NCBI GenBank assembly: GCA_963794325.1
Contig: CAWCDG010000004.1
Location: 1,024,001-1,088,000, forward strand
DNA length: 64,000 bases
Direction: 5' to 3'
Origin: an uncultured delta proteobacterium
GTDB taxonomy: Bacteria; Desulfobacterota; Binatia; Binatales; Binataceae
The position numbers and the translations under genes were made by a program. Position 1 is the stretch's first letter. The number at the start of each line of letters is the position of its first letter. Shown here in pieces: positions 1 through 64,000 of the stretch. The notes under the pieces were generated by a model that saw only the letters and a list, made by a program, of their open reading frames with translations, searched no databases and had not been told where the DNA came from.

Positions 1-61
1 TCGGAGATTTCGACTGGCGCGAATCCTGCGAGGGTACGGGAACTTTGGAGGCGCCTAATCG

Positions 62-2374
62 GTGGCAAAAAATCTCGTAATCGTCGAATCGCCCGCAAAG
101 GCGAAAACCATCAAGCGCTATCTCGGTAGTGACTATCAGGTCATGCCCTCGGTCGGCCACGTCGTCGATCTGCCCAAGAGCAAGCTCGGAGTCGATATCG
201 AGCACAACTTTGCGCCCGATTTCGTCACAATCAAGGGTAAAGAGAAGGTCCTCAGCGAGATCAAGAGCGCCGCGAAGGGCAAAGAGAACATCTATCTCGC
301 CAGCGACCCCGACCGCGAAGGCGAGGCTATCGCCTGGCACATCTCCGAGCACCTCGGCCGGACCAAGTCCAAGGTCAGCCGCGTGCTCTTGCATGAAATC
401 ACCTCCGCCGCCGTCAAAGAGGCGGTCGCCAATCCCTCAAAACTGGATCGCCATCTGTTCGACGCCTACCAGGCCCGCCGCGTGCTGGATCGCTTGGTCG
501 GCTACAAGCTCAGCCCGCTGCTGTGGGACAAGGTCAAGCGCGGCATCAGCGCCGGCCGCGTGCAGTCGGTCGCACTCAGGATAATCGTCGACCGCGAGCG
601 CGAGCGCGAGGCGTTCCGCGCCGAAGAATACTGGACCCTCGACGCGCGCCTCTCCGGCAAGAATCCGCCCCCGTTCAAGGCGCGTCTCTTCAGCTACAAA
701 GACGACCGCATCGACAACAAGGCGTACAAGCTGCCCGAGGCCCGCGCGCGCGAAATTATCGCGGCCGTCGAGGCTGCCCCTTTCACCGTAAAAACCGTCG
801 AGCGCAAGGAAGTCCGCCGCAGTCCTGCGCCCCCGTTCATCACCTCGCGCCTCCAGCAGGAGGCCTCGCGCAAGCTCTACTACCAGCCGCGCCGCACGAT
901 GCAGATTGCGCAGAAGCTGTACGAAGGCGTCGAGCTGGGCGAGGAGGGCGCGGTCGGCCTTATCACTTATATGCGTACCGATTCGCCGCGCGTCTCCGAC
1001 CAGGCGCTCGATAGCGTCCGCAGCCATATCGGCTCGCGCTACGGCCAGGAGTACATCCCCGACCAGCCGAATTCTTACAAATCCAGCAAGCAGTCGCAGG
1101 GCGCGCACGAAGCGATTCGTCCGACCGCCGTCGAGCGCGACCCCGAGTCGATCGCGCGCTACCTCGACAAGGACATGCTCGCGCTCTACACCCTCATCTA
1201 TAACCGCTTCGTCTCGAGCCAGATGACGCCGGCGGTGTACGACCGCACCACCGTCGATATCGAATCTGCCGACGCAATTTTCCGCGCGACCGGCCAGGTG
1301 ATGAAGTTCGACGGCTTCATGCGCGTGTACATCGAAGGCCAGGATGAGCCCGAGGACGAAGAGGGCACGCTGCCGATGCTCGAAGACGGCGAGACCCTGA
1401 AACTGCTGGGCCTCGACCCCGAGCAGCATTTCACCCAGCCGCCTCCGCGCTACACCCAGGCCACGCTCATCAAGGTTCTCGAAGAGCAGGGCATCGGCCG
1501 CCCCTCGACCTACGCCGCCATCATGACCAGCATCCTGCGCGTCGAGTACGTCGAAGAGGACGAGAGCAAGCGGATGCGCCCGACGTCGCTCGGACGAGTC
1601 GTCAACGACATGCTGGTCAAAGCATTCCCCGACATTCTCGAATCCAGCTTCACCGCGCAGTTCGAAGAGGACCTCGACAAGGTTGAAGAGGGCACCGAGA
1701 ACTGGGTCAAGACGATGAAGCGGTTCTACGGCCCGTTCGCCAAGGACCTCGCCGACGCGAAAAAGAAAATGCCCGAGGTCAAGCACAAGGGCCTCGCCAC
1801 CGATCTCAAGTGCGAGCTCGACGGCGGCGACATGGTGATCAAATGGGGCCGCAACGGCGAGTTCCTCGCCTGCTCGAATTACCCCAAATGCACCAACACC
1901 GGCGAAATCGCGCGCGACGACCAGGGCAAAATCACGATGAAACCTTCGGCGCCGGTGCCCACCGACGAAGTCTGCGAGAAATGCGGTAAGCCGATGGTCA
2001 AGCGGCGCTCGCGCTTCGGCGAGTTCCTGGGATGCTCGGGCTATCCGGACTGCGACGGAATCAAGCGCCTTCAATCAGACCCGGTGAAAACCGGCGTCGC
2101 ATGCCCGGAATGCAAAGAGGGCGAAATCCTCGAACGTCGCAGCCGCCGCGGCAAGATTTTCTTCGGATGCGGCCGTTATCCAAAATGTAAATTCGCGGCA
2201 TGGAACAAAGTCGTCCTCCAGCCATGCCCGGATTGCGGCGCGAACTACATGGTCGAGAAAGACCTGAAACGCACCGGTATTACTTGGCAATGCGCCAACA
2301 AGGAATGCGGCTATAAGCAGCCCGCTCCGGTCGCCGAACAACACACATCTGCCCCGGCGCCTCCGCCCGCGTAG
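62..2374 (+). CDS. topA: DNA topoisomerase I (type IA)
   Basis: N-terminal LVIVESPAKAKTI TOPRIM, DPDREGEAI, SAGRVQS, GLITYMRTD active-site Tyr, C-terminal Zn ribbons. Confidence 0.98.
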   Translation: MAKNLVIVESPAKAKTIKRYLGSDYQVMPSVGHVVDLPKSKLGVDIEHNFAPDFVTIKGKEKVLSEIKSAAKGKENIYLASDPDREGEAIAWHISEHLGRTKSKVSRVLLHEITSAAVKEAVANPSKLDRHLFDAYQARRVLDRLVGYKLSPLLWDKVKRGISAGRVQSVALRIIVDREREREAFRAEEYWTLDARLSGKNPPPFKARLFSYKDDRIDNKAYKLPEARAREIIAAVEAAPFTVKTVERKEVRRSPAPPFITSRLQQEASRKLYYQPRRTMQIAQKLYEGVELGEEGAVGLITYMRTDSPRVSDQALDSVRSHIGSRYGQEYIPDQPNSYKSSKQSQGAHEAIRPTAVERDPESIARYLDKDMLALYTLIYNRFVSSQMTPAVYDRTTVDIESADAIFRATGQVMKFDGFMRVYIEGQDEPEDEEGTLPMLEDGETLKLLGLDPEQHFTQPPPRYTQATLIKVLEEQGIGRPSTYAAIMTSILRVEYVEEDESKRMRPTSLGRVVNDMLVKAFPDILESSFTAQFEEDLDKVEEGTENWVKTMKRFYGPFAKDLADAKKKMPEVKHKGLATDLKCELDGGDMVIKWGRNGEFLACSNYPKCTNTGEIARDDQGKITMKPSAPVPTDEVCEKCGKPMVKRRSRFGEFLGCSGYPDCDGIKRLQSDPVKTGVACPECKEGEILERRSRRGKIFFGCGRYPKCKFAAWNKVVLQPCPDCGANYMVEKDLKRTGITWQCANKECGYKQPAPVAEQHTSAPAPPPA

Positions 2375-2387
2375 CGCGCCGTCCTCG

Positions 2388-3443
2388 GTGCCGGATTTCT
2401 GCAAAGGGGGGCCGCGCGCCTCAGTGGGGCGGGCCGTATTAGTGGGGCGGGCCGCCGTGCCCGCCCTCTTCATTTTGACATTGACCTTGATCGCAGCCTT
2501 CACCGCCCCCGCCCTCGCCGCGCCTCCCCTCGTCACGCCCAATCAAGAGGAAACCGTGCTCCCCTACGTCGCCCGCATCTACTTCGATGCGAAAGCGAAC
2601 GACGGCAGCGACGCCTATTTCGAGATTCTGAAAAACGACAAGCCCGTGTACGTGCAGAAGGCCAACCGGAAGGGCGAGAAATTTTTCATCGGCACGATGT
2701 ACAAGGACGATCCCGACGCTGCGTTGGTCAAGATGGGCATGGACATCACCGGCGACGGCCAACCCGACCTCGTCATCTCCGAATGGCTGGGCGGCGCGAA
2801 CTGCTGCCTGATATTTCACATCTTCGAGATCGGCCCGACCTTCAAAAAACTCGGCACCATCGATGCCGAGTTCGGAGACTCGGGCCCCCACTTCATCCAC
2901 CCGGACAAGGACGCGAAAAGCCCCGGGCTGGCGATTCAAATTCACGACTGGACCTTTGCCAACTGGAACACCGATTTCGCCGGCTCACCCGCGCCAAAAG
3001 TTATTCTCCGCTTCAGCGACAATGCGTACCGCATCGCGCCCGACCTGATGCGCACAGCGCCACTCGGCGCCACCGACCTTGCAGCGCGCGCCGCCGAGGT
3101 GAAGAGCGGCAGCGCGAACGGCGGTGATTGGCCGCGCGCGAAGGTCCCGCCGCAGCTATGGGCAACGATGCTCGATCTGATCTACAGCGGGCACGCCGGC
3201 GATGCGTGGAAGTTCCTCGACGACGCATGGCCGCCGAAAGTGACTGGCAAGGACAAATTCGCCAACGACTTCCGCACCCAACTCGCCAAGAGCCCCTACT
3301 GGCCCGCCATCAAAGCAATGAAGCCCCTCCAATCCCCCCGCCGCCCCTCTCCCCCACCGCCCAAAATGACGATCGGTCGCTATCCCTTCCCCCCCGCAAG
3401 GAATAGTTTCCGCGAGCTCTTCAGCCGCGCCTGCCTGATATGA
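2388..3443 (+). CDS. Hypothetical secreted protein (FG-GAP-like DITGDGQPDLVI motif)
   Basis: Signal-peptide-like segment VPALFILTLTLIAAFTAPALA (true start may be GTG at 2457); low-complexity C-terminus runs through C-rich tracts and may be artefactual. Confidence 0.7.
   Translation: MPDFCKGGPRASVGRAVLVGRAAVPALFILTLTLIAAFTAPALAAPPLVTPNQEETVLPYVARIYFDAKANDGSDAYFEILKNDKPVYVQKANRKGEKFFIGTMYKDDPDAALVKMGMDITGDGQPDLVISEWLGGANCCLIFHIFEIGPTFKKLGTIDAEFGDSGPHFIHPDKDAKSPGLAIQIHDWTFANWNTDFAGSPAPKVILRFSDNAYRIAPDLMRTAPLGATDLAARAAEVKSGSANGGDWPRAKVPPQLWATMLDLIYSGHAGDAWKFLDDAWPPKVTGKDKFANDFRTQLAKSPYWPAIKAMKPLQSPRRPSPPPPKMTIGRYPFPPARNSFRELFSRACLI
2441..2466. repeat. REP-like palindrome GTGG-GGCGGGC-N6-GCCCGCC, with a partial duplicate at 2423
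   Basis: AGTGGGGCGGGCCG occurs twice (2423, 2441); GC-rich hairpin preceded by a GTGG tetranucleotide. Confidence 0.45.
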
Positions 3444-3600
3444 CTGCGAATCCTTATTCCAATCCTTGACATCGCCGTCGGACTCGACGATACTGGTCCT
3501 GATCCGCCGCCATCAACTCGATCGCAAGCTTGGCGGTATCGCAGTAGAAATCACGACGTATCCTTCGATTACCTGCTGACGACGAAATTTGCTGCCGAAG
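3400..3600 (-). pseudogene. Degraded DUF559 (Vsr/PD-(D/E)XK-like) endonuclease remnant
   Basis: Minus-strand translation across two 1-nt deletions gives KFRRQQVIEGYVV/DFYCDTAKLAIE/xDGG, matching the DUF559 core FRRQ..IG.YIVDFYC...LVIE.DG; 5' part is missing and repeat B lies directly upstream. Confidence 0.75.
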
Positions 3601-3643
3601 AACCTAACCCCTAACCCCTTCCCGAACGGGAAGGGGAACCGGA
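3601..3643 (+). repeat. Repeat family B (AACCTAACCCCTAACCCCTTCCC-N4-GGGAAGGGGAACCGGA)
   Basis: About 11 copies: 3601, 5971(-), 11921(-), 15632 (degenerate), 16778, 23374, 24516, 25053, 35641, 41489, 48148. Confidence 0.9.
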
Positions 3644-3671
3644 CGCGAGGAAAAGCCTCCGCCCCGACCAA

Positions 3672-3755
3672 CTTCCTAACAGGGACGAAGTCCCGCATCT
3701 TTCTTTTAATACTGGGTGCAGGGGTCACCCCTGCCGCCCGCCGCGCAGGCGATTA
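3672..3755 (+). repeat. Repeat family A copy 1 (core GCAGGGGTCACCCCTGC at 3718-3734)
   Basis: 15 copies in the window; modules GGGACGAAGTCCC + core + GCCCGCCGCGCAGGCGAT. Confidence 0.95.
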
Positions 3756-5018
3756 TTCCGACGCCCTCATCTTCACCGACATCTCCTCCAGCCGCCGCCG
3801 CAAAAATCGCCGCTCCGGCGCGCTGCCCACTCGCGTCAGCGCCGCGCGATACGATTCAGCCGCCTCACTCCATCGTTCCAGCCGCCGCAACAAATCCGCG
3901 CGCGCCGACCACATCAGGTAGTAGTCGCGAAGTTCTCCACTCACCGCGATCGCATCGATTAACTCGAGTCCCGCCGCCGGACCATAGGCCATTGCGACCG
4001 CGACCGCCCGATTCAACTCGATCACTGGCGACGGTCGTATCGCGTTGAGCCGCCGGTAGAGATCCGTAATCGCCCGCCAATCGGTCGCCGCCGCACTTTC
4101 CGCGCGCGAATGAATCGCCGCGATCGCCGACTGAATCGCATACGGCCCCTCCGCATCGGCTTTGATCGCGGCTTCCGAATGACTCAGCCCCTCGGCAATC
4201 TGCGCCCTATCCCAACGCGCGCGGTCCTGCTCTTCGAGCAACACGATTTCGCCGCACTCATCGATTCGCCCATCGCGCCGCGCGTCATGCAGCAGCATCA
4301 TCGCGAGCAATCCCCGCGGCTCCGGCTCATCGGGCATCAGCGCGACCAGTATCCGCGCGAGCCGAATCGCCTCCGCACACAGATCGGTTCGCAGCAGCCG
4401 TTCTCCCGAGCTCGCCGCGTAACCTTCATTGAAGACCAGGTAGATAACCGCCATCACCGCGTCCAGCCGCTCCGCCAGCAGCTCCGCCGACGGCACCTCG
4501 TACGGAATCCGCGCCGCCCGAATCTTGCGCTTGGCGCGCACCAGCCGTTGCGCCATCGTCGCCGGCGCCGTCAGGAACGCGCGCGCGATCTCCTCGGTCG
4601 TCAGCCCGCACAATGTGCGTAGCGACAGCGCGACGCGCGCGTCATCAGCCAGCGCCGGATGACAACACGTGAAGATCAGACGCAGCCGCTCGTCGGGCAG
4701 CGCGCCCGCCCCCTCGATCTCCTCATCGTCGCCGCCGGCCTCAGCCATTCGAATCAATTCCTCGCGGCGATCGTTGAACCGGGTCTGTTTTCGTATTCGA
4801 TCGATCGCCTTATGGCGCGCGACGCCGATAATCCACGCGCGCGGATTATCCGGCAGCCCGTCGCGTTCCCACTGCTCGACCGCGCTCGCGAACCCGTCCT
4901 GCGCCGCTTCTTCCGCGAGATCGAAGTCGCCCAGCACGCGAATGAGCGTGGCAAGAATTCGCCCGAACTCCTCGCGATAGAAACGCTCGATACCGGCGGC
5001 AGTGTTGTCCATCGGCAA
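3753..5018 (-). CDS. ECF sigma factor with C-terminal TPR extension (ECF42-like)
   Basis: [43 protein letters not shown] motifs; adjacent DGPF proteins. Confidence 0.93.
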
Positions 5019-5083
5019 ACCCGAAAAGCGAAATCCGTCCGATGGCAGGCTAACCGCCCGCCGCGCATGCCGCTACCGCTGAC

Positions 5084-5872
5084 TCATTCGTGATAGATCC
5101 ACCAGCATCCCTCGACCGGCCTGACTTCGATCGCATCGCCGTCGCGCTGAGTCAGTTTATTCGCCCACGCGATCGCCTCGCCCATCGACGCGCACGCGAC
5201 CAGGTTGAAGCCGCCCGCGACTTCCTTGGTCTCCGCGAACGGCCCGTCCGTCACCAGCCGCCCGTCGTTTTTCCATCGAATCGTTTTCGCCTGCTTCGAA
5301 ACTTCCAGCCGCGCGCCGACCCACAACCCCGGCTCCTGATCCAACATCGCGCGGCTCGCGACGTATTCTGCTCCGACGCCCTGATGCTGCCGCATGATCC
5401 TTGTCCGCTCGCTCTCCGGGAGGCTCAGCACCGCACGCTCGTCCTCGACCGACGTGAGCATGAAAATCTTCGAGGCCGCCTGTCCGGACGTCTGCGAGAT
5501 CCACCAGAACTCGCGAATCGCCCTGACCTCGATGACGAGACTCTCATGCGCTCCCGGATATTTCGCGTATTCGATCGCTTCTTCGAGCGAATCGAAGTCG
5601 ATTATGTCGAAACCGCCGACGAGCTCCTTGGTTTCCGGAAACGGCCCGTCGATCCGCAGATGCGCGCCGCCACGATTCTTCACGGTGATCGTCTCGCGAC
5701 TGGGGCCAAGCCCGACTGAAACATTTATCAGCCCACTCCTTCCGCTGCGCAGTCGCGCGCGAAGCAGTTCGTCGAGTTTCTGCTGATGGAACCGGATGCG
5801 CCGATTCAATTCGTCCGCGTCGATACTCTCCGAATCTCCGCGAACCTCGCCGCCCGTGATCATGTATTTCAT
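5084..5872 (-). CDS. Tandem two-domain YCII/DGPF protein
   Basis: Two DGPF(P/A)ETKE motifs, each followed by IEVR. Confidence 0.88.
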   Translation of the reverse strand: MKYMITGGEVRGDSESIDADELNRRIRFHQQKLDELLRARLRSGRSGLINVSVGLGPSRETITVKNRGGAHLRIDGPFPETKELVGGFDIIDFDSLEEAIEYAKYPGAHESLVIEVRAIREFWWISQTSGQAASKIFMLTSVEDERAVLSLPESERTRIMRQHQGVGAEYVASRAMLDQEPGLWVGARLEVSKQAKTIRWKNDGRLVTDGPFAETKEVAGGFNLVACASMGEAIAWANKLTQRDGDAIEVRPVEGCWWIYHE

Positions 5873-5970
5873 CGCGCTTCCCCTTGGCAGCTCGCCTACC
5901 TATCCAACAATCCGGATCCCCTTTCCGATCTGGAAGAGGTTACTCCCGACAATCCGGCCCCTCCCCAACA

Positions 5971-6015
5971 ATCCGGTTCCCCTTCCCACTATGGGAAGGG
6001 GTTAGGGGTTAGGTT
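5971..6015 (-). repeat. Repeat family B
   Basis: TCCGGTTCCCCTTCCCACTATGGGAAGGGGTTAGGGGTTAGGTT; degenerate hairpin also at ~5910-5945. Confidence 0.9.
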
Positions 6016-6029
6016 CCTCGGCATCGCGC

Positions 6030-6384
6030 CTACATATTGATCTTCACCACCGGCCGCACCTCGGTCGATCCGTACTTCGACGACGGAATCCGCGCCGCGA
6101 TCGAAATCGCCTCGTCGAGATCCTTCGCCTCGACCAGCACGTATCCGCCGAACTGCTCCTTGGTCTCCGCGAACGGCCCATCCGTGACCATCGTCTTACC
6201 GTCACGCACGCGAACCGTCGCTGCGCTCGTTGGTAAATTCGAGCGGCGCGCCGGTCTTGCGATGCCCGCTCTTCACTACATCCTGCGTGAACGCCGCAAA
6301 TTCACCAAAAATCCGTTGCTTCTCCGCCTCACTCCGCCCCCGCGCCTCTTCTTCGTTGTGATAAATCAAAAGCAAGTATTCCAT
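6030..6384 (-). CDS. YCII/DGPF protein, with a 1-nt frameshift at ~6236
   Basis: MEYLLLIY... continues as PTSAATVRVRDGKTMVTDGPFAETKEQFGGY...EVRPVVKINM if one T of the TTT run is removed; 355 nt versus 354 nt for its paralog. Confidence 0.85.
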
Positions 6385-6469
6385 CGCACTCTCCCAACAA
6401 TCCGGTCCTACGCATTCCCGATGGGTGAAAGCCGAACATCTGCTACGAGCTCCATTGCGCCACCGCACC

Positions 6470-6560
6470 TGAGAGCGAAAGGTTGTCCTCAACATTTCGC
6501 GCTTCTCACTTTTCACTGGGTGCAGGGGTCACCCCTGCCGCCCGCCGCGCAGGCGATTAT
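6470..6560 (+). repeat. Repeat family A copy 2
   Basis: Core at 6522-6538; upstream module GAGAGCGAAAGGTTGTCCTCAACATTTCGCG is shared with the copy at 24270. Confidence 0.93.
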
Positions 6561-6564
6561 TCAC

Positions 6565-6918
6565 CTACATATTGATCTTCCTGACCGGCCGCACCTCTAT
6601 CGACCCGTGCTTCGCCCCCGGAATCCGCGCCGCAATCGCGATCGCGTCATCGAGATCTTTCGCCTCGACCAGGTAGTATCCGCCGAGCTGCTCCTTGGTC
6701 TCCGCAAACGGCCCGTCCGTCACCACGGTCTTGCCGTCGCGCACCCGAACAGTGGTGGCCGTCGTGCTCTGCTCGAGCGGATTGCCGCCCTTATTCTTGC
6801 CGCTCTTCGTGAGGTCCTGCGTAAAAGCCATGTACCCCTGAAAAATCTGCTGCCCCTCCGCAGCCGTCATTTTCTTCGAATCCGCCTCGCTGCTGTAAAT
6901 CAAAAGCAGGTATTCCAT
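6565..6918 (-). CDS. YCII/DGPF protein
   Basis: MEYLLLIY...TDGPFAETKEQLGGYY...SIEVRP. Confidence 0.93.
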   Translation of the reverse strand: MEYLLLIYSSEADSKKMTAAEGQQIFQGYMAFTQDLTKSGKNKGGNPLEQSTTATTVRVRDGKTVVTDGPFAETKEQLGGYYLVEAKDLDDAIAIAARIPGAKHGSIEVRPVRKINM

Positions 6919-6957
6919 CGATTTCTCCTTTCGCCCATTTTGGGTTATCAATTATTA

Positions 6958-6984
6958 GTCGAACAGCACCGCCCCAGATCGACA
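6958..6984 (-). promoter_or_regulatory. ECF42-type promoter TGTCGA-N17-CGAC
   Basis: Minus strand reads TGTCGA tctggggcggtgctgtt CGAC, 40 nt upstream of the first DGPF gene; matches the described ECF42 -35 TGTCGA / -10 CG(A/T)C consensus. Confidence 0.75.
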
Positions 6985-7027
6985 CCCGCCGCTAGAAAAT
7001 CCGCACTGAAAAAATAGGCCAGAAAAT

Positions 7028-7049
7028 CACAGGCTAAAGCCTGTGCCAC
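7028..7049 (-). repeat. Repeat family D (REP GTGG-CACAGGC-TTTA-GCCTGTG)
   Basis: Same 22-mer at 18305, and as inverted doublets at 22997-23071 and 50886-50961. Confidence 0.88.
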
Positions 7050-7111
7050 AAAAAATCGCCGCCTGAAATGGCACCGGCTTCAGCCGATGATCCTCTGCTC
7101 CCTCCTCCCCC

Positions 7112-7209
7112 GACCCTCAGAGCAAAAGCGCGTCCTCGCGATTTTGCGATTTCTTTCTCTTAATACCGGGTGCAGGGGTCACCCCTGCCGCCCGCCGCGC
7201 AGGCGATTA
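7112..7209 (+). repeat. Repeat family A copy 3
   Basis: Core at 7172-7188. Confidence 0.93.
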
Positions 7210-7283
7210 ACTTTCTTGATAGGGAGCGCCAGTTTACACGACCGCCTAAAACCGCCACGATCACCCTTCGCCGCATCCACGCC

Positions 7284-8633
7284 ATGAATCAATCTCACGT
7301 CACCGTAGTCGGAGCAGGCCTCGCAGGCAGCGAAGCCGCATGGCAACTCGCGCGACGAGGCATCCCCGTCCGCCTCGTCGAGATGCGCCCGGTCAAAATG
7401 ACCGAAGCGCATCACACCTCCGATTTCGCCGAACTCGTCTGCTCCAATTCGCTCCGCAACGATTCGATGGACACCGCGGTCGGCGTCCTCAAACAAGAGA
7501 TGCGCCGGCTCGGCTCGCTCGTAATCGCGTCCGCCGATCGCGCGCGCGTGCCCGCCGGCTCCGCCCTCGCCGTCGATCGCGATGATTTCTCCCGCGCCAT
7601 CACTGCGGCGCTCGAGGGCCATCCGATGGTCGAAATCTCTCGCACTGAGTCCTGCGAGATTCCCACCGGCCTCACGATTCTCGCCACCGGCCCCTTGACC
7701 AGCCCCGCACTCGGCGATTCTCTGAACAATCTGATCGGTCCGCGCAACCTGTATTTCTACGACGCCATCGCACCAATCGTCGCCGCCGATTCGGTCGATA
7801 TGAGTATCGCGTTCATGGCCTCGCGCTACGGCAAGGGCGGCGACGATTACATCAACTGCCCAATGACCGAGGCTCAGTACGAAGCCTTCGTCTCTGCCGT
7901 CGTCGCGGCTGAAAAAATTGATCTGCACCCGTTCGAGAAGCCGGTTTATTTCGAAGGATGCATGCCGATCGAGGAAATGGCGCGGCGCGGCCCGATGACC
8001 CTCGCCTTCGGCCCGATGCGCCCGGTCGGGCTCTCAGAGCCACGCAGCGGCCGTCGCCCTTTCGCAGTAGTGCAGCTCAGACAGGACGACGCCGAAGCCC
8101 GTCTCTACAATATGGTCGGCTTCCAGACCAAGATGACGTACCCTGAGCAGCGCCGGGTCTTGCGCATGATCCCCGGTCTGGAGAAAGCGGAGTTCGTTCG
8201 CCTCGGCTCGATCCATCGCAACACGTTCGTCGATTCGCCGCGCCTGCTCCGGCCCACGCTCCAGCTCAAAACCCGCGACGATCTGTTTCTCGCGGGCCAG
8301 ATGGTCGGGGTCGAAGGCTACGTCGAGTCAGCGTCGGCGGGATTGCTCGCCGGTATTAACACCGCGAACCTCGTGATGAATCGCGCACTGATCGTGCCAC
8401 CGCCCGAGACCTCGGTCGGCTCATTGATCGCCTATATCACCGATACGACGCGGCGCGATTTTCAACCGATGAACGCCAACTACGGCCTGATGCCGGATTT
8501 GAAAATTCGCGCGCGCGGCCGCGAAAAGAAGATCGCGATGGGCACCCGCGCGCTTGCGGCTATCGACGACTGGATCCTCCGGGAACAGATCGAACCGCCC
8601 GCGTCTATGGCGTTGCGCGAACTTCGGCTATAG
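7284..8633 (+). CDS. trmFO: tRNA (uracil-54) folate/FAD-dependent methyltransferase TrmFO
   Basis: VVGAGLAGSEAAWQLA, ELVCSNS, YFEGCMPIE, GVEGYVES, FQPMNANYG; start moved to ATG 7284 because the upstream part of the ORF is repeat A. Confidence 0.97.
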   Translation: MNQSHVTVVGAGLAGSEAAWQLARRGIPVRLVEMRPVKMTEAHHTSDFAELVCSNSLRNDSMDTAVGVLKQEMRRLGSLVIASADRARVPAGSALAVDRDDFSRAITAALEGHPMVEISRTESCEIPTGLTILATGPLTSPALGDSLNNLIGPRNLYFYDAIAPIVAADSVDMSIAFMASRYGKGGDDYINCPMTEAQYEAFVSAVVAAEKIDLHPFEKPVYFEGCMPIEEMARRGPMTLAFGPMRPVGLSEPRSGRRPFAVVQLRQDDAEARLYNMVGFQTKMTYPEQRRVLRMIPGLEKAEFVRLGSIHRNTFVDSPRLLRPTLQLKTRDDLFLAGQMVGVEGYVESASAGLLAGINTANLVMNRALIVPPPETSVGSLIAYITDTTRRDFQPMNANYGLMPDLKIRARGREKKIAMGTRALAAIDDWILREQIEPPASMALRELRL

Positions 8634-8655
8634 AAATTCGCTGGAGGCCCCGTCG

Positions 8656-8925
8656 ATGACCAAAGCGGAATTGATTGATACCATCGCGCGCTCCACCGAC
8701 CTGCCGAAAAAACAGGTCGCCGCCATCCTGGACCACGCCTTCGACCAAATCGCGCGCTCGATTCGCAAGGACAAGCGTTTCTGGGTGCCCGGCTTCGGAA
8801 CTTTTTCCGTGCGCCGCCGCAAAGCGCGCGCCGGCTTCAATCCTCGCACCAACGCGCCGATGACCATCGCGGCGTCCCGCACCATAGGCTTTCGTCCCGC
8901 GCCTCAGTTGAAGAAAGGTCTCTGA
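8656..8925 (+). CDS. HU/IHF family DNA-binding protein
   Basis: MTKAELI..., GFGTF, R.GFNPRT, FRPA motifs. Confidence 0.93.
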   Translation: MTKAELIDTIARSTDLPKKQVAAILDHAFDQIARSIRKDKRFWVPGFGTFSVRRRKARAGFNPRTNAPMTIAASRTIGFRPAPQLKKGL

Positions 8926-9008
8926 CGACGTCCGCCTCCAAAGCCGACGAGCGCGATCAGCTTCGCGATCGTCCGCGCGATCAGACGACCTCCCGCTCGA
9001 TCGTTTCT

Positions 9009-10391
9009 GTGCGCGCGCTGAGTGTCATCCTGCTAATCGTCGCGCTCGCCACGGGCACTGCGCTGCGCTTCAACAATCTAGGCGCGCTCGAGATGTCGCC
9101 CGACGAGGGCGCGTCATGGGCCGCCGCCTCCGCGCCGACCGCCGCTGACGTGATCGCACGACAACCGTCACTCAACCCCGGCGAGCTGCCGATCCACGAC
9201 CTGATGCTGCACGGATGGATCGCACTCTTCGGCTCGAGCCTGTCCGCGATGCGCTCGTTGTCCGCCGCCCTCGGTGTCACGTCGATACTGCTGGTCTATC
9301 TGGTCGTCTGCGAATTGTTCGAGGAATCCCCGCTGACCCGCGACGACGTCAGACTAGTCGCCGGACTAAGCGCGACCGTCTTCGCGGTCAACCTCGTCAC
9401 CATCAAATACTCGCGCGAGGCCCGGATGTATCCGCTGATGCTCGCCGCGATCCTCGCGCAAGTCGCGATGTTCCTACGCGCGCTTCGCGTCGGCGGTGCT
9501 GCGAACTACGCTGCCGTCGTAGTCCTGACCGCACTCGCGATCGCCTCGAACTTCGCCGCGTTGCTGATTCCCGCAACCGAAGGCCTTTGGCTCATTTATA
9601 TAATCGCGCGCACAGGACGGCGCACCGACAATGCTAACGCGCGCCGCGCATGGATCATCGCGATCGCGCTCGCCGCCGCAGGATTGATCCTGGTGCCGAA
9701 ACTTTTCTCGTCATTGCACGCAGCTTCATCAGGAAGCCTCGGCGGATGGCGCAAGCCCCCGGCCTTCTACGAACCTTTCGCGCTCTTCAACAAAGCCACC
9801 GGCAGCTTCGCATTCCCGATTCTCGCCGCGCTCGCAATCTGGGGCGCGATCCGCGGATGGCAACGCGGTGCGCGCGACTCGATCGCCTTCGCGATCCTCT
9901 GGATGTGGGCGCCGCCCCTCATCATGGTCGGCGCGTCGTACGCGCTCGCGCCAGTCTTCGTCGAACGTTACGCGCTCTCCTGCTTCGTCCCTTTTTTCAT
10001 CCTCACAGGCGTCGGAATCTTCGAGATGCCCACCGATCTGCTCCGCGTCGGCGCCCTCGCACTCGCCGTCGCATTCTCGCTTGGCCATATCGTTTCCTAC
10101 GATCGCAAACCGCACGACGCCCAATATCGCGAAGCAATCGCCGCCGCCGATTCCGCGCTCAAATCCGGCGAGACCATGACCGTCGTCCCCACCTACGCGA
10201 TCGAGGTTCTCCGTTACTATCTTCCTAGTGATCAACTCGATCGCGCAGTTCGCTATGACCCGTCGGCATCACCGGCCGCCGTGTTGATTCTCGGCGATCA
10301 GAACCTCGCGCCGGGTGAGGCTCAATCCTACAAAAGAGAATATCCTCAAGTGGTCGCGCGCCTGCGCGGCGTAATTGTGCTGCGACGGTGA
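9009..10391 (+). CDS. Glycosyltransferase family 39 (PMT/ArnT-like) membrane protein
   Basis: DEG near the N-terminus, YSREARMYPL, many TM helices. Confidence 0.85.
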   Translation: MRALSVILLIVALATGTALRFNNLGALEMSPDEGASWAAASAPTAADVIARQPSLNPGELPIHDLMLHGWIALFGSSLSAMRSLSAALGVTSILLVYLVVCELFEESPLTRDDVRLVAGLSATVFAVNLVTIKYSREARMYPLMLAAILAQVAMFLRALRVGGAANYAAVVVLTALAIASNFAALLIPATEGLWLIYIIARTGRRTDNANARRAWIIAIALAAAGLILVPKLFSSLHAASSGSLGGWRKPPAFYEPFALFNKATGSFAFPILAALAIWGAIRGWQRGARDSIAFAILWMWAPPLIMVGASYALAPVFVERYALSCFVPFFILTGVGIFEMPTDLLRVGALALAVAFSLGHIVSYDRKPHDAQYREAIAAADSALKSGETMTVVPTYAIEVLRYYLPSDQLDRAVRYDPSASPAAVLILGDQNLAPGEAQSYKREYPQVVARLRGVIVLRR

Positions 10392-10420
10392 AAAGGTGAA
10401 AAAGTGAAAGGTAAAATGCG

Positions 10421-11275
10421 ATGAGCGATCAGAATCCCGACGACCTGAAAATAAAAGGCCAGCAGAAAGTCGCGTGGAACGACAGCGCCGAGGGATGGAA
10501 GCGATGGTGGCCGACCTTCGAACGCAGTGCGCAGCTGGTCAACGATCGCTTGGTCCAGCTGGCCGTGTTGCGCCCCGGCCATCGCGTCCTCGATATCGCC
10601 ACCGGCAGCGGCGAGCCCGCGCTTACCGCGGCGCGCGCCGTCGGACAATCCGGACGAGTCATCGCCGTCGACATGTCCCCCGCGATGCTCGCGGTCGCGC
10701 GTGAGCGAATCGACGCGGCGGCGCTGACCAACGTCGATCTCGTCGAGTCCGACGCCGAAGCGCTCCGCCTCGATCCGCATTCCTTCGACGCCGCCCTCTG
10801 CCGATGGGGCCTCATGTTCATGCCCGACCTCGACGGCGTCATCCGCGCGATGCATCGCGCACTCAAGCCCGGCGGACACTTCGCAACCGCAGTCTGGTCG
10901 GTGGCGGACAAAGTCCCGATGTGCGGACTCGCCCGCGACGCGATTCGCCGCATCACCGGCATCGTGCCGCCGCCCAACGCGCCCGACCCAACCCGGCTCG
11001 CCGACCCGTCGATCCTCGAGCGCTCGCTCACCGCCGCAGGTTTCCACGACGTGACGATCGAACGCCTCACAGTAACCTTCGAATTCCCGTCGCCCGACGC
11101 ATTCGCCGACTTCCGCGGACAAATCGGCGGCACTCGCGCGATGCTCTCGAAGATGCCCTCGGACGTCGCCCGCCAGGTGCGCGAGGCGGTCGTCACCTCG
11201 GCCAGCGAATTCGCGACCAGCGCCGGCGTCGTGCGCCTGATCAACGAGACCATCTGCTTCGCCGCGCGCGCATAG
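10421..11275 (+). CDS. Class I SAM-dependent methyltransferase (UbiE-like)
   Basis: VLDIATGSGE motif I, LKPGG. Confidence 0.9.
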   Translation: MSDQNPDDLKIKGQQKVAWNDSAEGWKRWWPTFERSAQLVNDRLVQLAVLRPGHRVLDIATGSGEPALTAARAVGQSGRVIAVDMSPAMLAVARERIDAAALTNVDLVESDAEALRLDPHSFDAALCRWGLMFMPDLDGVIRAMHRALKPGGHFATAVWSVADKVPMCGLARDAIRRITGIVPPPNAPDPTRLADPSILERSLTAAGFHDVTIERLTVTFEFPSPDAFADFRGQIGGTRAMLSKMPSDVARQVREAVVTSASEFATSAGVVRLINETICFAARA

Positions 11276-11409
11276 CGGAGTACGCATAACTCCCCCGTTC
11301 TGCGGAGGCGATTGAAGGTTAAACCTATTAACAAGGGGTACTTGAAACTATTACATCATGTAGGTAGCTTTACTGCCGTCTGCGGAATCGCCAATTTCTG
11401 GGGGGTACG

Positions 11410-11853
11410 ATGACGGTCCAGGACGCACTCCGAAAAATCGCTCTGCTGCGCAAGGTCAGCGAGGATAAGGGAGCCTTGGTGGCGGAGCGAGAAACTGCGC
11501 ACCGTTTACAGAAGGTCCTGATGGAGCGTTACGCGATCAAGGCTCAGGATGTCCCTGAGGGCGCACCCGCGCAGGCGACACCCTTTCGCTTGAACTGGGA
11601 TTATTGGCGCGAACTGCTCGACGAGTTCGACCTGCGCCTGACCCATTTCGGCGGTCGCGGCAGCGCCGAGGTCGGCAAAAGAATGATCGTCTATATCAGG
11701 CTGGCCACCAACCAATGGTGGATCGATGAGAAGTCTCCGCCCGGCTGGAATACGATTGTTCGCGACAATGGTCTCGATTCACTGCGCGCCTACCTTAAAG
11801 AGCACGCCCCAAGAAGCTACTCCTTCTCAACCGCCGACCGCCGCAACCGCTAG
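11410..11853 (+). CDS. Hypothetical protein with DUF2786-like N-terminus
   Basis: KIALLRK..GA..AERETA..LMERYAI resembles the DUF2786 helix pair; GGGGG RBS-like element upstream. Confidence 0.6.
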   Translation: MTVQDALRKIALLRKVSEDKGALVAERETAHRLQKVLMERYAIKAQDVPEGAPAQATPFRLNWDYWRELLDEFDLRLTHFGGRGSAEVGKRMIVYIRLATNQWWIDEKSPPGWNTIVRDNGLDSLRAYLKEHAPRSYSFSTADRRNR

Positions 11854-11878
11854 CCCACTCTACTGCTGTTCTCTAAAA

Positions 11879-11964
11879 TCCGGTTCCCCTCCCCGCGCGG
11901 GAAGCGCTTACTCCCAACGATCCGGTTCCCCTTCCCACTATGGGAAGGGGTTAGGGGTTAGGTT
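11879..11964 (-). repeat. Repeat family B (with a degenerate second hairpin)
   Basis: 11921-11964 is identical to 5972-6015. Confidence 0.9.
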
Positions 11965-12103
11965 GCCGAGGATCAATCTCAAACTCCGAACTGCATCCGC
12001 CATCCACCACTGGAAATGCGCCGTCAGTATGGTAGTAAGGTAGTCCGCCGCAGCGCCCACCAAGCGAGCGCGCGGTATCGCACATTCAAGGAGCACTCAA
12101 ACG

Positions 12104-13189
12104 ATGAAAGCCGCCGTTTTCCACGGGCCCAAGTTGCCCCTCAGTATCGAGGATGTCGAACTCGACAAGCCCCAGGACCGCGAAGTCCTGATCAAAACCG
12201 TCGCCAGCGGCGTATGCCACAGCGATCTCCACTTCGTCGACGGCTTCTATCCGTATCCCGCGCCCGCGGTGCTCGGCCACGAGGCCGCCGGCATCATCGA
12301 GGAAGTCGGCAAGCAGGTGACCTACGTGAAGCCCGGCGATCACGTCATCTGCTGCCTCTCAGTATTCTGCGGCATGTGCGAACAGTGCATGTCGGGCCAT
12401 CCCAACCGATGCTCGAACAAGCAGGCCACCCAGCGCAATCCGGCCGACAAGCCGCGCATCTCGCAGAAAGGCAAGCCCGTCTTCCAGTTCCTCGACATCT
12501 CGTCCTACTGCGAGAAAATGCTGCTCCATGAAAACGCAGTCGTGAAAATTCGCGAGGACTTCCCGCTCGATCGCGCCGCGCTCATCGGATGCGGCGTCAC
12601 CACCGGCGTCGGCGCCGTCCTCAACACCGCGAAGATCGAGCCCGGCTCGACCGTCGCAGTCTTCGGTGCCGGCGGCGTCGGACTCGCCGCAATCCAGGGC
12701 GCGCGAATCGCCGGCGCGCGCAAAATAATCGCGGTCGATATGTTCGAGGGCAAACTCGCGATGGCCAAGCGGCTCGGCGCGACCGACACCGTCGACGCCT
12801 CGAGCAGCGATCCCGTCGACGAAATCCGCAAGATGACCGGCGGCGGCGTCGATTACTCTTTCGAAGCGATCGGCCTCAAGAAAGCCGCCGAGCAGGCCTT
12901 CAACTCGCTCAAGGCCGGCGGCACCGCCACGGTGATCGGCATGATCCCGGTCGGCCAGAAGGTCGAAATCGACGGCTACATGTTTCTCACCGAGCGCAAA
13001 CTGCAAGGCTCCAACATGGGCTCGAACCGCTTCCGCATCGACATGCCCAAGTACATCGACTTCTACCTGCAGGGCCGCCTCAACCTCGACGATATGATCA
13101 GCCAGCGCCGCAAACTCGAAGACGTCAACGACGCCTTCCGCGCGATGAAGGCCGGCGAAGTCGCGCGCACAGTTCTTATGTTCAACTAG
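12104..13189 (+). CDS. Zn-dependent alcohol dehydrogenase (MDR family), paralog 1
   Basis: GVCHSDLH, LGHEAAG, 4-Cys structural Zn site, GAGGVG. Confidence 0.95.
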   Translation: MKAAVFHGPKLPLSIEDVELDKPQDREVLIKTVASGVCHSDLHFVDGFYPYPAPAVLGHEAAGIIEEVGKQVTYVKPGDHVICCLSVFCGMCEQCMSGHPNRCSNKQATQRNPADKPRISQKGKPVFQFLDISSYCEKMLLHENAVVKIREDFPLDRAALIGCGVTTGVGAVLNTAKIEPGSTVAVFGAGGVGLAAIQGARIAGARKIIAVDMFEGKLAMAKRLGATDTVDASSSDPVDEIRKMTGGGVDYSFEAIGLKKAAEQAFNSLKAGGTATVIGMIPVGQKVEIDGYMFLTERKLQGSNMGSNRFRIDMPKYIDFYLQGRLNLDDMISQRRKLEDVNDAFRAMKAGEVARTVLMFN

Positions 13190-13229
13190 CGTTGATTCAC
13201 TGAAAAAAGGAATTCGAGGTTCTAAAAAA

Positions 13230-14315
13230 ATGAAAGCTGCTGTCTTCCACGGTCCCGGTCAGCCACTCACCATCGAGCAAGTCGATATCGACGAACCCAA
13301 AGAGCGCGAAGTCGTCGTCCGCACCGTCGCCAGCGGCGTATGCCACAGCGATCTCCATTTCGTGGACGGCCTCTACATGTGGCCGACCCCCGCGATCCTC
13401 GGCCACGAGGCCGCCGGCGTCGTCGAGAAAGTCGGCTCGCAGGTCTCGTACCTCAAGCCCGGCGACCACGTCATCGCATGCCTGTCGGTCTTCTGCGGTT
13501 ACTGCGAAGAATGTATGTCCGGACATCCCAACCTATGCTCTAACAAAGCCGCCACCCAGCGCGGACCCAGCGACAAGCCGCGCCTCTCGCAGAAGGGCAA
13601 GATGGTCAATCAGTTCGCCGACCTCTCGGGCTACGCCGAAAAGATGCTGCTGCATGAAAACGCGCTGGTGAAAATTGCCGACGACGTGCCGCTCGATCGC
13701 GCCGCGCTGATCGGATGCGGCGTGATGACCGGCGTCGGCGCTGCGCTCAACACCGCGAAAGTCGCACCCGGCTCGACCGTCGCCGTATTCGGCGCCGGCG
13801 GCGTCGGCCTCGCGATCATCCAGGGCGCGCGAATCGCCGGCGCGCGCATGATCATCGCGGTCGATAAATTTCCCGCGAAGCTCGAGCTCGCCAAAAAACT
13901 CGGCGCAACTCACGCCGTCGACGCGTCCAAGGGTGACGCCGTCGATCAGATTCGCGCACTCACCAACGGCGGCGTCGAGTACTCCTTCGAAGCGATCGGC
14001 CTCAAAGTCGCCGCCGAGCAGGCCTACGAATCGCTCACCGCGGGAGGCATCGCCACCATAGTAGGGATGGTCCCCCTTGGCCAGAAGGTCGACGTCGACG
14101 GCTTCTCGCTGCTCTTCGAAAAGCGCATCCAGGGATGCTTCATGGGCTCGAACCGTTTCCGCATCGACATGCCCCGCATCATCGAGCTCTACCAGCAAGG
14201 CCGCCTCGACCTCGACGACATGATCACCCGCCGCGGCAAACTCGAAGACGTGAACGAAGCCTTCCGCGCCATGAAAGCCGGCGAAGTAGCCCGCACCGTC
14301 CTGATGTTCGACTAA
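13230..14315 (+). CDS. Zn-dependent alcohol dehydrogenase (MDR family), paralog 2
   Basis: Same motifs and same length (361 aa) as the upstream paralog. Confidence 0.95.
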   Translation: MKAAVFHGPGQPLTIEQVDIDEPKEREVVVRTVASGVCHSDLHFVDGLYMWPTPAILGHEAAGVVEKVGSQVSYLKPGDHVIACLSVFCGYCEECMSGHPNLCSNKAATQRGPSDKPRLSQKGKMVNQFADLSGYAEKMLLHENALVKIADDVPLDRAALIGCGVMTGVGAALNTAKVAPGSTVAVFGAGGVGLAIIQGARIAGARMIIAVDKFPAKLELAKKLGATHAVDASKGDAVDQIRALTNGGVEYSFEAIGLKVAAEQAYESLTAGGIATIVGMVPLGQKVDVDGFSLLFEKRIQGCFMGSNRFRIDMPRIIELYQQGRLDLDDMITRRGKLEDVNEAFRAMKAGEVARTVLMFD

Positions 14316-14342
14316 CCGCGCATCGCTAAATCGAAATCACCC

Positions 14343-14373
14343 AGGGCCGATCGGAAAATCTCCGATCGGCCCT
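14343..14373 (+). terminator. Stem-loop after the ADH pair
   Basis: AGGGCCGATCGGA-aaatc-TCCGATCGGCCCT, 13-bp perfect stem; weak U tail. Confidence 0.6.
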
Positions 14374-14415
14374 TGCGTGTCATCCTCACGAACCCGAGCA
14401 ACGGGCAGTTAGTTT

Positions 14416-14459
14416 GTCATCCTGACGGAGCGAGCAACGCGAGCGGCTGGAAGGATCTC
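14416..14459 (+). repeat. Repeat family E half element (GTCATCCTGA...GAAGGATCTC)
   Basis: Similar to the left arms at 21335 and 24891. Confidence 0.6.
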
Positions 14460-14622
14460 GGACAGCTTCGCATCAGCGAAGCCGGTTCCGGTCTCTGAGA
14501 TCGCGCGCTGCGCGCGCTCCACTTCTGCCGCCGGTCTCCGAAAATCGCGCCAGCGCTCCTTCAAATCCGTTTGGCTTCACCCCGAATAATCGCAATCATG
14601 ATCCCCGGAGGACTCTCATCCG

Positions 14623-15303
14623 ATGCCCTCAGAACACGTGGTATTCCTATTCGACGTCGATAACACCCTGATCGACAACGATCACATCGTTGCCGACATG
14701 AAGCGCAATCTCGAACGCGACATCGGCAACGAACAGCAACAGCGCTACTGGGACTACTTCGAGGAGCTGCGCACCGAGCTCGGCTACGCGGACTACCTCG
14801 GCGCACTGCAACGCTACCGCGTCAATCATCCGCGCGACTTCGGAATCATCGCAGTCTCCTACTTCCTGATGAACTATCACTTCGCCAACCGCCTCTTCCC
14901 CTGCGCGCTCGATATCATCGAGCAGTACCAGCAATACGGCGAGACCGCGATCCTCTCCGACGGCGACATGATTTTTCAGCCGCTGAAAATCGAACGCTCA
15001 GGCCTGCGCGAAGCGGTCGACGAAAAAGTGATGATCTACATCCACAAGGAACAGGAACTCGACGACGTAAAAGTCCGCTACCCCGCCGACCACTACGTCC
15101 TTATCGACGACAAAGTCCGAATCCTCGACGCAGTAAAAAAAACCTGGGGCGCAAAAGTCACCACCGTCTTCCCCCGCCAGGGCCACTACGCCGCCGACTC
15201 CAAGGAAATCGCAAAGTACATGCCCCCCGACGTTACCGTCGACAGAATCGACCAACTCCGCGACTACGATCTAACGAAACTCCGCGCCGCAACGAAGGGA
15301 TAA
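14623..15303 (+). CDS. HAD-superfamily hydrolase
   Basis: FDVDNTL motif I, LSDGD, LIDDK motif IV. Confidence 0.9.
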   Translation: MPSEHVVFLFDVDNTLIDNDHIVADMKRNLERDIGNEQQQRYWDYFEELRTELGYADYLGALQRYRVNHPRDFGIIAVSYFLMNYHFANRLFPCALDIIEQYQQYGETAILSDGDMIFQPLKIERSGLREAVDEKVMIYIHKEQELDDVKVRYPADHYVLIDDKVRILDAVKKTWGAKVTTVFPRQGHYAADSKEIAKYMPPDVTVDRIDQLRDYDLTKLRAATKG

Positions 15304-15333
15304 GCTCTCGACCGCAAGAGCGAGCGACGCTCC

Positions 15334-15571
15334 ATCCTAACCTCCCCTTGTCCGAGGGGAGGTCGGCGAAAGCCGCGAAGCGGTGTCGCCGGGTGAGGTG
15401 CAACGCGCGACATCCCACCAACCCCGACTCGTTTAATCTCAATCTCAGAAACACGAATTCGCCGCTCGACAGCAGTACAACGGACATCGTTGTGACGGCC
15501 AGCGTTGCACCCCTCCCGTCGCACTCCTTCGGCGCGCGCCGACCTCCCCTCGGACAAGGGGAGGTTAGGAT
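15334..15571 (+). mobile_element. Family C MITE/REPIN-like element, 238 bp with ~35-bp terminal inverted repeats
   Basis: ATCCTAACCTCCCCTTGTCCGAGGGGAGGTCGGCG...CGCCGACCTCCCCTCGGACAAGGGGAGGTTAGGAT; homologs at 16903 and 51992. Confidence 0.85.
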
Positions 15572-15693
15572 CGCTTCGCTCTAGAATCACACAAAAAGTG
15601 AACAGGCCAGGTGTTGTGACGTCGCCCGAGAGCCTAACCCCTTCCTGAGCGAAGGGAACCGGACGAGTAGAAAACCCTCTTCCCAGAAATAAA

Positions 15694-15790
15694 CTTCTAA
15701 AGGGACAAGTCCCGCATCTTCTTTTTATCACTGGGTGCAGGGGTCACCCCTGCCGCGGAAGCGTGAAACCCGCGAAGGGTTTCACATTAA
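15694..15790 (+). repeat. Repeat family A copy 4
   Basis: Core at 15737-15753 plus GTGAAACCC-N5-GGGTTTCAC module. Confidence 0.93.
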
Positions 15791-15817
15791 ATAAAGTGAT
15801 CTCCCCTTCCCCCTCTC

Positions 15818-16735
15818 CTACGCGCGCATCGACGCTCGCGTATTCCCCAACAACATCTCCGCGACCGCCGTCAGATCATTGTCATCGTAATAATCGATTT
15901 CGATCCTTCCTGGACTCCGCCCTCGACGCCTGAAAATTCTGACCTTGCGTTTGAGCGCGCGCTGCAAGCCCTCGGCCAGCGCATTCAGATTGGCGTCGCC
16001 GCCGCCGCCGGATCGCGACGATGCGTTTTTCGATCCACGGGGACGTCCCACCGTCGCCATTTCCTCGGCACCGCGCGACGAGATTCCAACCGCCGCAATT
16101 CGCCGCGCCGCCGATATCTGCTTCTCGGCCGATTGTATCGAGAGCAGCGGCCGCGCCTGTCCCGCCCTGAGCTCCCCCTTCGCGATCATATTCAGAATCG
16201 GCTGCGGCAGTTCCAGCAAGCGCAGCGTATTGCCGACGTACGGCCGGCTCTTGCCAACCCGCGATGCGATCTCGTCATGGGTCAGCCCGAAATGATCGAC
16301 CAGCCGGAAAAACGCGAGCCCTTCTTCGACTGCGTTCAAGTCCTCTCGCACGATATTTTCGACCAGCGACATTTCCAGCGCCGCGCGGTCGTCGAGTTCG
16401 CGCACCACCACCGGAACTGTCTCGAGCCCCGCCGCACGCGCCGCGCGCAGCCGCCGCTCACCGGCGATCAGCTCGTAGAGCGGACCGTCGGTGTCGGGCG
16501 CGTCGATTCGGCGCACGATCAGCGGCTCGATTATTCCCTGGCTCTGAATCGCGCGGGTAAGTTCCGCGAGCCGTTCCTTGTCGAAATTTATCCGCGGCTG
16601 AAACGCACCGGCCGTGATACTCCCGACTGGCGCCATCTTGAATTGCGAGTCGAGGTTATCTGCCGCGCCTGTTTCACTCGCCGGCGCATTCCCGATCAGC
16701 GCATCAAGCCCGCGCCCCAATGGTTTCCGCATCAT
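15818..16735 (-). CDS. parB: Chromosome partitioning protein ParB
   Basis: LGRGLDALI, QPR, IAGERRLRAA, ENIVREDL, HTH. Confidence 0.97.
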   Translation of the reverse strand: MMRKPLGRGLDALIGNAPASETGAADNLDSQFKMAPVGSITAGAFQPRINFDKERLAELTRAIQSQGIIEPLIVRRIDAPDTDGPLYELIAGERRLRAARAAGLETVPVVVRELDDRAALEMSLVENIVREDLNAVEEGLAFFRLVDHFGLTHDEIASRVGKSRPYVGNTLRLLELPQPILNMIAKGELRAGQARPLLSIQSAEKQISAARRIAAVGISSRGAEEMATVGRPRGSKNASSRSGGGGDANLNALAEGLQRALKRKVRIFRRRGRSPGRIEIDYYDDNDLTAVAEMLLGNTRASMRA

Positions 16736-16777
16736 CGTGATAGTCCTCGTGCGATTTAGATCGTGCTTGAACCAAGC

Positions 16778-16888
16778 AACCTAACCCCTAACCCCTTCAC
16801 GAGCGGGAAGGGGAACCGGATTTGAGACAACTATTGCGCCTCGTCCTATCCCCCTCACCCCCTTTCCCGCGGGAAAAGGGGAACAGAA
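16778..16888 (+). repeat. Repeat B plus related B' (CCTATCCCCCTCACCCCCTTTCCCGCGGGAAARGGGGAAC)
   Basis: The same B+B' composite recurs at 35641-35747. Confidence 0.85.
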
Positions 16889-16902
16889 AGGATCGTGATC
16901 CG

Positions 16903-17138
16903 ATCCTAACCTCCCCTTGTCCGAGGGGAGGTCGGCGAAAGCCGCGCAGCGGTGTCGCCGGGAGAGGTGCAACGTGCGACAGCCCACCAACTTCGACTCG
17001 TTTAATCTGAATGCAGAGACACAAGTTCGCTGCTCGACAGCAGCACAACGAGCGATGGTGCTACGGCCAGCGCTGCACCTCTCCCGTCGCACTCCTTCGG
17101 CGCGCGCCGACCTCCCCTCGGACAAGGGGAGGTCAGAT
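16903..17138 (+). mobile_element. Family C MITE/REPIN-like element, copy 2
   Basis: Same TIRs as copy 1 and colinear interior. Confidence 0.85.
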
Positions 17139-17156
17139 CCCTCCGCCCCCGACGAA

Positions 17157-17265
17157 CTTCTAACAGGGGCGCAGCCCCGCATCTTCTCTTTGATACCGGG
17201 TGCAGGGGTCACCCCTGCCCAGGGAGGTGTGGAACCCACGGCGGGTTCCACTACAATAAAGCTCC
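17157..17265 (+). repeat. Repeat family A copy 5 (overlaps the parA stop)
   Basis: Core at 17202-17218; variant hairpins GGGGCGCAGCCCC and GTGGAACCC..GGGTTCCAC. Confidence 0.92.
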
Positions 17266-18057
17266 TAACGTTCCACTCTGCCCCTCACCACGCGCGATAA
17301 TCTCCGCCGCCAATGCGCGATAGCCCTCCGCTCCCGCCGACTTCGGCTCGTATTCGCAGACAGACAGTCCATGACTCGGGCTTTCCGACAGCCGCACGCT
17401 GCGCGGAATCACGCTCTGAAAAACTTTTTCCGGAAAATGTTTTCTCACTTCCTCGGAGATTTCGTGACTGAGGCGATTTCGCGTATCGAACATCGTGAGC
17501 ACCAGGCCTTCGAGCTCGAGTCCCGGCCTCAGCGCCGCCTTGACCTTGTTGATCGTGCCGAGCAGCGCGCTCAGACCTTCGAGCGCGTAGTACTCGCATT
17601 GCATCGGCACCAGCACCGAGTCCGCCGCCACCAGCGCATTGAGGGTGAGAATCCCGAGCGACGGTGGCGTGTCAATTAGAACATAGTTATATTCCACTCT
17701 CGATGGCTCCAGGAGCGCTCGTAAGCGACGCTCACGACCCTCCATCGTCACCAGCTCGATCTCGGCGCCCACCAGGTCGTCGCCCGCCGGCGCGAGCGAC
17801 AAGGTCGGCCGCACCTGCCTCAAGATTTCCGCGATCGGCAGCCCACCGACCAACGCCTGGTAAATAGTCTTGCCCGTGCGCCGCGATTCACTGACGTCTT
17901 CGGGCGTGGCGATACCGGAAGTGGCGTTGCCCTGGGGGTCCAGGTCGACCAGCAAGACCTTGAGTCCCGTGTCGGCCAACGCGAAGGCCAGATTGATAGC
18001 GGTGGTAGTCTTACCGACGCCGCCTTTCTGATTAGCTATTGCGATTACCCGCCCCAC
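17251..18057 (-). CDS. parA: ParA/Soj ATPase
   Basis: ANQKGGVGKTT deviant Walker A, DLDPQGNA, DTPPSLG, QCEYYALEG; start taken at GTG 18057 (ORF extends to 18093). Confidence 0.97.
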   Translation of the reverse strand: MGRVIAIANQKGGVGKTTTAINLAFALADTGLKVLLVDLDPQGNATSGIATPEDVSESRRTGKTIYQALVGGLPIAEILRQVRPTLSLAPAGDDLVGAEIELVTMEGRERRLRALLEPSRVEYNYVLIDTPPSLGILTLNALVAADSVLVPMQCEYYALEGLSALLGTINKVKAALRPGLELEGLVLTMFDTRNRLSHEISEEVRKHFPEKVFQSVIPRSVRLSESPSHGLSVCEYEPKSAGAEGYRALAAEIIARGEGQSGTLGALL

Positions 18058-18128
18058 GACCCACCCCGCAGGGATTGCCCCTGCCATCCGCAAGAATGAG
18101 GAACCTCAGACCCGAACCGCGCTGGAAA

Positions 18129-18144
18129 CGTTTCACGTGAAACG
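18129..18144. promoter_or_regulatory. parS site 1
   Basis: CGTTTCACGTGAAACG palindrome, matching the bacterial parS consensus. Confidence 0.92.
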
Positions 18145-18239
18145 TCTGCAAAATCATTAAATGCGCGCTCGCAAATAAATGCAAATCGAGCGATCCGATT
18201 TACGCAAGTACCTGAATTTATTAGTTTTTCGCGCCAAAA

Positions 18240-18255
18240 CGTTTCACGTGAAACG
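18240..18255. promoter_or_regulatory. parS site 2
   Basis: CGTTTCACGTGAAACG. Confidence 0.92.
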
Positions 18256-18304
18256 TTCCCCCGAAGCCCGAGTGGCATTGTGGCATGCAAATCCAGGAAG
18301 GAAT

Positions 18305-18326
18305 CACAGGCTAAAGCCTGTGCCAC
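18305..18326 (-). repeat. Repeat family D (REPIN remnant lacking its left arm)
   Basis: Preceded by the same spacer (CATGCAAATC.AGGAA.GAAT) as the doublets at 22997 and 50886. Confidence 0.85.
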
Positions 18327-18351
18327 TCAAATTCCCGGACCTTCCTCCCCA

Positions 18352-18460
18352 GAACCTGAAAGCAAAAGGGCGTCCTCGCCATTTTGCGATTAGGTACTAA
18401 GGTGCAGGGCTTAGCCCTGCCGAAGGAAGCGTGAAACCCGCGAAGGGTTTCACATTTAAT
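18352..18460 (+). repeat. Repeat family A copy 6 (variant core GCAGGGCTTAGCCCTGC)
   Basis: Core at 18404-18420 has a compensatory G-C to C-G change. Confidence 0.9.
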
Positions 18461-18483
18461 CGAGTGATCTACCCTTCCCTCGA

Positions 18484-19242
18484 TTACAGCCGCTGCCAGG
18501 TGGCCACCGCGCGATTATACATCGCGCGTCCGTGACGCAGGTCGTACACCCCCAACACGCCATCGGAGAATCCAGCCGCCTTGGCCGCAGCCTCGGACGC
18601 CTCATCGAACTTCTGATCGGCGCTGACGTAGAGCATCAGGATACCCCCGAGATGCAACCCCTGGCCCGCGATCTTGAAAATCTCCGGCGTTACTCCGACG
18701 GCCCGCGACGTAATCACTTCGTAGCCGTCGCGCACATCGAACGTCTCCGCCCGGACGCATTCGACGCGGACACTCTGCAGGCCCATCTCGATCGCAGCCT
18801 CGGTCAGGAACGTCGCGCGCTTGCGCCGCGCCTCGACCAGCGTCACCTGCGCATTGATTGCCGCCGCGATCACCAGGCCGGGAAACCCGGCGCCGCTGCC
18901 GATATCCAAAAAACGATGGGCCCGGTCCAAGCGCAGAACCTTCGCGCTGACTGCCAGCGAGATCGGAATGATACTGTCGAACATATGGAACACGATCTCG
19001 TCGGGGTCCTGCGGATGCGCTGTCAGGTTTATCTTCGGTCCCCACACCGCAATCATCGAGGCCATCCGCTCGATCCGGTTGAGGAACTGGACCGTATTAC
19101 TGACGACCCCGAGCGGCGCGATCGCCGGCGCCAGTTGAGCCCGCACCGCGGCGCCAATCGCCTCGGGCGTCATGACCTTCTTCTTGGCGGGCGCCTTGGG
19201 ACTTCGCTTCTTCGGGGGTTTTGTCGTGCTCTTATGTTTCAC
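18484..19242 (-). CDS. rsmG: 16S rRNA (guanine-527-N7) methyltransferase RsmG/GidB
   Basis: INLTA, HMFDS, DIGSGAGFPG, SRAV; start uncertain (GTG 19242 inside parS, or ATG 19173). Confidence 0.93.
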   Translation of the reverse strand: MKHKSTTKPPKKRSPKAPAKKKVMTPEAIGAAVRAQLAPAIAPLGVVSNTVQFLNRIERMASMIAVWGPKINLTAHPQDPDEIVFHMFDSIIPISLAVSAKVLRLDRAHRFLDIGSGAGFPGLVIAAAINAQVTLVEARRKRATFLTEAAIEMGLQSVRVECVRAETFDVRDGYEVITSRAVGVTPEIFKIAGQGLHLGGILMLYVSADQKFDEASEAAAKAAGFSDGVLGVYDLRHGRAMYNRAVATWQRL

Positions 19243-19250
19243 GTGAAACG
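19235..19250. promoter_or_regulatory. parS site 3
   Basis: TGTTTCACGTGAAACG. Confidence 0.92.
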
Positions 19251-19300
19251 TCGATTGCAAAAAGTTAAGTATCTGATCTTATTGAAGAATCACGCCAAAA

Positions 19301-19316
19301 CGTTTCACGTGAAACG
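19301..19316. promoter_or_regulatory. parS site 4
   Basis: CGTTTCACGTGAAACG. Confidence 0.92.
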
Positions 19317-19340
19317 TTCAGTTCCCGCCCGGAATGGCCC

Positions 19341-21218
19341 TCAGATCGCGCGCGCATTGCGGTCGCGCCGGCTCTTAATATGCACCGCCAAAATCGAGAT
19401 TGCCGCCGGCGTGATTCCCGGCATCCGGGCCGCCTGCCCCAGCGATCGCGGCCGCACTGCGCATAGCCGCTCCGATACCTCGGTCGAAAGTCCCATCACG
19501 CCCTTGAAATCCACCCAATCCGGAATCTGTGTGTCCTCGAGGCGCGCGAACCGCTCGACCGCCTCAGCCTGCCGCCGAACGTAGCCCTCGTACTTTATTT
19601 CAGTTTCGAGCTCGGCCGCTTCGTCGAGGTTCAGCGTTGTCTCGACCCCGCTCATCTTAATCAAAGCGTCGTAGCCTATTTCCGGGCGCTTGAGCAGCTC
19701 GATCGCACGCACCGGCTGCGTGATTGGCGTCGATCCCGCCGCCGCCATCGCCGCATTCACCTCGTCGGACGCCGGTATCAGCGCCAGCTTCAGGCGCTCG
19801 ATCTCGCCGCGCACCGCCTCGGTCTTGGCCCGAACCCGCGCGCCCGCCGATGCGTCCAACAGTCCGAGCTGCTCGCCAATCGGCGACAGCCGCCGGTCCG
19901 CATTATCCTCGCGCAGCAGCAAGCGATACTCCGCGCGCGAGGTGAACATCCGATACGGCTCGCCGCCAATCCCGCGGGTCACCAGGTCGTCGATCATCAC
20001 CCCGATATACGCCTGGTCGCGCCGCAGGATCAGGGCCGACTCGCCGCGCACCTTGAGCGCCGCATTGATCCCCGCAATCAGACCCTGCGCGCCCGCCTCC
20101 TCGTAACCAGTCGTCCCGTTGATCTGCCCGGCGAAAAACAACCCGCCCACCAGCTTGGTCTCGAGCGACGCGGTCAACTGCGTCGGGTCCGAGAAATCGT
20201 ACTCGATCGCATAGCCTGGCCGCATTATCTCGGCCTGCTCGAGCCCGACGATCGACCGAACCATCGCTTGCTGCACATCGAGCGGCAAGCTGGTGGACAG
20301 CCCGTTGGGATATACCTCGACCGTATCGCGGCCCTCGGGCTCGAGGAAAATCTGATGCCGCAGCTTGTCCCGGAAGCGCATCACCTTGTCCTCGACCGAC
20401 GGGCAATAGCGCGGCCCCTTGCTCTGGATAACGCCGGAGTACATCGGCGATCGATCGATCCCGCCGCGGATAATCTCGTGAGTGCGCGCGTTGGTCCATG
20501 TCAGATGGCAGGGAATCTGTCCTTGCGCGATCCGCTCGGTGCGGAACGAGAACGGCGGCGGCGGCTCGTCGCCCGGCTGGATCTCCAACGCGGAGTAGTC
20601 GATCGTGCGCCCATCGAGCCGCGGGCAAGTGCCGGTCTTGAGCCGGCCGATGCGAAATCCCAGTTGCGCCAGATGCTCACTGAGGCCCATCGCGGCGAAA
20701 TCGCCGGCGCGGCCCGCCGAATAGTTCTTCATCCCGATATGGACGAGGCCCTTCAGGAACGTGCCGGTGGTGAGAATCACGGTCGACGCCTCGAACACCT
20801 CGCCTATTTGCGACTCGACCCCGCGCACCGCGCCATCCTCGACGATCAGCCGCTCGACGCTCGCCTGCCGCACTTGCAAGTTGGCGGTCCGCTCGAGCAC
20901 CCGCTTGCTGCGCGCCCGATATGCGGCCTTGTCGGCCTGCGCGCGCCGCGCACGAACCGCTGGTCCCTTGCGCGTGTTCAGAAATCGAAACTGGATTCCG
21001 GTCTCGTCGGTCGCGAGGCCCATCTCGCCGCCGAGCGCGTCGATCTCGCGCACCAGATGCCCCTTGCCGATCCCGCCGATCGCCGGATTGCACGACATCT
21101 GCCCGATATGGTCGAGGTTGAGCGTGAGCATTAGCGCGCTCGCCCCCATCCGCGCCGCGGCGAGCGCCGCCTCGATTCCGGAATGTCCGGCGCCAACGAT
21201 GATCACGTCATAGTTCAT
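19341..21218 (-). CDS. mnmG: tRNA uridine-34 modification enzyme MnmG/GidA
   Basis: GQMSCNPAIGG, RLKTGT, GPRYCPS, GQINGTTGYEEA, YRMFTSRAEYRL. Confidence 0.98.
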   Translation of the reverse strand: MNYDVIIVGAGHSGIEAALAAARMGASALMLTLNLDHIGQMSCNPAIGGIGKGHLVREIDALGGEMGLATDETGIQFRFLNTRKGPAVRARRAQADKAAYRARSKRVLERTANLQVRQASVERLIVEDGAVRGVESQIGEVFEASTVILTTGTFLKGLVHIGMKNYSAGRAGDFAAMGLSEHLAQLGFRIGRLKTGTCPRLDGRTIDYSALEIQPGDEPPPPFSFRTERIAQGQIPCHLTWTNARTHEIIRGGIDRSPMYSGVIQSKGPRYCPSVEDKVMRFRDKLRHQIFLEPEGRDTVEVYPNGLSTSLPLDVQQAMVRSIVGLEQAEIMRPGYAIEYDFSDPTQLTASLETKLVGGLFFAGQINGTTGYEEAGAQGLIAGINAALKVRGESALILRRDQAYIGVMIDDLVTRGIGGEPYRMFTSRAEYRLLLREDNADRRLSPIGEQLGLLDASAGARVRAKTEAVRGEIERLKLALIPASDEVNAAMAAAGSTPITQPVRAIELLKRPEIGYDALIKMSGVETTLNLDEAAELETEIKYEGYVRRQAEAVERFARLEDTQIPDWVDFKGVMGLSTEVSERLCAVRPRSLGQAARMPGITPAAISILAVHIKSRRDRNARAI

Positions 21219-21334
21219 GATGAATCAGCGATTATGACCCCCATGGGCCCAATCGCGCAAAGCACGCCCCGCCACTATATGTATAATTTTCTTATCTACA
21301 GTAGGAGAATCAGATTTCTCTCCGTGAGGTCTCC

Positions 21335-21449
21335 GTCATCCTGAGCGGAGTCTGCGTAGCGAAGGATCTCGCGCGTTAGCGCGTCGGCCGGCAGGCGCCG
21401 AACGCAAGAGCGTCCGTCGAGATTCTTCGCCGCAACGGCTCAGAATGAC
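21335..21449. repeat. Repeat family E inverted doublet (GTCATCCTGAGCG...CAGAATGAC)
   Basis: Left arm identical to 24891-24930; ends are inverted. Confidence 0.85.
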
Positions 21450-21477
21450 GGAGGGGGAATCGTGCCGAGCTGAGAAC

Positions 21478-22867
21478 CTACTTCCCGATGCAGAAATCGC
21501 GGAAGATCGCGTCGAGCACGTCCTCGCCGCTGACCTCGCCAGTGATGGATCCGAGCGCCGATGCGGCCGCCATTATATCGACCGCGACAATCTCCGGCGG
21601 CATCGATGATAACGCGGCGCCGCGCGCGTTCTTGAGCGCTTCCAGAGCCATCGCAAGCGCATCACGATGCCGCTCGCGCGAGATCGCGATTTGATTGTTG
21701 GTGGTTGGTGCGGATGGATCGACAAGCGCCGCGATCGCCTTCGTCAGTTCGGCGCGCAGGATTGCAGCCTCGCCGATATCGATCGCGGAGAACGGGAGCA
21801 TCGGCAGTGACAGGCCGTGCTCTCGCAGATCACCAGCAGAGATCGCATGCGGGCAGGTCGCGCTTGTTCAGGATCGCGAGGCCGGGACGATTCGACGTCA
21901 GGCGAATCACTTCCCGATCCGCCGCTTCGAGCGGGCGCGACGAATCGAACATCGCAATCAGCAGGTCCGCGTCGCGCGCCGAGCGTAACGTGCGCTCGAT
22001 TCCAATCCGCTCGACAACGTCGGCCGATTCGCGCACCCCCGCGGTATCGTTGAGCACCAGCGCGTACGGCCCAAGCTGGACTGAGTCTTCGATCACGTCG
22101 CGAGTAGTGCCGGCGATCGCCGTGACGATCGCGCGGTCGGCGCCGAGCAACAGATTCAGCAGGCTCGACTTGCCGGCGTTGGGCTTGCCGACGATCGTCG
22201 CGCGGACCCCTTCGCGCATCAGGAGGCCGCGCGCGAAGCTGTCGTGCAGCATCGCAACGTCGGCAATCAGCCGCTCGATCTCGGCGGCAACCTCGCGCCG
22301 CGACGGCATCCGGATGTCCTCGTCGGAGAAATCGATCTCGACTTCGAGATGCGCGCGAATCGCAATCACCTGGGCGCGCAACTCCGCGACCCGCGCCGAA
22401 AGTGCGCCCGAGAGCTGCGACAACGCGTTCGTGAGCGCGGACTCGCTGCGCGCTCCGACGATATCGGCAACCGCCTCAGCCTCCGCCAGATCCATCCGGC
22501 CGTTCAAAAATGCGCGGCGAGTGAACTCGCCCGGCTCGGCGATTCGCGCGCCCGCATCGACGGCGATCGCAACGATGCGCCGGACGACGAACGGCCCGCC
22601 ATGGCATTGGATTTCGGCAACGTCCTCGCCAGTGAGGCTCGCCGGATGCGGCATCACGACCGCCAGCGCGCGATCGATGCGCGCGCCAGTGGCGGGATCG
22701 ACAACGTCGCCCAGTCGCATCACGCGCGGCGTGATCTCGGTAATGCGCGCTGGGTGAAACATCGCCTCGAGGATTTCGACTGCGCGCGGACCGGATAGGC
22801 GCACAATTGCAACGGCGCCGATTCCCGGCGCTGTGGCAGGAGCTACGATCGTGTCGGCGGCGTACAT
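21478..22867 (-). CDS. mnmE: tRNA modification GTPase MnmE, with a 1-nt frameshift near 21848
   Basis: DTIVAPAT, TGEDVAEIQCHGG, GKPNAGKSS, DTAG, NKRD in one frame; C-terminal IFRDFCIGK in the next frame. Confidence 0.93.
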
Positions 22868-22886
22868 AGGTAGAGGAACGAATTGT

Positions 22887-22987
22887 ATGTGAAACCCTTC
22901 GCGGGTTTCACGCTTCCGCGGCAGGGGTGACCCCTGCACCCAGTATTAATCGCAAAATGGCGAGGACGCCATTTTGCTCTCAGGTTC
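22887..22987 (-). repeat. Repeat family A copy 7
   Basis: Core at 22921-22937; forms a ~100-bp imperfect inverted pair with 23424-23533. Confidence 0.93.
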
Positions 22988-22996
22988 TTGGTTTTG

Positions 22997-23071
22997 GTGG
23001 CACAGGCTTTAGCCTGTGATCTTTCTGGTCCATGTATCCAGGAAAGAATCACAGGCTAAAGCCTGTGCCAC
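22997..23071. repeat. Family D REPIN (inverted REP doublet)
   Basis: GTGGCACAGGCTTTAGCCTGTG-N31-CACAGGCTAAAGCCTGTGCCAC. Confidence 0.9.
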
Positions 23072-23114
23072 GTGAGCAATGCCAGCGATAACTCAGATAC
23101 AGTGAAGCCATCTG

Positions 23115-23387
23115 ATGAAGATTGGGCATTTCATTCCCGTCGTTTTGATCGGCTGGATCCTTCTCGCCCCCTCAATCGATTGCGCGCGGCGGGGGTTGCA
23201 GCGGGAGACGCCGCTGTCGGAATGGGAACGCGGAGACCATTTCTCGTCGCGCGAGAGTTGCGAGAGTTATCGGGCGACGGTGATCGATGCGGAGAAGAGC
23301 GATGCCGAGAACATCTATGTTCAGCGGTATTCGTATTCGATTTGTGTGCAGGATGATGATCCGCGGTTGAAGGAACCTAACCCCTAA
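23115..23387 (+). CDS. Small secreted hypothetical protein (PLSEW...C...C.DDDPRLK)
   Basis: Hydrophobic N-terminus and Cys residues; last codons and stop (EPNP*) come from repeat B. Confidence 0.7.
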   Translation: MKIGHFIPVVLIGWILLAPSIDCARRGLQRETPLSEWERGDHFSSRESCESYRATVIDAEKSDAENIYVQRYSYSICVQDDDPRLKEPNP

Positions 23388-23416
23388 CCCCTTCCCTCGA
23401 GGGAAGGGGAACCGGA
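23374..23416 (+). repeat. Repeat family B
   Basis: AACCTAACCCCTAACCCCTTCCCTCGAGGGAAGGGGAACCGGA. Confidence 0.9.
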
Positions 23417-23423
23417 TTGTTGG

Positions 23424-23533
23424 AGAGAGCGAAAAGGTCGTCCTCGCCGTTTTGCGATTAGTACTTTTCACTGGGTGCAGGGGTCACCCCTGCCGAAGGA
23501 AGCGTGAAACCCACGGAGGGTTTCACGTTTAAT
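23424..23533 (+). repeat. Repeat family A copy 8
   Basis: Core at 23477-23493. Confidence 0.93.
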
Positions 23534-23707
23534 CAGTTCTCCCTCTGGCGGGCGGGGTGCTTGCTCAATTGCGTGCGGTATGGTTCGATTGCGTGTTCGG
23601 AGTCTATCCAGAATACCACTACCTGATTTTGCCGGACTAAAAGATACCGACCTACTAACCGACCTCGCCGGTCGGAATTCAAAACCGAGTGAAGCTGGCC
23701 CCGAGCA

Positions 23708-23866
23708 ATGAAAAGGACCTACCAACCACATAACCGCCGACGCAAACGAACCCATGGATTCCTGGCACGGATGGCCACGCCGGGCGGACGCAAAATACTC
23801 AAGCGCCGCCGCGCCAAGGGCCGCACCCGCCTTGCAATCTCGATCCCGCCCAAGCAGCCGGGCTAG
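23708..23866 (+). CDS. rpmH: 50S ribosomal protein L34 (not in the supplied ORF track)
   Basis: [52 protein letters not shown]. Confidence 0.97.
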
Positions 23867-23873
23867 CATTGCA

Positions 23874-24251
23874 GTGCGTGCGCAATTGAGCTTCGCGGCG
23901 GCCGACCGGCTGCATCGGAGCGCGGAATTTTTGCGCCTCCAGCGAAATGGCGTGCGATTCCAGAGCCCCCATTTTGTGCTGTATGCGGGTAGTCTCGATA
24001 TCGAGCCGGAGCGCTCGCGCCTGGGCGTCACAGTGTCGCGCAGAATTGGCAACGCGGTGGTGCGGAACCGGGTGAAGCGGCGGGTGCGCGAGTTTTTCAG
24101 GAAAGTGATGCGGGCGGAGTTGCCGCCGCGGACGTCGATCGTGGTGATCGCGCGGGGCGGTGCGGGTGCGCTCGAATCGGGCGCGATCGGCGATGAACTT
24201 GCGATGGCGGCGCGGAATATCAGTGGACGAATTGTTGGGCGGGGTCAGTGA
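23874..24251 (+). CDS. rnpA: Ribonuclease P protein component
   Basis: RLGVTVSRRIGNAVVRNRVKRR (RNR motif); follows rpmH. Confidence 0.95.
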   Translation: MRAQLSFAAADRLHRSAEFLRLQRNGVRFQSPHFVLYAGSLDIEPERSRLGVTVSRRIGNAVVRNRVKRRVREFFRKVMRAELPPRTSIVVIARGGAGALESGAIGDELAMAARNISGRIVGRGQ

Positions 24252-24269
24252 TGAGAGAGAACCTATCAA

Positions 24270-24358
24270 GATCGCCTGCGCGGCGAGCGGCAGGGGTGAC
24301 CCCTGCACCCAGTGAGAATCGCGAAATGTTGAGGACAACCTTTCGCTCTCAGGGTCGG
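24270..24358 (-). repeat. Repeat family A copy 9
   Basis: Core at 24290-24306; same module combination as copy 2. Confidence 0.93.
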
Positions 24359-24515
24359 GGGGCGGATGGCGAGCGTAAAGGTGTGATGTTCGGCTTTCAT
24401 CCATCGCGGTGCGCGTGCCGCATGACAACTAACCCCTTTTTTTTCAGTTTTTTCAGTATTAAGGCCGCGCTCCGTTGTCGCGCGCGGATCGAGGGGCGTG
24501 GTGATGGCGCCAGAT

Positions 24516-24600
24516 AACCTAACCCCTAACCCCTTCCCGAACGGGAAGGGGGACCGGATTATTGGGAGTAACCTTTTCCCGAGCGGGAAGGGGGACCGGA
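24516..24600 (+). repeat. Repeat family B with a tandem second hairpin
   Basis: Same two-hairpin layout as 48148-48232. Confidence 0.88.
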
Positions 24601-24608
24601 AGGCGAAG

Positions 24609-24860
24609 ATGGCACCGCGATTCGTTGCGGCGGGGGCGATTGCGATTTATCGGGCGGCGGTTTCGCCGGTGATTCATGCGATGAATGGGCCCGCGTGCAG
24701 GTTCGAGCCGAGCTGCTCGGTGTATGCGCGCGATGCGATCACGGAGTACGGGATCGTTCGCGGCGGTATCATGGCGATTTGGCGGATCGCGCGATGCAAT
24801 CCGATGGGTGGTCATGGATTTGATCCGGTGCGAGGGCGAGCTGCGAAGGTGGTGCGATGA
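24609..24860 (+). CDS. yidD: Membrane protein insertion efficiency factor YidD
   Basis: CRFEPSCS.YA, RIARCNP.GG.GFDPV; the upstream ORF extension is translated repeat B. Confidence 0.93.
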   Translation: MAPRFVAAGAIAIYRAAVSPVIHAMNGPACRFEPSCSVYARDAITEYGIVRGGIMAIWRIARCNPMGGHGFDPVRGRAAKVVR

Positions 24861-24890
24861 AGCGGAGTTGCAGCCCGCTCTTTTCTTTGT

Positions 24891-25011
24891 GTCATCCTGA
24901 GCGGAGTCTGCGTAGCGAAGGATCTCGCGCGTCTGTGCGCGTTATAGCCAGCGCCGGACACCGGAGTGTCCGTCGAGATTCTTCACTACAGCGGCTTCCG
25001 TTCAGAATGAC
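24891..25011. repeat. Repeat family E inverted doublet
   Basis: GTCATCCTGAGCGGAGTCTGCGTAGCGAAGGATCTC...GAGATTCTTC...CAGAATGAC. Confidence 0.85.
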
Positions 25012-25113
25012 ACAAAAAAGTGAGTGCGCGAGGATTGTGGTCGATGCCGGCTAACCTAACCCCTAGCCCCTTCCCTCGAGGGAAGAGGAACAATCGCAGG
25101 AAAAGAAATCAAG

Positions 25114-26814
25114 TTGGATTCTAGTCGAGTACTGCTTGCGGTTATTTTGTCGATCGTGCTCGTGGTTGCTTACCAGGAGCTGGTGCTGAAGCGGTTTTTT
25201 CCGCCGCCGACTGAACAGCAGCAGCAGGCGGCCGAGCAGGCGAAGGCCAAAGCGGCACAGGGGAATGTGCTCGGCAACGGGCAGGCGACTGGCACTGCGG
25301 TTCCTGAAGCGGCTGGTACTGCCGCGGCGAGGGGACAGCAATCCACTCCGATGACCTCGATGGCGTCGGTGCCTGAGCGGACTGTCGAAGTTGATTCCGA
25401 CTTTTACGTCGCTGTGTTTACTACCCATGGCGCGCGGCTGAAGAGTTTCACGCTCAACAAATATCGGCAGTCGCCCGACAAGAACAGTCCGCCTTACGAG
25501 ATGGTGCAGACCAAGCCGGGAGGGCATCTGCCGCTGGGCGCGGTGATCAGGCGTAGCGGGGAAATTATCGACGACAGCGATCTCAGTTACGATACGAATG
25601 CGCCCGCGAAAATACATCCGGCGGCCGGAGCGGGCGCTACGCTGAGCTTCAGCGCCAAGGCCGCCGACGGCACGACTATCACCAAGACTTTCACGTTCAA
25701 ACCGTCGAGCTACGTATTTTCCATGGACGTGGCTGCCACTGGCGGTCCGGCGGTGAGCCAGCTCGGCGTGTCGATGAGCCAGCCGCTGACGGCGCATGAG
25801 GGGTACTACGATATCCCCGAATTGCAGGCCGACGTTAGCGACAAGGTGATCACCCACAACGAGAAGAGCATGAAGACCCTGAAGCCGGAAGATGCGACGA
25901 GCACGGGTCCGATTACATACGCGGGCTTCGGCGATCGGTATTTCCTGGCGGTCTTTTTGCCGATGGATCCGAAGGTGGGCACGCTCACGATGGCATTCGC
26001 GGGCGATGAAGCGATCGCGCGAATCCTGTTTGACGGCGCGACGCGCACCCATGATGAGATCTACATGGGGCCGAAGCTGCTCGACGCGCTGGAAGCGGTG
26101 AATCCGGCGCTGCACAAGGCGATCGATTTCGGCTGGGCGGGAATCCTGGCGCTGATTTTTCTGCGGACGCTGAAAGTTTTCCATTACATCGCGCCCAACT
26201 ACGGCGTCGATATTATTTTGCTGACGGTGTCGATTCGAATCGCGTTCCTGCCGATATCGATCAAAAGCCAGCGCTCGATGATGAAGATGCAGCGCTTGCA
26301 GCCGCAGATTCAGCGGCTGCGCGACAAGCTCAAGGACAACAACGAGCAGTTGCAGAAGGAGATGGTCGATCTCTACAAGCGCAATCACGTCAATCCGCTG
26401 GGCGGATGCGCGCCGATGGCGCTGCAGTTGCCGATTTTCATCGGTTTGTACGAGGCGCTGCTGAACTCGGTCGAGTTGCGGCATGCGCCATTCGTCGCCT
26501 GGATAAATGATCTGTCGACGCCCGACTGTCTGCATATTTCCTGGATGCCGCAGCTTCCGCTGACCCATTGCCATGGCCTGCCGGTGCTGGTGCTGCTGAT
26601 GGGGGTGACCAGTTTTCTGCAACAGTACATGACGCCGACCACGCCCGATCCGAATCAGCAGCGGATGATGATGCTGACGCCGCTGATTTTCACGATCATG
26701 CTGATAAACTTTCCAGCCGGGCTGGCTTTGTACTATTTTTCATCGAACCTGCTGGGCGTTATCCAGCAATACTTTCTCAACCGCGAATTCCAACAATACA
26801 CGCCGGCTACATGA
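25114..26814 (+). CDS. yidC: Membrane protein insertase YidC
   Basis: YMGPK, IDFGW, NPLGGC, ELRHAPF..WI.DLS.PD, FPAGL.LY. Confidence 0.97.
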   Translation: MDSSRVLLAVILSIVLVVAYQELVLKRFFPPPTEQQQQAAEQAKAKAAQGNVLGNGQATGTAVPEAAGTAAARGQQSTPMTSMASVPERTVEVDSDFYVAVFTTHGARLKSFTLNKYRQSPDKNSPPYEMVQTKPGGHLPLGAVIRRSGEIIDDSDLSYDTNAPAKIHPAAGAGATLSFSAKAADGTTITKTFTFKPSSYVFSMDVAATGGPAVSQLGVSMSQPLTAHEGYYDIPELQADVSDKVITHNEKSMKTLKPEDATSTGPITYAGFGDRYFLAVFLPMDPKVGTLTMAFAGDEAIARILFDGATRTHDEIYMGPKLLDALEAVNPALHKAIDFGWAGILALIFLRTLKVFHYIAPNYGVDIILLTVSIRIAFLPISIKSQRSMMKMQRLQPQIQRLRDKLKDNNEQLQKEMVDLYKRNHVNPLGGCAPMALQLPIFIGLYEALLNSVELRHAPFVAWINDLSTPDCLHISWMPQLPLTHCHGLPVLVLLMGVTSFLQQYMTPTTPDPNQQRMMMLTPLIFTIMLINFPAGLALYYFSSNLLGVIQQYFLNREFQQYTPAT

Positions 26815-27812
26815 GTAAAATGGACTCGATAGAAATCACGGGAATCTCGGTAGACGAGGCAGTCAAAGAAGCGCTCGAGCAGCTTGGCGCAACCGAAGAC
26901 GAGGTGTCATTCGAAGTGCTGGTGACACCGCGGGTGGGCATGCTCGGACTGGGGACGCGCTACGCGAAGGTGCGAGTGACGCGCAAGAGCGCGCTGGCCG
27001 CCGCAAATCCACCGAAGGCATCGCAGCCGGCGCAAGGTGCGCAACCGCAAGCGCGCAACCAAGGCGCGCCGGAAGGGCGTCCTCGCGGCCGCGAGAATCA
27101 ACGGCGCGGGCGGGGTGACACTCGGGCGCGCCAGAATCCACCGGCGTCCACCGCCGAGGATGATAGCGGTGCGGCCGGGCGCAAGAGCGCCGATCTCGAG
27201 GAGCAGCGCCGCGAGGCGATGGAGATCCTCAAGCAGATTCTCGAGAAGATGGGCGAGCCGACTGACGTGCGTCAGATCGAAGTCGATGCGGATACCGTCG
27301 AGATCGAGATAAAAGGCGACGGATCCGGGATTCTGATCGGACGGCATGGACAGACCCTCGACGCGCTCGAGTACATCGTGAATCGTATCCTGGCACGGCG
27401 AATCAAGGATGCGGCGCCAATTTCGCTCGAGACCGAATCGTACCGCGCGCGACGCCGCCAGCAATTGCATCGGATGGCGCTGTCGATGGGCGAGAAGGCC
27501 AAACGCGAGCATAAGCCGGTGCGCCTCGAGCCGATGCCGCCGCGCGAACGCCGCGTGGTGCATCTGGCGTTGAAGGACGATCCAATGGTCACGACGCGAT
27601 CGGCGGGCGACGGGATCATGCGATCGATCGAGATCGTGCCGGCGGATGGCGGGCGTGCGCAGCCGCGCGCAGACGGGCAGAATCGCGGGCGTCGGCGCGA
27701 TCCCGAGCGAACGCCTCGCGAGCCGGAGGTTGAGAGAATCGAGCCTGAGCGCGGGAATGAGGCGATTGGCGAGCAAGGGGGATTCAAGCACGGTCAGAAG
27801 CGGATTGTGTAG
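26811..27812 (+). CDS. jag: RNA-binding protein Jag/EloR (Jag_N, KH, R3H)
   Basis: GISVDEAV, LIGRHGQTLDALEY, ERRVVH. Confidence 0.93.
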   Translation: MSKMDSIEITGISVDEAVKEALEQLGATEDEVSFEVLVTPRVGMLGLGTRYAKVRVTRKSALAAANPPKASQPAQGAQPQARNQGAPEGRPRGRENQRRGRGDTRARQNPPASTAEDDSGAAGRKSADLEEQRREAMEILKQILEKMGEPTDVRQIEVDADTVEIEIKGDGSGILIGRHGQTLDALEYIVNRILARRIKDAAPISLETESYRARRRQQLHRMALSMGEKAKREHKPVRLEPMPPRERRVVHLALKDDPMVTTRSAGDGIMRSIEIVPADGGRAQPRADGQNRGRRRDPERTPREPEVERIEPERGNEAIGEQGGFKHGQKRIV

Positions 27813-27825
27813 GGCGGGGAACGAA

Positions 27826-27936
27826 GGAACTTAATTGTAAGCGGAACCCACCGTGGGTTCCGCACCTCCCTCGGCAGGGGTGACCCCTGCACCCAGTATT
27901 AAAAGAAAGATGCGGGACTTCGTCCCTGTTAGAAGT
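27826..27936 (-). repeat. Repeat family A copy 10
   Basis: Core at 27874-27890; GCGGAACCC..GGGTTCCGC variant. Confidence 0.93.
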
Positions 27937-27979
27937 TCGTGAGGCGGAGGCTTTTCTTCGCGTCCGGTTCCCCACCTAT

Positions 27980-28120
27980 TCCCTCGCCCTCTCGTGGGGA
28001 GAGGGACATTTGTGTGGCGCGGTTGTCTGTTGCGCTACACTCTTCAGAATCCCGGAAAATTTGGTCCCTCACCCGGCGCTCGAAGACGAGCGTCGACCTC
28101 TCCACACATGGGGAGAGGGG
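27980..28120. repeat. Family G palindromic element (CCCTCACCC...CGACCTCTCC..GGAGAGG)
   Basis: Related to 59405-59567 and 42178-42212. Confidence 0.65.
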
Positions 28121-28209
28121 AAGAAGGAGCGGGACGGCATAAGGAAAATAGGAACGGGCGCGATCCATTTTTGGATCGCGCCCGTTTTTTGTTGCGAAGA
28201 GGTTCGCGG

Positions 28210-29526
28210 TTAGAACGAGGCCGCGCGGAACATCGCGTCGGTAGTGAAGAAGCTGCGATCGACGGCGCCCATATTGATGTACCAGCATTCGCGCTCAGGC
28301 GTCTCGAGGCCCGGCAGATAGCACATCGTCGCGAGGCCCGATTGCACGTCGGTCGAGACTGCGCCTACGACGAACGATCGCTTGAACGGATAGATTGCGA
28401 CCTTGGCGTCGGGCACCGGGCGGTCGCGAGTGGCCAGCCAATATATGTGGGAGCGGAAGAGGTGGCCGGCCTGATCGTAGGTGTCGATGTAAGGCTCGAA
28501 CCACATTTCGCTGTCCATGAAGATGACGGTGCGCGAATCAAGCGCGTTGACCCGCGAGCGATCGGGCAGCGCCTGCACGATGTACATGTGGCGCATCTCC
28601 CATGCCTCGGGGCATGCGCTGGCGCCGCCGTCGGTGGGGCATCGCTGCTCAGGCGAATGCTCGGCGTGGATAGTCGCGAGCATGTTCTTCTCGCCGAGGA
28701 ATTTGTAGTAGTACTGCTCGGTCTTGGGATTGAAGCCCGAGTAGTGATCCGGATCCCATGCATGAGCGGAAGTACCGCCGGCCGTGGTCGATGAGCTCAT
28801 GATGGACTCGTTGACGCGGCGGATGCGGCGCGAGCCCGCACTGAGGCTCCAGATGTCATCGCCACGTTTCGGATCGGCATAACGCCATCGGATGAAGCCG
28901 GTTCCTCGAATCTCCTGCGGAGAGAGGATTGGATACAGGCCGAACAGCCAATAGCGGCCGGTGGTCTTGAAATCCGGGTCGGTGGGTATCGGCTCGACTT
29001 CGGTGCGGCCGACGAGGTCATAGCCGGCGTAGTGTCCGATTTGGAAATACTCGATTTGGCCGGTCTGCGGGCCCTTCTTCTGATACTCGGAATCGCAGTC
29101 GTAGAAGCGCAGATCGTAGTCGTCCGAGGTGATTGGGCGGAACACGTTGTTCCAGATGACCTTGACGGCGACGTCGGGGTCGTTGGCGTCGATCAACGGG
29201 AACGGCTGACCGGCGACAAAGCCGACGATCGAGCGCTTATCCTGTGAGAGACGGACCTGCGAGGAATATTTTTCGGTCGCATCCTTGTAGGGAGGCGGCC
29301 AATCGACGCGCTGGGTGGGCACGATTTTCATCGACATGCCGCGCTCGACTTTGTAATAGACACCGGGGCCTACGAGATCTCTAACCTTGGTTGCATTCTC
29401 CGGCGTGATGAAATCGCCGGGTTTGACCTGAGCGAATCCTGGGGAGCATAGCGCGCCAATCGCTAGCACCACCAAGGCCGCAACGGTCGTCGTGATAGTT
29501 GACGAGAAAGTCTTCTGCCTACGCAT
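28210..29526 (-). CDS. DUF1329 family periplasmic/outer-membrane protein
   Basis: Signal peptide, PGDFIT.ENA, GQPFP, RRIRR motif. Confidence 0.85.
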   Translation of the reverse strand: MRRQKTFSSTITTTVAALVVLAIGALCSPGFAQVKPGDFITPENATKVRDLVGPGVYYKVERGMSMKIVPTQRVDWPPPYKDATEKYSSQVRLSQDKRSIVGFVAGQPFPLIDANDPDVAVKVIWNNVFRPITSDDYDLRFYDCDSEYQKKGPQTGQIEYFQIGHYAGYDLVGRTEVEPIPTDPDFKTTGRYWLFGLYPILSPQEIRGTGFIRWRYADPKRGDDIWSLSAGSRRIRRVNESIMSSSTTAGGTSAHAWDPDHYSGFNPKTEQYYYKFLGEKNMLATIHAEHSPEQRCPTDGGASACPEAWEMRHMYIVQALPDRSRVNALDSRTVIFMDSEMWFEPYIDTYDQAGHLFRSHIYWLATRDRPVPDAKVAIYPFKRSFVVGAVSTDVQSGLATMCYLPGLETPERECWYINMGAVDRSFFTTDAMFRAASF

Positions 29527-30137
29527 ACGATAGCCTCCCGAGCGGCGCGCGGCCGCTGTCTCGACCCTTAATTTGGGACATTAGGATCGAGGGATCAAAA
29601 TCGTCAATAATAATTGTGGGAGACCGCAAGAATAGGACGATACTAGTTATACGGTAGATGAGTATGGCTAATGGTCAATGCTGATTCAGTGGATTTAAGC
29701 ACCGACTACAGACTCCCTACTGGTCATTAGGCTGGGCTGCGCAAAGATCGTCGCAGACGCCTGTTTGTGCGATATTCTTCAGCCGACGTGCTGGTTTTAG
29801 GGAATCTCGGCGCATTGGCAACCAATCGACGGGTTTAAGAACGATCGCCCATGATCATTAGTATTATTGCGCGGATAGAGCTTGGTGCGTTCTCTATTAC
29901 AGTTTCGAGGGCAAATACCTCGTATCGCGCTGTAGGCAGTATTAGCTCAAATTCGCATAAGAGCTTCTGATCGCAGATCTCTGTCGAACTAACCGTTCGG
30001 TATTGCTCGTCTAACGGATGTTAGGACAGTGCTGCTTCCGTGATCTCGAGTTCATCGATAGACCCAGAACCGTACAGGTTCTGACTCAGCTTAGGACATT
30101 TTGCGTCTGTGCGGTGCCGTTTGATGGAGAAAACTGA

Positions 30138-30153
30138 TGGCACGCGCGGTGCT
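30138..30153 (+). promoter_or_regulatory. Sigma54 (-24/-12) promoter
   Basis: TGGCACGCGCGGTGCT with GG-N10-GC spacing, directly upstream of the Tad cassette and at the end of a 640-bp AT-richer intergenic region. Confidence 0.7.
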
Positions 30154-30212
30154 TTATACGTTGGAAAAAAAGAATGATGAGCAGCGGAGTTCAGCAGGCG
30201 AATCGCGAGGCA

Positions 30213-31475
30213 ATGAGTCGTGATGGCGCTATCAGAGTGTTTACAGCGGCGGCGGCGAGTGAGAGCGGCCAGGTGATGGTGCTGGTGTGCGTCGCGGTGT
30301 TTGCGCTGATGGGCATGATTGCGGTCGTCGCCGATTTCAGCTTCTTGCAGCATCAAAGGAACATGATGCAGACGGCGGCGGATAGCGCAGCGATGGCCGG
30401 CGCGGAGGAGTTGAATTACGGCGATCAGGTGGCGGCGGGCAAAGCGGACGCGGCCCGCAATGGTTACACCGACGGTGTGAGCACCGTCACGGTAAGCATC
30501 AACAATCCTCCGGCCTCGGGACCGAATACCGCGAACGCGGGGTATGTCGAGGCGATCGTCAGCAAGCCGGAGCCCACATATTTTCTGAGCGTGATCGGAA
30601 TCAACACGATGACCGTGTCAGTGCGCGCGGTCGCGTACATGGGCAGCGGCCCGAATTGCATCTATGTGATGGATCCGTCGGCCTCGAGTGCGATGTCGAA
30701 CAACGGCAACGTGACGCTGCTGAGCAGCTGCGGATTGCTGGTGAACTCGAGCGCGTCGAACGGTCTTGCGGTCAACGGCAGCGTGACGATCAGCGCGCCG
30801 ACCATTGGGGTGGTGGGCAACTACACGGTTAGCGGCGGCGCCAGTATTACACCGACACCGAAGACCGGGGTGATTGCAGCGTCCGATCCGTTGGCCTATC
30901 TGCAAGCGCCGACCGTCGGCTCATGCGCTCACACCAATTTTCGCCTGACCGGGACCAGTGGCAGCGTCGGCAGTCCGTATGAGCTCTACGCGGGCACCTA
31001 TTGCGGGGGAATTTCGGTCGGCGGCAACGCCTGGCTGCATTTCAATAGCGGGACGTATGTGCTGGCCGGGGGTGGAATGAACATTAGCGCCAACACAATC
31101 ATGACCGGCAGCAGCCTGACCTTTTACAACACAGCCGGAACCGGTGGTTACGGGCCAATCTCGATAAACGGCAACGCTACAGCGATCTTCAGCGCGCCGA
31201 CCTCCGGCTCACTGGCGGGAATCCTGTTCTTTCAGGATCGCTCGATCCCGAGCTCCGCGGCGGGCAGCACAATAAGCGGAAATTCGGCATCAACTTTCGA
31301 TGGCGCGGTCTATTTTCCGACCACCCAGGTTACTTTCAACGGGAACAGCAGCGTCAGTGGCTACAGTATCGTGGTGGCGGATCGGATGGTGCTGAGCGGC
31401 AACTCACAACTCGGCGACAATTATTCCTCGCTCGCCAACGGCTCACCGTTAAAAGCAACCACGCTGGCAGAATGA
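30213..31475 (+). CDS. TadG-like pilus assembly/tip protein, paralog 1
   Basis: G|QVMVLV prepilin-like N-terminus, QTAADSAAMAGA Tad motif, Gly/Asn/Ser-rich beta-helix-like C-terminus; ORF extends to 30174. Confidence 0.88.
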   Translation: MSRDGAIRVFTAAAASESGQVMVLVCVAVFALMGMIAVVADFSFLQHQRNMMQTAADSAAMAGAEELNYGDQVAAGKADAARNGYTDGVSTVTVSINNPPASGPNTANAGYVEAIVSKPEPTYFLSVIGINTMTVSVRAVAYMGSGPNCIYVMDPSASSAMSNNGNVTLLSSCGLLVNSSASNGLAVNGSVTISAPTIGVVGNYTVSGGASITPTPKTGVIAASDPLAYLQAPTVGSCAHTNFRLTGTSGSVGSPYELYAGTYCGGISVGGNAWLHFNSGTYVLAGGGMNISANTIMTGSSLTFYNTAGTGGYGPISINGNATAIFSAPTSGSLAGILFFQDRSIPSSAAGSTISGNSASTFDGAVYFPTTQVTFNGNSSVSGYSIVVADRMVLSGNSQLGDNYSSLANGSPLKATTLAE

Positions 31476-32716
31476 ATACGAACAACACTCTGATTGCGGC
31501 GGCGAGTGAGCGCGGACAAGTGATGGTGCTGGTTTGCGTCTCGCTGATCGCGCTGATGGGCATGATTGCCATCGTCACCGACTTCAGCTTCATGCAGCAT
31601 CAAAAGAACATGATGCAGACCGCGGCGGACAGTGCGGCGATGGCCGGCGCGGAGGAGTTGAATTACGGCGATCAGCTGGCGGCGGGCAAAGCGGACGCGG
31701 CCCGCAATGGTTACACCGACGGCGCTAATAGCGTCACGGTAACCATCAACAATCCTCCTACCTCGGGGCCGAATACGGCCAACTCGGCGTACGTCGAGGC
31801 GATCGTGAGCAAGCCGCAGCCGACATATTTTCTACGCGTGCTCGGGGTCAGCACGATGACGGTGTCGACGCGGGCAGTGGCGTACGAGGGCAACGGTCCC
31901 AACTGCATTTACGCATTGGATCCATCGGCGCCGAGCGCGTTATCGGGTAGCGGCAATTCGACCGTAAGTAGCGGTTGCGGGGTGCTGGTCGATTCGAGCG
32001 CCTCGAATGGCCTGGCGCTCAGCGGCAACGCCACAATGACCGCGCCGAGCATCGGGGTGGTGGGTGGTTACACCGGCGGCGGCAGCTCTACCTATACACC
32101 GACGCCGAAGACCGCGGTGATAGCGGCGTCCGATCCGCTGGCCTATGTGCAGGCGCCGACCGTCGGCTCGTGCGCCCATACTAATTTTTCGCTGAGCAAC
32201 TCTGGAACCAGCAGCAGTTACTCCCAAGTTTATGCCGGAACATATTGCGGCGGGATCCAGATCACGAACGGGTACACGCATTTCAACGCCGGGACTTACG
32301 TACTCGCTGGCGGCGGGCTGTCGGAAAATGGACACCCGACGATGAGCGGCACGGGAATAACATTTTACAACACCACTGGAACCGGCGGTTACCAGCCAAT
32401 TGCGTTGACTGGAAACACGACGGTGAATTTCAGTGCGCCGACCTCGGGAGCGCTGGCGGGAATCCTGTTCTTTCAGGATCGGTCGATACCGGGCAGCGCG
32501 GCGGGCAGTACATTAAACGGCACTTCGACCTCGACCTACGACGGCGCACTCTACTTCCCGACGACCACGCTTACGTTGGGCGGGAACAGCAGCGCCAACG
32601 GCTATATGATCGTGGTCGCAGACAAGATTTCGCTTGGCGGCAACGCGTCGCTTGGCATCAACTATTCGTCGTTGAGTAACGGCTCACCGATCAAAGGAAC
32701 GGTGCTGGCCGAATGA
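31472..32716 (+). CDS. TadG-like protein, paralog 2
   Basis: Same architecture; 4-nt overlap with paralog 1. Confidence 0.88.
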   Translation: MNTNNTLIAAASERGQVMVLVCVSLIALMGMIAIVTDFSFMQHQKNMMQTAADSAAMAGAEELNYGDQLAAGKADAARNGYTDGANSVTVTINNPPTSGPNTANSAYVEAIVSKPQPTYFLRVLGVSTMTVSTRAVAYEGNGPNCIYALDPSAPSALSGSGNSTVSSGCGVLVDSSASNGLALSGNATMTAPSIGVVGGYTGGGSSTYTPTPKTAVIAASDPLAYVQAPTVGSCAHTNFSLSNSGTSSSYSQVYAGTYCGGIQITNGYTHFNAGTYVLAGGGLSENGHPTMSGTGITFYNTTGTGGYQPIALTGNTTVNFSAPTSGALAGILFFQDRSIPGSAAGSTLNGTSTSTYDGALYFPTTTLTLGGNSSANGYMIVVADKISLGGNASLGINYSSLSNGSPIKGTVLAE

Positions 32717-33963
32717 ATACGAACAAGACCCGGATGTTGGACCCGCGCGCGCCGGGGCAGGTGATGGTGCTGATCTGCGTATCGCTGGTCGCGTTGATGG
32801 GCATGATTGGGGTCGTGACCGACTTCAGCTTCATGCAGCATCAAAGGAACATGATGCAGACCGCGGCGGACAGCGCGGCGATGGCCGGCTCCCAGGAACT
32901 GAGTTATGGCGACATGGCGGCGGCGGGCAAAGCGGACGCGGCCAGGAACGGGTACACCGACGGCACCAGCAGTGTCACGGTGACGATCAACAATCCGCCG
33001 AGCAGCGGACCGTACGCGGCGAACTCGGCGTACGTCGAGGCGATCGTCAGCAAGCCCGAGCCGACTTATTTTATGCGCGCGCTCGGGGTCGGCACGCTGA
33101 CCGTGTCGGCGCGCGCGGTGGCGTATGAGGGCAGCGGGCCGAATTGCATCTACGTGTTAAATCCGTCGGCCCCGTCGGCGTTCTCTGCCAACGGCAATGT
33201 TGACGTGAACAGCAGCTGCGGCTTGCTGGTGGACTCGAGCTCGTCGACTGGTTTGTCGGTCGTCGGCAACGTCCAGATCACCGCGCCGAGCATCGGCGTC
33301 ACGGGGGGATACAGCTCCGGCGGCAATTCGAGCCTTACGCCCACGCCGAAGACCGGGGTGATTCCGGCATCCGATCCGCTTTCCAACCTGCAGGCGCCGA
33401 CGGTCGGTTCATGCGCTCATACCAATTTTTCGCTTAACGGGAACAGCGGCAGCAGCGGCAGTCCCTATCAGCTCTATGCTGGAACCTATTGCGGCGGAAT
33501 CAGCGTCAATGGGAATGCCGTGCTGCATTTCAACGCGGGAACTTACGTGCTCGCTGGCGGCGGCATGAGCATCAGCTCCAACACCACAATGAGCGGCACT
33601 GGAGTGACCTTTTACAACACGACCGGCACCGGGGGTTACGGGGGAATTTCGTTCGGCGGCAACAGCACCGTAAATTTAAGTGCGCCCACCTCGGGGCCGC
33701 TGACCGGAATCCTGTTTTTTCAGGATCGATCGATCCCGACCAGCGGCGCGGCCAGCACCTTCACCGGAAATTCGAGTTCGACTTTCGACGGCGCGATCTA
33801 CTTCCCGACGACTAGCCTCAGCTTCCATGGGAACAGCAGCTCCAACGGCTACAGCATCCTGGTGGCGTACCAGTTGACGCTGAGTGGCAACGACTCCCTC
33901 GGCTCCAACTACACCTCGTTGACCGGCGGTTCGCCAATCAAAGGAACGGTGCTGGCCGAGTGA
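32713..33963 (+). CDS. TadG-like protein, paralog 3
   Basis: Same architecture; 4-nt overlap. Confidence 0.88.
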   Translation: MNTNKTRMLDPRAPGQVMVLICVSLVALMGMIGVVTDFSFMQHQRNMMQTAADSAAMAGSQELSYGDMAAAGKADAARNGYTDGTSSVTVTINNPPSSGPYAANSAYVEAIVSKPEPTYFMRALGVGTLTVSARAVAYEGSGPNCIYVLNPSAPSAFSANGNVDVNSSCGLLVDSSSSTGLSVVGNVQITAPSIGVTGGYSSGGNSSLTPTPKTGVIPASDPLSNLQAPTVGSCAHTNFSLNGNSGSSGSPYQLYAGTYCGGISVNGNAVLHFNAGTYVLAGGGMSISSNTTMSGTGVTFYNTTGTGGYGGISFGGNSTVNLSAPTSGPLTGILFFQDRSIPTSGAASTFTGNSSSTFDGAIYFPTTSLSFHGNSSSNGYSILVAYQLTLSGNDSLGSNYTSLTGGSPIKGTVLAE

Positions 33964-34433
33964 ATTCAACCGGCAAATCAGGTTGGATGCGGCGCCGTGG
34001 CGGCGGACGGCGGCGTCGCGGGCAGGCGTCGGTCGAGCTGGCGCTGAGTCTGCCGCTGTTGCTGATGATGTTCCTGGTAGTGGTGGAAACCGGCCGCGCA
34101 TTCTACATCGCGATTTCGGTCGCCAACGCGGCGCGGGCCGGGGTTCAATACGGTTCGCAGAACCTGTCGACCGCTGCCGACAATGCGGGGATGCAGTCAG
34201 CGGCGGCCAACGATGCGCCGAATCTCACCGGCATGACGGCGGTCGCGACTCATTTCTGCAAATGCTCCGACGGCACGGCGTCGACCTGCCTGGCGACCGA
34301 TTGCGCCGGCAGCCATCGGCTGCTGTACACGCAGGTCAATACCAGCGCGTCGTACACGCCGCTGATCAATTTCATGGGAATCCTGCCGCCGATTACCGTG
34401 CCGGGCAAAGCAATCATGCGCGTAGTTCAATGA
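33960..34433 (+). CDS. TadE/TadF-like pseudopilin
   Basis: RGQASVELAL, NAARAGVQY. Confidence 0.9.
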   Translation: MNSTGKSGWMRRRGGGRRRRGQASVELALSLPLLLMMFLVVVETGRAFYIAISVANAARAGVQYGSQNLSTAADNAGMQSAAANDAPNLTGMTAVATHFCKCSDGTASTCLATDCAGSHRLLYTQVNTSASYTPLINFMGILPPITVPGKAIMRVVQ

Positions 34434-34876
34434 AGCGCGGCGGCCTCAAGCAATGGTGGCGGCGATTGCGTGATGCGGCGCGCCGATCGAATCCGGCACA
34501 GGCGGTGGCCGAGTTCGCGCTGGTGCTGACGCCGTGTCTGGCGCTGTTTTTCGGCGTGATCAACTTTGCGCTGGCGCTCTACAGTTACGATTTCGTTTGT
34601 TACAGCGCACAGCAGGCGGTCCGGTATGCAACGGTCCACGGCTCGACGGCAACCACAGTGGTGTCCGCGACCGACGTTCACAACTATGTGAACTCGTTGG
34701 TGGTCGGCGTGCTGAAGACGAGTTCGCTGACCGTCAACACGACCTGGTCTCCAAACAACAAGCCCGGGAGCATCGTGACCGTGGTGGTCAGCTACAATTT
34801 CCCGCCGCTGACAAGCCTGGTTTCGTCGGTCACGATCCCGCTGACCCGCACCGCCGCGATGGTGATTACGCAGTAG
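34430..34876 (+). CDS. TadE-like pseudopilin
   Basis: AQAVAEFALV, AQQAVRYA; start ATG at 34430 overlaps the previous stop. Confidence 0.88.
   Translation: MKRGGLKQWWRRLRDAARRSNPAQAVAEFALVLTPCLALFFGVINFALALYSYDFVCYSAQQAVRYATVHGSTATTVVSATDVHNYVNSLVVGVLKTSSLTVNTTWSPNNKPGSIVTVVVSYNFPPLTSLVSSVTIPLTRTAAMVITQ
34842..34876 (+). repeat. 35-bp direct repeat, left copy (3' end of tadE)
   Basis: TGACCCGCACCGCCGCGATGGTGATTACGCAGTAG; 34/35 identical to 35573-35607. Confidence 0.9.
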
Positions 34877-34976
34877 GGATCGCGGTTTGATCACGAGCTC
34901 GGTTGTCGTTCTTCGCGTTGCACTGGATGGTGGAAATTTCCGCAACCAGCGGTCACTTGACCGATGATCAGGAAAC

Positions 34977-35468
34977 TCAGGAAGGTGGCAGGGGCTCCTG
35001 CGGAGCTGCTCGCTGCATCATTTGTTCCGCCACCGCTTGCGGAACTAGCGTGATGCCGCCTTGGCCGAAGGCGCCCTCAGCACGGCCGGCACCGCTGACG
35101 AATGATGGCACGGCAGGCGCACCGATGCCGACATCTCTAGAGCTGATCCCGCCGACGTGCAGGTAGACCGTCTGGCCGGGTTGCACGTTGACCGGAACGG
35201 TGCCAGGGCCTTGGGCGCGCGTTCCTGATCCGGCGGAGAAGTTGTGGGCGCCGGGGCGTATGGTCACCTTGGCGTAGTGTCCCCCGTTCATCATCGCGAT
35301 CACCTGGTCACCGTCCTGCACCGAGAGCTTCGCGTTGGCAAAGTCCGTATCAACGATGACTGCGATAGCGGACGCGGCGTCGGCCGGATAGCTCGGCGGT
35401 GTCGACTGCCCGCCGCATCCGAGGAGCGCGGTGAGCGCGGCAACCATCACGAAAGTGTGGAGTTTCAT
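34977..35468 (-). CDS. Lipoprotein, DUF2846-like
   Basis: Lipobox LLGC, GHY.....PG.H.F, V.PGQTVY. Confidence 0.75.
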   Translation of the reverse strand: MKLHTFVMVAALTALLGCGGQSTPPSYPADAASAIAVIVDTDFANAKLSVQDGDQVIAMMNGGHYAKVTIRPGAHNFSAGSGTRAQGPGTVPVNVQPGQTVYLHVGGISSRDVGIGAPAVPSFVSGAGRAEGAFGQGGITLVPQAVAEQMMQRAAPQEPLPPS

Positions 35469-35572
35469 TTTTCTCGGAATTTTTTTGAAACCCTGATTGA
35501 GACTCACACGACACCAAGCCGTTTGCAAACTCGAAGTTCGGCGAAGTCGCGGCAGTAAAAGCGAGGCCAGTA

Positions 35573-35607
35573 TGACCCGCACCGCCGCGACGGTGATTAC
35601 GCAGTAG
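35573..35607 (+). repeat. 35-bp direct repeat, right copy
   Basis: TGACCCGCACCGCCGCGACGGTGATTACGCAGTAG. Confidence 0.9.
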
Positions 35608-35640
35608 CATGACGTCCCGCAAATATCTTTAAGAACGGAG

Positions 35641-35747
35641 CCCTAACCCTGGCCCCTTCCCCAGCAAAGGGGAAGGGGATTTGAAGTAGCTATTCCGCCA
35701 CGTCCTATCCCCCTCACCCCCTTTCCCGCGGGAAAGGGGGAACAGAA
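35641..35747 (+). repeat. Repeat B variant plus B'
   Basis: 35701-35747 is nearly identical to 16842-16888. Confidence 0.8.
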
Positions 35748-35910
35748 GCTTCGCTGAGACTTGAAAGCGCGGTGGGTGGCTGTTCCATAACGAATCGAAC
35801 CTAGACCATTTGTTTGTGGGACACGACACTAGCGATCGAAAAACATCTTGAGCAATTAATCACATCATGATATGATGAGTTAAATAGAGAAGCAAAACTG
35901 GCGACAGTCA

Positions 35911-36255
35911 ATGAAGGCCAGACCCGACTATGAACTGGAAACGCTTCTGGAGCTTGATGGCTTCGAGTTCGACTTCGCTAAGAAATACGTCGTCAAATTC
36001 GAAGCGCGCCGGGTTGCGGCTACGAAGGGCCGCCCATCGGGGATCAAATATAGCCTCACGCTGCACGACCCAAAGAGAAAGAGGATTTACGGAATCGATA
36101 ACGCGCACAAGACGGGACGGCGGCGCGAATTTGACCATCGCCATCCGCATCGATCCGCCAGGCTCGTCGTCTACGAATATCGCGGCCCGGCGGACCTGCT
36201 TGAAGACTTTTTCGGGGAAGTCGAGCGAATCCTGAAAGAACGAGGTGTCCTGTGA
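35911..36255 (+). CDS. DUF6516/TumE-like toxin-antitoxin protein
   Basis: P.GIKYSLTL, GIDNAH, DHRH motifs. Confidence 0.8.
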   Translation: MKARPDYELETLLELDGFEFDFAKKYVVKFEARRVAATKGRPSGIKYSLTLHDPKRKRIYGIDNAHKTGRRREFDHRHPHRSARLVVYEYRGPADLLEDFFGEVERILKERGVL

Positions 36256-36674
36256 AGAAGCGCACGCGAAAGCCCGGGACCTTCAAGACGGGAAGCTTTC
36301 GGGAATTCAAAGAATTTACGCTTGGCGTGGTGCGAGGGAAACGCAAGGTAGATCCGAGGGATCCCAAAATCTGGGTCGAAGCGATTGACTCCTCGGAACA
36401 GAGAGCCACTCAGATTCAATTCCAGTCGCTGGAAGCTGGTGTCAAGCTTCTGTCGCCGAAGAACCGCGCTCTGTTGCGCACGATCGCAGATCGGCGGCCG
36501 AAATCGGTCAGCGAACTTGCCATTCTGACCCACCGCGCTGAACAGAACCTTCTGCGGACCCTACACAAGATGTCGGAGGCGGGCCTCGTTCGCCTCGATA
36601 GAGGCGAGGGCCGCTCCTACCAGCCTGTCGTGACAGCGCGAACAGTCCATTTCGAAATCGACCTTCTGGGTTGA
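36252..36674 (+). CDS. HTH DNA-binding protein (HVO_A0114/TumA-like antitoxin)
   Basis: LLSPKNRALL..I....PKSVSELA...R...NL.RTL; 4-nt overlap with the upstream gene. Confidence 0.8.
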   Translation: MKKRTRKPGTFKTGSFREFKEFTLGVVRGKRKVDPRDPKIWVEAIDSSEQRATQIQFQSLEAGVKLLSPKNRALLRTIADRRPKSVSELAILTHRAEQNLLRTLHKMSEAGLVRLDRGEGRSYQPVVTARTVHFEIDLLG

Positions 36675-36680
36675 GCAGCT

Positions 36681-38027
36681 TCAGAAATAGATCGGATCGA
36701 CGTACAGGCCATGGTCTTGACTGTCAGGCGGTTCAGCGATTCCCGGAGTCCACATGTTGAACGGCTCGACCTCGCGTGCGAGGGAGCGAAGGACCTCTAC
36801 TCCTGGCGATGACGGCGAGCTGAAAATCGACAGTGTGTCCATGCCGCTTTTGTGAATCCATCCGCACGCGGCCCGCAGCAGTGCTTCGAACTCGCGCTCC
36901 GCGCCGGGCTTGAATGCGTAATCGAGCACCACTCCGCGCAGAGATTCTGTGCGCACGCCGTTGGTCTCTGACACTACCCTCAGCGATTTGCCGGCCGGCC
37001 ACACACCGACAATCGCGCCGTCGGTCATCCATACTTTGTCCCACGAATATAGTTCGGGCGCGCGTTCCATCCGTGCGCGCAGAGACTCGACGGTGTACGG
37101 CACGTACATCTCCTCGCGTCCGTGAAACGAGTTCAGCAACTGGACGATCGTGGGCGCGTCGGCGGACGTGGCGATGCGTCCAGCCGCGGGACCAGCGAGC
37201 GCGGCGCATCCCAACTGAACCCGAAACGCGAGGATGCTCCACTTGTTCGGCGTGTTGATGAATCCGTGCTGCATGCCGGCGTTGTCCACCGAAATGTAGG
37301 CGTGCGAGCCGTCGACGGTCTTCCAGTACTTGTCGAGGATTCGATTCGCGGCACCCCAAAGGCCCTTGCGCTGATGCTCGGGCAGGACGCGCAGATGCAC
37401 GACCGTCACGATCGGGCGGATGACTCCGCCGATTCGCACTCGATGTTTGGTGCCGCAGCTGACCGCGGCGGGAATTCCGTCAACCGACGCGATTCCGATG
37501 GCGCAATCCTCCATCAGCCGCGCGAAGGCGAAATAATCCGTTCCGCGATCGAAGTGGACGTGAGTATCGCCAAGCACGATTGGGCATCGGCGCTCGATGT
37601 CCGCGAGGATCGGCGCGTCGGCCTCGGTCGCTTCGCGAACCTCGAGCTTGAACTCGAACTGCCGCTCCCAGTTGAGGAGCGAAATACGATGAGGCGGATC
37701 AGGTTCGACTTCGACTGATAGCTGCCACTTGCGGTTCTTGGCCGCGGTGATTCGCGCGTCGATCTTGAATTCGGATCGCTCTTCGACCGACAACTCCGAT
37801 ATTTCACCCATCCGGGCGGCGAACCCGCGCCAACCCTCGCGTTCCTGGTCGTCGCTTTCGAATGGGCCCATCCGCGGCGCGAACTCGGGAGTGTAGCGCT
37901 CGCGATCGGCAATCGAGGCGCCCGCGCCCGCCGACAGAAGCAACCCGAGGTACCATTTCAGCTGTCGGCCAGCCTGAGAGTCGGGAATATCCTTAAGCAA
38001 TGCCGGCGCGCTATTCATTTCAATCAT
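36681..38027 (-). CDS. Hypothetical protein with a central GNAT acetyltransferase domain
   Basis: VREATEADA, HLRVLPEHQRKGL acetyl-CoA motif A. Confidence 0.7.
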   Translation of the reverse strand: MIEMNSAPALLKDIPDSQAGRQLKWYLGLLLSAGAGASIADRERYTPEFAPRMGPFESDDQEREGWRGFAARMGEISELSVEERSEFKIDARITAAKNRKWQLSVEVEPDPPHRISLLNWERQFEFKLEVREATEADAPILADIERRCPIVLGDTHVHFDRGTDYFAFARLMEDCAIGIASVDGIPAAVSCGTKHRVRIGGVIRPIVTVVHLRVLPEHQRKGLWGAANRILDKYWKTVDGSHAYISVDNAGMQHGFINTPNKWSILAFRVQLGCAALAGPAAGRIATSADAPTIVQLLNSFHGREEMYVPYTVESLRARMERAPELYSWDKVWMTDGAIVGVWPAGKSLRVVSETNGVRTESLRGVVLDYAFKPGAEREFEALLRAACGWIHKSGMDTLSIFSSPSSPGVEVLRSLAREVEPFNMWTPGIAEPPDSQDHGLYVDPIYF

Positions 38028-38191
38028 CGCTCGCTCATGCCGCAGAAGAAAAAGAGCACTCGATAAGAAGGTTCTCTATAACCCTGAGGGTCGCTTGAAT
38101 CCAGCGTGCGCGGCGGCGGCATCGCGGACACAAAGATGAATCATATTCATTTTTCTTGACATAGGAGGCGTGTTGCGGCATAAACATCTCA

Positions 38192-38845
38192 ATGCGCTCG
38201 TCCCTGGAAATACCGGCTGGCCGCCGCGAGCGGCAGAAGCTGGAACGCGAACGGCGGATTCTTGCCGCGGCGCGACGCCTGTTCGATCGCAAGGGCTACG
38301 CGGACACCTCGATGGAGAACGTTGCCGCGCGCGCCGGACTCGCGGTTGGCACGCTCTACAATTATTTCTCGTCGAAGGAGCAACTGCTGTTCGCGATAAG
38401 CCGGAGCGACACCGAGCAGCTGGTGAAGATCGGGGAGCGGATTCTCGCCGATCCGCCGGACGATCCAGTCGAAGCGATTGCGGCGCTCACCGAGGTGATG
38501 GTGAACGGGATCACGTCGAGCGAGCGGCGGCTATGGCGCGAGCTGTTCGTCGCTGCGATCGCCGCGCCGGACACGCTGGGCGCGCGGCTGTTCGCACTCG
38601 ATATGCGGCTGATCGCGCAACTGACGACGATGCTCGATCGGCTGAAAACGCGAGGGGCGATAGATGCGAGCGTCGATACGTCGCGGGCGGCGGGGCTGTT
38701 CTACAACATCTGCCTGACCTGGGCCATCGCGTTTGCGACTCGCGACGACCTGACAATCGAAACTATGCGCGCCGAAATATCCGAGAGCGTGCGAATTACC
38801 ATGCACGGGATACTTCCGCGTAATCCCGCGAAGGAGAAGCGATGA
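38192..38845 (+). CDS. TetR/AcrR family regulator
   Basis: ILAAARRLF...VAARAGLAVGTLYNYFSSKEQL. Confidence 0.93.
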   Translation: MRSSLEIPAGRRERQKLERERRILAAARRLFDRKGYADTSMENVAARAGLAVGTLYNYFSSKEQLLFAISRSDTEQLVKIGERILADPPDDPVEAIAALTEVMVNGITSSERRLWRELFVAAIAAPDTLGARLFALDMRLIAQLTTMLDRLKTRGAIDASVDTSRAAGLFYNICLTWAIAFATRDDLTIETMRAEISESVRITMHGILPRNPAKEKR

Positions 38846-39873
38846 ACGTACAAGCTTTCGACGATGGCTCTGAGAGTGGGAGTCGAGACGTGCCCGGATG
38901 GTATCCGATCGCCGCGAGCAGCGGCGTGGTCCGGCGCAAACCAATCGGCGTGAAACGCTTCGGAGAGGCGTTGGTGCTATGGCGCGCCGACGATGGCCGC
39001 GTAGTGTGCATCCCCGATCGATGCTCTCATCGTTCGGCGGCTCTCAGTGCCGGCAAGATTCGCGGCGGATGTCTCGAGTGTCCCTATCATGGCCTTCGCT
39101 TCAACGCCGCGGGACGCTGCGTGCTGATTCCGGCCAACGGTGTTGGCGCGCCGGTGCCGGCTGGATTCGACTTGCGCACGATCAGCGTGCGCGAAGAGCA
39201 TGGGATCGTGTGGTACTGGCACGGCGAGGGCGAGCCCGCGCAGGAGGTCCCCTGGATTCCGGGCGCAAGCGAGCCGGGATTCGGCGCCACTGAGTATTGG
39301 TACGACGCGGCGGTTCCATATTTGCGGATCGTCGAGAACCTGGCAGACTTTCACCATTTTCCGATCCTGCACAAGTCGATGCTTCCCGGAGTCGGCACGC
39401 GAATGGACGAGATGGACGCGCATGTCGAGGGCAAAATCGTCGTGTTCAGCGCGACGATGCGCTACGAAAAGTCCGGCGCGTTCCGGCGCGACACTATAAT
39501 GAAGGCGCGCTTCACGCTTCCGGCGATTGCGCTGATCGAGTTCGGCGGTTTTTTCGTGAACTATTTTCTGTGCCCGATCGACGACGATAACTGCTGGGTA
39601 TTCGGGCGGTATCGCGGCATCAAAATCCGGGGGTTGGTTGCGCAAGCTGTCGGAAAACTGGGCGCGCGTTACGATCGCGCGATCTTTATGCTGCAAGACA
39701 AGCGCGTGCTCCTTTCGCAGAGCGATCCTCCGGGCGACCTGTCGCATTTCAAACTTTATCCGGCGGATCGCGCGATTGCGCTGTTCTGGGGATTGCGTAA
39801 GCAGGCAATCCTCGAAGCGCAGGGCAGCAAGACTGCGCTACAGAATGATTCGGCCGCAGCCGCGGCCCGGTGA
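38842..39873 (+). CDS. Rieske non-heme iron oxygenase (VanA-like alpha subunit)
   Basis: CSHR...CPYHG Rieske site; ENLADFHH..LH mononuclear Fe motif. Confidence 0.92.
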   Translation: MNVQAFDDGSESGSRDVPGWYPIAASSGVVRRKPIGVKRFGEALVLWRADDGRVVCIPDRCSHRSAALSAGKIRGGCLECPYHGLRFNAAGRCVLIPANGVGAPVPAGFDLRTISVREEHGIVWYWHGEGEPAQEVPWIPGASEPGFGATEYWYDAAVPYLRIVENLADFHHFPILHKSMLPGVGTRMDEMDAHVEGKIVVFSATMRYEKSGAFRRDTIMKARFTLPAIALIEFGGFFVNYFLCPIDDDNCWVFGRYRGIKIRGLVAQAVGKLGARYDRAIFMLQDKRVLLSQSDPPGDLSHFKLYPADRAIALFWGLRKQAILEAQGSKTALQNDSAAAAAR

Positions 39874-39900
39874 ATGGGGAAGCCCTTCAAGTGGGCGTCG

Positions 39901-39960
39901 AGGAACCTTAATTGTAGTGAAACCCACGACGGGTTTGCAGGGGTGACCCCTGCACCCAGT
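39901..39960 (-). repeat. Repeat family A copy 11 (internally deleted)
   Basis: Core at 39937-39953. Confidence 0.9.
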
Positions 39961-40025
39961 GAAAAAGACGCGCGCACATTCGAGTATCAAGTTCGCGCGC
40001 ACCGCGCTCGCCACGCCCCAAAACA

Positions 40026-40117
40026 CTTCTAACAGGGACGAAGTCCCGCATCTTTCTTAATACTGGGTGCAGGGGTCACCCCTGCCGAGGGCGCGGGGCG
40101 AGGAGCCCCGCATCTTC
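40026..40117 (+). repeat. Repeat family A copy 12
   Basis: Core at 40069-40085; inverted partner of copy 11. Confidence 0.92.
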
Positions 40118-40227
40118 GAGCGAGCCCTCGAGCGCGGGCTGTTGGTTTGTCACGGAAACGCATGGGGATTAGCATTGAGGTTCTGCGGCTCGGTTCGGAC
40201 CGACCACAAACTCACAGAGGGTCAAAC

Positions 40228-40713
40228 ATGGCAGAGAATTCGAACAAGATACTTGCTCCGGGCACTGCGGCACCGGATTTTTCGCTGCATAGTACGCCCG
40301 ATCAACTCGTGTCGTTGAGTGATTTTCGTGGCGCGCCGTTGATTGTGGCGTTCTACCCGGCGGACTGGAGTCCGGTGTGCGGCGATCAGATGGCGCTCTA
40401 TAATGAGGTGCTCCCCGAGTTCCATCGTTTCAAGGCGGCGATTGTCGGGATCTCGGTCGATGGGGCCTGGTGCCATGATGCGTTCGCGCAGAATCGCAAG
40501 TTGCACTTTCCGCTGCTGGCGGATTTCGAGCCCAAGGGTGCGGTCGCGCGCAAGTACGGCGCTTATCGCGATCACGAAGGCGTCTGCGAGCGGGCGCTGT
40601 TCGTGATCGATCCGAAGGGGACGATTGCATGGAGCTACCTGTCGCCGGTCGGCGTCAATCCCGGCGCCGACGGGATACTCGAAGCACTCGAAACGCTCGC
40701 GGCAAAAAAGTAG
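40228..40713 (+). CDS. Peroxiredoxin/redoxin (AhpE-like)
   Basis: APDFSL, FYPADWSPVC, ERALFVID. Confidence 0.9.
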   Translation: MAENSNKILAPGTAAPDFSLHSTPDQLVSLSDFRGAPLIVAFYPADWSPVCGDQMALYNEVLPEFHRFKAAIVGISVDGAWCHDAFAQNRKLHFPLLADFEPKGAVARKYGAYRDHEGVCERALFVIDPKGTIAWSYLSPVGVNPGADGILEALETLAAKK

Positions 40714-40723
40714 GGAAGCCCTG

Positions 40724-41254
40724 ATGAGTCCATCTGCGAAACTCAAGCCAGTGGTCGGCGCGAACGATCACGTTCAGGGTGCGGCGACGGCGCCAGTGAC
40801 GCTGGTCGAGTATGGAGACTACGAATGTCCCTACTGCGGCGAAGCGTACCCGATTGTGAAGGCGTTGCAAAAACGCCTGGGCGATAAGGTGCGTTTTGTT
40901 TTTCGGAATTTTCCGCTAGCCGAGGCGCATCCGCATGCCGAGCACGCGGCGGAAGCGGCCGAGGCGGCCGGCGCGCAGGGCAAGTTCTGGGAGATGCATG
41001 ACCTGCTGTACGAGAATCAGGATGCGCTCGAGGATGAAGACCTCGCGCGGTACGCGAAGGCGCTACATCTCGATGTTCCTCGGTTCGTCAAGGAGATGGA
41101 GGGGCATGATCACTTCGAGCGGATCCGTGCGGATTTCAGCAGCGGCGTGAGGAGCGGAGTCAACGGCACGCCGAGCTTCTTCATTAATGGTGCGCGTCAC
41201 GACGGGCCTTTCGATCTTGGATCGTTGCTGGCAGCGATTGAGGAAGCCCTCTGA
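40724..41254 (+). CDS. DsbA-like thioredoxin-fold protein
   Basis: EYGDYECPYC, FRNFPL, GVNGTPSFFING. Confidence 0.92.
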   Translation: MSPSAKLKPVVGANDHVQGAATAPVTLVEYGDYECPYCGEAYPIVKALQKRLGDKVRFVFRNFPLAEAHPHAEHAAEAAEAAGAQGKFWEMHDLLYENQDALEDEDLARYAKALHLDVPRFVKEMEGHDHFERIRADFSSGVRSGVNGTPSFFINGARHDGPFDLGSLLAAIEEAL

Positions 41255-41502
41255 TGAGTGACATGCTCGCGCCTTTGATTCTCGATTTTCTCGAATGGAT
41301 AGCGGTCCGGCCGCGGCCTTATTCCGAAGTGATGGACGTTTGGCGCACGTCATGCCCGAGGTTGACGGTTTGGGAGGACGCGAACGAGCGCAGGTTCATC
41401 GCGCGACGGCATGTCGTCGGGAAGGAATTAGTTGTCGATCTGACGGCGGCTGGGCGCAGCTTCCTCGAGGGGAGCGGGCGAGTAGCGGAACCTAACCGCT
41501 AA
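41254..41502 (+). CDS. Small hypothetical protein (WRTSCPRLTVWEDA)
   Basis: Coupled to the DsbA-like gene; stop codon supplied by repeat B. Confidence 0.7.
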   Translation: MSDMLAPLILDFLEWIAVRPRPYSEVMDVWRTSCPRLTVWEDANERRFIARRHVVGKELVVDLTAAGRSFLEGSGRVAEPNR

Positions 41503-41530
41503 CCCCTTCCCGAGCGGGAAGGGGAACCAG
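41489..41530 (+). repeat. Repeat family B
   Basis: AACCTAACCGCTAACCCCTTCCCGAGCGGGAAGGGGAACC. Confidence 0.88.
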
Positions 41531-41562
41531 ATCATTTTTGGATTGTGCGTGCGGCCGCGCGA

Positions 41563-41922
41563 CTAGCTGTTCGGGTCGACGCCCCATTTTTTCTTGTTTT
41601 CGGCGACCTGCTCGGGGGTCGGGTGATCGACCTTTTTGAACGGCATCACTTTGAACTGATCTTTTATTTCGAGCAGCGCGTGGTTGAGCGGGATGTCGTC
41701 CTTGAGGACCTCGGGGACGGCGGGCTCCTCGAAAATGGCCTGCCATGGGCATTCGGGCTCGCATGCGCCGCAATCGATACACTCGTCGGGATCGATGTAG
41801 AGCTGGTTGGGGAATTTTACCTTGTCGGCGCCGACGTATTCGTAAATGCAATCGACGGGGCATACGCTGACGCATCCGGTGTCAACGCAGTCGCGGCAAA
41901 GACGGGTGATGGTCCAGGGCAT
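41563..41922 (-). CDS. Dicluster ferredoxin (FdxA-like)
   Basis: [17 protein letters not shown] and [12 protein letters not shown]. Confidence 0.93.
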
Positions 41923-42261
41923 GGTTGCGGCCTCGCTTGAGAATCCAGTCCTTATAGTATTGCGAAAAATATCCCGATCAAGGAATCGCCATCCCTGTTG
42001 TCGGGAATACGCGCCATAACCTATATCGGCACGGCGCCTCTGAAAAGGGCAGCGCGGGGGCTATCGTTACAGGGCAAACCCGCTGTGATCGGTGGGCAGG
42101 CGGGCTAGAATATTCGGCGCGAAGAATCGGAAAGTACAGAATCTTGAATCGCGCGTAAAGAGCGCGCTGTATAAGGTCCCTCACCTTAAATCCTCTCCCG
42201 ACGGGAGAGGGGAAGAGGCGGAGAGCAGTCTCCTTACAGGGAGAGGGGAGAGAAATTGAAG

Positions 42262-43743
42262 ATGGCATCAAAGTCGAGAGCGAAGATGCGCAAGGCCCGC
42301 ACGAAGCGCACGGTTTCCGCGAAGGCGGTGGTGGCCGTAAAGGCGCCGCGGACGGGTAACCGCGTCGAGAGCGACAGCATGGGGGCGATCGAGGTCGCGA
42401 AGGATCGCTACTGGGGAGCGCAGACCGAGCGGTCGCTGCTGCATTTCGCGATCGGATTCGATCGGATGCCGCGTTCAGTGGTGCGCGCATTCGGGATTCT
42501 GAAAAAAGCGTCGGCGGAAGTTAATCGCGACCTCGGCAAGCTGCCGGCCGACAAAGCCAGGCTCATCAGTGAGTCGGCGGACGAAGTGATCTCGGGCAAG
42601 CTCGACGAGCATTTTCCGCTGCGCATCTGGCAGACCGGCAGCGGCACGCAGACCAACATGAACGCCAACGAAGTCATTTCGAATCGCGCGATCGAGATGG
42701 CCGGCGGCGTGCTCGGCAGCAAGAAGCCGATACATCCCAACGACGACGTGAACATGTCGCAGTCGTCGAACGATACGTTTCCGACGGCGATGCATATCGC
42801 GGCGGCCGAGGAAGTCACCCACGACCTGATTCCGTCGGTGCGGAAACTGCGCGACGCGCTCGCGCGCAAGGCCAGGGAGTTCGCGGACATCGTGAAAATC
42901 GGCCGTACGCATCTGATGGACGCGGTGCCGCTGACCCTTGGGCAGGAATTCTCGGGATATGTCGCGCAGCTCGATTACGATTTGAAACGCATCGAGGCGG
43001 CGCTGCCGGACTTGCTCGAACTCGCGATCGGCGGCACGGCGGTCGGCACCGGACTGAATACGCATCCGGAATTTGCGGAGCGCGTCGCGAAAAAGATCGC
43101 GGAGTACACCGGGCTGCCGTTCAAATCCGCACCGAACAAATTTGCGGCGCTCGCGGCGCATGATGCGCTGGTGGCGGCTTCGGGAGCGCTCAAGACGCTC
43201 GCGGTCTCGCTGATGAAAATCGCCAATGACATCCGCTGGATGGGATCGGGGCCGCGCACCGGGCTGGGAGAACTGATTTTGCCGGAGAACGAGCCGGGCT
43301 CGTCGATCATGCCGGGCAAGGTGAACCCGACGCAGAGCGAGGCGATGACGATGGTCTGCATCCAGGTGATCGGCAACGACGTGGCGATCACGACGGCCGG
43401 ATCGCAGGGGAATTTCGAGCTCAACGTCTTCAAGCCGCTTATCATCCACAATTTTCTGCACTCGACGATGCTGCTGGCGCATTCGTGCGCGTCGTTCAGC
43501 AAGTACTGCGTCGAAGGAATCCAGCCGAATCGCGAGCAGCTTGAGCGCAACGTCAAGAGTTCGTTGATGCTGGTGACGGCGCTGAGCGAACCTATCGGCT
43601 ACGACAATGCGGCCAAAGTCGCAAAGAAGGCGCATGCGGAAAACATCACGCTGCGCGAGGCGGCGATCGCGCTGAAGCTGCTCTCGGGAGAGGAGTTCGA
43701 CCGGCTGGTGCGCGCGGACAAGATGCTCGCTCCGGAAGGCTGA
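42262..43743 (+). CDS. fumC: Class II fumarate hydratase
   Basis: [27 protein letters not shown]; basic N-terminal extension. Confidence 0.97.
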
Positions 43744-43965
43744 ACAGGCCGTTGATAAATCACGGCCCGTTCCCCCTCTCTTATCTCGCCCGCAACCGAG
43801 CGGGAGAGAAGATAAAGGAAAGCAGCCAGCTTTTACACACCTGTGACGGGATGCGTCGGGGGATCGTTGCGATCGCGATTGCGATCGTCGCGGCGATGTG
43901 GTGGCCGGCTGCGTCTCGCGCGGCGCAAACTCCGGGCGGCATCGCGACCGATCCGATCAGAAAGA

Positions 43966-45577
43966 TCACATCCTGAAGACGCCGAAGCCTGGGTGCTCGG
44001 GGATTGGGGCGTTCATCGAGGCGGCGATGCCCAGCGCCAGTGCGGCGCGCGTTTCGACGGGATCGAGAACGCCGTCGTCCCATAGGCGCGCGCTGGAGTA
44101 GTAAACGCTCGACTCGAGTTCGTACTTCTCGAGCGTCGGGCGCATGAAACTCCTTCTGCTCGGCTTCCGTCATCGTCGCGCTTTCGCGCTTCAACTGATC
44201 GAGCTTCACCGTGAGCAGCGTGTTCGCGGCCTGTTCTCCGCCCATTACTGAAATACGCGCGTTCGGCCACATGAACAGCAATCGCGGCGAGTATGCGCGT
44301 CCGCACATCCCGTAATTTCCCGCGCCGTTGGACGCGCCGATAATCACCGTGAACTTCGGGACCTGCGCGTTGGCGACCGCGTTGACCATCTTGGCGCCGT
44401 CCTTTGCGATGCCGCCTTGCTCGTAGCGCTTGCCGACGATGAAGCCGGTGATGTTTTGCAGGAACAGGAGCGGGATGCGGCGCGCGCAGCATAGTTCGAT
44501 GAAGTGGGTCGCCTTCAGCGCGGACTCGCTGAACAGCACGCCATTGTTGGCGATGATGCCGACGGGGTAGCCGTAGATTCGTGCGAAGCCGGTGACGAGC
44601 GTCGTCGCATAGCGCGCCTTGAACTCATGCATGCGGCTGCCATCGACCAGCCGCGCGATCACTTCGCGCACGTCGTAAGGCTTGCGAGTATCGACCGGGA
44701 TGATGCCGTAAAGTTCGGCCGGGTCGTAGTGCGGATCCTCGGGCGTGTCCTGCTCGATCGCGGGGATGGTGCGAGGTCCGAGGTTCTCGAAGATTGCGCG
44801 TGCAATCTGGAGTGCGTGATCGTCGTCGTCGGCCAGGTGATCGCTCACGCCCGACAGTCGAGTATGCACGTCGCCGCCGCCGAGCTCCTCGGCGGTCACT
44901 TCCTCGCCGGTCGCGGCGCGCACCAGCGGCGGTCCCGCCAGGAAGATCGTTCCCTCCTCGCGGACGATGATGTTTTCGTCGCACATCGCGGGCACGTACG
45001 CGCCGCCCGCCGTGCAACTGCCCATCACGACCGCGACCTGCGCCAGTCCAATCGCGGACATCCGCGCCTGGTTGTAAAAGATGCGGCCGAAGTGATGCTC
45101 ATCGGGAAAAATCTCGGACTGCATCGGCAGGAACGCGCCGCCCGAATCGACGAGGTAAACGCACGGCAGTCGATTTTCGATCGCGATTTGTTGCGCGCGC
45201 AGATGCTTCTTCACCGTCATCGGAAAGTACGTGCCGCCTTTGACGGTCGCGTCGTTGGCGACGATGACCGCCTCGCGTCCGTGAATTCTGCCGACGCCGG
45301 TGATGATGCTCGCCGACGGCGAGTCGCCGTCGTACATATTGAATGCGGCCAGCGGGGACAGCTCGAGGAATGGACTGCCGGGATCGAGAAGTTTTTTTAC
45401 GCGGTCACGCGCGAGCAGCTTGCCGCGTTCGACGTGGCGCGCGCGCGCTTGAGCGGGACCGCCCTGGCGGACCCGCTCGATTTCGTCGCGCAGCCGCTTG
45501 ACCAGCGAGTCCATCGCGTCGCGGTTGCGCCGGAACTCATCGGAGTTGGTGTTCAGCCGCGATTCAATTCGATCCAT
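43966..45577 (-). CDS. Methylcrotonyl-CoA carboxylase beta / acyl-CoA carboxyltransferase, with a 1-nt frameshift at ~44148
   Basis: [30 protein letters not shown]; removing one T restores [10 protein letters not shown]...[12 protein letters not shown]...FGVFRM* ending at 43966. Confidence 0.92.
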
Positions 45578-45631
45578 TTGTGTAACCTTGAGCCTGCGCT
45601 AAATATTAGAAAGACGGGCTAGATACTAGCG

Positions 45632-47965
45632 ATGCGTGAACGCGATCTGAAAGCACTCGAATTCGACAAGGTGATTCACCTCGTCATCGAGCTTTGCGCC
45701 TCCGAGCCGGGGCGCGAGGCGACCGCCGAGTTGCGCCCGTCGATCGAGGTGCCCGAAGTTCGCGAGCGGCTCACCGCGACTGCCGAGATGGTCGAGCTGC
45801 GATCGCATGCCGGATCGATCCCGATAAGCGAATTCACCGATCAGCGGCCGTACCTGCTCGTGGCGGCGCGCGCGGGTGCGATACTCGGCGGCGAAGCGCT
45901 GGTGAAGGTGCGCGATTTTATCGTGGGATCGCGGCACGTCAGCGGATTTCTACGATCGCGCGTCGAGCGCTTCCCGCATGTCGCAGCTCTGGTAAATAAC
46001 CTGCTCGCGCCGAAAGAGCTCGCCGACGCGATGCTCGGTGCGCTGGCCGACGACGGCACGATACTGGACGACGCGAGCCCCGAGCTGAAGCGGCTGCGCA
46101 GCCGGCTGCGCGATGAGCGCGCGGAACTCGAGGCGCGCCTTTTGCGATCGCTCAACGCGTCGGGGATGGAATCGTTCGTCTCGGATTACATCGTGACGAT
46201 TCGCAATCGCCGGTTCGTGCTGCCGATGAAGCTGAACTATTCGGAGCGCTTCGAGGGAATCGTGCAGGACCGCAGCGTGTCGGGCGAGACGCTGTTCGTC
46301 GAGCCGATGTGGGCGGTCGAGCTGAACAACCGTCTGATGATGCTCGAGCGGGAAGCGGAGGCGGAAGAAACACGAATCCTCGCGGCGCTGACCGCGATGA
46401 TCGGCGGCTACACACCTGAGTTGCAGCTGACGTTCGACGCGATGGTGGCGATCGACGCGCTCAACGCACGCGCGCTTTTCGCCGAGCGCTTTCGATGCGT
46501 CGAGCCGCAGCTGGTCGATGAGGGAATCGATTTTATTGGCGCGCGGCATCCGCTGCTGATGACCAGCGGCCGCGACGTGATTCCGATCGACGTGAAGATT
46601 GGCGCCGGTCAGCGCGGTATCGTAATCTCGGGTCCGAACACCGGCGGAAAAACCGTCGCGCTCAAGACGGTCGGGCTGCTGTCGCTGATGGCGCAGGCCG
46701 GGATGCTGATTCCCGCGCTCGCGGGCAGCAAGGCGACGGTGTTTCGCAGTGTGTTCGCCGATATCGGCGACGAGCAGTCTATCGAATCGAACCTGTCGAG
46801 TTTTTCGGGGCATATCGCGAACCTGTCCGAGATAATCAGATCGCTGGTCGAGCCGGCGCTGGTGATTCTCGACGAGCCGGGCGCCGGCACCGACCCGGCC
46901 GAGGGCGCGGCGCTTGCGATCGGATTGATGAACCACCTGGGGACGCGGCGCTGCATGCTGGCGATCGCGACGCATTCGACCGCAGTGAAACTGCACGCAT
47001 ACTCGCAAGCCAGGTTCGAGGCCGCGGCGGTGGACTTCGACGCCGAGCATCTCGCGCCGTTGTACCGCCTGAAGCCGCATACGATTGGGCAGAGTTACGG
47101 ACTCGCGGTCGCGCGCCGGCTCGGACTCCCCGAGGAAATAATTCGCGCGGCAGAACAATCGATGGGCACCGGAACTGTCGAGCTGACCGACTCACTGAAA
47201 AGGCTCGACGCCGAGCGCGCCAAGCTAAATGCGCAGCTCGAAAAATTGCGGGAGCGCGAACTCAACCTGGCTCAGATCGAGCAGGATGTCCTTCAACGAG
47301 CTGAAAAGGCGCGCGAGCGCGTCGAGCTCGAGCGCGGGCGGTTGCGGGCCGAAGTCGCGGAACTGATCGAGGAGCTCCGACGCGACGGTGCGAAGCTGAT
47401 GGATGATCTGAGATCCAGGGAAAAATCGCGCCCCGATTTGAAGGGATTCATCACGAAGTCAGCGGCGAAACTCGAGAGTCTTGCGCCCACTGATGCCGCG
47501 ACCGAATCGAACGCGCCGCTGAAGGTCGGCGATAGCGTCGAGGTCGGCGACATTCGGGGCGAGCTGATCGTGCTCGAGGCTAGCCGCGCCGTGATCAGCC
47601 GCGGCGGCTTGAGAATAGAAGTCTCGCCCGAGCGGTTGCGCAGGTCGGCGGTTGCGCCGCCCGAACTTCGGCCCGCGCGGACCAAAGAGCCGGCCGTCAC
47701 CTTCAGCGTCGAGACTGGCGAGGGTAACGAGTTGAATCTGATCGGGATGCGCACGACGGACGCACTGCGCAAGCTCGAGGAATTTCTCGACACCGCATTC
47801 CTGACCAATCGCGCGGAGGTGCGGATCGTTCATGGGATTGGATCGGGCGCGCTGCGCAAGGCTGTCGCGGAATACCTGGGTAGCTCGCCGTATTGCGCGT
47901 CGTTTCGCGGCGCAGAACCGCATCATGGAGGTGCGGGCGCGACGATCGTGCAGATGAATTTGTGA
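45632..47965 (+). CDS. mutS2: Endonuclease MutS2
   Basis: LEFDK start, SGPNTGGKT, DIGDEQSI, DEPGAGTDP, C-terminal Smr HGIGSG. Confidence 0.96.
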   Translation: MRERDLKALEFDKVIHLVIELCASEPGREATAELRPSIEVPEVRERLTATAEMVELRSHAGSIPISEFTDQRPYLLVAARAGAILGGEALVKVRDFIVGSRHVSGFLRSRVERFPHVAALVNNLLAPKELADAMLGALADDGTILDDASPELKRLRSRLRDERAELEARLLRSLNASGMESFVSDYIVTIRNRRFVLPMKLNYSERFEGIVQDRSVSGETLFVEPMWAVELNNRLMMLEREAEAEETRILAALTAMIGGYTPELQLTFDAMVAIDALNARALFAERFRCVEPQLVDEGIDFIGARHPLLMTSGRDVIPIDVKIGAGQRGIVISGPNTGGKTVALKTVGLLSLMAQAGMLIPALAGSKATVFRSVFADIGDEQSIESNLSSFSGHIANLSEIIRSLVEPALVILDEPGAGTDPAEGAALAIGLMNHLGTRRCMLAIATHSTAVKLHAYSQARFEAAAVDFDAEHLAPLYRLKPHTIGQSYGLAVARRLGLPEEIIRAAEQSMGTGTVELTDSLKRLDAERAKLNAQLEKLRERELNLAQIEQDVLQRAEKARERVELERGRLRAEVAELIEELRRDGAKLMDDLRSREKSRPDLKGFITKSAAKLESLAPTDAATESNAPLKVGDSVEVGDIRGELIVLEASRAVISRGGLRIEVSPERLRRSAVAPPELRPARTKEPAVTFSVETGEGNELNLIGMRTTDALRKLEEFLDTAFLTNRAEVRIVHGIGSGALRKAVAEYLGSSPYCASFRGAEPHHGGAGATIVQMNL

Positions 47966-47976
47966 GAGAGCCATCT

Positions 47977-48083
47977 AATTTAATGCGGAACCCGCGGTGG
48001 GTTCCGCACCTCCTTCGGCAGGGGTGACCCCTGCACCCAGTATCAGGAAAGAAAAAGATGCGGGACTTCGTCCCTGTTAGAAC
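47977..48083 (-). repeat. Repeat family A copy 13
   Basis: Core at 48018-48034. Confidence 0.93.
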
Positions 48084-48147
48084 TTTGTCGGGGAAGAGGT
48101 GGATTCCGCGGCAAGCTGAAATGCTCGCGCACTGAGGGGACGCTAAG

Positions 48148-48232
48148 AACCTAACCCCTAACCCCTTCCCGAGCGGGAAGGGGAACCGGATTGTTTGGAG
48201 TAACCCCTTCCTGCGCGGGAAGGGGGACCGGA
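48148..48232 (+). repeat. Repeat family B with a tandem second hairpin
   Basis: AACCTAACCCCTAACCCCTTCCCGAGCGGGAAGGGGAACCGGA plus a second hairpin. Confidence 0.9.
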
Positions 48233-48242
48233 TTGGAAAAGA

Positions 48243-50801
48243 TCAGAACAGTTTCTTCAGCTGATCGAGCGGGTTTGGCGGCGGATTGGAGTTGCTTCCG
48301 CCGTTGTTGCTACCCGAGCCGCTGTTGTTGCTGCCCGAACCGCTGCCGTCGCCCGAACTGTCACCGCCGCCGAGGAATTTTCCCAATCCTCCGGGGAGGC
48401 CTTTTTTGCCGAAGACCTTGCCTAGATACTTTTGTCCCTGCGCCTGGACCGCGTGATTCGCGGCGCGCTGCGCCAGTTCGGTCACATTGGGCAGAACTTG
48501 CGGCTTGGGCAATTGGCCGACGACTTGCAACGGGATGTCGATTTGTCCGTCCTTGTTCGCGACGAACGCGACTTCCTTCTTCTGTTCAATCAATTCCTTA
48601 CTGAATTGCGGCGAGAGCACGATTCGCGCCGCCAGGTCGATATTTTTGTCCATATCGAACCATCCGTCGCCGAGCAGATTGTAGTCGACCGTCTGCATCT
48701 TGATGTCGTGCGACGTGATTCGCGGACCTTCGAGCACGAAGGTAAGACTCGCCTGCTGGATGTCGGTATCGGGATTGCTGAAAAGCTCCGGATGGTTCTT
48801 GATAACCGAGTCGGGCACCAGGTTGCCGATTGCGGGAAGGTTCTGCACCTTGCTGAGCGCCTGTCCGCCGACGTTGACGCCGACCAGCTTGCCGTTGGTC
48901 AGAGTGAGACTGCCGTTGCCGCGGAACGTCGGCTTCATCTCGTCGAAGGTGCCGGTCTTCGCGCTGACCTTGATATTTCCACCGAGCGCGCCGCGAACCG
49001 TTCCGGCAGCTTTGGATTTCTGCGAGTCGAGCGCCTGCTGCACATCGATATTGGTGAAACTGATCGACGCTTCCATCGGCGCCGACGCTTCGAGCCACGT
49101 GTTCCCAGTCGCCACGATGTCGCCGGAGAACGCTTTCAGTCTGAGCGTCGTCACCCGGACTTGTTTCTCTTTGAGCGACACGGACAGGTTGAGATTCTGA
49201 TACGGGACATTCGCGAGGTTGCCCGACGGCGACGTGATATCAGAATCGACGGTCGGACCGGTCACGGAGCCAATCGAGACTGCGCCTTTGGCAAAGAGCT
49301 GGTTGATCACTTCGTCGGGCGGACGCGATGGCGCGAGGTCCGCGAGGCGAACCGCATTGGCATTCAGTTCGTAGCTCATCACCAGGGGCTGGAACTGATC
49401 GATATGCGACTTCACGGTCGCATTCTGCGCGCCGAGGTTGAAAGTCAGCGGCCCGACGTCGGCGCCGGTTCCCTCGAGCTTGATGTTACCGCTCAGGTTG
49501 GTCAGCGGTGGCGCTTTCTGATCGGGCATCGATATTCCGACGCCGGCCAGCGCGACAGTGCCGTCGGCCGACACCTTGCCGTTGGCGAGCGTCGCGGCGG
49601 AATGAATCTCGGTCTTGCCCGAGAGGTTGTACTTGCCCAGCGCCGGGACCATTTTCGCCAGCGAACCGATATCGAAATTGTTGGTATCGACGTGCGCCGC
49701 GGTCGTGCCATGACCGATTTTGATATCGGTCGCCTTCGCCTCGAGGTCGCCGGCCGTGATGTTGGCGAGAGTCACCGTGACGGCGGCGTCGGTGCGCGAG
49801 CCCTCCGCCGAAATCTTCAGCGGGGTGTCGGCGGGCTTGGCGAACGAATCGCCGAACGCAATTGCGGGCGCGCTCAAGTCGCTCGAGACGTTGAACTTGA
49901 TCGATTGAACGGTGCCATCAGCGGTGGCGTCGAAGCTGACCGGGCCGGAAATCGAGAGCGGCGGCGGTATCGATTTGGCGAGCATCGGGATCGTCTTGAG
50001 TTGCGTCAGCAGAATCGGACCGACCTTGGCGGTGGCGGAGATGGGAATCGCGTCAACGTCGATAACGCCATTGTTGATCAGCGGGCCAATCGTCGCGGAA
50101 AGATCGAAGTTCTGCTGATCGCTGAGAGCCGCGAAGGTGACCGCGACGGTGAACTGCGCGTTGAAGACGAAATCGCGCAGCTTGAGATTAATCGCGTTGA
50201 TGGTTGCCGCTTCCGGCGCGCCCTGCGTCTCATAAGTCAAAGTGCCGTCGTTGATCGAGAAATTCTGCACCTGCAGCGAGCCCAACGTCGCGGGCGCCTT
50301 GCCCGCTTCCGCCATCGGCGATTCCTGGTTGGCGCCGCCGCCCTCGCCTTCACCCTTCCCGCCTGGCTGCGATTCCTGTTCGGTATGGACTTTGTTTCGG
50401 CCGAGCGTCGAGACGTTGAACTCACCGTCGCGAGTCTGAACGATTCGGATCACCGGCTTATCGAGCACGACTTCGGTGACTTCGATCCGGCGCGCCAACA
50501 GCGGCAACAGTTGCAAGCGGGTGTAGACGTTGCTCGCCTCGATAAACGGTTTTTTCGAAATCTCGGGATCGTCGGCCACCTGCACACCCGTGACGTCGGC
50601 GAGGATTCCCCATCCCAGACTCACCTTGATGTCGTCGGCGTGCACCTTCCGGCCAAGCGCGGTGCTGACCTTGTCGAGAATATTCTGGCGGCGCTCGGCG
50701 ATGATCGAGTTGAGGTTAGTCGCGGCGTAGAAGAGGATCGCGCCGGCGAAAATCACGACGGCGCCGACAATTGCGGCGGCAATTACGATGACACGACGCA
50801 T
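48243..50801 (-). CDS. AsmA family protein
   Basis: N-terminal TM anchor, ALGRKV, V.L.PLL, beta-rich body, IPLQVVGQLPKPQV C-terminus. Confidence 0.85.
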   Translation of the reverse strand: MRRVIVIAAAIVGAVVIFAGAILFYAATNLNSIIAERRQNILDKVSTALGRKVHADDIKVSLGWGILADVTGVQVADDPEISKKPFIEASNVYTRLQLLPLLARRIEVTEVVLDKPVIRIVQTRDGEFNVSTLGRNKVHTEQESQPGGKGEGEGGGANQESPMAEAGKAPATLGSLQVQNFSINDGTLTYETQGAPEAATINAINLKLRDFVFNAQFTVAVTFAALSDQQNFDLSATIGPLINNGVIDVDAIPISATAKVGPILLTQLKTIPMLAKSIPPPLSISGPVSFDATADGTVQSIKFNVSSDLSAPAIAFGDSFAKPADTPLKISAEGSRTDAAVTVTLANITAGDLEAKATDIKIGHGTTAAHVDTNNFDIGSLAKMVPALGKYNLSGKTEIHSAATLANGKVSADGTVALAGVGISMPDQKAPPLTNLSGNIKLEGTGADVGPLTFNLGAQNATVKSHIDQFQPLVMSYELNANAVRLADLAPSRPPDEVINQLFAKGAVSIGSVTGPTVDSDITSPSGNLANVPYQNLNLSVSLKEKQVRVTTLRLKAFSGDIVATGNTWLEASAPMEASISFTNIDVQQALDSQKSKAAGTVRGALGGNIKVSAKTGTFDEMKPTFRGNGSLTLTNGKLVGVNVGGQALSKVQNLPAIGNLVPDSVIKNHPELFSNPDTDIQQASLTFVLEGPRITSHDIKMQTVDYNLLGDGWFDMDKNIDLAARIVLSPQFSKELIEQKKEVAFVANKDGQIDIPLQVVGQLPKPQVLPNVTELAQRAANHAVQAQGQKYLGKVFGKKGLPGGLGKFLGGGDSSGDGSGSGSNNSGSGSNNGGSNSNPPPNPLDQLKKLF

Positions 50802-50885
50802 ATGAAGGTCCTCACGCCGGCCAGTCTAGTCGATGCGCGCCGGATGCGCATCATTTCAGCGTTCGATTTTATCTGTGTGCGGTTG

Positions 50886-50961
50886 GTGGCACAGGCTTTA
50901 GCCTGTGATTTTCTGCTCCATGCAAATCGAGGAAAGAATCACAGGCTGAAGCCTGTGCCAC
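50886..50961. repeat. Family D REPIN
   Basis: Inverted doublet with a spacer similar to 22997-23071. Confidence 0.9.
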
Positions 50962-51039
50962 CAGGATCGCGCGTCGGTTTGAACCGCGTTGCGTCCTCGG
51001 CGTAGTCTGTCATCCATCCCGATCCTGCGCACCATCCTG

Positions 51040-51852
51040 ATGGCGAAAAAGCGAAAGCATGGCCGCACCGAGAACGAGCCGGAAGGCGAACGAAAGGCGA
51101 CGCCGGCGCCTGCAAAAGTCTTTTCGTCACCATTTAAGGATCTGAAAAAGATGCTCGCCGAGCGCGAGCGGACTGTGCCGAAGGCGCCACCAGTAATCAA
51201 GCCCAAGGTCGCGGCTCCTGTCGCCGCGCCGGCCGTTGAAAAATCTGCGGCGCCTGCGGAAGAACTACTCGATGACGAATCGTTTCTGCGGCAAGCGCTT
51301 CAAGGAGTGCGGCCGCTGCATCGCAACGGTATCGCGCGATCACGAATACCGCTCGACCCGCCGACCACGCACACGATCGTCGACGAGGACGCCGAGGTGA
51401 TCGCTCTGCTGTCTGACCTCGTGTCGGGACTGGCGCCGTTCGATATCACCGAGTCCGACGAATACGTCGAGGGCTACCGCAAGGGCATCGACCCGCGGCT
51501 TGTGTCGCAACTCCGACGCGGCGAGTTCGCCGTGCAGGCGCATTTCGACATGCACGGGATGATCCAGGGTGCGGCGAAGGAAGCGCTGAAAGAGTTCATC
51601 ATCGCGTCGGTGCGCAAGGGACTGCGTGCCGTGCTGGTCGTTCATGGACGCGGACTGCGCTCGCCCGGTGGGCATTCGGTGCTCAAGCATGCGAGCGCAG
51701 GATGGCTCTCGCATGGCGCGATTGGCGGTCACGTACTGGCGTTCACAACCGCGCGCCCGGCGGACGGCGGCGCGGGAGCGACGTACGTATTGCTGAAGCG
51801 CGAGAAGAGTCGAGCACCGTTCGATATTCTGCAAGGGGCGAAGCGGCGGTAG
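51040..51852 (+). CDS. Smr/MutS2 domain protein
   Basis: LRRGEF....DMHG, VVHGRG.RS, GGAGATYVLL. Confidence 0.92.
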   Translation: MAKKRKHGRTENEPEGERKATPAPAKVFSSPFKDLKKMLAERERTVPKAPPVIKPKVAAPVAAPAVEKSAAPAEELLDDESFLRQALQGVRPLHRNGIARSRIPLDPPTTHTIVDEDAEVIALLSDLVSGLAPFDITESDEYVEGYRKGIDPRLVSQLRRGEFAVQAHFDMHGMIQGAAKEALKEFIIASVRKGLRAVLVVHGRGLRSPGGHSVLKHASAGWLSHGAIGGHVLAFTTARPADGGAGATYVLLKREKSRAPFDILQGAKRR

Positions 51853-51869
51853 CGGGGGGAAGGGGAAAG

Positions 51870-51976
51870 AACTTGATTGTAGTGAAACCCCTCCTGGGTT
51901 TCACGCTTCCCTGGGCAGGGTTAAACCCTGCACCTTAGAATTAAGAAAGATGCGGGACTTCGTCCCTGTTAGAAGT
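51870..51976 (-). repeat. Repeat family A copy 14 (variant core GCAGGGTTAAACCCTGC)
   Basis: Core at 51915-51931 has a compensatory G-C to T-A change. Confidence 0.9.
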
Positions 51977-51991
51977 TTTTAGGGTCGGAGG

Positions 51992-52227
51992 ATCTTAACC
52001 TCTCCTTGTCCGAGGAGAGGTCGGCGCGAGCCGAAGGCGAGCGACGGGAGTGGTGCAGCGCTGGCCGTCGCAACAACGCCCGTTGTGCTGCTGTCGAACG
52101 GCGGACTGGTGTCTCTACATTGAGATTAAACGAGTCGAAGTTGGTGGGCTGTCGCAGGTTGCACCACTCCCGGCGACACCGCTTCGCGGCTTTCGCCGAC
52201 CTCTCCTCGGACAAGGAGAGGTAGGAT
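51992..52227 (-). mobile_element. Family C MITE/REPIN-like element, copy 3
   Basis: Reverse-oriented homolog; TIR hairpins read CCTCTCC..GGAGAGG instead of CCTCCCC..GGGGAGG. Confidence 0.85.
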
Positions 52228-52272
52228 CGCTTCCACGCCTCCTTGGTAGGGGTGGGCCCCGGCACCAGTGAT

Positions 52273-52304
52273 AAGAAAAGAAACGGGGCCCGCGATGGGC
52301 CCCG
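52273..52304 (-). terminator. Intrinsic terminator of the atp F0 cluster
   Basis: CGGGGCCC-N5-GGGCCCCG followed on the minus strand by TTTCTTTTCTT. Confidence 0.75.
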
Positions 52305-52328
52305 CTGTACCGAACATGCGACGAATCT

Positions 52329-52673
52329 TCAGATCTTGAGCTGGAGCAGGAATCCGATAACCAGCGCGTACAGGGTCAGCGCTTCGATGAATGCCAGGCC
52401 GAGCAGCATCGGGGTGAAAATCTGGCCGGCTGCGTTTGGATTGCGGCCGATCGATTCCATTGCCGATGCGGCCATGCGGCCTTGACCGAGCGCGCTGCCG
52501 AACGCTGCGATGCCGACGCCCAGGTTGGCGGCGAGTGCGATCAGTCCGACGCTCAGCGGCGACTGCGTCATGCGAACGACGGGGACCGCGGCCTCTTGTG
52601 CCATCGCGAGCAGCGGTGACGCCACGATTGCGAGCGCGACGATTCCCAGGACGTTGCCAATCTTTCGAACCAT
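52329..52673 (-). CDS. atpE: ATP synthase F0 subunit c, with an N-terminal extension
   Basis: GIAAFGSALGQG, IGRNP, LAFIEALTLY. Confidence 0.95.
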   Translation of the reverse strand: MVRKIGNVLGIVALAIVASPLLAMAQEAAVPVVRMTQSPLSVGLIALAANLGVGIAAFGSALGQGRMAASAMESIGRNPNAAGQIFTPMLLGLAFIEALTLYALVIGFLLQLKI

Positions 52674-52793
52674 TCTCGTTCCTCCTTGTTTCGCGCGCCT
52701 CTAAGTTCCGGAACCGGCCGCCTCTCTTTCCTCTACCACCACAATTTCCGGGCGGAATCCCGGGCGCATGAAATCTCTATTAATTCTTTTCGG

Positions 52794-53489
52794 TTAATGT
52801 TCGTGCTCGACCGCGAGCCGCACGTAAGCCATCGACAGGATCATGAAGACCATCGCCTGGATGATGCATACGATCGAGCCGAGCGTCAGGAATGCCAGCG
52901 GGACAAACAACTTGGTCAAGCCGGTGAAGATGCCGAGCACCATGTGATCGGCAAACATATTCGCGTAAAGACGTACGCCGAGCGAAAACGGGCGGAACAG
53001 GTTGTCGGCGATCTCGATCATGAGCATGAGCGGCGCGATCGCGAGCATCGGGCCAAGGTAGGTGCCCAGGTAGCCGAGCACTCCGTTCGCCTTCATGCCC
53101 TGGTAAATGTAGTAGACGAAACAAATCGTGCCGAGCGCGAAAGTGAGGTCCGAGTCGGCGGTCGGAGGTTCCATCCCGGGAACGAGACCGAGAAAATTCG
53201 CCAGCAGAATGAACAGGAACAGCGTGCCGAAGAACGGAACGAATTGGCGATAGTGATGAAGCTGGGTGACTTCGGAAACGAAACCGTCGGCCCATTCGAC
53301 GATGGTCTCGGCGACCGAGCGCAATGTGATCCGGTCGTCGGGGACGACCGGGTCGTTGGCCGCTGCCAGGGAACGTCGCGCAAGGAGGCCGAAAATCAGC
53401 AGGATACCCATCACCAGCCAGGTGCCGATCAGCACCTCGGGGATTTTTCCGCCGCCGATCATTTCGAGAAAATTTATTGAGGTCTGCAA
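52794..53489 (-). CDS. atpB: ATP synthase F0 subunit a
   Basis: NFLGLVP, RPFSLGVRLYANMFADH, IQAMVF. Confidence 0.96.
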   Translation of the reverse strand: MQTSINFLEMIGGGKIPEVLIGTWLVMGILLIFGLLARRSLAAANDPVVPDDRITLRSVAETIVEWADGFVSEVTQLHHYRQFVPFFGTLFLFILLANFLGLVPGMEPPTADSDLTFALGTICFVYYIYQGMKANGVLGYLGTYLGPMLAIAPLMLMIEIADNLFRPFSLGVRLYANMFADHMVLGIFTGLTKLFVPLAFLTLGSIVCIIQAMVFMILSMAYVRLAVEHEH

Positions 53490-53513
53490 AAGATTATCTC
53501 CGACGCGGCAATC

Positions 53514-53903
53514 TTAGCTGGGGCCGCGGAGCGAAGCACGCCCGGTTTCAATAATTGCAGCGGTCATCTGAGTCAAGACTCCGAGCGCAAATCCTACCCC
53601 GTCAATGTTCGTGCGCCTGAAGATAAGAAAGACCAGGCCCACGACGATCAGCATCTTGAGCGGTATCGCCATCACGCCAAACCTGGCGGCGGCTCCTGAG
53701 ACACCGGCGCCGGCGGCCGCGAGGATCGCCGCTCCAAGAAGGCTGAGCACCCACAGATTCACGATCACGATCGCGCCACCGAGCAGGCATCCCACGGCGG
53801 CTGCGGTCGAGTCGAAATAAAAGAGAACGATCGCGGTGACGGCGACCAGAATTGCGTTCATCCGCTGAATCGCCGGGATGGTCGGGATCTGATCGTTGCG
53901 CAC
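53514..53903 (-). CDS. atpI: ATP synthase protein I
   Basis: Four-TM protein with GG..V.VN and K motifs, directly upstream of atpB. Confidence 0.8.
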   Translation of the reverse strand: MRNDQIPTIPAIQRMNAILVAVTAIVLFYFDSTAAAVGCLLGGAIVIVNLWVLSLLGAAILAAAGAGVSGAAARFGVMAIPLKMLIVVGLVFLIFRRTNIDGVGFALGVLTQMTAAIIETGRASLRGPS

Positions 53904-53912
53904 GCGGGGTCG

Positions 53913-54128
53913 TTAACCTTGCGAAGTCGGGGGGATTTCCCGGGCGATCCTGATGACGGTCACGATTGAATGAATGAATCCCGCGAATGCGAGGATTCCG
54001 GTAAACCATGGCTCGGTGTTGAAATACATGTCGATGTAATGGCCCATGATGCCGCCGGCGATCGGCGACATCGGAATCTCGAGCGCCATCGCGAGCGGGC
54101 GCGCGTACTTTCCCTGGATCAGCGGCAA
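53913..54128 (-). CDS. AtpZ/AtpI family small membrane protein
   Basis: G..G.YID.YFNTEPW motif. Confidence 0.8.
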   Translation of the reverse strand: MPLIQGKYARPLAMALEIPMSPIAGGIMGHYIDMYFNTEPWFTGILAFAGFIHSIVTVIRIAREIPPTSQG

Positions 54129-54148
54129 CGATGATTCCTCGTGGGCGA

Positions 54149-54418
54149 TCAGGTACCGAATCTTTCCGCAGCGCGAGCCTTCGCCTTCGCGGCTTCTTCG
54201 TCGCGATTTCTCGATGGCGCATTCGTCTCAAGCGAACGAAGAAGCGCGGCCGCAGTGCCCGCTATCTCGTCGATGGCGGCCATGAACGCTGTTTCGTTCG
54301 CCTTCGACGGTTTGTTGAAGCCGCTGATCTTCCGCACGAATTGAAGCGACGCGGCACGAACCTCTTCGTCGGTTACCGGCGGCTCGAAATTGAAAAGCGT
54401 TTTGATATTGCGGCACAT
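54149..54418 (-). CDS. DUF2277 family protein
   Basis: MCRNIKTLFNFEPP...AASLQFVRKISG. Confidence 0.88.
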   Translation of the reverse strand: MCRNIKTLFNFEPPVTDEEVRAASLQFVRKISGFNKPSKANETAFMAAIDEIAGTAAALLRSLETNAPSRNRDEEAAKAKARAAERFGT

Positions 54419-54477
54419 TGCTCTGACCTCGAGATCTTCAGAACTCTCAAACAGTGCAGAAAAACATTAGTCGGGTT

Positions 54478-55776
54478 TCATTTGGCTCGCGAGAGATCGC
54501 GGAGAGATTCCTCAGCGGCGGTGATCGTGCGGTCGATGTCGGCGTTGGTGTGTGCGGTGGAAAGAAACATAGCTTCGAACTGCGACGGTGGGATGTTGAT
54601 GCCGCGGGCAATCATGCCATGAAAAAATTTAGCGAACTTCGCCGAGTCGGACGTCCGAGCCTCGTCGGCATCGCGGACCCGTTCAGGGCCAAGGAACATC
54701 GTGAGCAAGCAGCCAGCTCGATTGATACATCCAGGCTGGCCGGTTTTTTTCAGAGCGGCGCGAAGTCCAGCTTCGAGTCGCGCACCGGCGTCGTCGAGCG
54801 CGGCATACGGATTGCTCTCCCTCAGAATGCGAAGTGTCTCGAGACCGGCGCGAACAGAAAGCGGATTTCCGGATAACGTTCCCGCCTGGTACACCGGACC
54901 AACCGGAGCGAGCAAGTCCATTATTTTTGCGGGCCCGGCAACTGCGCCGACCGGCATCCCGCCGCCGATTATTTTTCCGAGCATGATCAGGTCAGGCGCA
55001 ACGCCCATGTTTTCGGCAATCGAGCCGAAGCGGAGACGGAACCCGGATATAACTTCGTCACAGATTAGAAGCGCGCCATTGTTGTGCGCGATTTCGGCGA
55101 GCGCTTTCATCGAGCCTGCATCAGGATTGACGACGCCCATGTTGGCGGCGACCGGCTCGATGATCACGGCGGCGATTTTCTCGGGCGCGGCGCGGAATAG
55201 GCCTTCGACTGTCTCAATCGCGTTATATCGTGCAACCATCGTCATCGCGGCGATCGCCGGCGGAACTCCGCCGCTGTCGGGTTGACCAAGAGTCATCCCG
55301 CCGGAACCCGCGCGCACCAGCATCGAGTCGCTATGACCGTGATAGCATCCGTCAAACTTGATTATGTTCGGGCGTCCGGTCGCCGCGCGTGCGAGCCTGA
55401 TCGCGGTGAGGCCGGCCTCAGTTCCCGACGTCACCAATCTGACCTTTTGTGCACATTCGATCGCCGACGAGATCAATTCAGCGAGCTCGACCTCGAGCCG
55501 GGTTGGAGCGCCGAAACCCAAGCCCAGCCGCGCCTGTTCTGCGATCGCGTGGATGACGCGCGGATCAGCATGTCCGAGAATTGCAGGACCGTAAGAGCAG
55601 ACGTAGTCGAGAAAAGTGTTGCCGTCGGCGTCAGTTATTGTTGCACCGCTGCTACTCTCGATGAAAATTGGAGCAGCGCCGACGGCCTTCCACGCGCGCA
55701 CGGGAGAATTCACCGCACCAGGAATCTTAACACTGGCGCGGTGGAAGAGTTCATCTGATTTTTTGCGTGAGGTCAC
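54478..55776 (-). CDS. hemL: Glutamate-1-semialdehyde 2,1-aminomutase
   Basis: PGAVNSPVRA, GCYHGH.D, GKIIGGGMPVGA, YQAGTLSGNP; GTG start at 55776. Confidence 0.96.
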   Translation of the reverse strand: MTSRKKSDELFHRASVKIPGAVNSPVRAWKAVGAAPIFIESSSGATITDADGNTFLDYVCSYGPAILGHADPRVIHAIAEQARLGLGFGAPTRLEVELAELISSAIECAQKVRLVTSGTEAGLTAIRLARAATGRPNIIKFDGCYHGHSDSMLVRAGSGGMTLGQPDSGGVPPAIAAMTMVARYNAIETVEGLFRAAPEKIAAVIIEPVAANMGVVNPDAGSMKALAEIAHNNGALLICDEVISGFRLRFGSIAENMGVAPDLIMLGKIIGGGMPVGAVAGPAKIMDLLAPVGPVYQAGTLSGNPLSVRAGLETLRILRESNPYAALDDAGARLEAGLRAALKKTGQPGCINRAGCLLTMFLGPERVRDADEARTSDSAKFAKFFHGMIARGINIPPSQFEAMFLSTAHTNADIDRTITAAEESLRDLSRAK

Positions 55777-56268
55777 GGCGATTCCTTGAAAATTTCGTGT
55801 GCTGAAAAATTTTTTTTCAATCGCGAAGAAAAATTTGATCGCGCGGAGCGATCGCTGGACAAATGTGCTGCGAAGCGCAAAAAAGTGCGATCGCGCATGA
55901 TGGCTCCTAGAGCGGATTTGCGCGAACGCGCGATCGGCGTGAAATTTCGTGCGCATCGCGCGCGATCACTCGCGCGGGAAATTTCCTTTTCGATCCGCGC
56001 GCATAGCGACGAAAATTTTTCCGCGCTTGTCCTCTTCACGAAATAAGTTTATCACGTTCACTTGGCCGCACACTTCGTACTTGTAAGAACCAATTTCCAC
56101 TGAGCAGGTTCATCTCGCGGCGCGAGAGCTATGGCTTTGAAGCGCGTGTACATCGTTCGTATTTTCGATCAGATTTTTACACCTAACAGAACCGATCGTA
56201 GCCCGGATGAGTTGATAGCTCGGCGTGTTGTGCCGTCAAATTGTTGGTTGTAACGAAGGAAATTCCGC

Positions 56269-56300
56269 TTATCCACAGGTGTGGATAAGACTGTGCGTAA
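56269..56300. promoter_or_regulatory. DnaA boxes upstream of dnaA
   Basis: Perfect TTATCCACA (56269-56277) and inverted TGTGGATAA (56280-56288), plus degenerate TGTGCGTAA. Confidence 0.9.
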
Positions 56301-56375
56301 TTCGCGCGGCTTTCGACGCCGCGCACTAGTTCGGGGGCGTCGCTTGGCTTCCGGTTTTGGTCAGGGGGAGACGAT

Positions 56376-57815
56376 ATGAATGGATTGTGGCAGCGGGCTG
56401 CTGACCGTATGCGTGATGAACTCGGTCAGGTCGGGTACGAGACGTGGATTGGACCTCTCAATTTTGTCGCGCATCAAGGATCGACCGTGACAGTTGAAGC
56501 GCCCAATCGATTTTTTCGCGATTGGATTAACGATCGTTATATGAGCCTGATGCGGTCGGCGCTGTCGGCGGAGGCCGGCGGCGAGATCGAAGTGCGGCTG
56601 ACGCTGGGCGAGAATGCGGCCGTCGTCGGTCCGCAGCAACGCCCAGCCAATGGTCATGCCAACGGCAACGGCCACGCGAATGGCAACGGCCACGCAAACG
56701 GCAATGGTCATGCAAACGGGAACGGCAAGGCGGTCGCGACAAGTCGTGCGACGGCAGCCGCTCCGCGTGGAGATCGGCATCCGACCCTGAACGCCCGCTA
56801 CAGTTTCGCGGAGTTCGTGGTGGGATCGGCCAATCAGTTCGCGCATGCGGCGGCGCAGGCGGTCGCCAACCAGCCGGGCGAAAAATACAACCCGCTCTTC
56901 ATCTATGGCGGGGTCGGCTTGGGCAAAACGCACCTGGTGACCGCGATCGGGCATCATATTTACGCCAGCGGCGAGCGGCCCAGGAAAGTGCTGTTCATGC
57001 CGGCCGAGATTTTCATGAATGAGCTGATCGGTTCGCTGCGCCGCGACAAGATGAACGAGTTCCGCGAGAAGTTCCGGCGGGTCGATACGTTGATCCTCGA
57101 CGACGTCCAGTTCCTGGCCGGACGCGAGCGCACTCAGGAAGAATTCTTCCATACCTTCAACGCGCTCCATGCCGAGCGCCATCAGATCATTCTGACGTCC
57201 GACAAGGTGCCGCGCGAAATCCCGGGACTCGAGGAGCGGCTGCGCAATCGCTTCGAGATGGGATTGATCGCGGATATCGCGCCGCCCGACCTCGAGACCC
57301 GCGTGGCGATCGTCCAGAAGAAGGCGGTGCTCGAAAATCTGCGGCTGACGCCGGAAGTCGCGATGTATATCGCGCAGAGTATTTCGTCGAACGTTCGCGA
57401 GCTCGAGGGATCCCTCACGCGGCTGGCGGCGCTGGCGTCGCTCAATCAATCGGCGATCACCGTGGACTTCGCGCGGCAGGCGCTGCAGGATTTGATTCGC
57501 CATCACGACGCAAAGCCCGACGTCGAATCGATTCAGAAGACGGTCGCGGATTTTTTCCATATCCGGCTGACGGATTTGAAGTCGAAGAAGCGCACCCAGC
57601 ACATCGCATTCTGCCGCCAGGTTGCGATGTATCTGTGCCGCAAGCTGACCGACAGCTCGTTTCCGACGATCGGCGAACATTTCGGGCGCGACCATTCGAC
57701 GGTGATTCACGCGTACAACCTGATCATGCGACGAGTCACCAGTGATTCGGCTTTTCGGCTCTCGATCGAGAAAATCGAGCGCGAGCTTAAATCGATCCGC
57801 GCAAATGCGGCGTGA
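56376..57815 (+). CDS. dnaA: Chromosomal replication initiator DnaA
   Basis: [43 protein letters not shown]. Confidence 0.99.
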
Positions 57816-57819
57816 ATCG

Positions 57820-58020
57820 ATTGTGGGGGAGGTTGTGGACGAGGGGAGCATAAGGTTGGAGCTATCGACAGGGCCGGTGCGCGCACGGCCGGCCCTGTCG
57901 GTCAGCCGCTTTTTCGCCGACAGCTTTTCAGCCGGCGATCGCCGTTCAATTTCAGGCGTTTGCAATCTCCATCAACAAATCCACAACTCCTACTATTACT
58001 GCTATTCTTTTTTAGAGATC
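57820..58020. other. Probable oriC unwinding region (degenerate DnaA boxes, DnaA-trios, T-run)
   Basis: AAATCCACA (57977-57985), then CTACTATTACTGCTATTC (57990-58007) and TTTTTT, resembling the Bacillus subtilis basal unwinding system; more degenerate boxes at 57822-57870. Confidence 0.8.
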
Positions 58021-58055
58021 TAAGATCCAGAAATAGGAAGACGGGCTAACAACTG

Positions 58056-59198
58056 ATGGGACTCGCAATCGAGCGCGCTTCGCTGCTTAGCGGTTTGGGA
58101 CTGGTCCAGGGCATCGTGGAACGGCGCACGACGGTTCCGATCCTCGGCCATGTTCTGCTTGAACCAAACAACAATGCGCTGATGCTCAGCGCCACCGATC
58201 TCGAAGTCGGAATCCGCACCCAAGTCGCGTGCAGCGGCAAGGAAAAAAGCTTGACGCTCAATGCGCGCAAGCTCTTCGAAATCGTGCGCGAGACCGAAGG
58301 CGATGAAGTCGCGCTGACGACGCTCGACGGCGATTGGGTCGAGCTGAAATGCGGCCGCGCAAAATTCAAAATGATGGGCCTCGATCCGCGCAGCTTCCCG
58401 GCAATGCCAAGTCAGAGCACCGGGAAGGATGCTGGAGCCGCTAAGAAACAACTCAAGGCCGAACTGGCGATTCCCGCGTCGGTGCTGGCGCAGATGATCG
58501 ACAAAACGATCTTCGCGGTCAGTCCCGATGAAGCGCGATACAATCTGAGCGGCGTGTACGTCGAGTCCAACGCCCCCGGGGCAGTCCGGATGGTCGCGAC
58601 CGATGGCCATCGCCTGGCGATGATCGAGCGCGAAGTGCCGGGATTCACGATGCCGAACGGCGCGATCATTCCACGAAAAGGACTCGCTGAACTGCGCAAA
58701 ATCCTGGACGTCGAAGGTGAAGCTGAAGTGCGGCTCAGCCTCGAAGGTCAGCTCGCATACCTGAAGCGCGGCTCGACCGAAGTCTCGATGCGGCTGGTCG
58801 AGGGCGAATTCCCCGACTACCGCGGCGTAATCCCCAAACAGTCGAAGTACAAAATCACGGTCAAGCGCGATCTGCTGTTCGCGGCAATCAAGCGCGCAGC
58901 GATTTTCTCGAGCGAGCGGTATCACGGCGTTAAATTCGCGATGTCAGCCGGGACGCTGACGGTTTCATCGACCAGTCCCGAAACCGGAGAAGCAAGCGAG
59001 TCGCTCGACGTCGATTTCAAGAGCGAAGAATTCGCGATCGGATTCAACGCATCATACGTGCAACAGGCGCTGGGAGTGATTCCGCAAGGCGCGGATTCGA
59101 CGGTGGAGCTCGGACTCAGCGACGACGTGAGCCCCGGCGTAATCAGGACTGAAACGGATCAGCAGTACACGTACGTCGTCATGCCGATGCGTCTGTAG
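58056..59198 (+). CDS. dnaN: DNA polymerase III beta clamp
   Basis: ATDLE, VATDGHRL, GEFPDY, GFNASY, VVMPMRL. Confidence 0.98.
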   Translation: MGLAIERASLLSGLGLVQGIVERRTTVPILGHVLLEPNNNALMLSATDLEVGIRTQVACSGKEKSLTLNARKLFEIVRETEGDEVALTTLDGDWVELKCGRAKFKMMGLDPRSFPAMPSQSTGKDAGAAKKQLKAELAIPASVLAQMIDKTIFAVSPDEARYNLSGVYVESNAPGAVRMVATDGHRLAMIEREVPGFTMPNGAIIPRKGLAELRKILDVEGEAEVRLSLEGQLAYLKRGSTEVSMRLVEGEFPDYRGVIPKQSKYKITVKRDLLFAAIKRAAIFSSERYHGVKFAMSAGTLTVSSTSPETGEASESLDVDFKSEEFAIGFNASYVQQALGVIPQGADSTVELGLSDDVSPGVIRTETDQQYTYVVMPMRL

Positions 59199-59220
59199 GG
59201 CGGGGACGGCGAATTCACTT

Positions 59221-59320
59221 TATTGAATGTGAAACCCTTCGCGGGTTTCACGCTTCCGCGGCAGGGGTGACCCCTGCACCCAGTGTTAAGAGAAGATGCG
59301 GGGCTTCGCCCCTGTTAGAA
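59221..59320 (-). repeat. Repeat family A copy 15
   Basis: Core at 59261-59277; the first ~57 nt match copy 7. Confidence 0.93.
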
Positions 59321-59404
59321 GGGTTGAACGGCGGCGGGCCGCTCTTTTTCTTGTGTCATTCTAGAGCGAAAGCTGCTGTAGCGAAGAATCCCGGATCTTG
59401 AATT

Positions 59405-59567
59405 ACCTCTCCCGCGGCTTACGACTTGGTCGTTAGCCGCACGCTGGGAGAGGTCGTCCGACGACATTTATGTTGTCGGGCGGGTGAGGGTGCTGGCATC
59501 AAGCTGAATGCGGGCGCCCTCACCCGCTCCTCGAAGACTCGGCGCGACCTCTCCCGAAGGGCGAGGT
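59405..59567. repeat. Family G inverted doublet (same architecture as family C)
   Basis: ACCTCTCCC..GGGAGAGGTCG...GGGTGAGGG / CCCTCACCC...CGACCTCTCCC..GGGCGAGGT; family E half element at 59355. Confidence 0.75.
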
Positions 59568-59569
59568 AA

Positions 59570-61363
59570 TCAATTACCGATTCGGACCAGCACTACCTTG
59601 TTTCGGAAATTGTAATCGCTTTCCCACGGGTATGACGCTTCGCTGAGTTCGACCGTAGTCGGAGTGTCGAGCTTCGGCATGTCGCGGCGGCGGACGATCA
59701 TCCATTTGGCGTCGCCTTTCGCGATCGCATCCTGCAGGTCCTGCTTGTCATCCAACTCGGGGAGCGGCTTGGGTGGATTGAGATAGAACAGCGGCCCCTC
59801 GGTCTTATACAGAACGAGATGGTCGGTCGAGCCGCCAATCTTGTTCAACACCGCGTAGCCGAATGGCTTTTCGCCGCGGTACGCCTCCGCCGCCGGCATC
59901 GCGAAGATATATATGTAGGCCATCACGAGGTACGCGATGACGCCCATCGAAATCGCGACACGAAACGGGCTGAATTTGCGAATCGCGTAGATGACGGCTG
60001 CGACCGACACGATCCAGATCACAATGAACGGGAATTTGGCGGGCAATTCAGGGAGCGCGTCGTAGGGGCTCGGCAGAATCGCCCACGCAGGAATCAGCAG
60101 CACGATGCCAACGACGGCGGCAATTGCGACGATTGCGTAGCCGATGGTCAGCAGACGGCGGGCGATCATCGAGCGTAGCTCGCCCGGATATACGAGCGTT
60201 CGCGCGACGAGGATTGCCGCGGCGGGTAGAATCGGCAGGATGTAGTAACTGCGCCGCGATCCCGAGAGCGTGAAAAATATAAACGTCGCCCAGAAATATA
60301 CCAACGCAAATCGATCCGCGCGTGCCGGCTCGGCCTTGGCATGGCGCAAGGTGTGCGTCTCGACCAGCGCCGCAGGCAACAGCGCGGACCACGGCGCCAT
60401 CAGCCCGAAGATAACGTAAACGTATAAGTAGATGGGCCCGCGATGGTCGAACGGATGGAAAAACCGTACGACGTTCTCGCGGTAAACCATCGCGAGGCCT
60501 TTCTGCGTGCCCATCATGCGCGCCGAGATTTCGAACGGCAGGTAATACACGAAACCACCGAGTGCGATTCCGACGACGGTGTACCAATTGAAGAACCATC
60601 GATTGCGCTCGATCAGCCGTCGAATGCGATCGGCGAGAGAACCGCGCGAAATTTCCTGAAACAAGATTGCCCATCCGTCGCGCAGGCATGAGTACGCGCC
60701 TATCACCAGCAGCGGCAACGCGAATCCGAGCAGGCCTTTGGTGAGCGACGTGGCCGCCATGATCAGCCACAGGCCGACGACCCAGATTCCACCGCCACGA
60801 TCCTCGTTGTGACTGAAGAGCAGCAGCGCGGCGAGTTCGCCGGTGATCGTCTCTACGTCGGCGCTCGCATCGCGCGAAAAGAATACGAAGCTGAAGCTCG
60901 TCATGAGAATGACGCCGGCAAGTATCGCAGTGCGAGCGTCGTAGAGCCGTCGCACGAGAAGCATCAGCAGCATCACAGCGAGGAGTCCTGCGATGGCGCT
61001 GGGCAGGCGCGTGGCAGCTTCGTTGAGGCCTCCTGTGAACGGTGTCGAAAAAATTACCAGCCAGTACGAGCCGAGCGGCTTGTCGTAATAGACGTGGCCG
61101 TTGATGGTGGGCCAGAAGTAGTTGTGCGTGACGAGCATCTCGCGCGCAATTTCGGCCCATCGGAATTCCGAGGACCACAAGGCTCGAGCGCCGAGGCGGG
61201 CCAAGAAAAGGACGGCGCCAAAAATCAGGACGAGTCCGGCGCGGATGGGGAATCGCGAATCGTTGTCGTCGCCGGCCGGGACCTGCGATGCAGTCGAGCC
61301 GCGCGGTGTGGAAGCGGTGGCCATAGCAGCGAATTGTAACTGGCGCGCGCGATGCTCTGCCAT
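59570..61363 (-). CDS. ArnT/GT39-like glycosyltransferase
   Basis: E.R.AEIAREM, YYDKPLG.YW, RLPSA, LTKG, YILP. Confidence 0.88.
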   Translation of the reverse strand: MAEHRARQLQFAAMATASTPRGSTASQVPAGDDNDSRFPIRAGLVLIFGAVLFLARLGARALWSSEFRWAEIAREMLVTHNYFWPTINGHVYYDKPLGSYWLVIFSTPFTGGLNEAATRLPSAIAGLLAVMLLMLLVRRLYDARTAILAGVILMTSFSFVFFSRDASADVETITGELAALLLFSHNEDRGGGIWVVGLWLIMAATSLTKGLLGFALPLLVIGAYSCLRDGWAILFQEISRGSLADRIRRLIERNRWFFNWYTVVGIALGGFVYYLPFEISARMMGTQKGLAMVYRENVVRFFHPFDHRGPIYLYVYVIFGLMAPWSALLPAALVETHTLRHAKAEPARADRFALVYFWATFIFFTLSGSRRSYYILPILPAAAILVARTLVYPGELRSMIARRLLTIGYAIVAIAAVVGIVLLIPAWAILPSPYDALPELPAKFPFIVIWIVSVAAVIYAIRKFSPFRVAISMGVIAYLVMAYIYIFAMPAAEAYRGEKPFGYAVLNKIGGSTDHLVLYKTEGPLFYLNPPKPLPELDDKQDLQDAIAKGDAKWMIVRRRDMPKLDTPTTVELSEASYPWESDYNFRNKVVLVRIGN

Positions 61364-61421
61364 ACGGCGATTCGATCGGAATGACAGAGCGCGGAGAGGC
61401 AGATAGGATGAAGCGAGTATC

Positions 61422-63509
61422 ATGAGCCACGCGAAAAATCCCGAAAGTCATGCCGGCCGCCGCCCGAACCGGTTAATCAACGAACAGAGTCCGTATCTGC
61501 GGCAGCATGCGTACAATCCGGTGGATTGGCATGCGTGGGGACCGGACGCGCTCGCGCGTGCGAGGGCCGAGAACAAGCCGATCATGCTGTCGATTGGCTA
61601 CTCAGCCTGCCACTGGTGCCACGTGATGGAGCGCGAGTCGTTCGAGAACGACGCTATCGCGCGGCTGATCAACGAGAACTTCATTCCGATTAAGGTCGAT
61701 CGCGAAGAGCGGCCCGACCTCGATCAGATCTACATGGATGCGGTGCAACTGATCACGGGGCGCGGCGGATGGCCGTTGACGATGTTCCTCGCGCCGGATG
61801 GGCGGCCGTTCTTCGGCGGGACCTACTATCCTCCGGAGGATCGGCAGGGGATGCCCGGATTTCCCCGAATCCTGGTCGCGGTATCGCAGGCCTATCGCGA
61901 CAAGGCGAAGGAAGTGACCAACAATCTCGAGAAGCTGACCGAGGCGCTCGGCGCGATTACGAACTACGTCCCGACGGGCGGCGATTTGAAGCCGGGGCTT
62001 GCGACCGAGTCGGCGCGCGCGCTCGCGTCGCATTACGACAGTATCAACGGTGGACTCGGCCAGGCGCCGAAGTTTCCCAACACGTTCGTGTTCTCGCTGT
62101 TTCTTCGCGTGCATGCGGCCGACGGCGACGAGTCGATGGCCGAGATGGTCCGGCACACGCTGTCAAAGATGGCGCGCGGCGGAATCTATGACCAGATTGG
62201 CGGCGGATTCCATCGCTACAGTGTCGACGAGCGATGGTTGGTGCCGCACTTCGAGAAAATGCTGTATGACAACGCGCTGCTGGCGCGGCTCTACCTCGAT
62301 GCCGGCCGCGCGCTGAACGAGCCGGAGTTTCTCGGTGTCGCGCGCGAGATTTTCGACTACGTTCTGCGCGAGATGACGAGTCCCGAAGGCGGCTTTTACG
62401 CCGCGCAGGACGCTGACAGCGAGGGCGAGGAAGGCAAGTTTTTCGTCTGGACGCCCGAACAGGTCGATGCGGTCATCGGTCGCGAGCTCGGGGCGATCGC
62501 CGAGCGCTATTTCGACATTACGATCGAAGGCAATTTCGAAAGCGCGAATATTCCGCATCGAACGATCGAGCTGGGCGACGCGGCGCGGATGTTCAAAATG
62601 TCCGAAGACGAAATGGCGTCGAAGGTTCGCGAGATTCGCAGCCTGCTGTTCGCGGCGCGCGAACAAAGGGTGAAGCCGGGCCGCGACGAAAAAATCCTGG
62701 TGGCGTGGAACGCGATGATGATCGGCGCGTTCGCGGAAGGTTATCGCGCACTGCACGAGCGGCGCTATCTCGATGCGGCCGAGCGCGCGGCGGATTTTAT
62801 GATGACGACGATGTGGGACGGGCGCGCGCTGCGACGGTCGTTCAAGGACGGTGTCGCGCGCCACAATGCCTACCTCGAAGATTATGCGCAGTTGGCGGGC
62901 GCGATGCTCGACCTGTACGAAGCTTCGCTCGACGCGAAGTATCTGGCTCATGCGCGGACGCTGGCGGACGTCATACTCGATCGGTTCATCGACAAGGAAA
63001 AAGGCGGCTTCTTCTTTACCTCGGACGATCATGAGGCGCTGATCATGCGCTCGAAGGCTGCCTTCGACGGATCGACGCCGTCGGGCAACAGCGCGGCCGT
63101 GATGGCGCTGCTCAGACTGCACGGCTACACCGGCGACGAGCGCTACCGCGTCGAGGCCGAACGGACGCTCCGGCTGTTCCGCGAATTTATCGAGAAGCAG
63201 CCGTTCGGATTTTCGCACATGCTCGAAGCGGTGGACCTTTATCAGCGCGGACCGACCGAAGTCGTGATTGTCGGCGACCACAAATCGCCTGAGCTGATCG
63301 AATGGACCGAGCGGCTCGGACTCATCTACGTTCCGAATCTTGCGGTTCTCGTTGCCGACCCGGCTGACGCTCAGACCGGTTTCATCCCGGAGCAGGTGCG
63401 CGACAAACGGCAGATCGACGGCCACGTCACCGCGTACGTGTGCCGCGAGCATACCTGCACGCCGCCGATCACCGCCTTCAAAGATTTGCAGAAGGAGCTG
63501 GCCGACTAG
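61422..63509 (+). CDS. Thioredoxin domain-containing protein (YyaL/DUF255, SPATA20-like)
   Basis: [39 protein letters not shown]. Confidence 0.95.
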
Positions 63510-63517
63510 GCGCTTCC

Positions 63518-64000
63518 ATGGAGAGCTACGCGCGCGACATCGCTCCGGCTGCGAAACCGACGCCGCATTACCCGCCGATTGTCGTCAATCGGGCGCCGCG
63601 CAACAACGGTTCCCGCCTTCGAGTCGTGCTGCTCAACGCAGCCGGCGGACGCCATTTTCGCGACATCGCGGCCTGTCTCAAGCGGCCGAGCCTGCGAGGC
63701 GCCGACATAGTTTTGCTGTGCGAGGTCATTTCGGAGCCGCAAACTGCGAGCTCGCCCGCTCGCGATGTCGCCGCTGAGCTTGGCGCGATGCTCGGAATGA
63801 GCTGTGCGCATATTCCCGAGTACGGCCTCAGTCCCGACGGCGTCGAAATCGGGTCGTATATGGGCAACGCGATCCTGAGTTCGGTTCCGTTCGACGACGT
63901 CGCCGCGGTCGCGATGCACCGGCCGCGAACTCCGCTCGCATGGCCGATGGGCATGCGGAGATGGAGGCGGATCGGCACGCCGACGGGATTGGTCACCACC
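63518..64000 (+). CDS. Endonuclease/exonuclease/phosphatase family protein (partial, runs off the window)
   Basis: Manual translation gives LRVVLLNA, ADIVLLCEV, GNAILS. Confidence 0.75.
   Translation, partial: MESYARDIAPAAKPTPHYPPIVVNRAPRNNGSRLRVVLLNAAGGRHFRDIAACLKRPSLRGADIVLLCEVISEPQTASSPARDVAAELGAMLGMSCAHIPEYGLSPDGVEIGSYMGNAILSSVPFDDVAAVAMHRPRTPLAWPMGMRRWRRIGTPTGLVTT

Follow-up and report, generated by a model that had tools for sequence, protein, structure and literature searches.

Few parts of bacterial genomes are as poorly understood as dispersed hairpin repeats, and what is known of them comes mostly from a few Proteobacteria with RAYT-driven REPs. Hairpins are also found at the ends of IS200/IS605-family elements, where the hairpin is recognised, nucleotides at its foot pair with a nearby site and insertion proceeds without target duplication. 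Among the REPs, those of the CGTC type are described as having no dedicated transposase, stems of 8-9 bp that start with A/T pairs and loops of 4-5 nt (Di Nocera et al. 2013, PMC3733652).

The element considered here, family A, is an abundant, undescribed three-hairpin gene-end repeat of the uncultured soil bacterium Candidatus Binatus. It was noticed in a stretch of 64,000 nt (the window), where the original prediction read it as either a non-autonomous element mobile as single-stranded DNA or a structured RNA module. Both of these readings remain live options. On balance, we lean towards family A being a mosaic palindromic repeat, non-autonomous and spread across the Candidatus Binatus lineage, akin in kind to the REP/BIME elements of Proteobacteria such as E. 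coli and to the BOX elements of pneumococci.

Build and copy number

The composite consists of a left hairpin module (L1 or L2), a core hairpin and a right module (R1, R2 or R3), and spans 80-125 nt. The 17-nt core GCAGGGGTCACCCCTGC occurs 13 times in the window, six times on the + strand and seven on the - strand (0.00 expected from 100 shuffles), and all 13 positions predicted for it were found. Two further copies, at 18404 (GGGC-TTA-GCCC) and 51915 (GGGT-TAA-ACCC on the + strand), carry compensated cores whose stems are still paired, as had been claimed (Table 1). A 16th match, at 18068, was rejected as a copy because its arms do not pair, its flanks are unrelated and it falls within parA. 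Genome-wide, about 189 cores were counted in 4.45 Mb, where chance predicts 0. Their geometry, a perfect 7-bp stem with a 3-nt loop, is near-invariant, nearly every copy carries (CT)GGGT as its 5' flank and C as its 3' flank, and the core subfamilies are discrete, with coordinated changes.

Table 1. Copies of family A in the window, with their composition and surroundings
Position	Strand	Composition	Surroundings
3676..3755	+	L1-core-R2	R2 end (..GATTA) touches stop of convergent sigma-70-like gene 3753-5018(-)
6473..6559	+	L2-core-R2	R side toward 3' end of YCII gene 6565-6951(-)
7120..7209	+	L2-core-R2	Upstream of + strand gene
15695..15810	+	L1-core-R1	R1 tail stops 7 nt from parB stop (15818-16735, -)
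17158..17276	+	L1(GGGGC variant)-core-R1(GTGGAACCC variant)	R side at parA stop (17251-18093, -)
18360..18478	+	L2-core(GGGC-TTA-GCCC subfamily)-R1	R side at rsmG stop (18484-19260, -)
22864..22979	-	L2-core-R1	Directly upstream of mnmE start codon
23427..23551	+	L2-core-R1	Just upstream of conserved rpmH promoter region
24269..24348	-	L2-core-R2	Immediately after rnpA stop
27816..27934	-	L1-core-R1(GCGGAACCC)	Immediately after TAG stop; hairpin + T-run terminator further downstream
39890..39973	-	Copy with R1 truncated at 5' arm	Left member of inverted doublet, L sides inward
40027..40111	+	L1-core-R3	Right member of doublet with 39890..39973; cores 132 nt apart
47960..48082	-	L1-core-R1	Begins ~5 nt past TGA stop
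51857..51974	-	L1-core(GGGT-TTA-ACCC subfamily)-R1	After gene 50989-51852(+)
59204..59320	-	L1(GGGGC)-core-R1	After TAG of gene 58056-59198(+)

The combinatorial mixing of modules that had been proposed is real: six L+R combinations were counted genome-wide (L1+R1 43, L2+R1 48, L1+R2 5, L2+R2 12, L1+R3 6 and L2+R3 1), the remainder being unclassified. A core accompanies the module at a fixed side and strand for 53 of 56 L1, 67 of 81 L2, 24 of 33 R2, 12 of 14 R3 and 128 of about 145 R1 modules. All the flanking hairpin variants listed beforehand are present, both GGGAC/GTCCC and GGGGC/GCCCC as well as GTGAAACCC, GTGGAACCC and GCGGAACCC, each with its complement. Arms of the GTGGAACCC or GCGGAACCC type occur in about one in three R1 copies. 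With L1 or L2, the core and R1, R2 or R3, family A shows the mosaic of palindromic units and limited partner motifs that characterises BIMEs. The Binatus genome further holds 14 inverted doublets (28 of 189 copies), with their L sides inward, between convergent genes.

On the L side of the composite, further hairpin families adjoin. The R1 tail and an adjacent family-C hairpin have a common 11-nt purine-rich terminus. A genuine 235-bp TIR-MITE, whose build is unlike that of the modular hairpins, sits beside the element.

Fold and sequence conservation

Folding of either strand predicts three hairpins (z -2.1 to -4.2), and 99.8% of stem cells are paired. Compensatory changes were found at 4 of 16 stem pairs, with 75 double-changed cells and none of 500 shuffles as high, counts that are inflated by subfamilies of common descent. 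A linker-loop contact of 2-3 bp between the foot bases of the core and the R1 loop gives a complementarity of 2.24 against 2.03 +/- 0.03, again with none of 500 shuffles as high (unique types). The element is constrained as a single-strand fold made up of the three hairpins and this contact. Wobble counts, G:T versus A:C, were 4 versus 10 in the element's own genome and about 4 versus 2 in a hand count of alignment A1, and single out neither strand as the one that folds.

The original prediction is supported in so far as it described a non-coding, multi-copy, modular element under single-strand fold constraint. The covariation exceeds all the shuffles, but it is confined to a small number of discrete subfamily variants related by descent. 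The statement that structure rather than sequence is conserved is overstated: consensus identity is 80-99% in most element columns, and of 90 copies anchored by L and R1 modules alone, 86 have an intact core. Further, the consensus is identical between species with neighbouring genes only 80-86% identical.

Genomic placement

Called genes contain 11 of the 189 cores, 9 of which reflect ORF calls with extended starts; the remaining 178 lie outside. Past the R module, the next 300 nt are open coding in 133 of 189 copies, of which 98 meet the 3' end of a gene and 35 a gene leaving, with 56 copies having no coding neighbour; on the L side the adjoining 300 nt are open coding in 31 of 189 copies only. 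The median core-to-stop distance is 56 nt. Neighbouring genes, as called by a crude gene caller made for this analysis, are convergent at 57 copies, tandem at 66+34 and divergent at 32, so the repeat has the position downstream of ORFs, between tandem and convergent genes, by which REPs are recognised. In one case the R side is turned toward the 3' end of tRNA-Leu, and likewise in genome G015. Protein genes, tRNA genes and phage late genes can all provide the transcription-unit end on which the R side borders, and the L side looks onto further non-coding DNA. This polarity is not absolute (98 versus 35). Copies are also located inside conserved operons of the origin region, rsmG-parA-parB and rnpA-yidD. 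The R1 of the copy at 22864..22979 is the sole promoter-like match of its region.

Only at 27874 is the position in a 3' UTR demonstrated. A reading of the element as an intrinsic terminator was rejected: by stricter criteria, a canonical terminator follows the element within 450 nt in mRNA sense in only 7 of the 98 gene-end copies, and between 14500 and 29000 the single family module called terminator-like is the L1 of the 27874 copy, on the strand opposite the upstream gene.

Distribution and turnover

An exact 20-mer was found in 20 of 24 congeneric species of Candidatus Binatus. The covariance model matched five of five genus members sampled and none of six other genera of the family, with one marginal match elsewhere (101 genomes). 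Beyond the genus, Polymorphobacter (Alphaproteobacteria) carries the same tagged hairpin about 220-240 times, again against stop codons and without R1; among the places listed, inverted doublets are frequent there at spacings of 47 and 80 nt.

At orthologous sites, copies have been gained, lost and truncated, and modules replaced. The original prediction had proposed a comparison of empty sites in relatives, and it yielded both presence/absence and module swaps. At parB, core and R1 are present in 19 of 19 other species examined, with L1, L2 or a third module on the left. At rsmG, other species have the GGGG-TCA core type, a switch of subfamily. The rpmH copy (23427..23551) is absent in G007 and 5'-truncated in G009 and G061, while the rnpA site (24269..24348) is empty in G049 and G060, where the rnpA-yidD gap measures 25 and 8 nt. 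There is no copy at 47960..48082 in G060 and G007, the entire spacer being different; at 59204..59320, G060 has core and R1 with L2, and G049 and G009 are without a copy. The 27874 site is filled in the window, G007 and G061 and empty in G060, which reads TAG/tcctattcc. The inserted unit starts with GGGGAAC and ends with GTTCCCC, and no target duplication is seen at this one clean filled/empty pair.

Family A has also entered Mu-like prophages, whose operons hold copies between portal, capsid and protease genes. There is no recent burst of copies: a single one of 17,766 copy pairs reaches 90% identity over 149 nt (ungapped, one contig-end duplicate left out), which gives no sign of active transposition, and the uniformity of the core could be due to conversion or selection.

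Relation to known repeat classes

Rfam gave no family match, either at gathering score over the whole window or at E<=1 on 15300-18600 (three copies). The element is not unrecognisable, however: its anatomy, placement and mosaic build fit the REP/BIME/BOX class, and 189 copies in the genome make it a short extragenic palindrome in high copy number, as REPs are. It fails the defining tests of RAYT-associated REPs. Neither a GTAG nor a CGTC tag was found at the hairpin end, the flanks being GGGT and C instead, and none of 19 RAYT-like loci in 47 genus genomes contains the core within 1.5 kb. RAYT (PF01797) was found in only 13 of the 47 Binatus genomes, 34 having no match, and in none of three genomes reached via non-Binatus loci (two Polymorphobacter, one labelled Stellaceae). 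No mobilising enzyme was found, nor any recurrent ORF between element pairs, and the copies show no replichore-scale strand bias.

The host genome's two RAYT-like genes are flanked by other repeat families. The window may be free of transposases, as originally stated, on a Pfam scan of 12 of its ORFs; the two IS200-like genes of the genome are located outside it. A different REP family of the host (CACAGGC..GCCTGTG) does flank a RAYT.

Possible explanations

If family A is a mosaic repeat of the REP/BIME/BOX kind, its copies would arise and be overwritten slowly, via a single-stranded intermediate or conversion between copies, through a trans-acting agent that we infer to be other than RAYT. 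Because the element is polar, transcription is predicted to place it at the beginning of the 3' UTR. Stacked hairpins at that position would block 3'-to-5' exonucleases and punctuate operons, and such a role would explain the genus-wide persistence of some copies (parB, mnmE).

A purely selfish relic of a single-strand DNA transposon is another reading, which we regard as unlikely. A nuclease of the HUH type, or another one acting on single strands, would then recognise the core with its GGGT tag, the foot/R1-loop pairing would be a guide-to-cleavage-site contact, and gene ends would be the places where insertions are tolerated. Contacts of this kind are known from the ends of IS608 and the IS200 family. 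Presence/absence without target duplication at 27874, entry into Mu-like prophages, inverted doublets (those listed for Polymorphobacter included), discrete subfamilies with coordinated changes and hairpin-foot/loop covariation all suit such a relic, and the patchy cross-phylum distribution suggests a transferred driver. One concern is that no Y1 transposase lies within 1.5 kb of copies (0/19 RAYT-like loci), that RAYT is confined to 13/47 Binatus genomes and 0/3 reached from outside, and that replichore-scale strand bias is lacking and near-identical copies scarce. Further, core and R1 are retained at parB in all 19 species examined and polarity follows transcription units, a tRNA included, which fits a relic poorly. 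A further reading is a cis-acting RNA device evolved by the host, which might stabilise the 3' UTR, signal processing or termination, or bind a conserved RNA-binding protein, with selection at each locus, not mobility, keeping the core invariant. The intact core of independently anchored copies, the consensus unchanged across species, the R side set against stop codons in both Binatus and Polymorphobacter and the covarying, pseudoknot-like contact are consistent with a device, and with canonical terminators scarce another 3'-end signal could be needed. We nevertheless think it quite improbable: no Rfam family matches, 35 copies point at gene starts and 56 are without a coding neighbour, many orthologous sites in sister species are empty with no visible substitute, and left modules are exchanged freely. 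The composite also appears abruptly in one genus, which invasion fits better than an ancient function.

Two further readings fare worse. A double-stranded DNA site for a chromosome-organising protein, in which the R1 arms would be swapped halves of a parS-like 16-mer and the copies concentrated around the parAB origin region, is very improbable. It draws on four parS-like sites beside parA and rsmG (18129, 18240, 19235 and 19301), matching what we take to be the parS consensus, whose halves are the R1 arms, and on the 29 of 106 C4 copies that fall in the 200-kb bin with the cumulative GC-skew minimum and the parAB-rnpA-yidC cluster; in addition, the syntenic 75 kb contain 7 cores in G007 and 10 in G009, versus 69 and 119 exact 20-mers genome-wide. 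However, the resemblance was noticed post hoc, and R1 was rejected as a parS site: its half-sites are in swapped order, separated by a loop and wrongly spaced for the palindrome, with the genuine 16-mers elsewhere. In addition, the third of R1 copies with variant arms depart from parS half-sites, R2 copies, R3 copies and the Polymorphobacter family are all without R1, and stem covariation and the loop contact favour a single-strand fold. A classical TIR-bounded MITE from a DDE insertion sequence is scarcely credible. The GGGGAAC start and GTTCCCC end of the 27874 unit and the terminus common to the R1 tail and the family-C hairpin recall such an element, but its inverted ends measure just 7 nt and are not a general feature, no target-site duplication is seen at the single clean filled/empty pair, neither an autonomous partner nor a recurrent ORF was found and the modular hairpin build differs from that of the adjacent genuine TIR-MITE.

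A bolder extension of the REP-type reading, which we hold to be doubtful, is that the GGGT-tagged 7-bp/3-nt hairpin represents a third REP-type superfamily beside the GTAG- and CGTC-tagged ones. It would be the portable recognition site of an enzyme acting on single-stranded nucleic acid, or of an RNA-binding factor, that was transferred horizontally between Binatota and Polymorphobacter. The covarying hairpin-foot/loop contact would then belong to recognition. In transcript sense the unit is a 7-bp helix with ACCC after it, which may recall an acceptor-stem microhelix and its 3' tail.

Family A takes up a large share of the intergenic DNA in an abundant uncultured soil genus, and the same central hairpin occurs in an unrelated, culturable alphaproteobacterium. 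With its strict grammar, gene-end placement, lack of RAYT and culturable second host, it makes two questions bench-testable, namely what moves or maintains RAYT-less REP-type repeats and what effect they have on neighbouring mRNA. As Polymorphobacter arshaanensis is cultured, any such partner of the hairpin might be obtained from it directly. For annotation of Binatus genomes the modules should be masked, since they extend ORF calls and mimic cassette boundaries.

Comparison with known systems

The ends of IS200/IS605 elements differ from the Binatus element in that no TnpA was found for it and the replication strand bias expected of that family was not seen. The REPs and BIMEs of Enterobacteria and Pseudomonas, as described in PMC3733652, resemble it in several respects: a short GC-rich hairpin in hundreds of extragenic copies; a location mostly downstream of ORFs, between tandem and convergent genes; and head-to-head dimers, subfamilies with compensated stems and mosaics with other motifs. 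The CGTC REPs of that account also share with it the lack of a dedicated transposase. Unlike the tagged REP superfamilies described there, the Binatus core has neither GTAG nor CGTC and combines a perfect 7-bp stem with a 3-nt loop; unlike REPs in general as presented there, it always lies inside a three-module unit of 80-125 nt, with no flanking RAYT.

REPINs with their RAYTs, as portrayed by Bertels and Rainey (2011, PMC3116915, PMC3337134), are alike in their inverted doublets and persistence across a lineage. By comparison with that portrayal, the Binatus doublets are a minority (28/189) and have no single-copy RAYT partner, and the family, being common to two phyla, is not only vertically inherited. 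The BOX elements of Streptococcus pneumoniae, in the description of Croucher et al. (2011, PMC3049150), are likewise modular, with alternative sub-units and extensive secondary structure; they too have no transposase of their own, turn over slowly and are likely co-transcribed with their neighbours, and are confined to one genus with a related set elsewhere. Where BOX, so described, repeats its boxB units, family A places an invariant central hairpin between alternative hairpins, and a relationship in sequence between the two is not expected.

Anatomy and conservation of family A

A complete family A unit, with a core hairpin between a left and a right module, measures 80-125 nt and varies in the spacer between left module and core, the loops and the tail. 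The 17-nt core GCAGGGGTCACCCCTGC had been noted at 13 positions of the window, and all 13 proved exact (6 on the + strand, 7 on the − strand; 0 expected from 100 dinucleotide shuffles), while a looser pattern recovered both compensated variants, at 18404 and 51915. Another match to the pattern, at 18068 inside parA, is unpaired and without the family flanks, and was ruled out as a chance occurrence. In a by-eye alignment of the oriented window copies, the junctions ..CTGGGT 5′ of the core and C 3′ of it are common to every copy. Two other readings of the element were dropped: a short ORF or peptide, since spacer lengths differ by non-multiples of three, and an integron attC site, since copies are dispersed beside housekeeping genes in both orientations.

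The source assembly G000 (4.45 Mb, 60% G+C, 10 contigs), of which the window is C4:1024001-1088000, holds 189 cores with a paired seventh base pair, comprising 164 exact copies, 12 with GGGC/GCCC, 6 with GGGT/ACCC, 6 with GGGG and a TTA or TAA loop, and one shifted. Their left modules are L1 (62), L2 (65) or other (62), and their right modules R1 (128), R2 (24), R3 (12) or other (25). Every combination of left and right module is found genome-wide, as the original observation of combinatorial mixing had it. Of 56 L1 occurrences, 53 have a core to their right in the same orientation, as do 67 of 81 for L2; the right modules stand beside a core in 128 of about 145 (R1), 24 of 33 (R2) and 12 of 14 (R3) cases. 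With side and orientation relative to the core fixed in this way, the modules are not independent repeats.

The accompanying claim that structure rather than sequence is conserved goes too far, because sequence is conserved too: when copies are anchored by the left module and R1 alone, the core between them is intact in 41/44 (L1) and 45/46 (L2), and most columns match the consensus at 80-99%. In ungapped comparison, one of 17,766 copy pairs reaches at least 90% identity over 149 nt, the contig-end duplicate left out. A recent burst of family A was rejected; there are almost no near-identical full-length copies, yet gapped identity to the consensus is high.

Three further arrangements were seen (see table). 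The core variant with a 4-nt loop is missed by the patterns used, so that exact-pattern copy counts are lower bounds. The insertion of about 27 nt, the same at two unrelated loci in two species, splits the 5′ arm of the core and suggests a smaller element aiming at the core hairpin. Finally, the hairpins of locus L179, from a congener without the core, may represent a different ordering of family A modules.

Modules of family A and neighbouring features, with their coordinates
Feature	Location	Sequence or structure	Remark
L1	window copies	..CTAACAGGGAC-GAA-GTCCCGCATCTT..	one of the two main left hairpins
L2	window copies	..GAGCAAAATGGCG-TCCT-CGCCATTTTGC..	one of the two main left hairpins
R1		GTGAAACCC-N5-GGGTTTCAC	right module; 9-bp hairpin and A/T-rich tail
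R2		CGCCCGCCGCGCAGGCGATTA	right module
R3		GCGGGGC-N5-GCCCCGC	right module
Core variant	congener G061 (loci L039-L042), e.g. sites syntenic with window 17202 and 27874	GCAGGGG-CTGG-CCCCTGC	4-nt loop
Insertion in core	G000:C4 about 490446 (− strand); L008 (congener G052, parB site)	AGCCTGTCCTGAGC..GCCGAAGGAG	about 27 nt
Rearranged hairpins	L179 (congener G010, C35:123979-127001), about 1400-1530		L2-like hairpin between two R1-like hairpins of inverted order
Second hairpin family	L001 (G000:C4:285443-288718), 1100-1930; window 23001-23067	GAATCACAGGCTAAAGCCTGTGCCAC	in L001, borders both sides of a 177-aa IS200-like (RAYT-type) gene
Third family	window 23390-23425, 24440-24500, 48110-48200; many others	AACCTAACCCCTAACCCCTTCCC-N4-GGGAAGGGGAACCGGAT	opens with a telomere-like CCCTAA-type stretch
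Separate repeat, about 235 bp	window 15334-15572, 16903-17146; at least five more in the genome, many across the genus	..CCTAACCTCCCCTTGTCCGAGGGGAGG..	terminal inverted repeats of roughly 36 bp, themselves hairpins
parS-like palindromes	window 18129-18144, 18240-18255, 19235-19250, 19301-19316; eight more elsewhere in G000	16 bp	window sites beside parA and rsmG
Replication-origin region	C4 1.00-1.20 Mb		mnmE-mnmG-rsmG-parA-parB and rpmH-rnpA-yidD-yidC clusters

Predicted fold and covariation

Both strands of family A are predicted to fold into three hairpins (z-scores −2.1 to −4.2). Among 133 distinct core+R1 sequences, drawn from the window and 31 other contigs or genomes, 99.8% of stem cells are paired and double changes occur in 4 of 16 pairs (75 cells), although all covariation counts are inflated by subfamilies with common ancestry. 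The covarying pairs are G-C/C-G/U-A at the top of the core and G-C/A-U/U-A, U-A/C-G and A-U/G-C in R1. The values were reached by 0/500 shuffles, and slid controls drop to 31-57% paired. Twelve core positions are fixed by the selection pattern, and the four varying pairs are free of it. A count of G:T against A:C, tried as a test of the folding strand, found too few non-Watson-Crick pairs to tell the strands apart.

Further, the first two or three bases 3′ of the core covary with the R1 loop (CG with ..CG.., CC with ..GG.., CGC with GCG..). The mean longest complementary run between this foot and the loop is 2.24 versus 2.03 ± 0.03; on 73 unique types it is 2.05 versus 1.84 ± 0.06, with 0/500 shuffles as high. 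The pattern supports a small putative pseudoknot.

Placement at the ends of transcription units

According to Pfam, the window is an origin-proximal gene cluster with parB, parA, rsmG, mnmE, rnpA, yidD and yidC, with family A copies in nearly every gap between them. By our own crude gene caller, 178/189 cores are outside genes, and in 123/189 the R-side gene is convergent with the element; the median distance from core to stop is 56 nt, so that the stop falls at the end of the R module. The polarity is independent of the caller: the 300 nt past the R module are open and coding-like in 133/189 copies (98 reading frames end at the element, 35 leave it), the matching figure for the L side being 31/189. 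For the 35 leaving frames, the copy precedes the start codon by 20-80 nt and in many cases is followed immediately by a promoter-like −35 box. Fourteen inverted doublets, their cores separated by 104-220 nt, are oriented with the L sides inward, so that the two R sides point at a pair of convergent genes, one each.

The R side of one copy abuts the 3′ end of a tRNA-Leu gene, likewise in the congener G015, which indicates that placement follows the ends of transcription units in general rather than stop codons. Roughly half of the R2 copies at gene ends provide the TAA stop, as its complement, through their conserved ..GATTA end. A look for public RNA runs covering window 15300-24900 returned none. 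A canonical terminator lies beyond the element in 7/98 gene-end copies, a figure that is uninformative because such terminators are scarce in this genome overall. The third family (see table) is commonly found on the L side of family A, and the longest yidD ORF reads through it; its right arm resembles the complement of the R1 tail.

Turnover at orthologous sites and copies in phage

Turnover was followed in about 75 kb from each of five species, syntenic with the parB region of the window. The parB 3′ end was sampled separately, in the 19 best-matching loci of 46 other genomes (in at least 8 further genomes the BLAST match ended short of the element). R1 and the core directly follow the stop in 19/19 of these loci, with 15 cores exact, 2 compensated variants, 1 with a single mismatch and 1 split by the 27-nt insertion. 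Across species, the left module at this site alternates between L1, L2 and, in three, a third hairpin, and the R1 subtype differs as well.

Other sites differ in occupancy. Among the species compared, site 24290 carries a copy in the window only. In G060 and G007 the spacer at site 48018 is different throughout and lacks the element. The window copy at site 59261, with L1, has a counterpart with L2 in G060 and none in G049 or G009; at site 23477, G007 has no copy, and those of G009 and G061 are shortened at the 5′ end. At site 27874, G007 and G061 carry a copy as the window does; G060 reads TAG directly followed by tcctattcc.., and relative to it the inserted unit of about 165 nt starts with GGGGAAC and ends with GTTCCCC without a target duplication. 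A hairpin and T-run terminator follows further downstream at this site, placing the element within the 3′ UTR. At the rsmG site the window has the GGGC-TTA-GCCC subfamily with its own junction and other species the GGGG-TCA type; such a concerted change of several bases implies that a paralogue replaced or converted the copy.

Three IMG/VR contigs carry Binatus-type copies. Pfam searches of the ORFs of two of them found Mu-like phage genes (Gp27 and portal on one; sheath, Gp36/37, major head and protease on the other) with family A copies between them, so family A can enter newly acquired DNA. The copy in locus L173 has its R side after the stop of the upstream ORF.

Distribution and a relative in Polymorphobacter

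The exact 20-mer (core with flanking bases) occurs in 20/24 species sampled from the genus, Candidatus Binatus, with between 4 and about 120 copies in each, and in none of 16 genomes from the class's other genera. The congeners G010, G015 and G017 are poor in the element. Masked bases account for at least one negative score: the copy in G015 is broken by NN. A covariance model of core+R1 matched 5/5 sampled genus members (one weakly), 0/6 other genera of the family and, in the remainder of 101 class genomes, gave 1 marginal match (E 7e-4). These genus and class counts take in genomes G019 and G024, both flagged as unpublished. A full copy had no match in PLSDB plasmids or GenBank phage collections, and a literature search on Binatota/Binatus repeats and palindromes, by title and abstract, found no published description.

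A genome-collection scan matched at least 107 stretches. The 80 listed include Binatus, six loci of Polymorphobacter (Alphaproteobacteria), one copy alone in a Stellaceae MAG and, in a MAG labelled only 'proteobacterium', a locus with the full Binatus architecture. The cultured P. arshaanensis DJ1R-1 has 244 sites of GCAGG-SS-TSA-SS-CCTGC, 216 of them with the same GGT prefix and C suffix, and an uncultured congener has 219; the pattern occurs in 0/200 other genomes of the order. The middle two pairs are again compensated (CC/GG, GG/CC, CG/CG, GC/GC), and inverted doublets with a spacing of 47 or 80 nt are frequent. On the 3′ side, the flank ..CCGCCGGAGGCnCTTA is similar to R2 and, in two examples (L134, L115), ends at the complement of a TAA stop, so that the same side as in Binatus faces the gene end. 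That two narrow and unrelated lineages have 18 specified bases in common speaks for common descent of the hairpin through horizontal transfer, or else for a partner that recognises it in both.

Transposases and co-resident repeats

The source genome has two IS200-like (RAYT-type) genes, one flanked on both sides by another hairpin repeat (..CACAGGCTAAAGCCTGTG..) and the other by a GC-rich palindrome; family A lies beside neither. PF01797 was matched in 13/47 genus genomes only, and the core is present in 0/19 RAYT loci of these genomes, each taken with 1.5 kb of flank on both sides. Searches with PF01797 found no match in the element-rich, complete or near-complete G007 (one contig, 69 exact 20-mers) and G009, nor in the Polymorphobacter genomes searched. 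A RAYT as the driver of family A is thus rejected for the genomes searched (the source genome, 47 genus genomes and Polymorphobacter). A gene carried between element pairs was rejected as well, with no recurrent protein in 56 close pairs.

The second hairpin family and its 177-aa gene form a textbook REP-RAYT pair in the same genome as family A, which is RAYT-less, and copies of this family often adjoin the L2 module. The repeat of about 235 bp, whose two window copies are 91% identical and whose ORFs have no Pfam match, looks like a true TIR-MITE from its sequence.

Origin region

The cumulative GC-skew minimum of the 1.97-Mb contig C4 falls in the window, and 29/106 of its family A copies are in the 200-kb bin around the origin. 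In the origin region, family A reaches some three to four times its usual density; G007 and G009 are likewise enriched in their syntenic regions. A replication-strand bias was rejected, because orientation does not switch at the skew minimum (left 18+/27−, right 10+/22−); local GC skew had hinted that the forward strand is lagging (131 versus 58 copies), which is contradicted at the replichore scale. Judged by the parS consensus, the four window palindromes are parS-like; each half of these 16-mers equals one arm of the R1 hairpin, in swapped order.

Interpretation and comparison with known systems

Family A is probably a slowly turning-over, non-autonomous, single-strand-structured repeat. 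Its polarity would make the element the start of the upstream gene's 3′ UTR, where its most plausible role, by analogy, would be that of an exonuclease barrier and of operon punctuation. Both roles are established for E. coli REPs.

Other explanations were considered. Purely selfish transposition of single-stranded DNA by a nuclease is unlikely, and a device evolved by the host and acting as RNA is somewhat less likely again; Rfam gave no match to family A. It is very improbable that the element is a DNA site related to ParB, and slightly more improbable still that it is a DDE MITE; family A fails the tests of TIR-MITEs.

The slowly turning-over, non-autonomous repeat can be compared with known intergenic families. 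RAYT-type REPs have a defining GTAG/CGTC tag (PMC3733652) and a RAYT, whereas family A is without either. From its anatomy, copy number, extragenic and gene-end siting, head-to-head dimers, compensated subfamilies and mosaic build, we place family A in the REP/BIME/BOX class.
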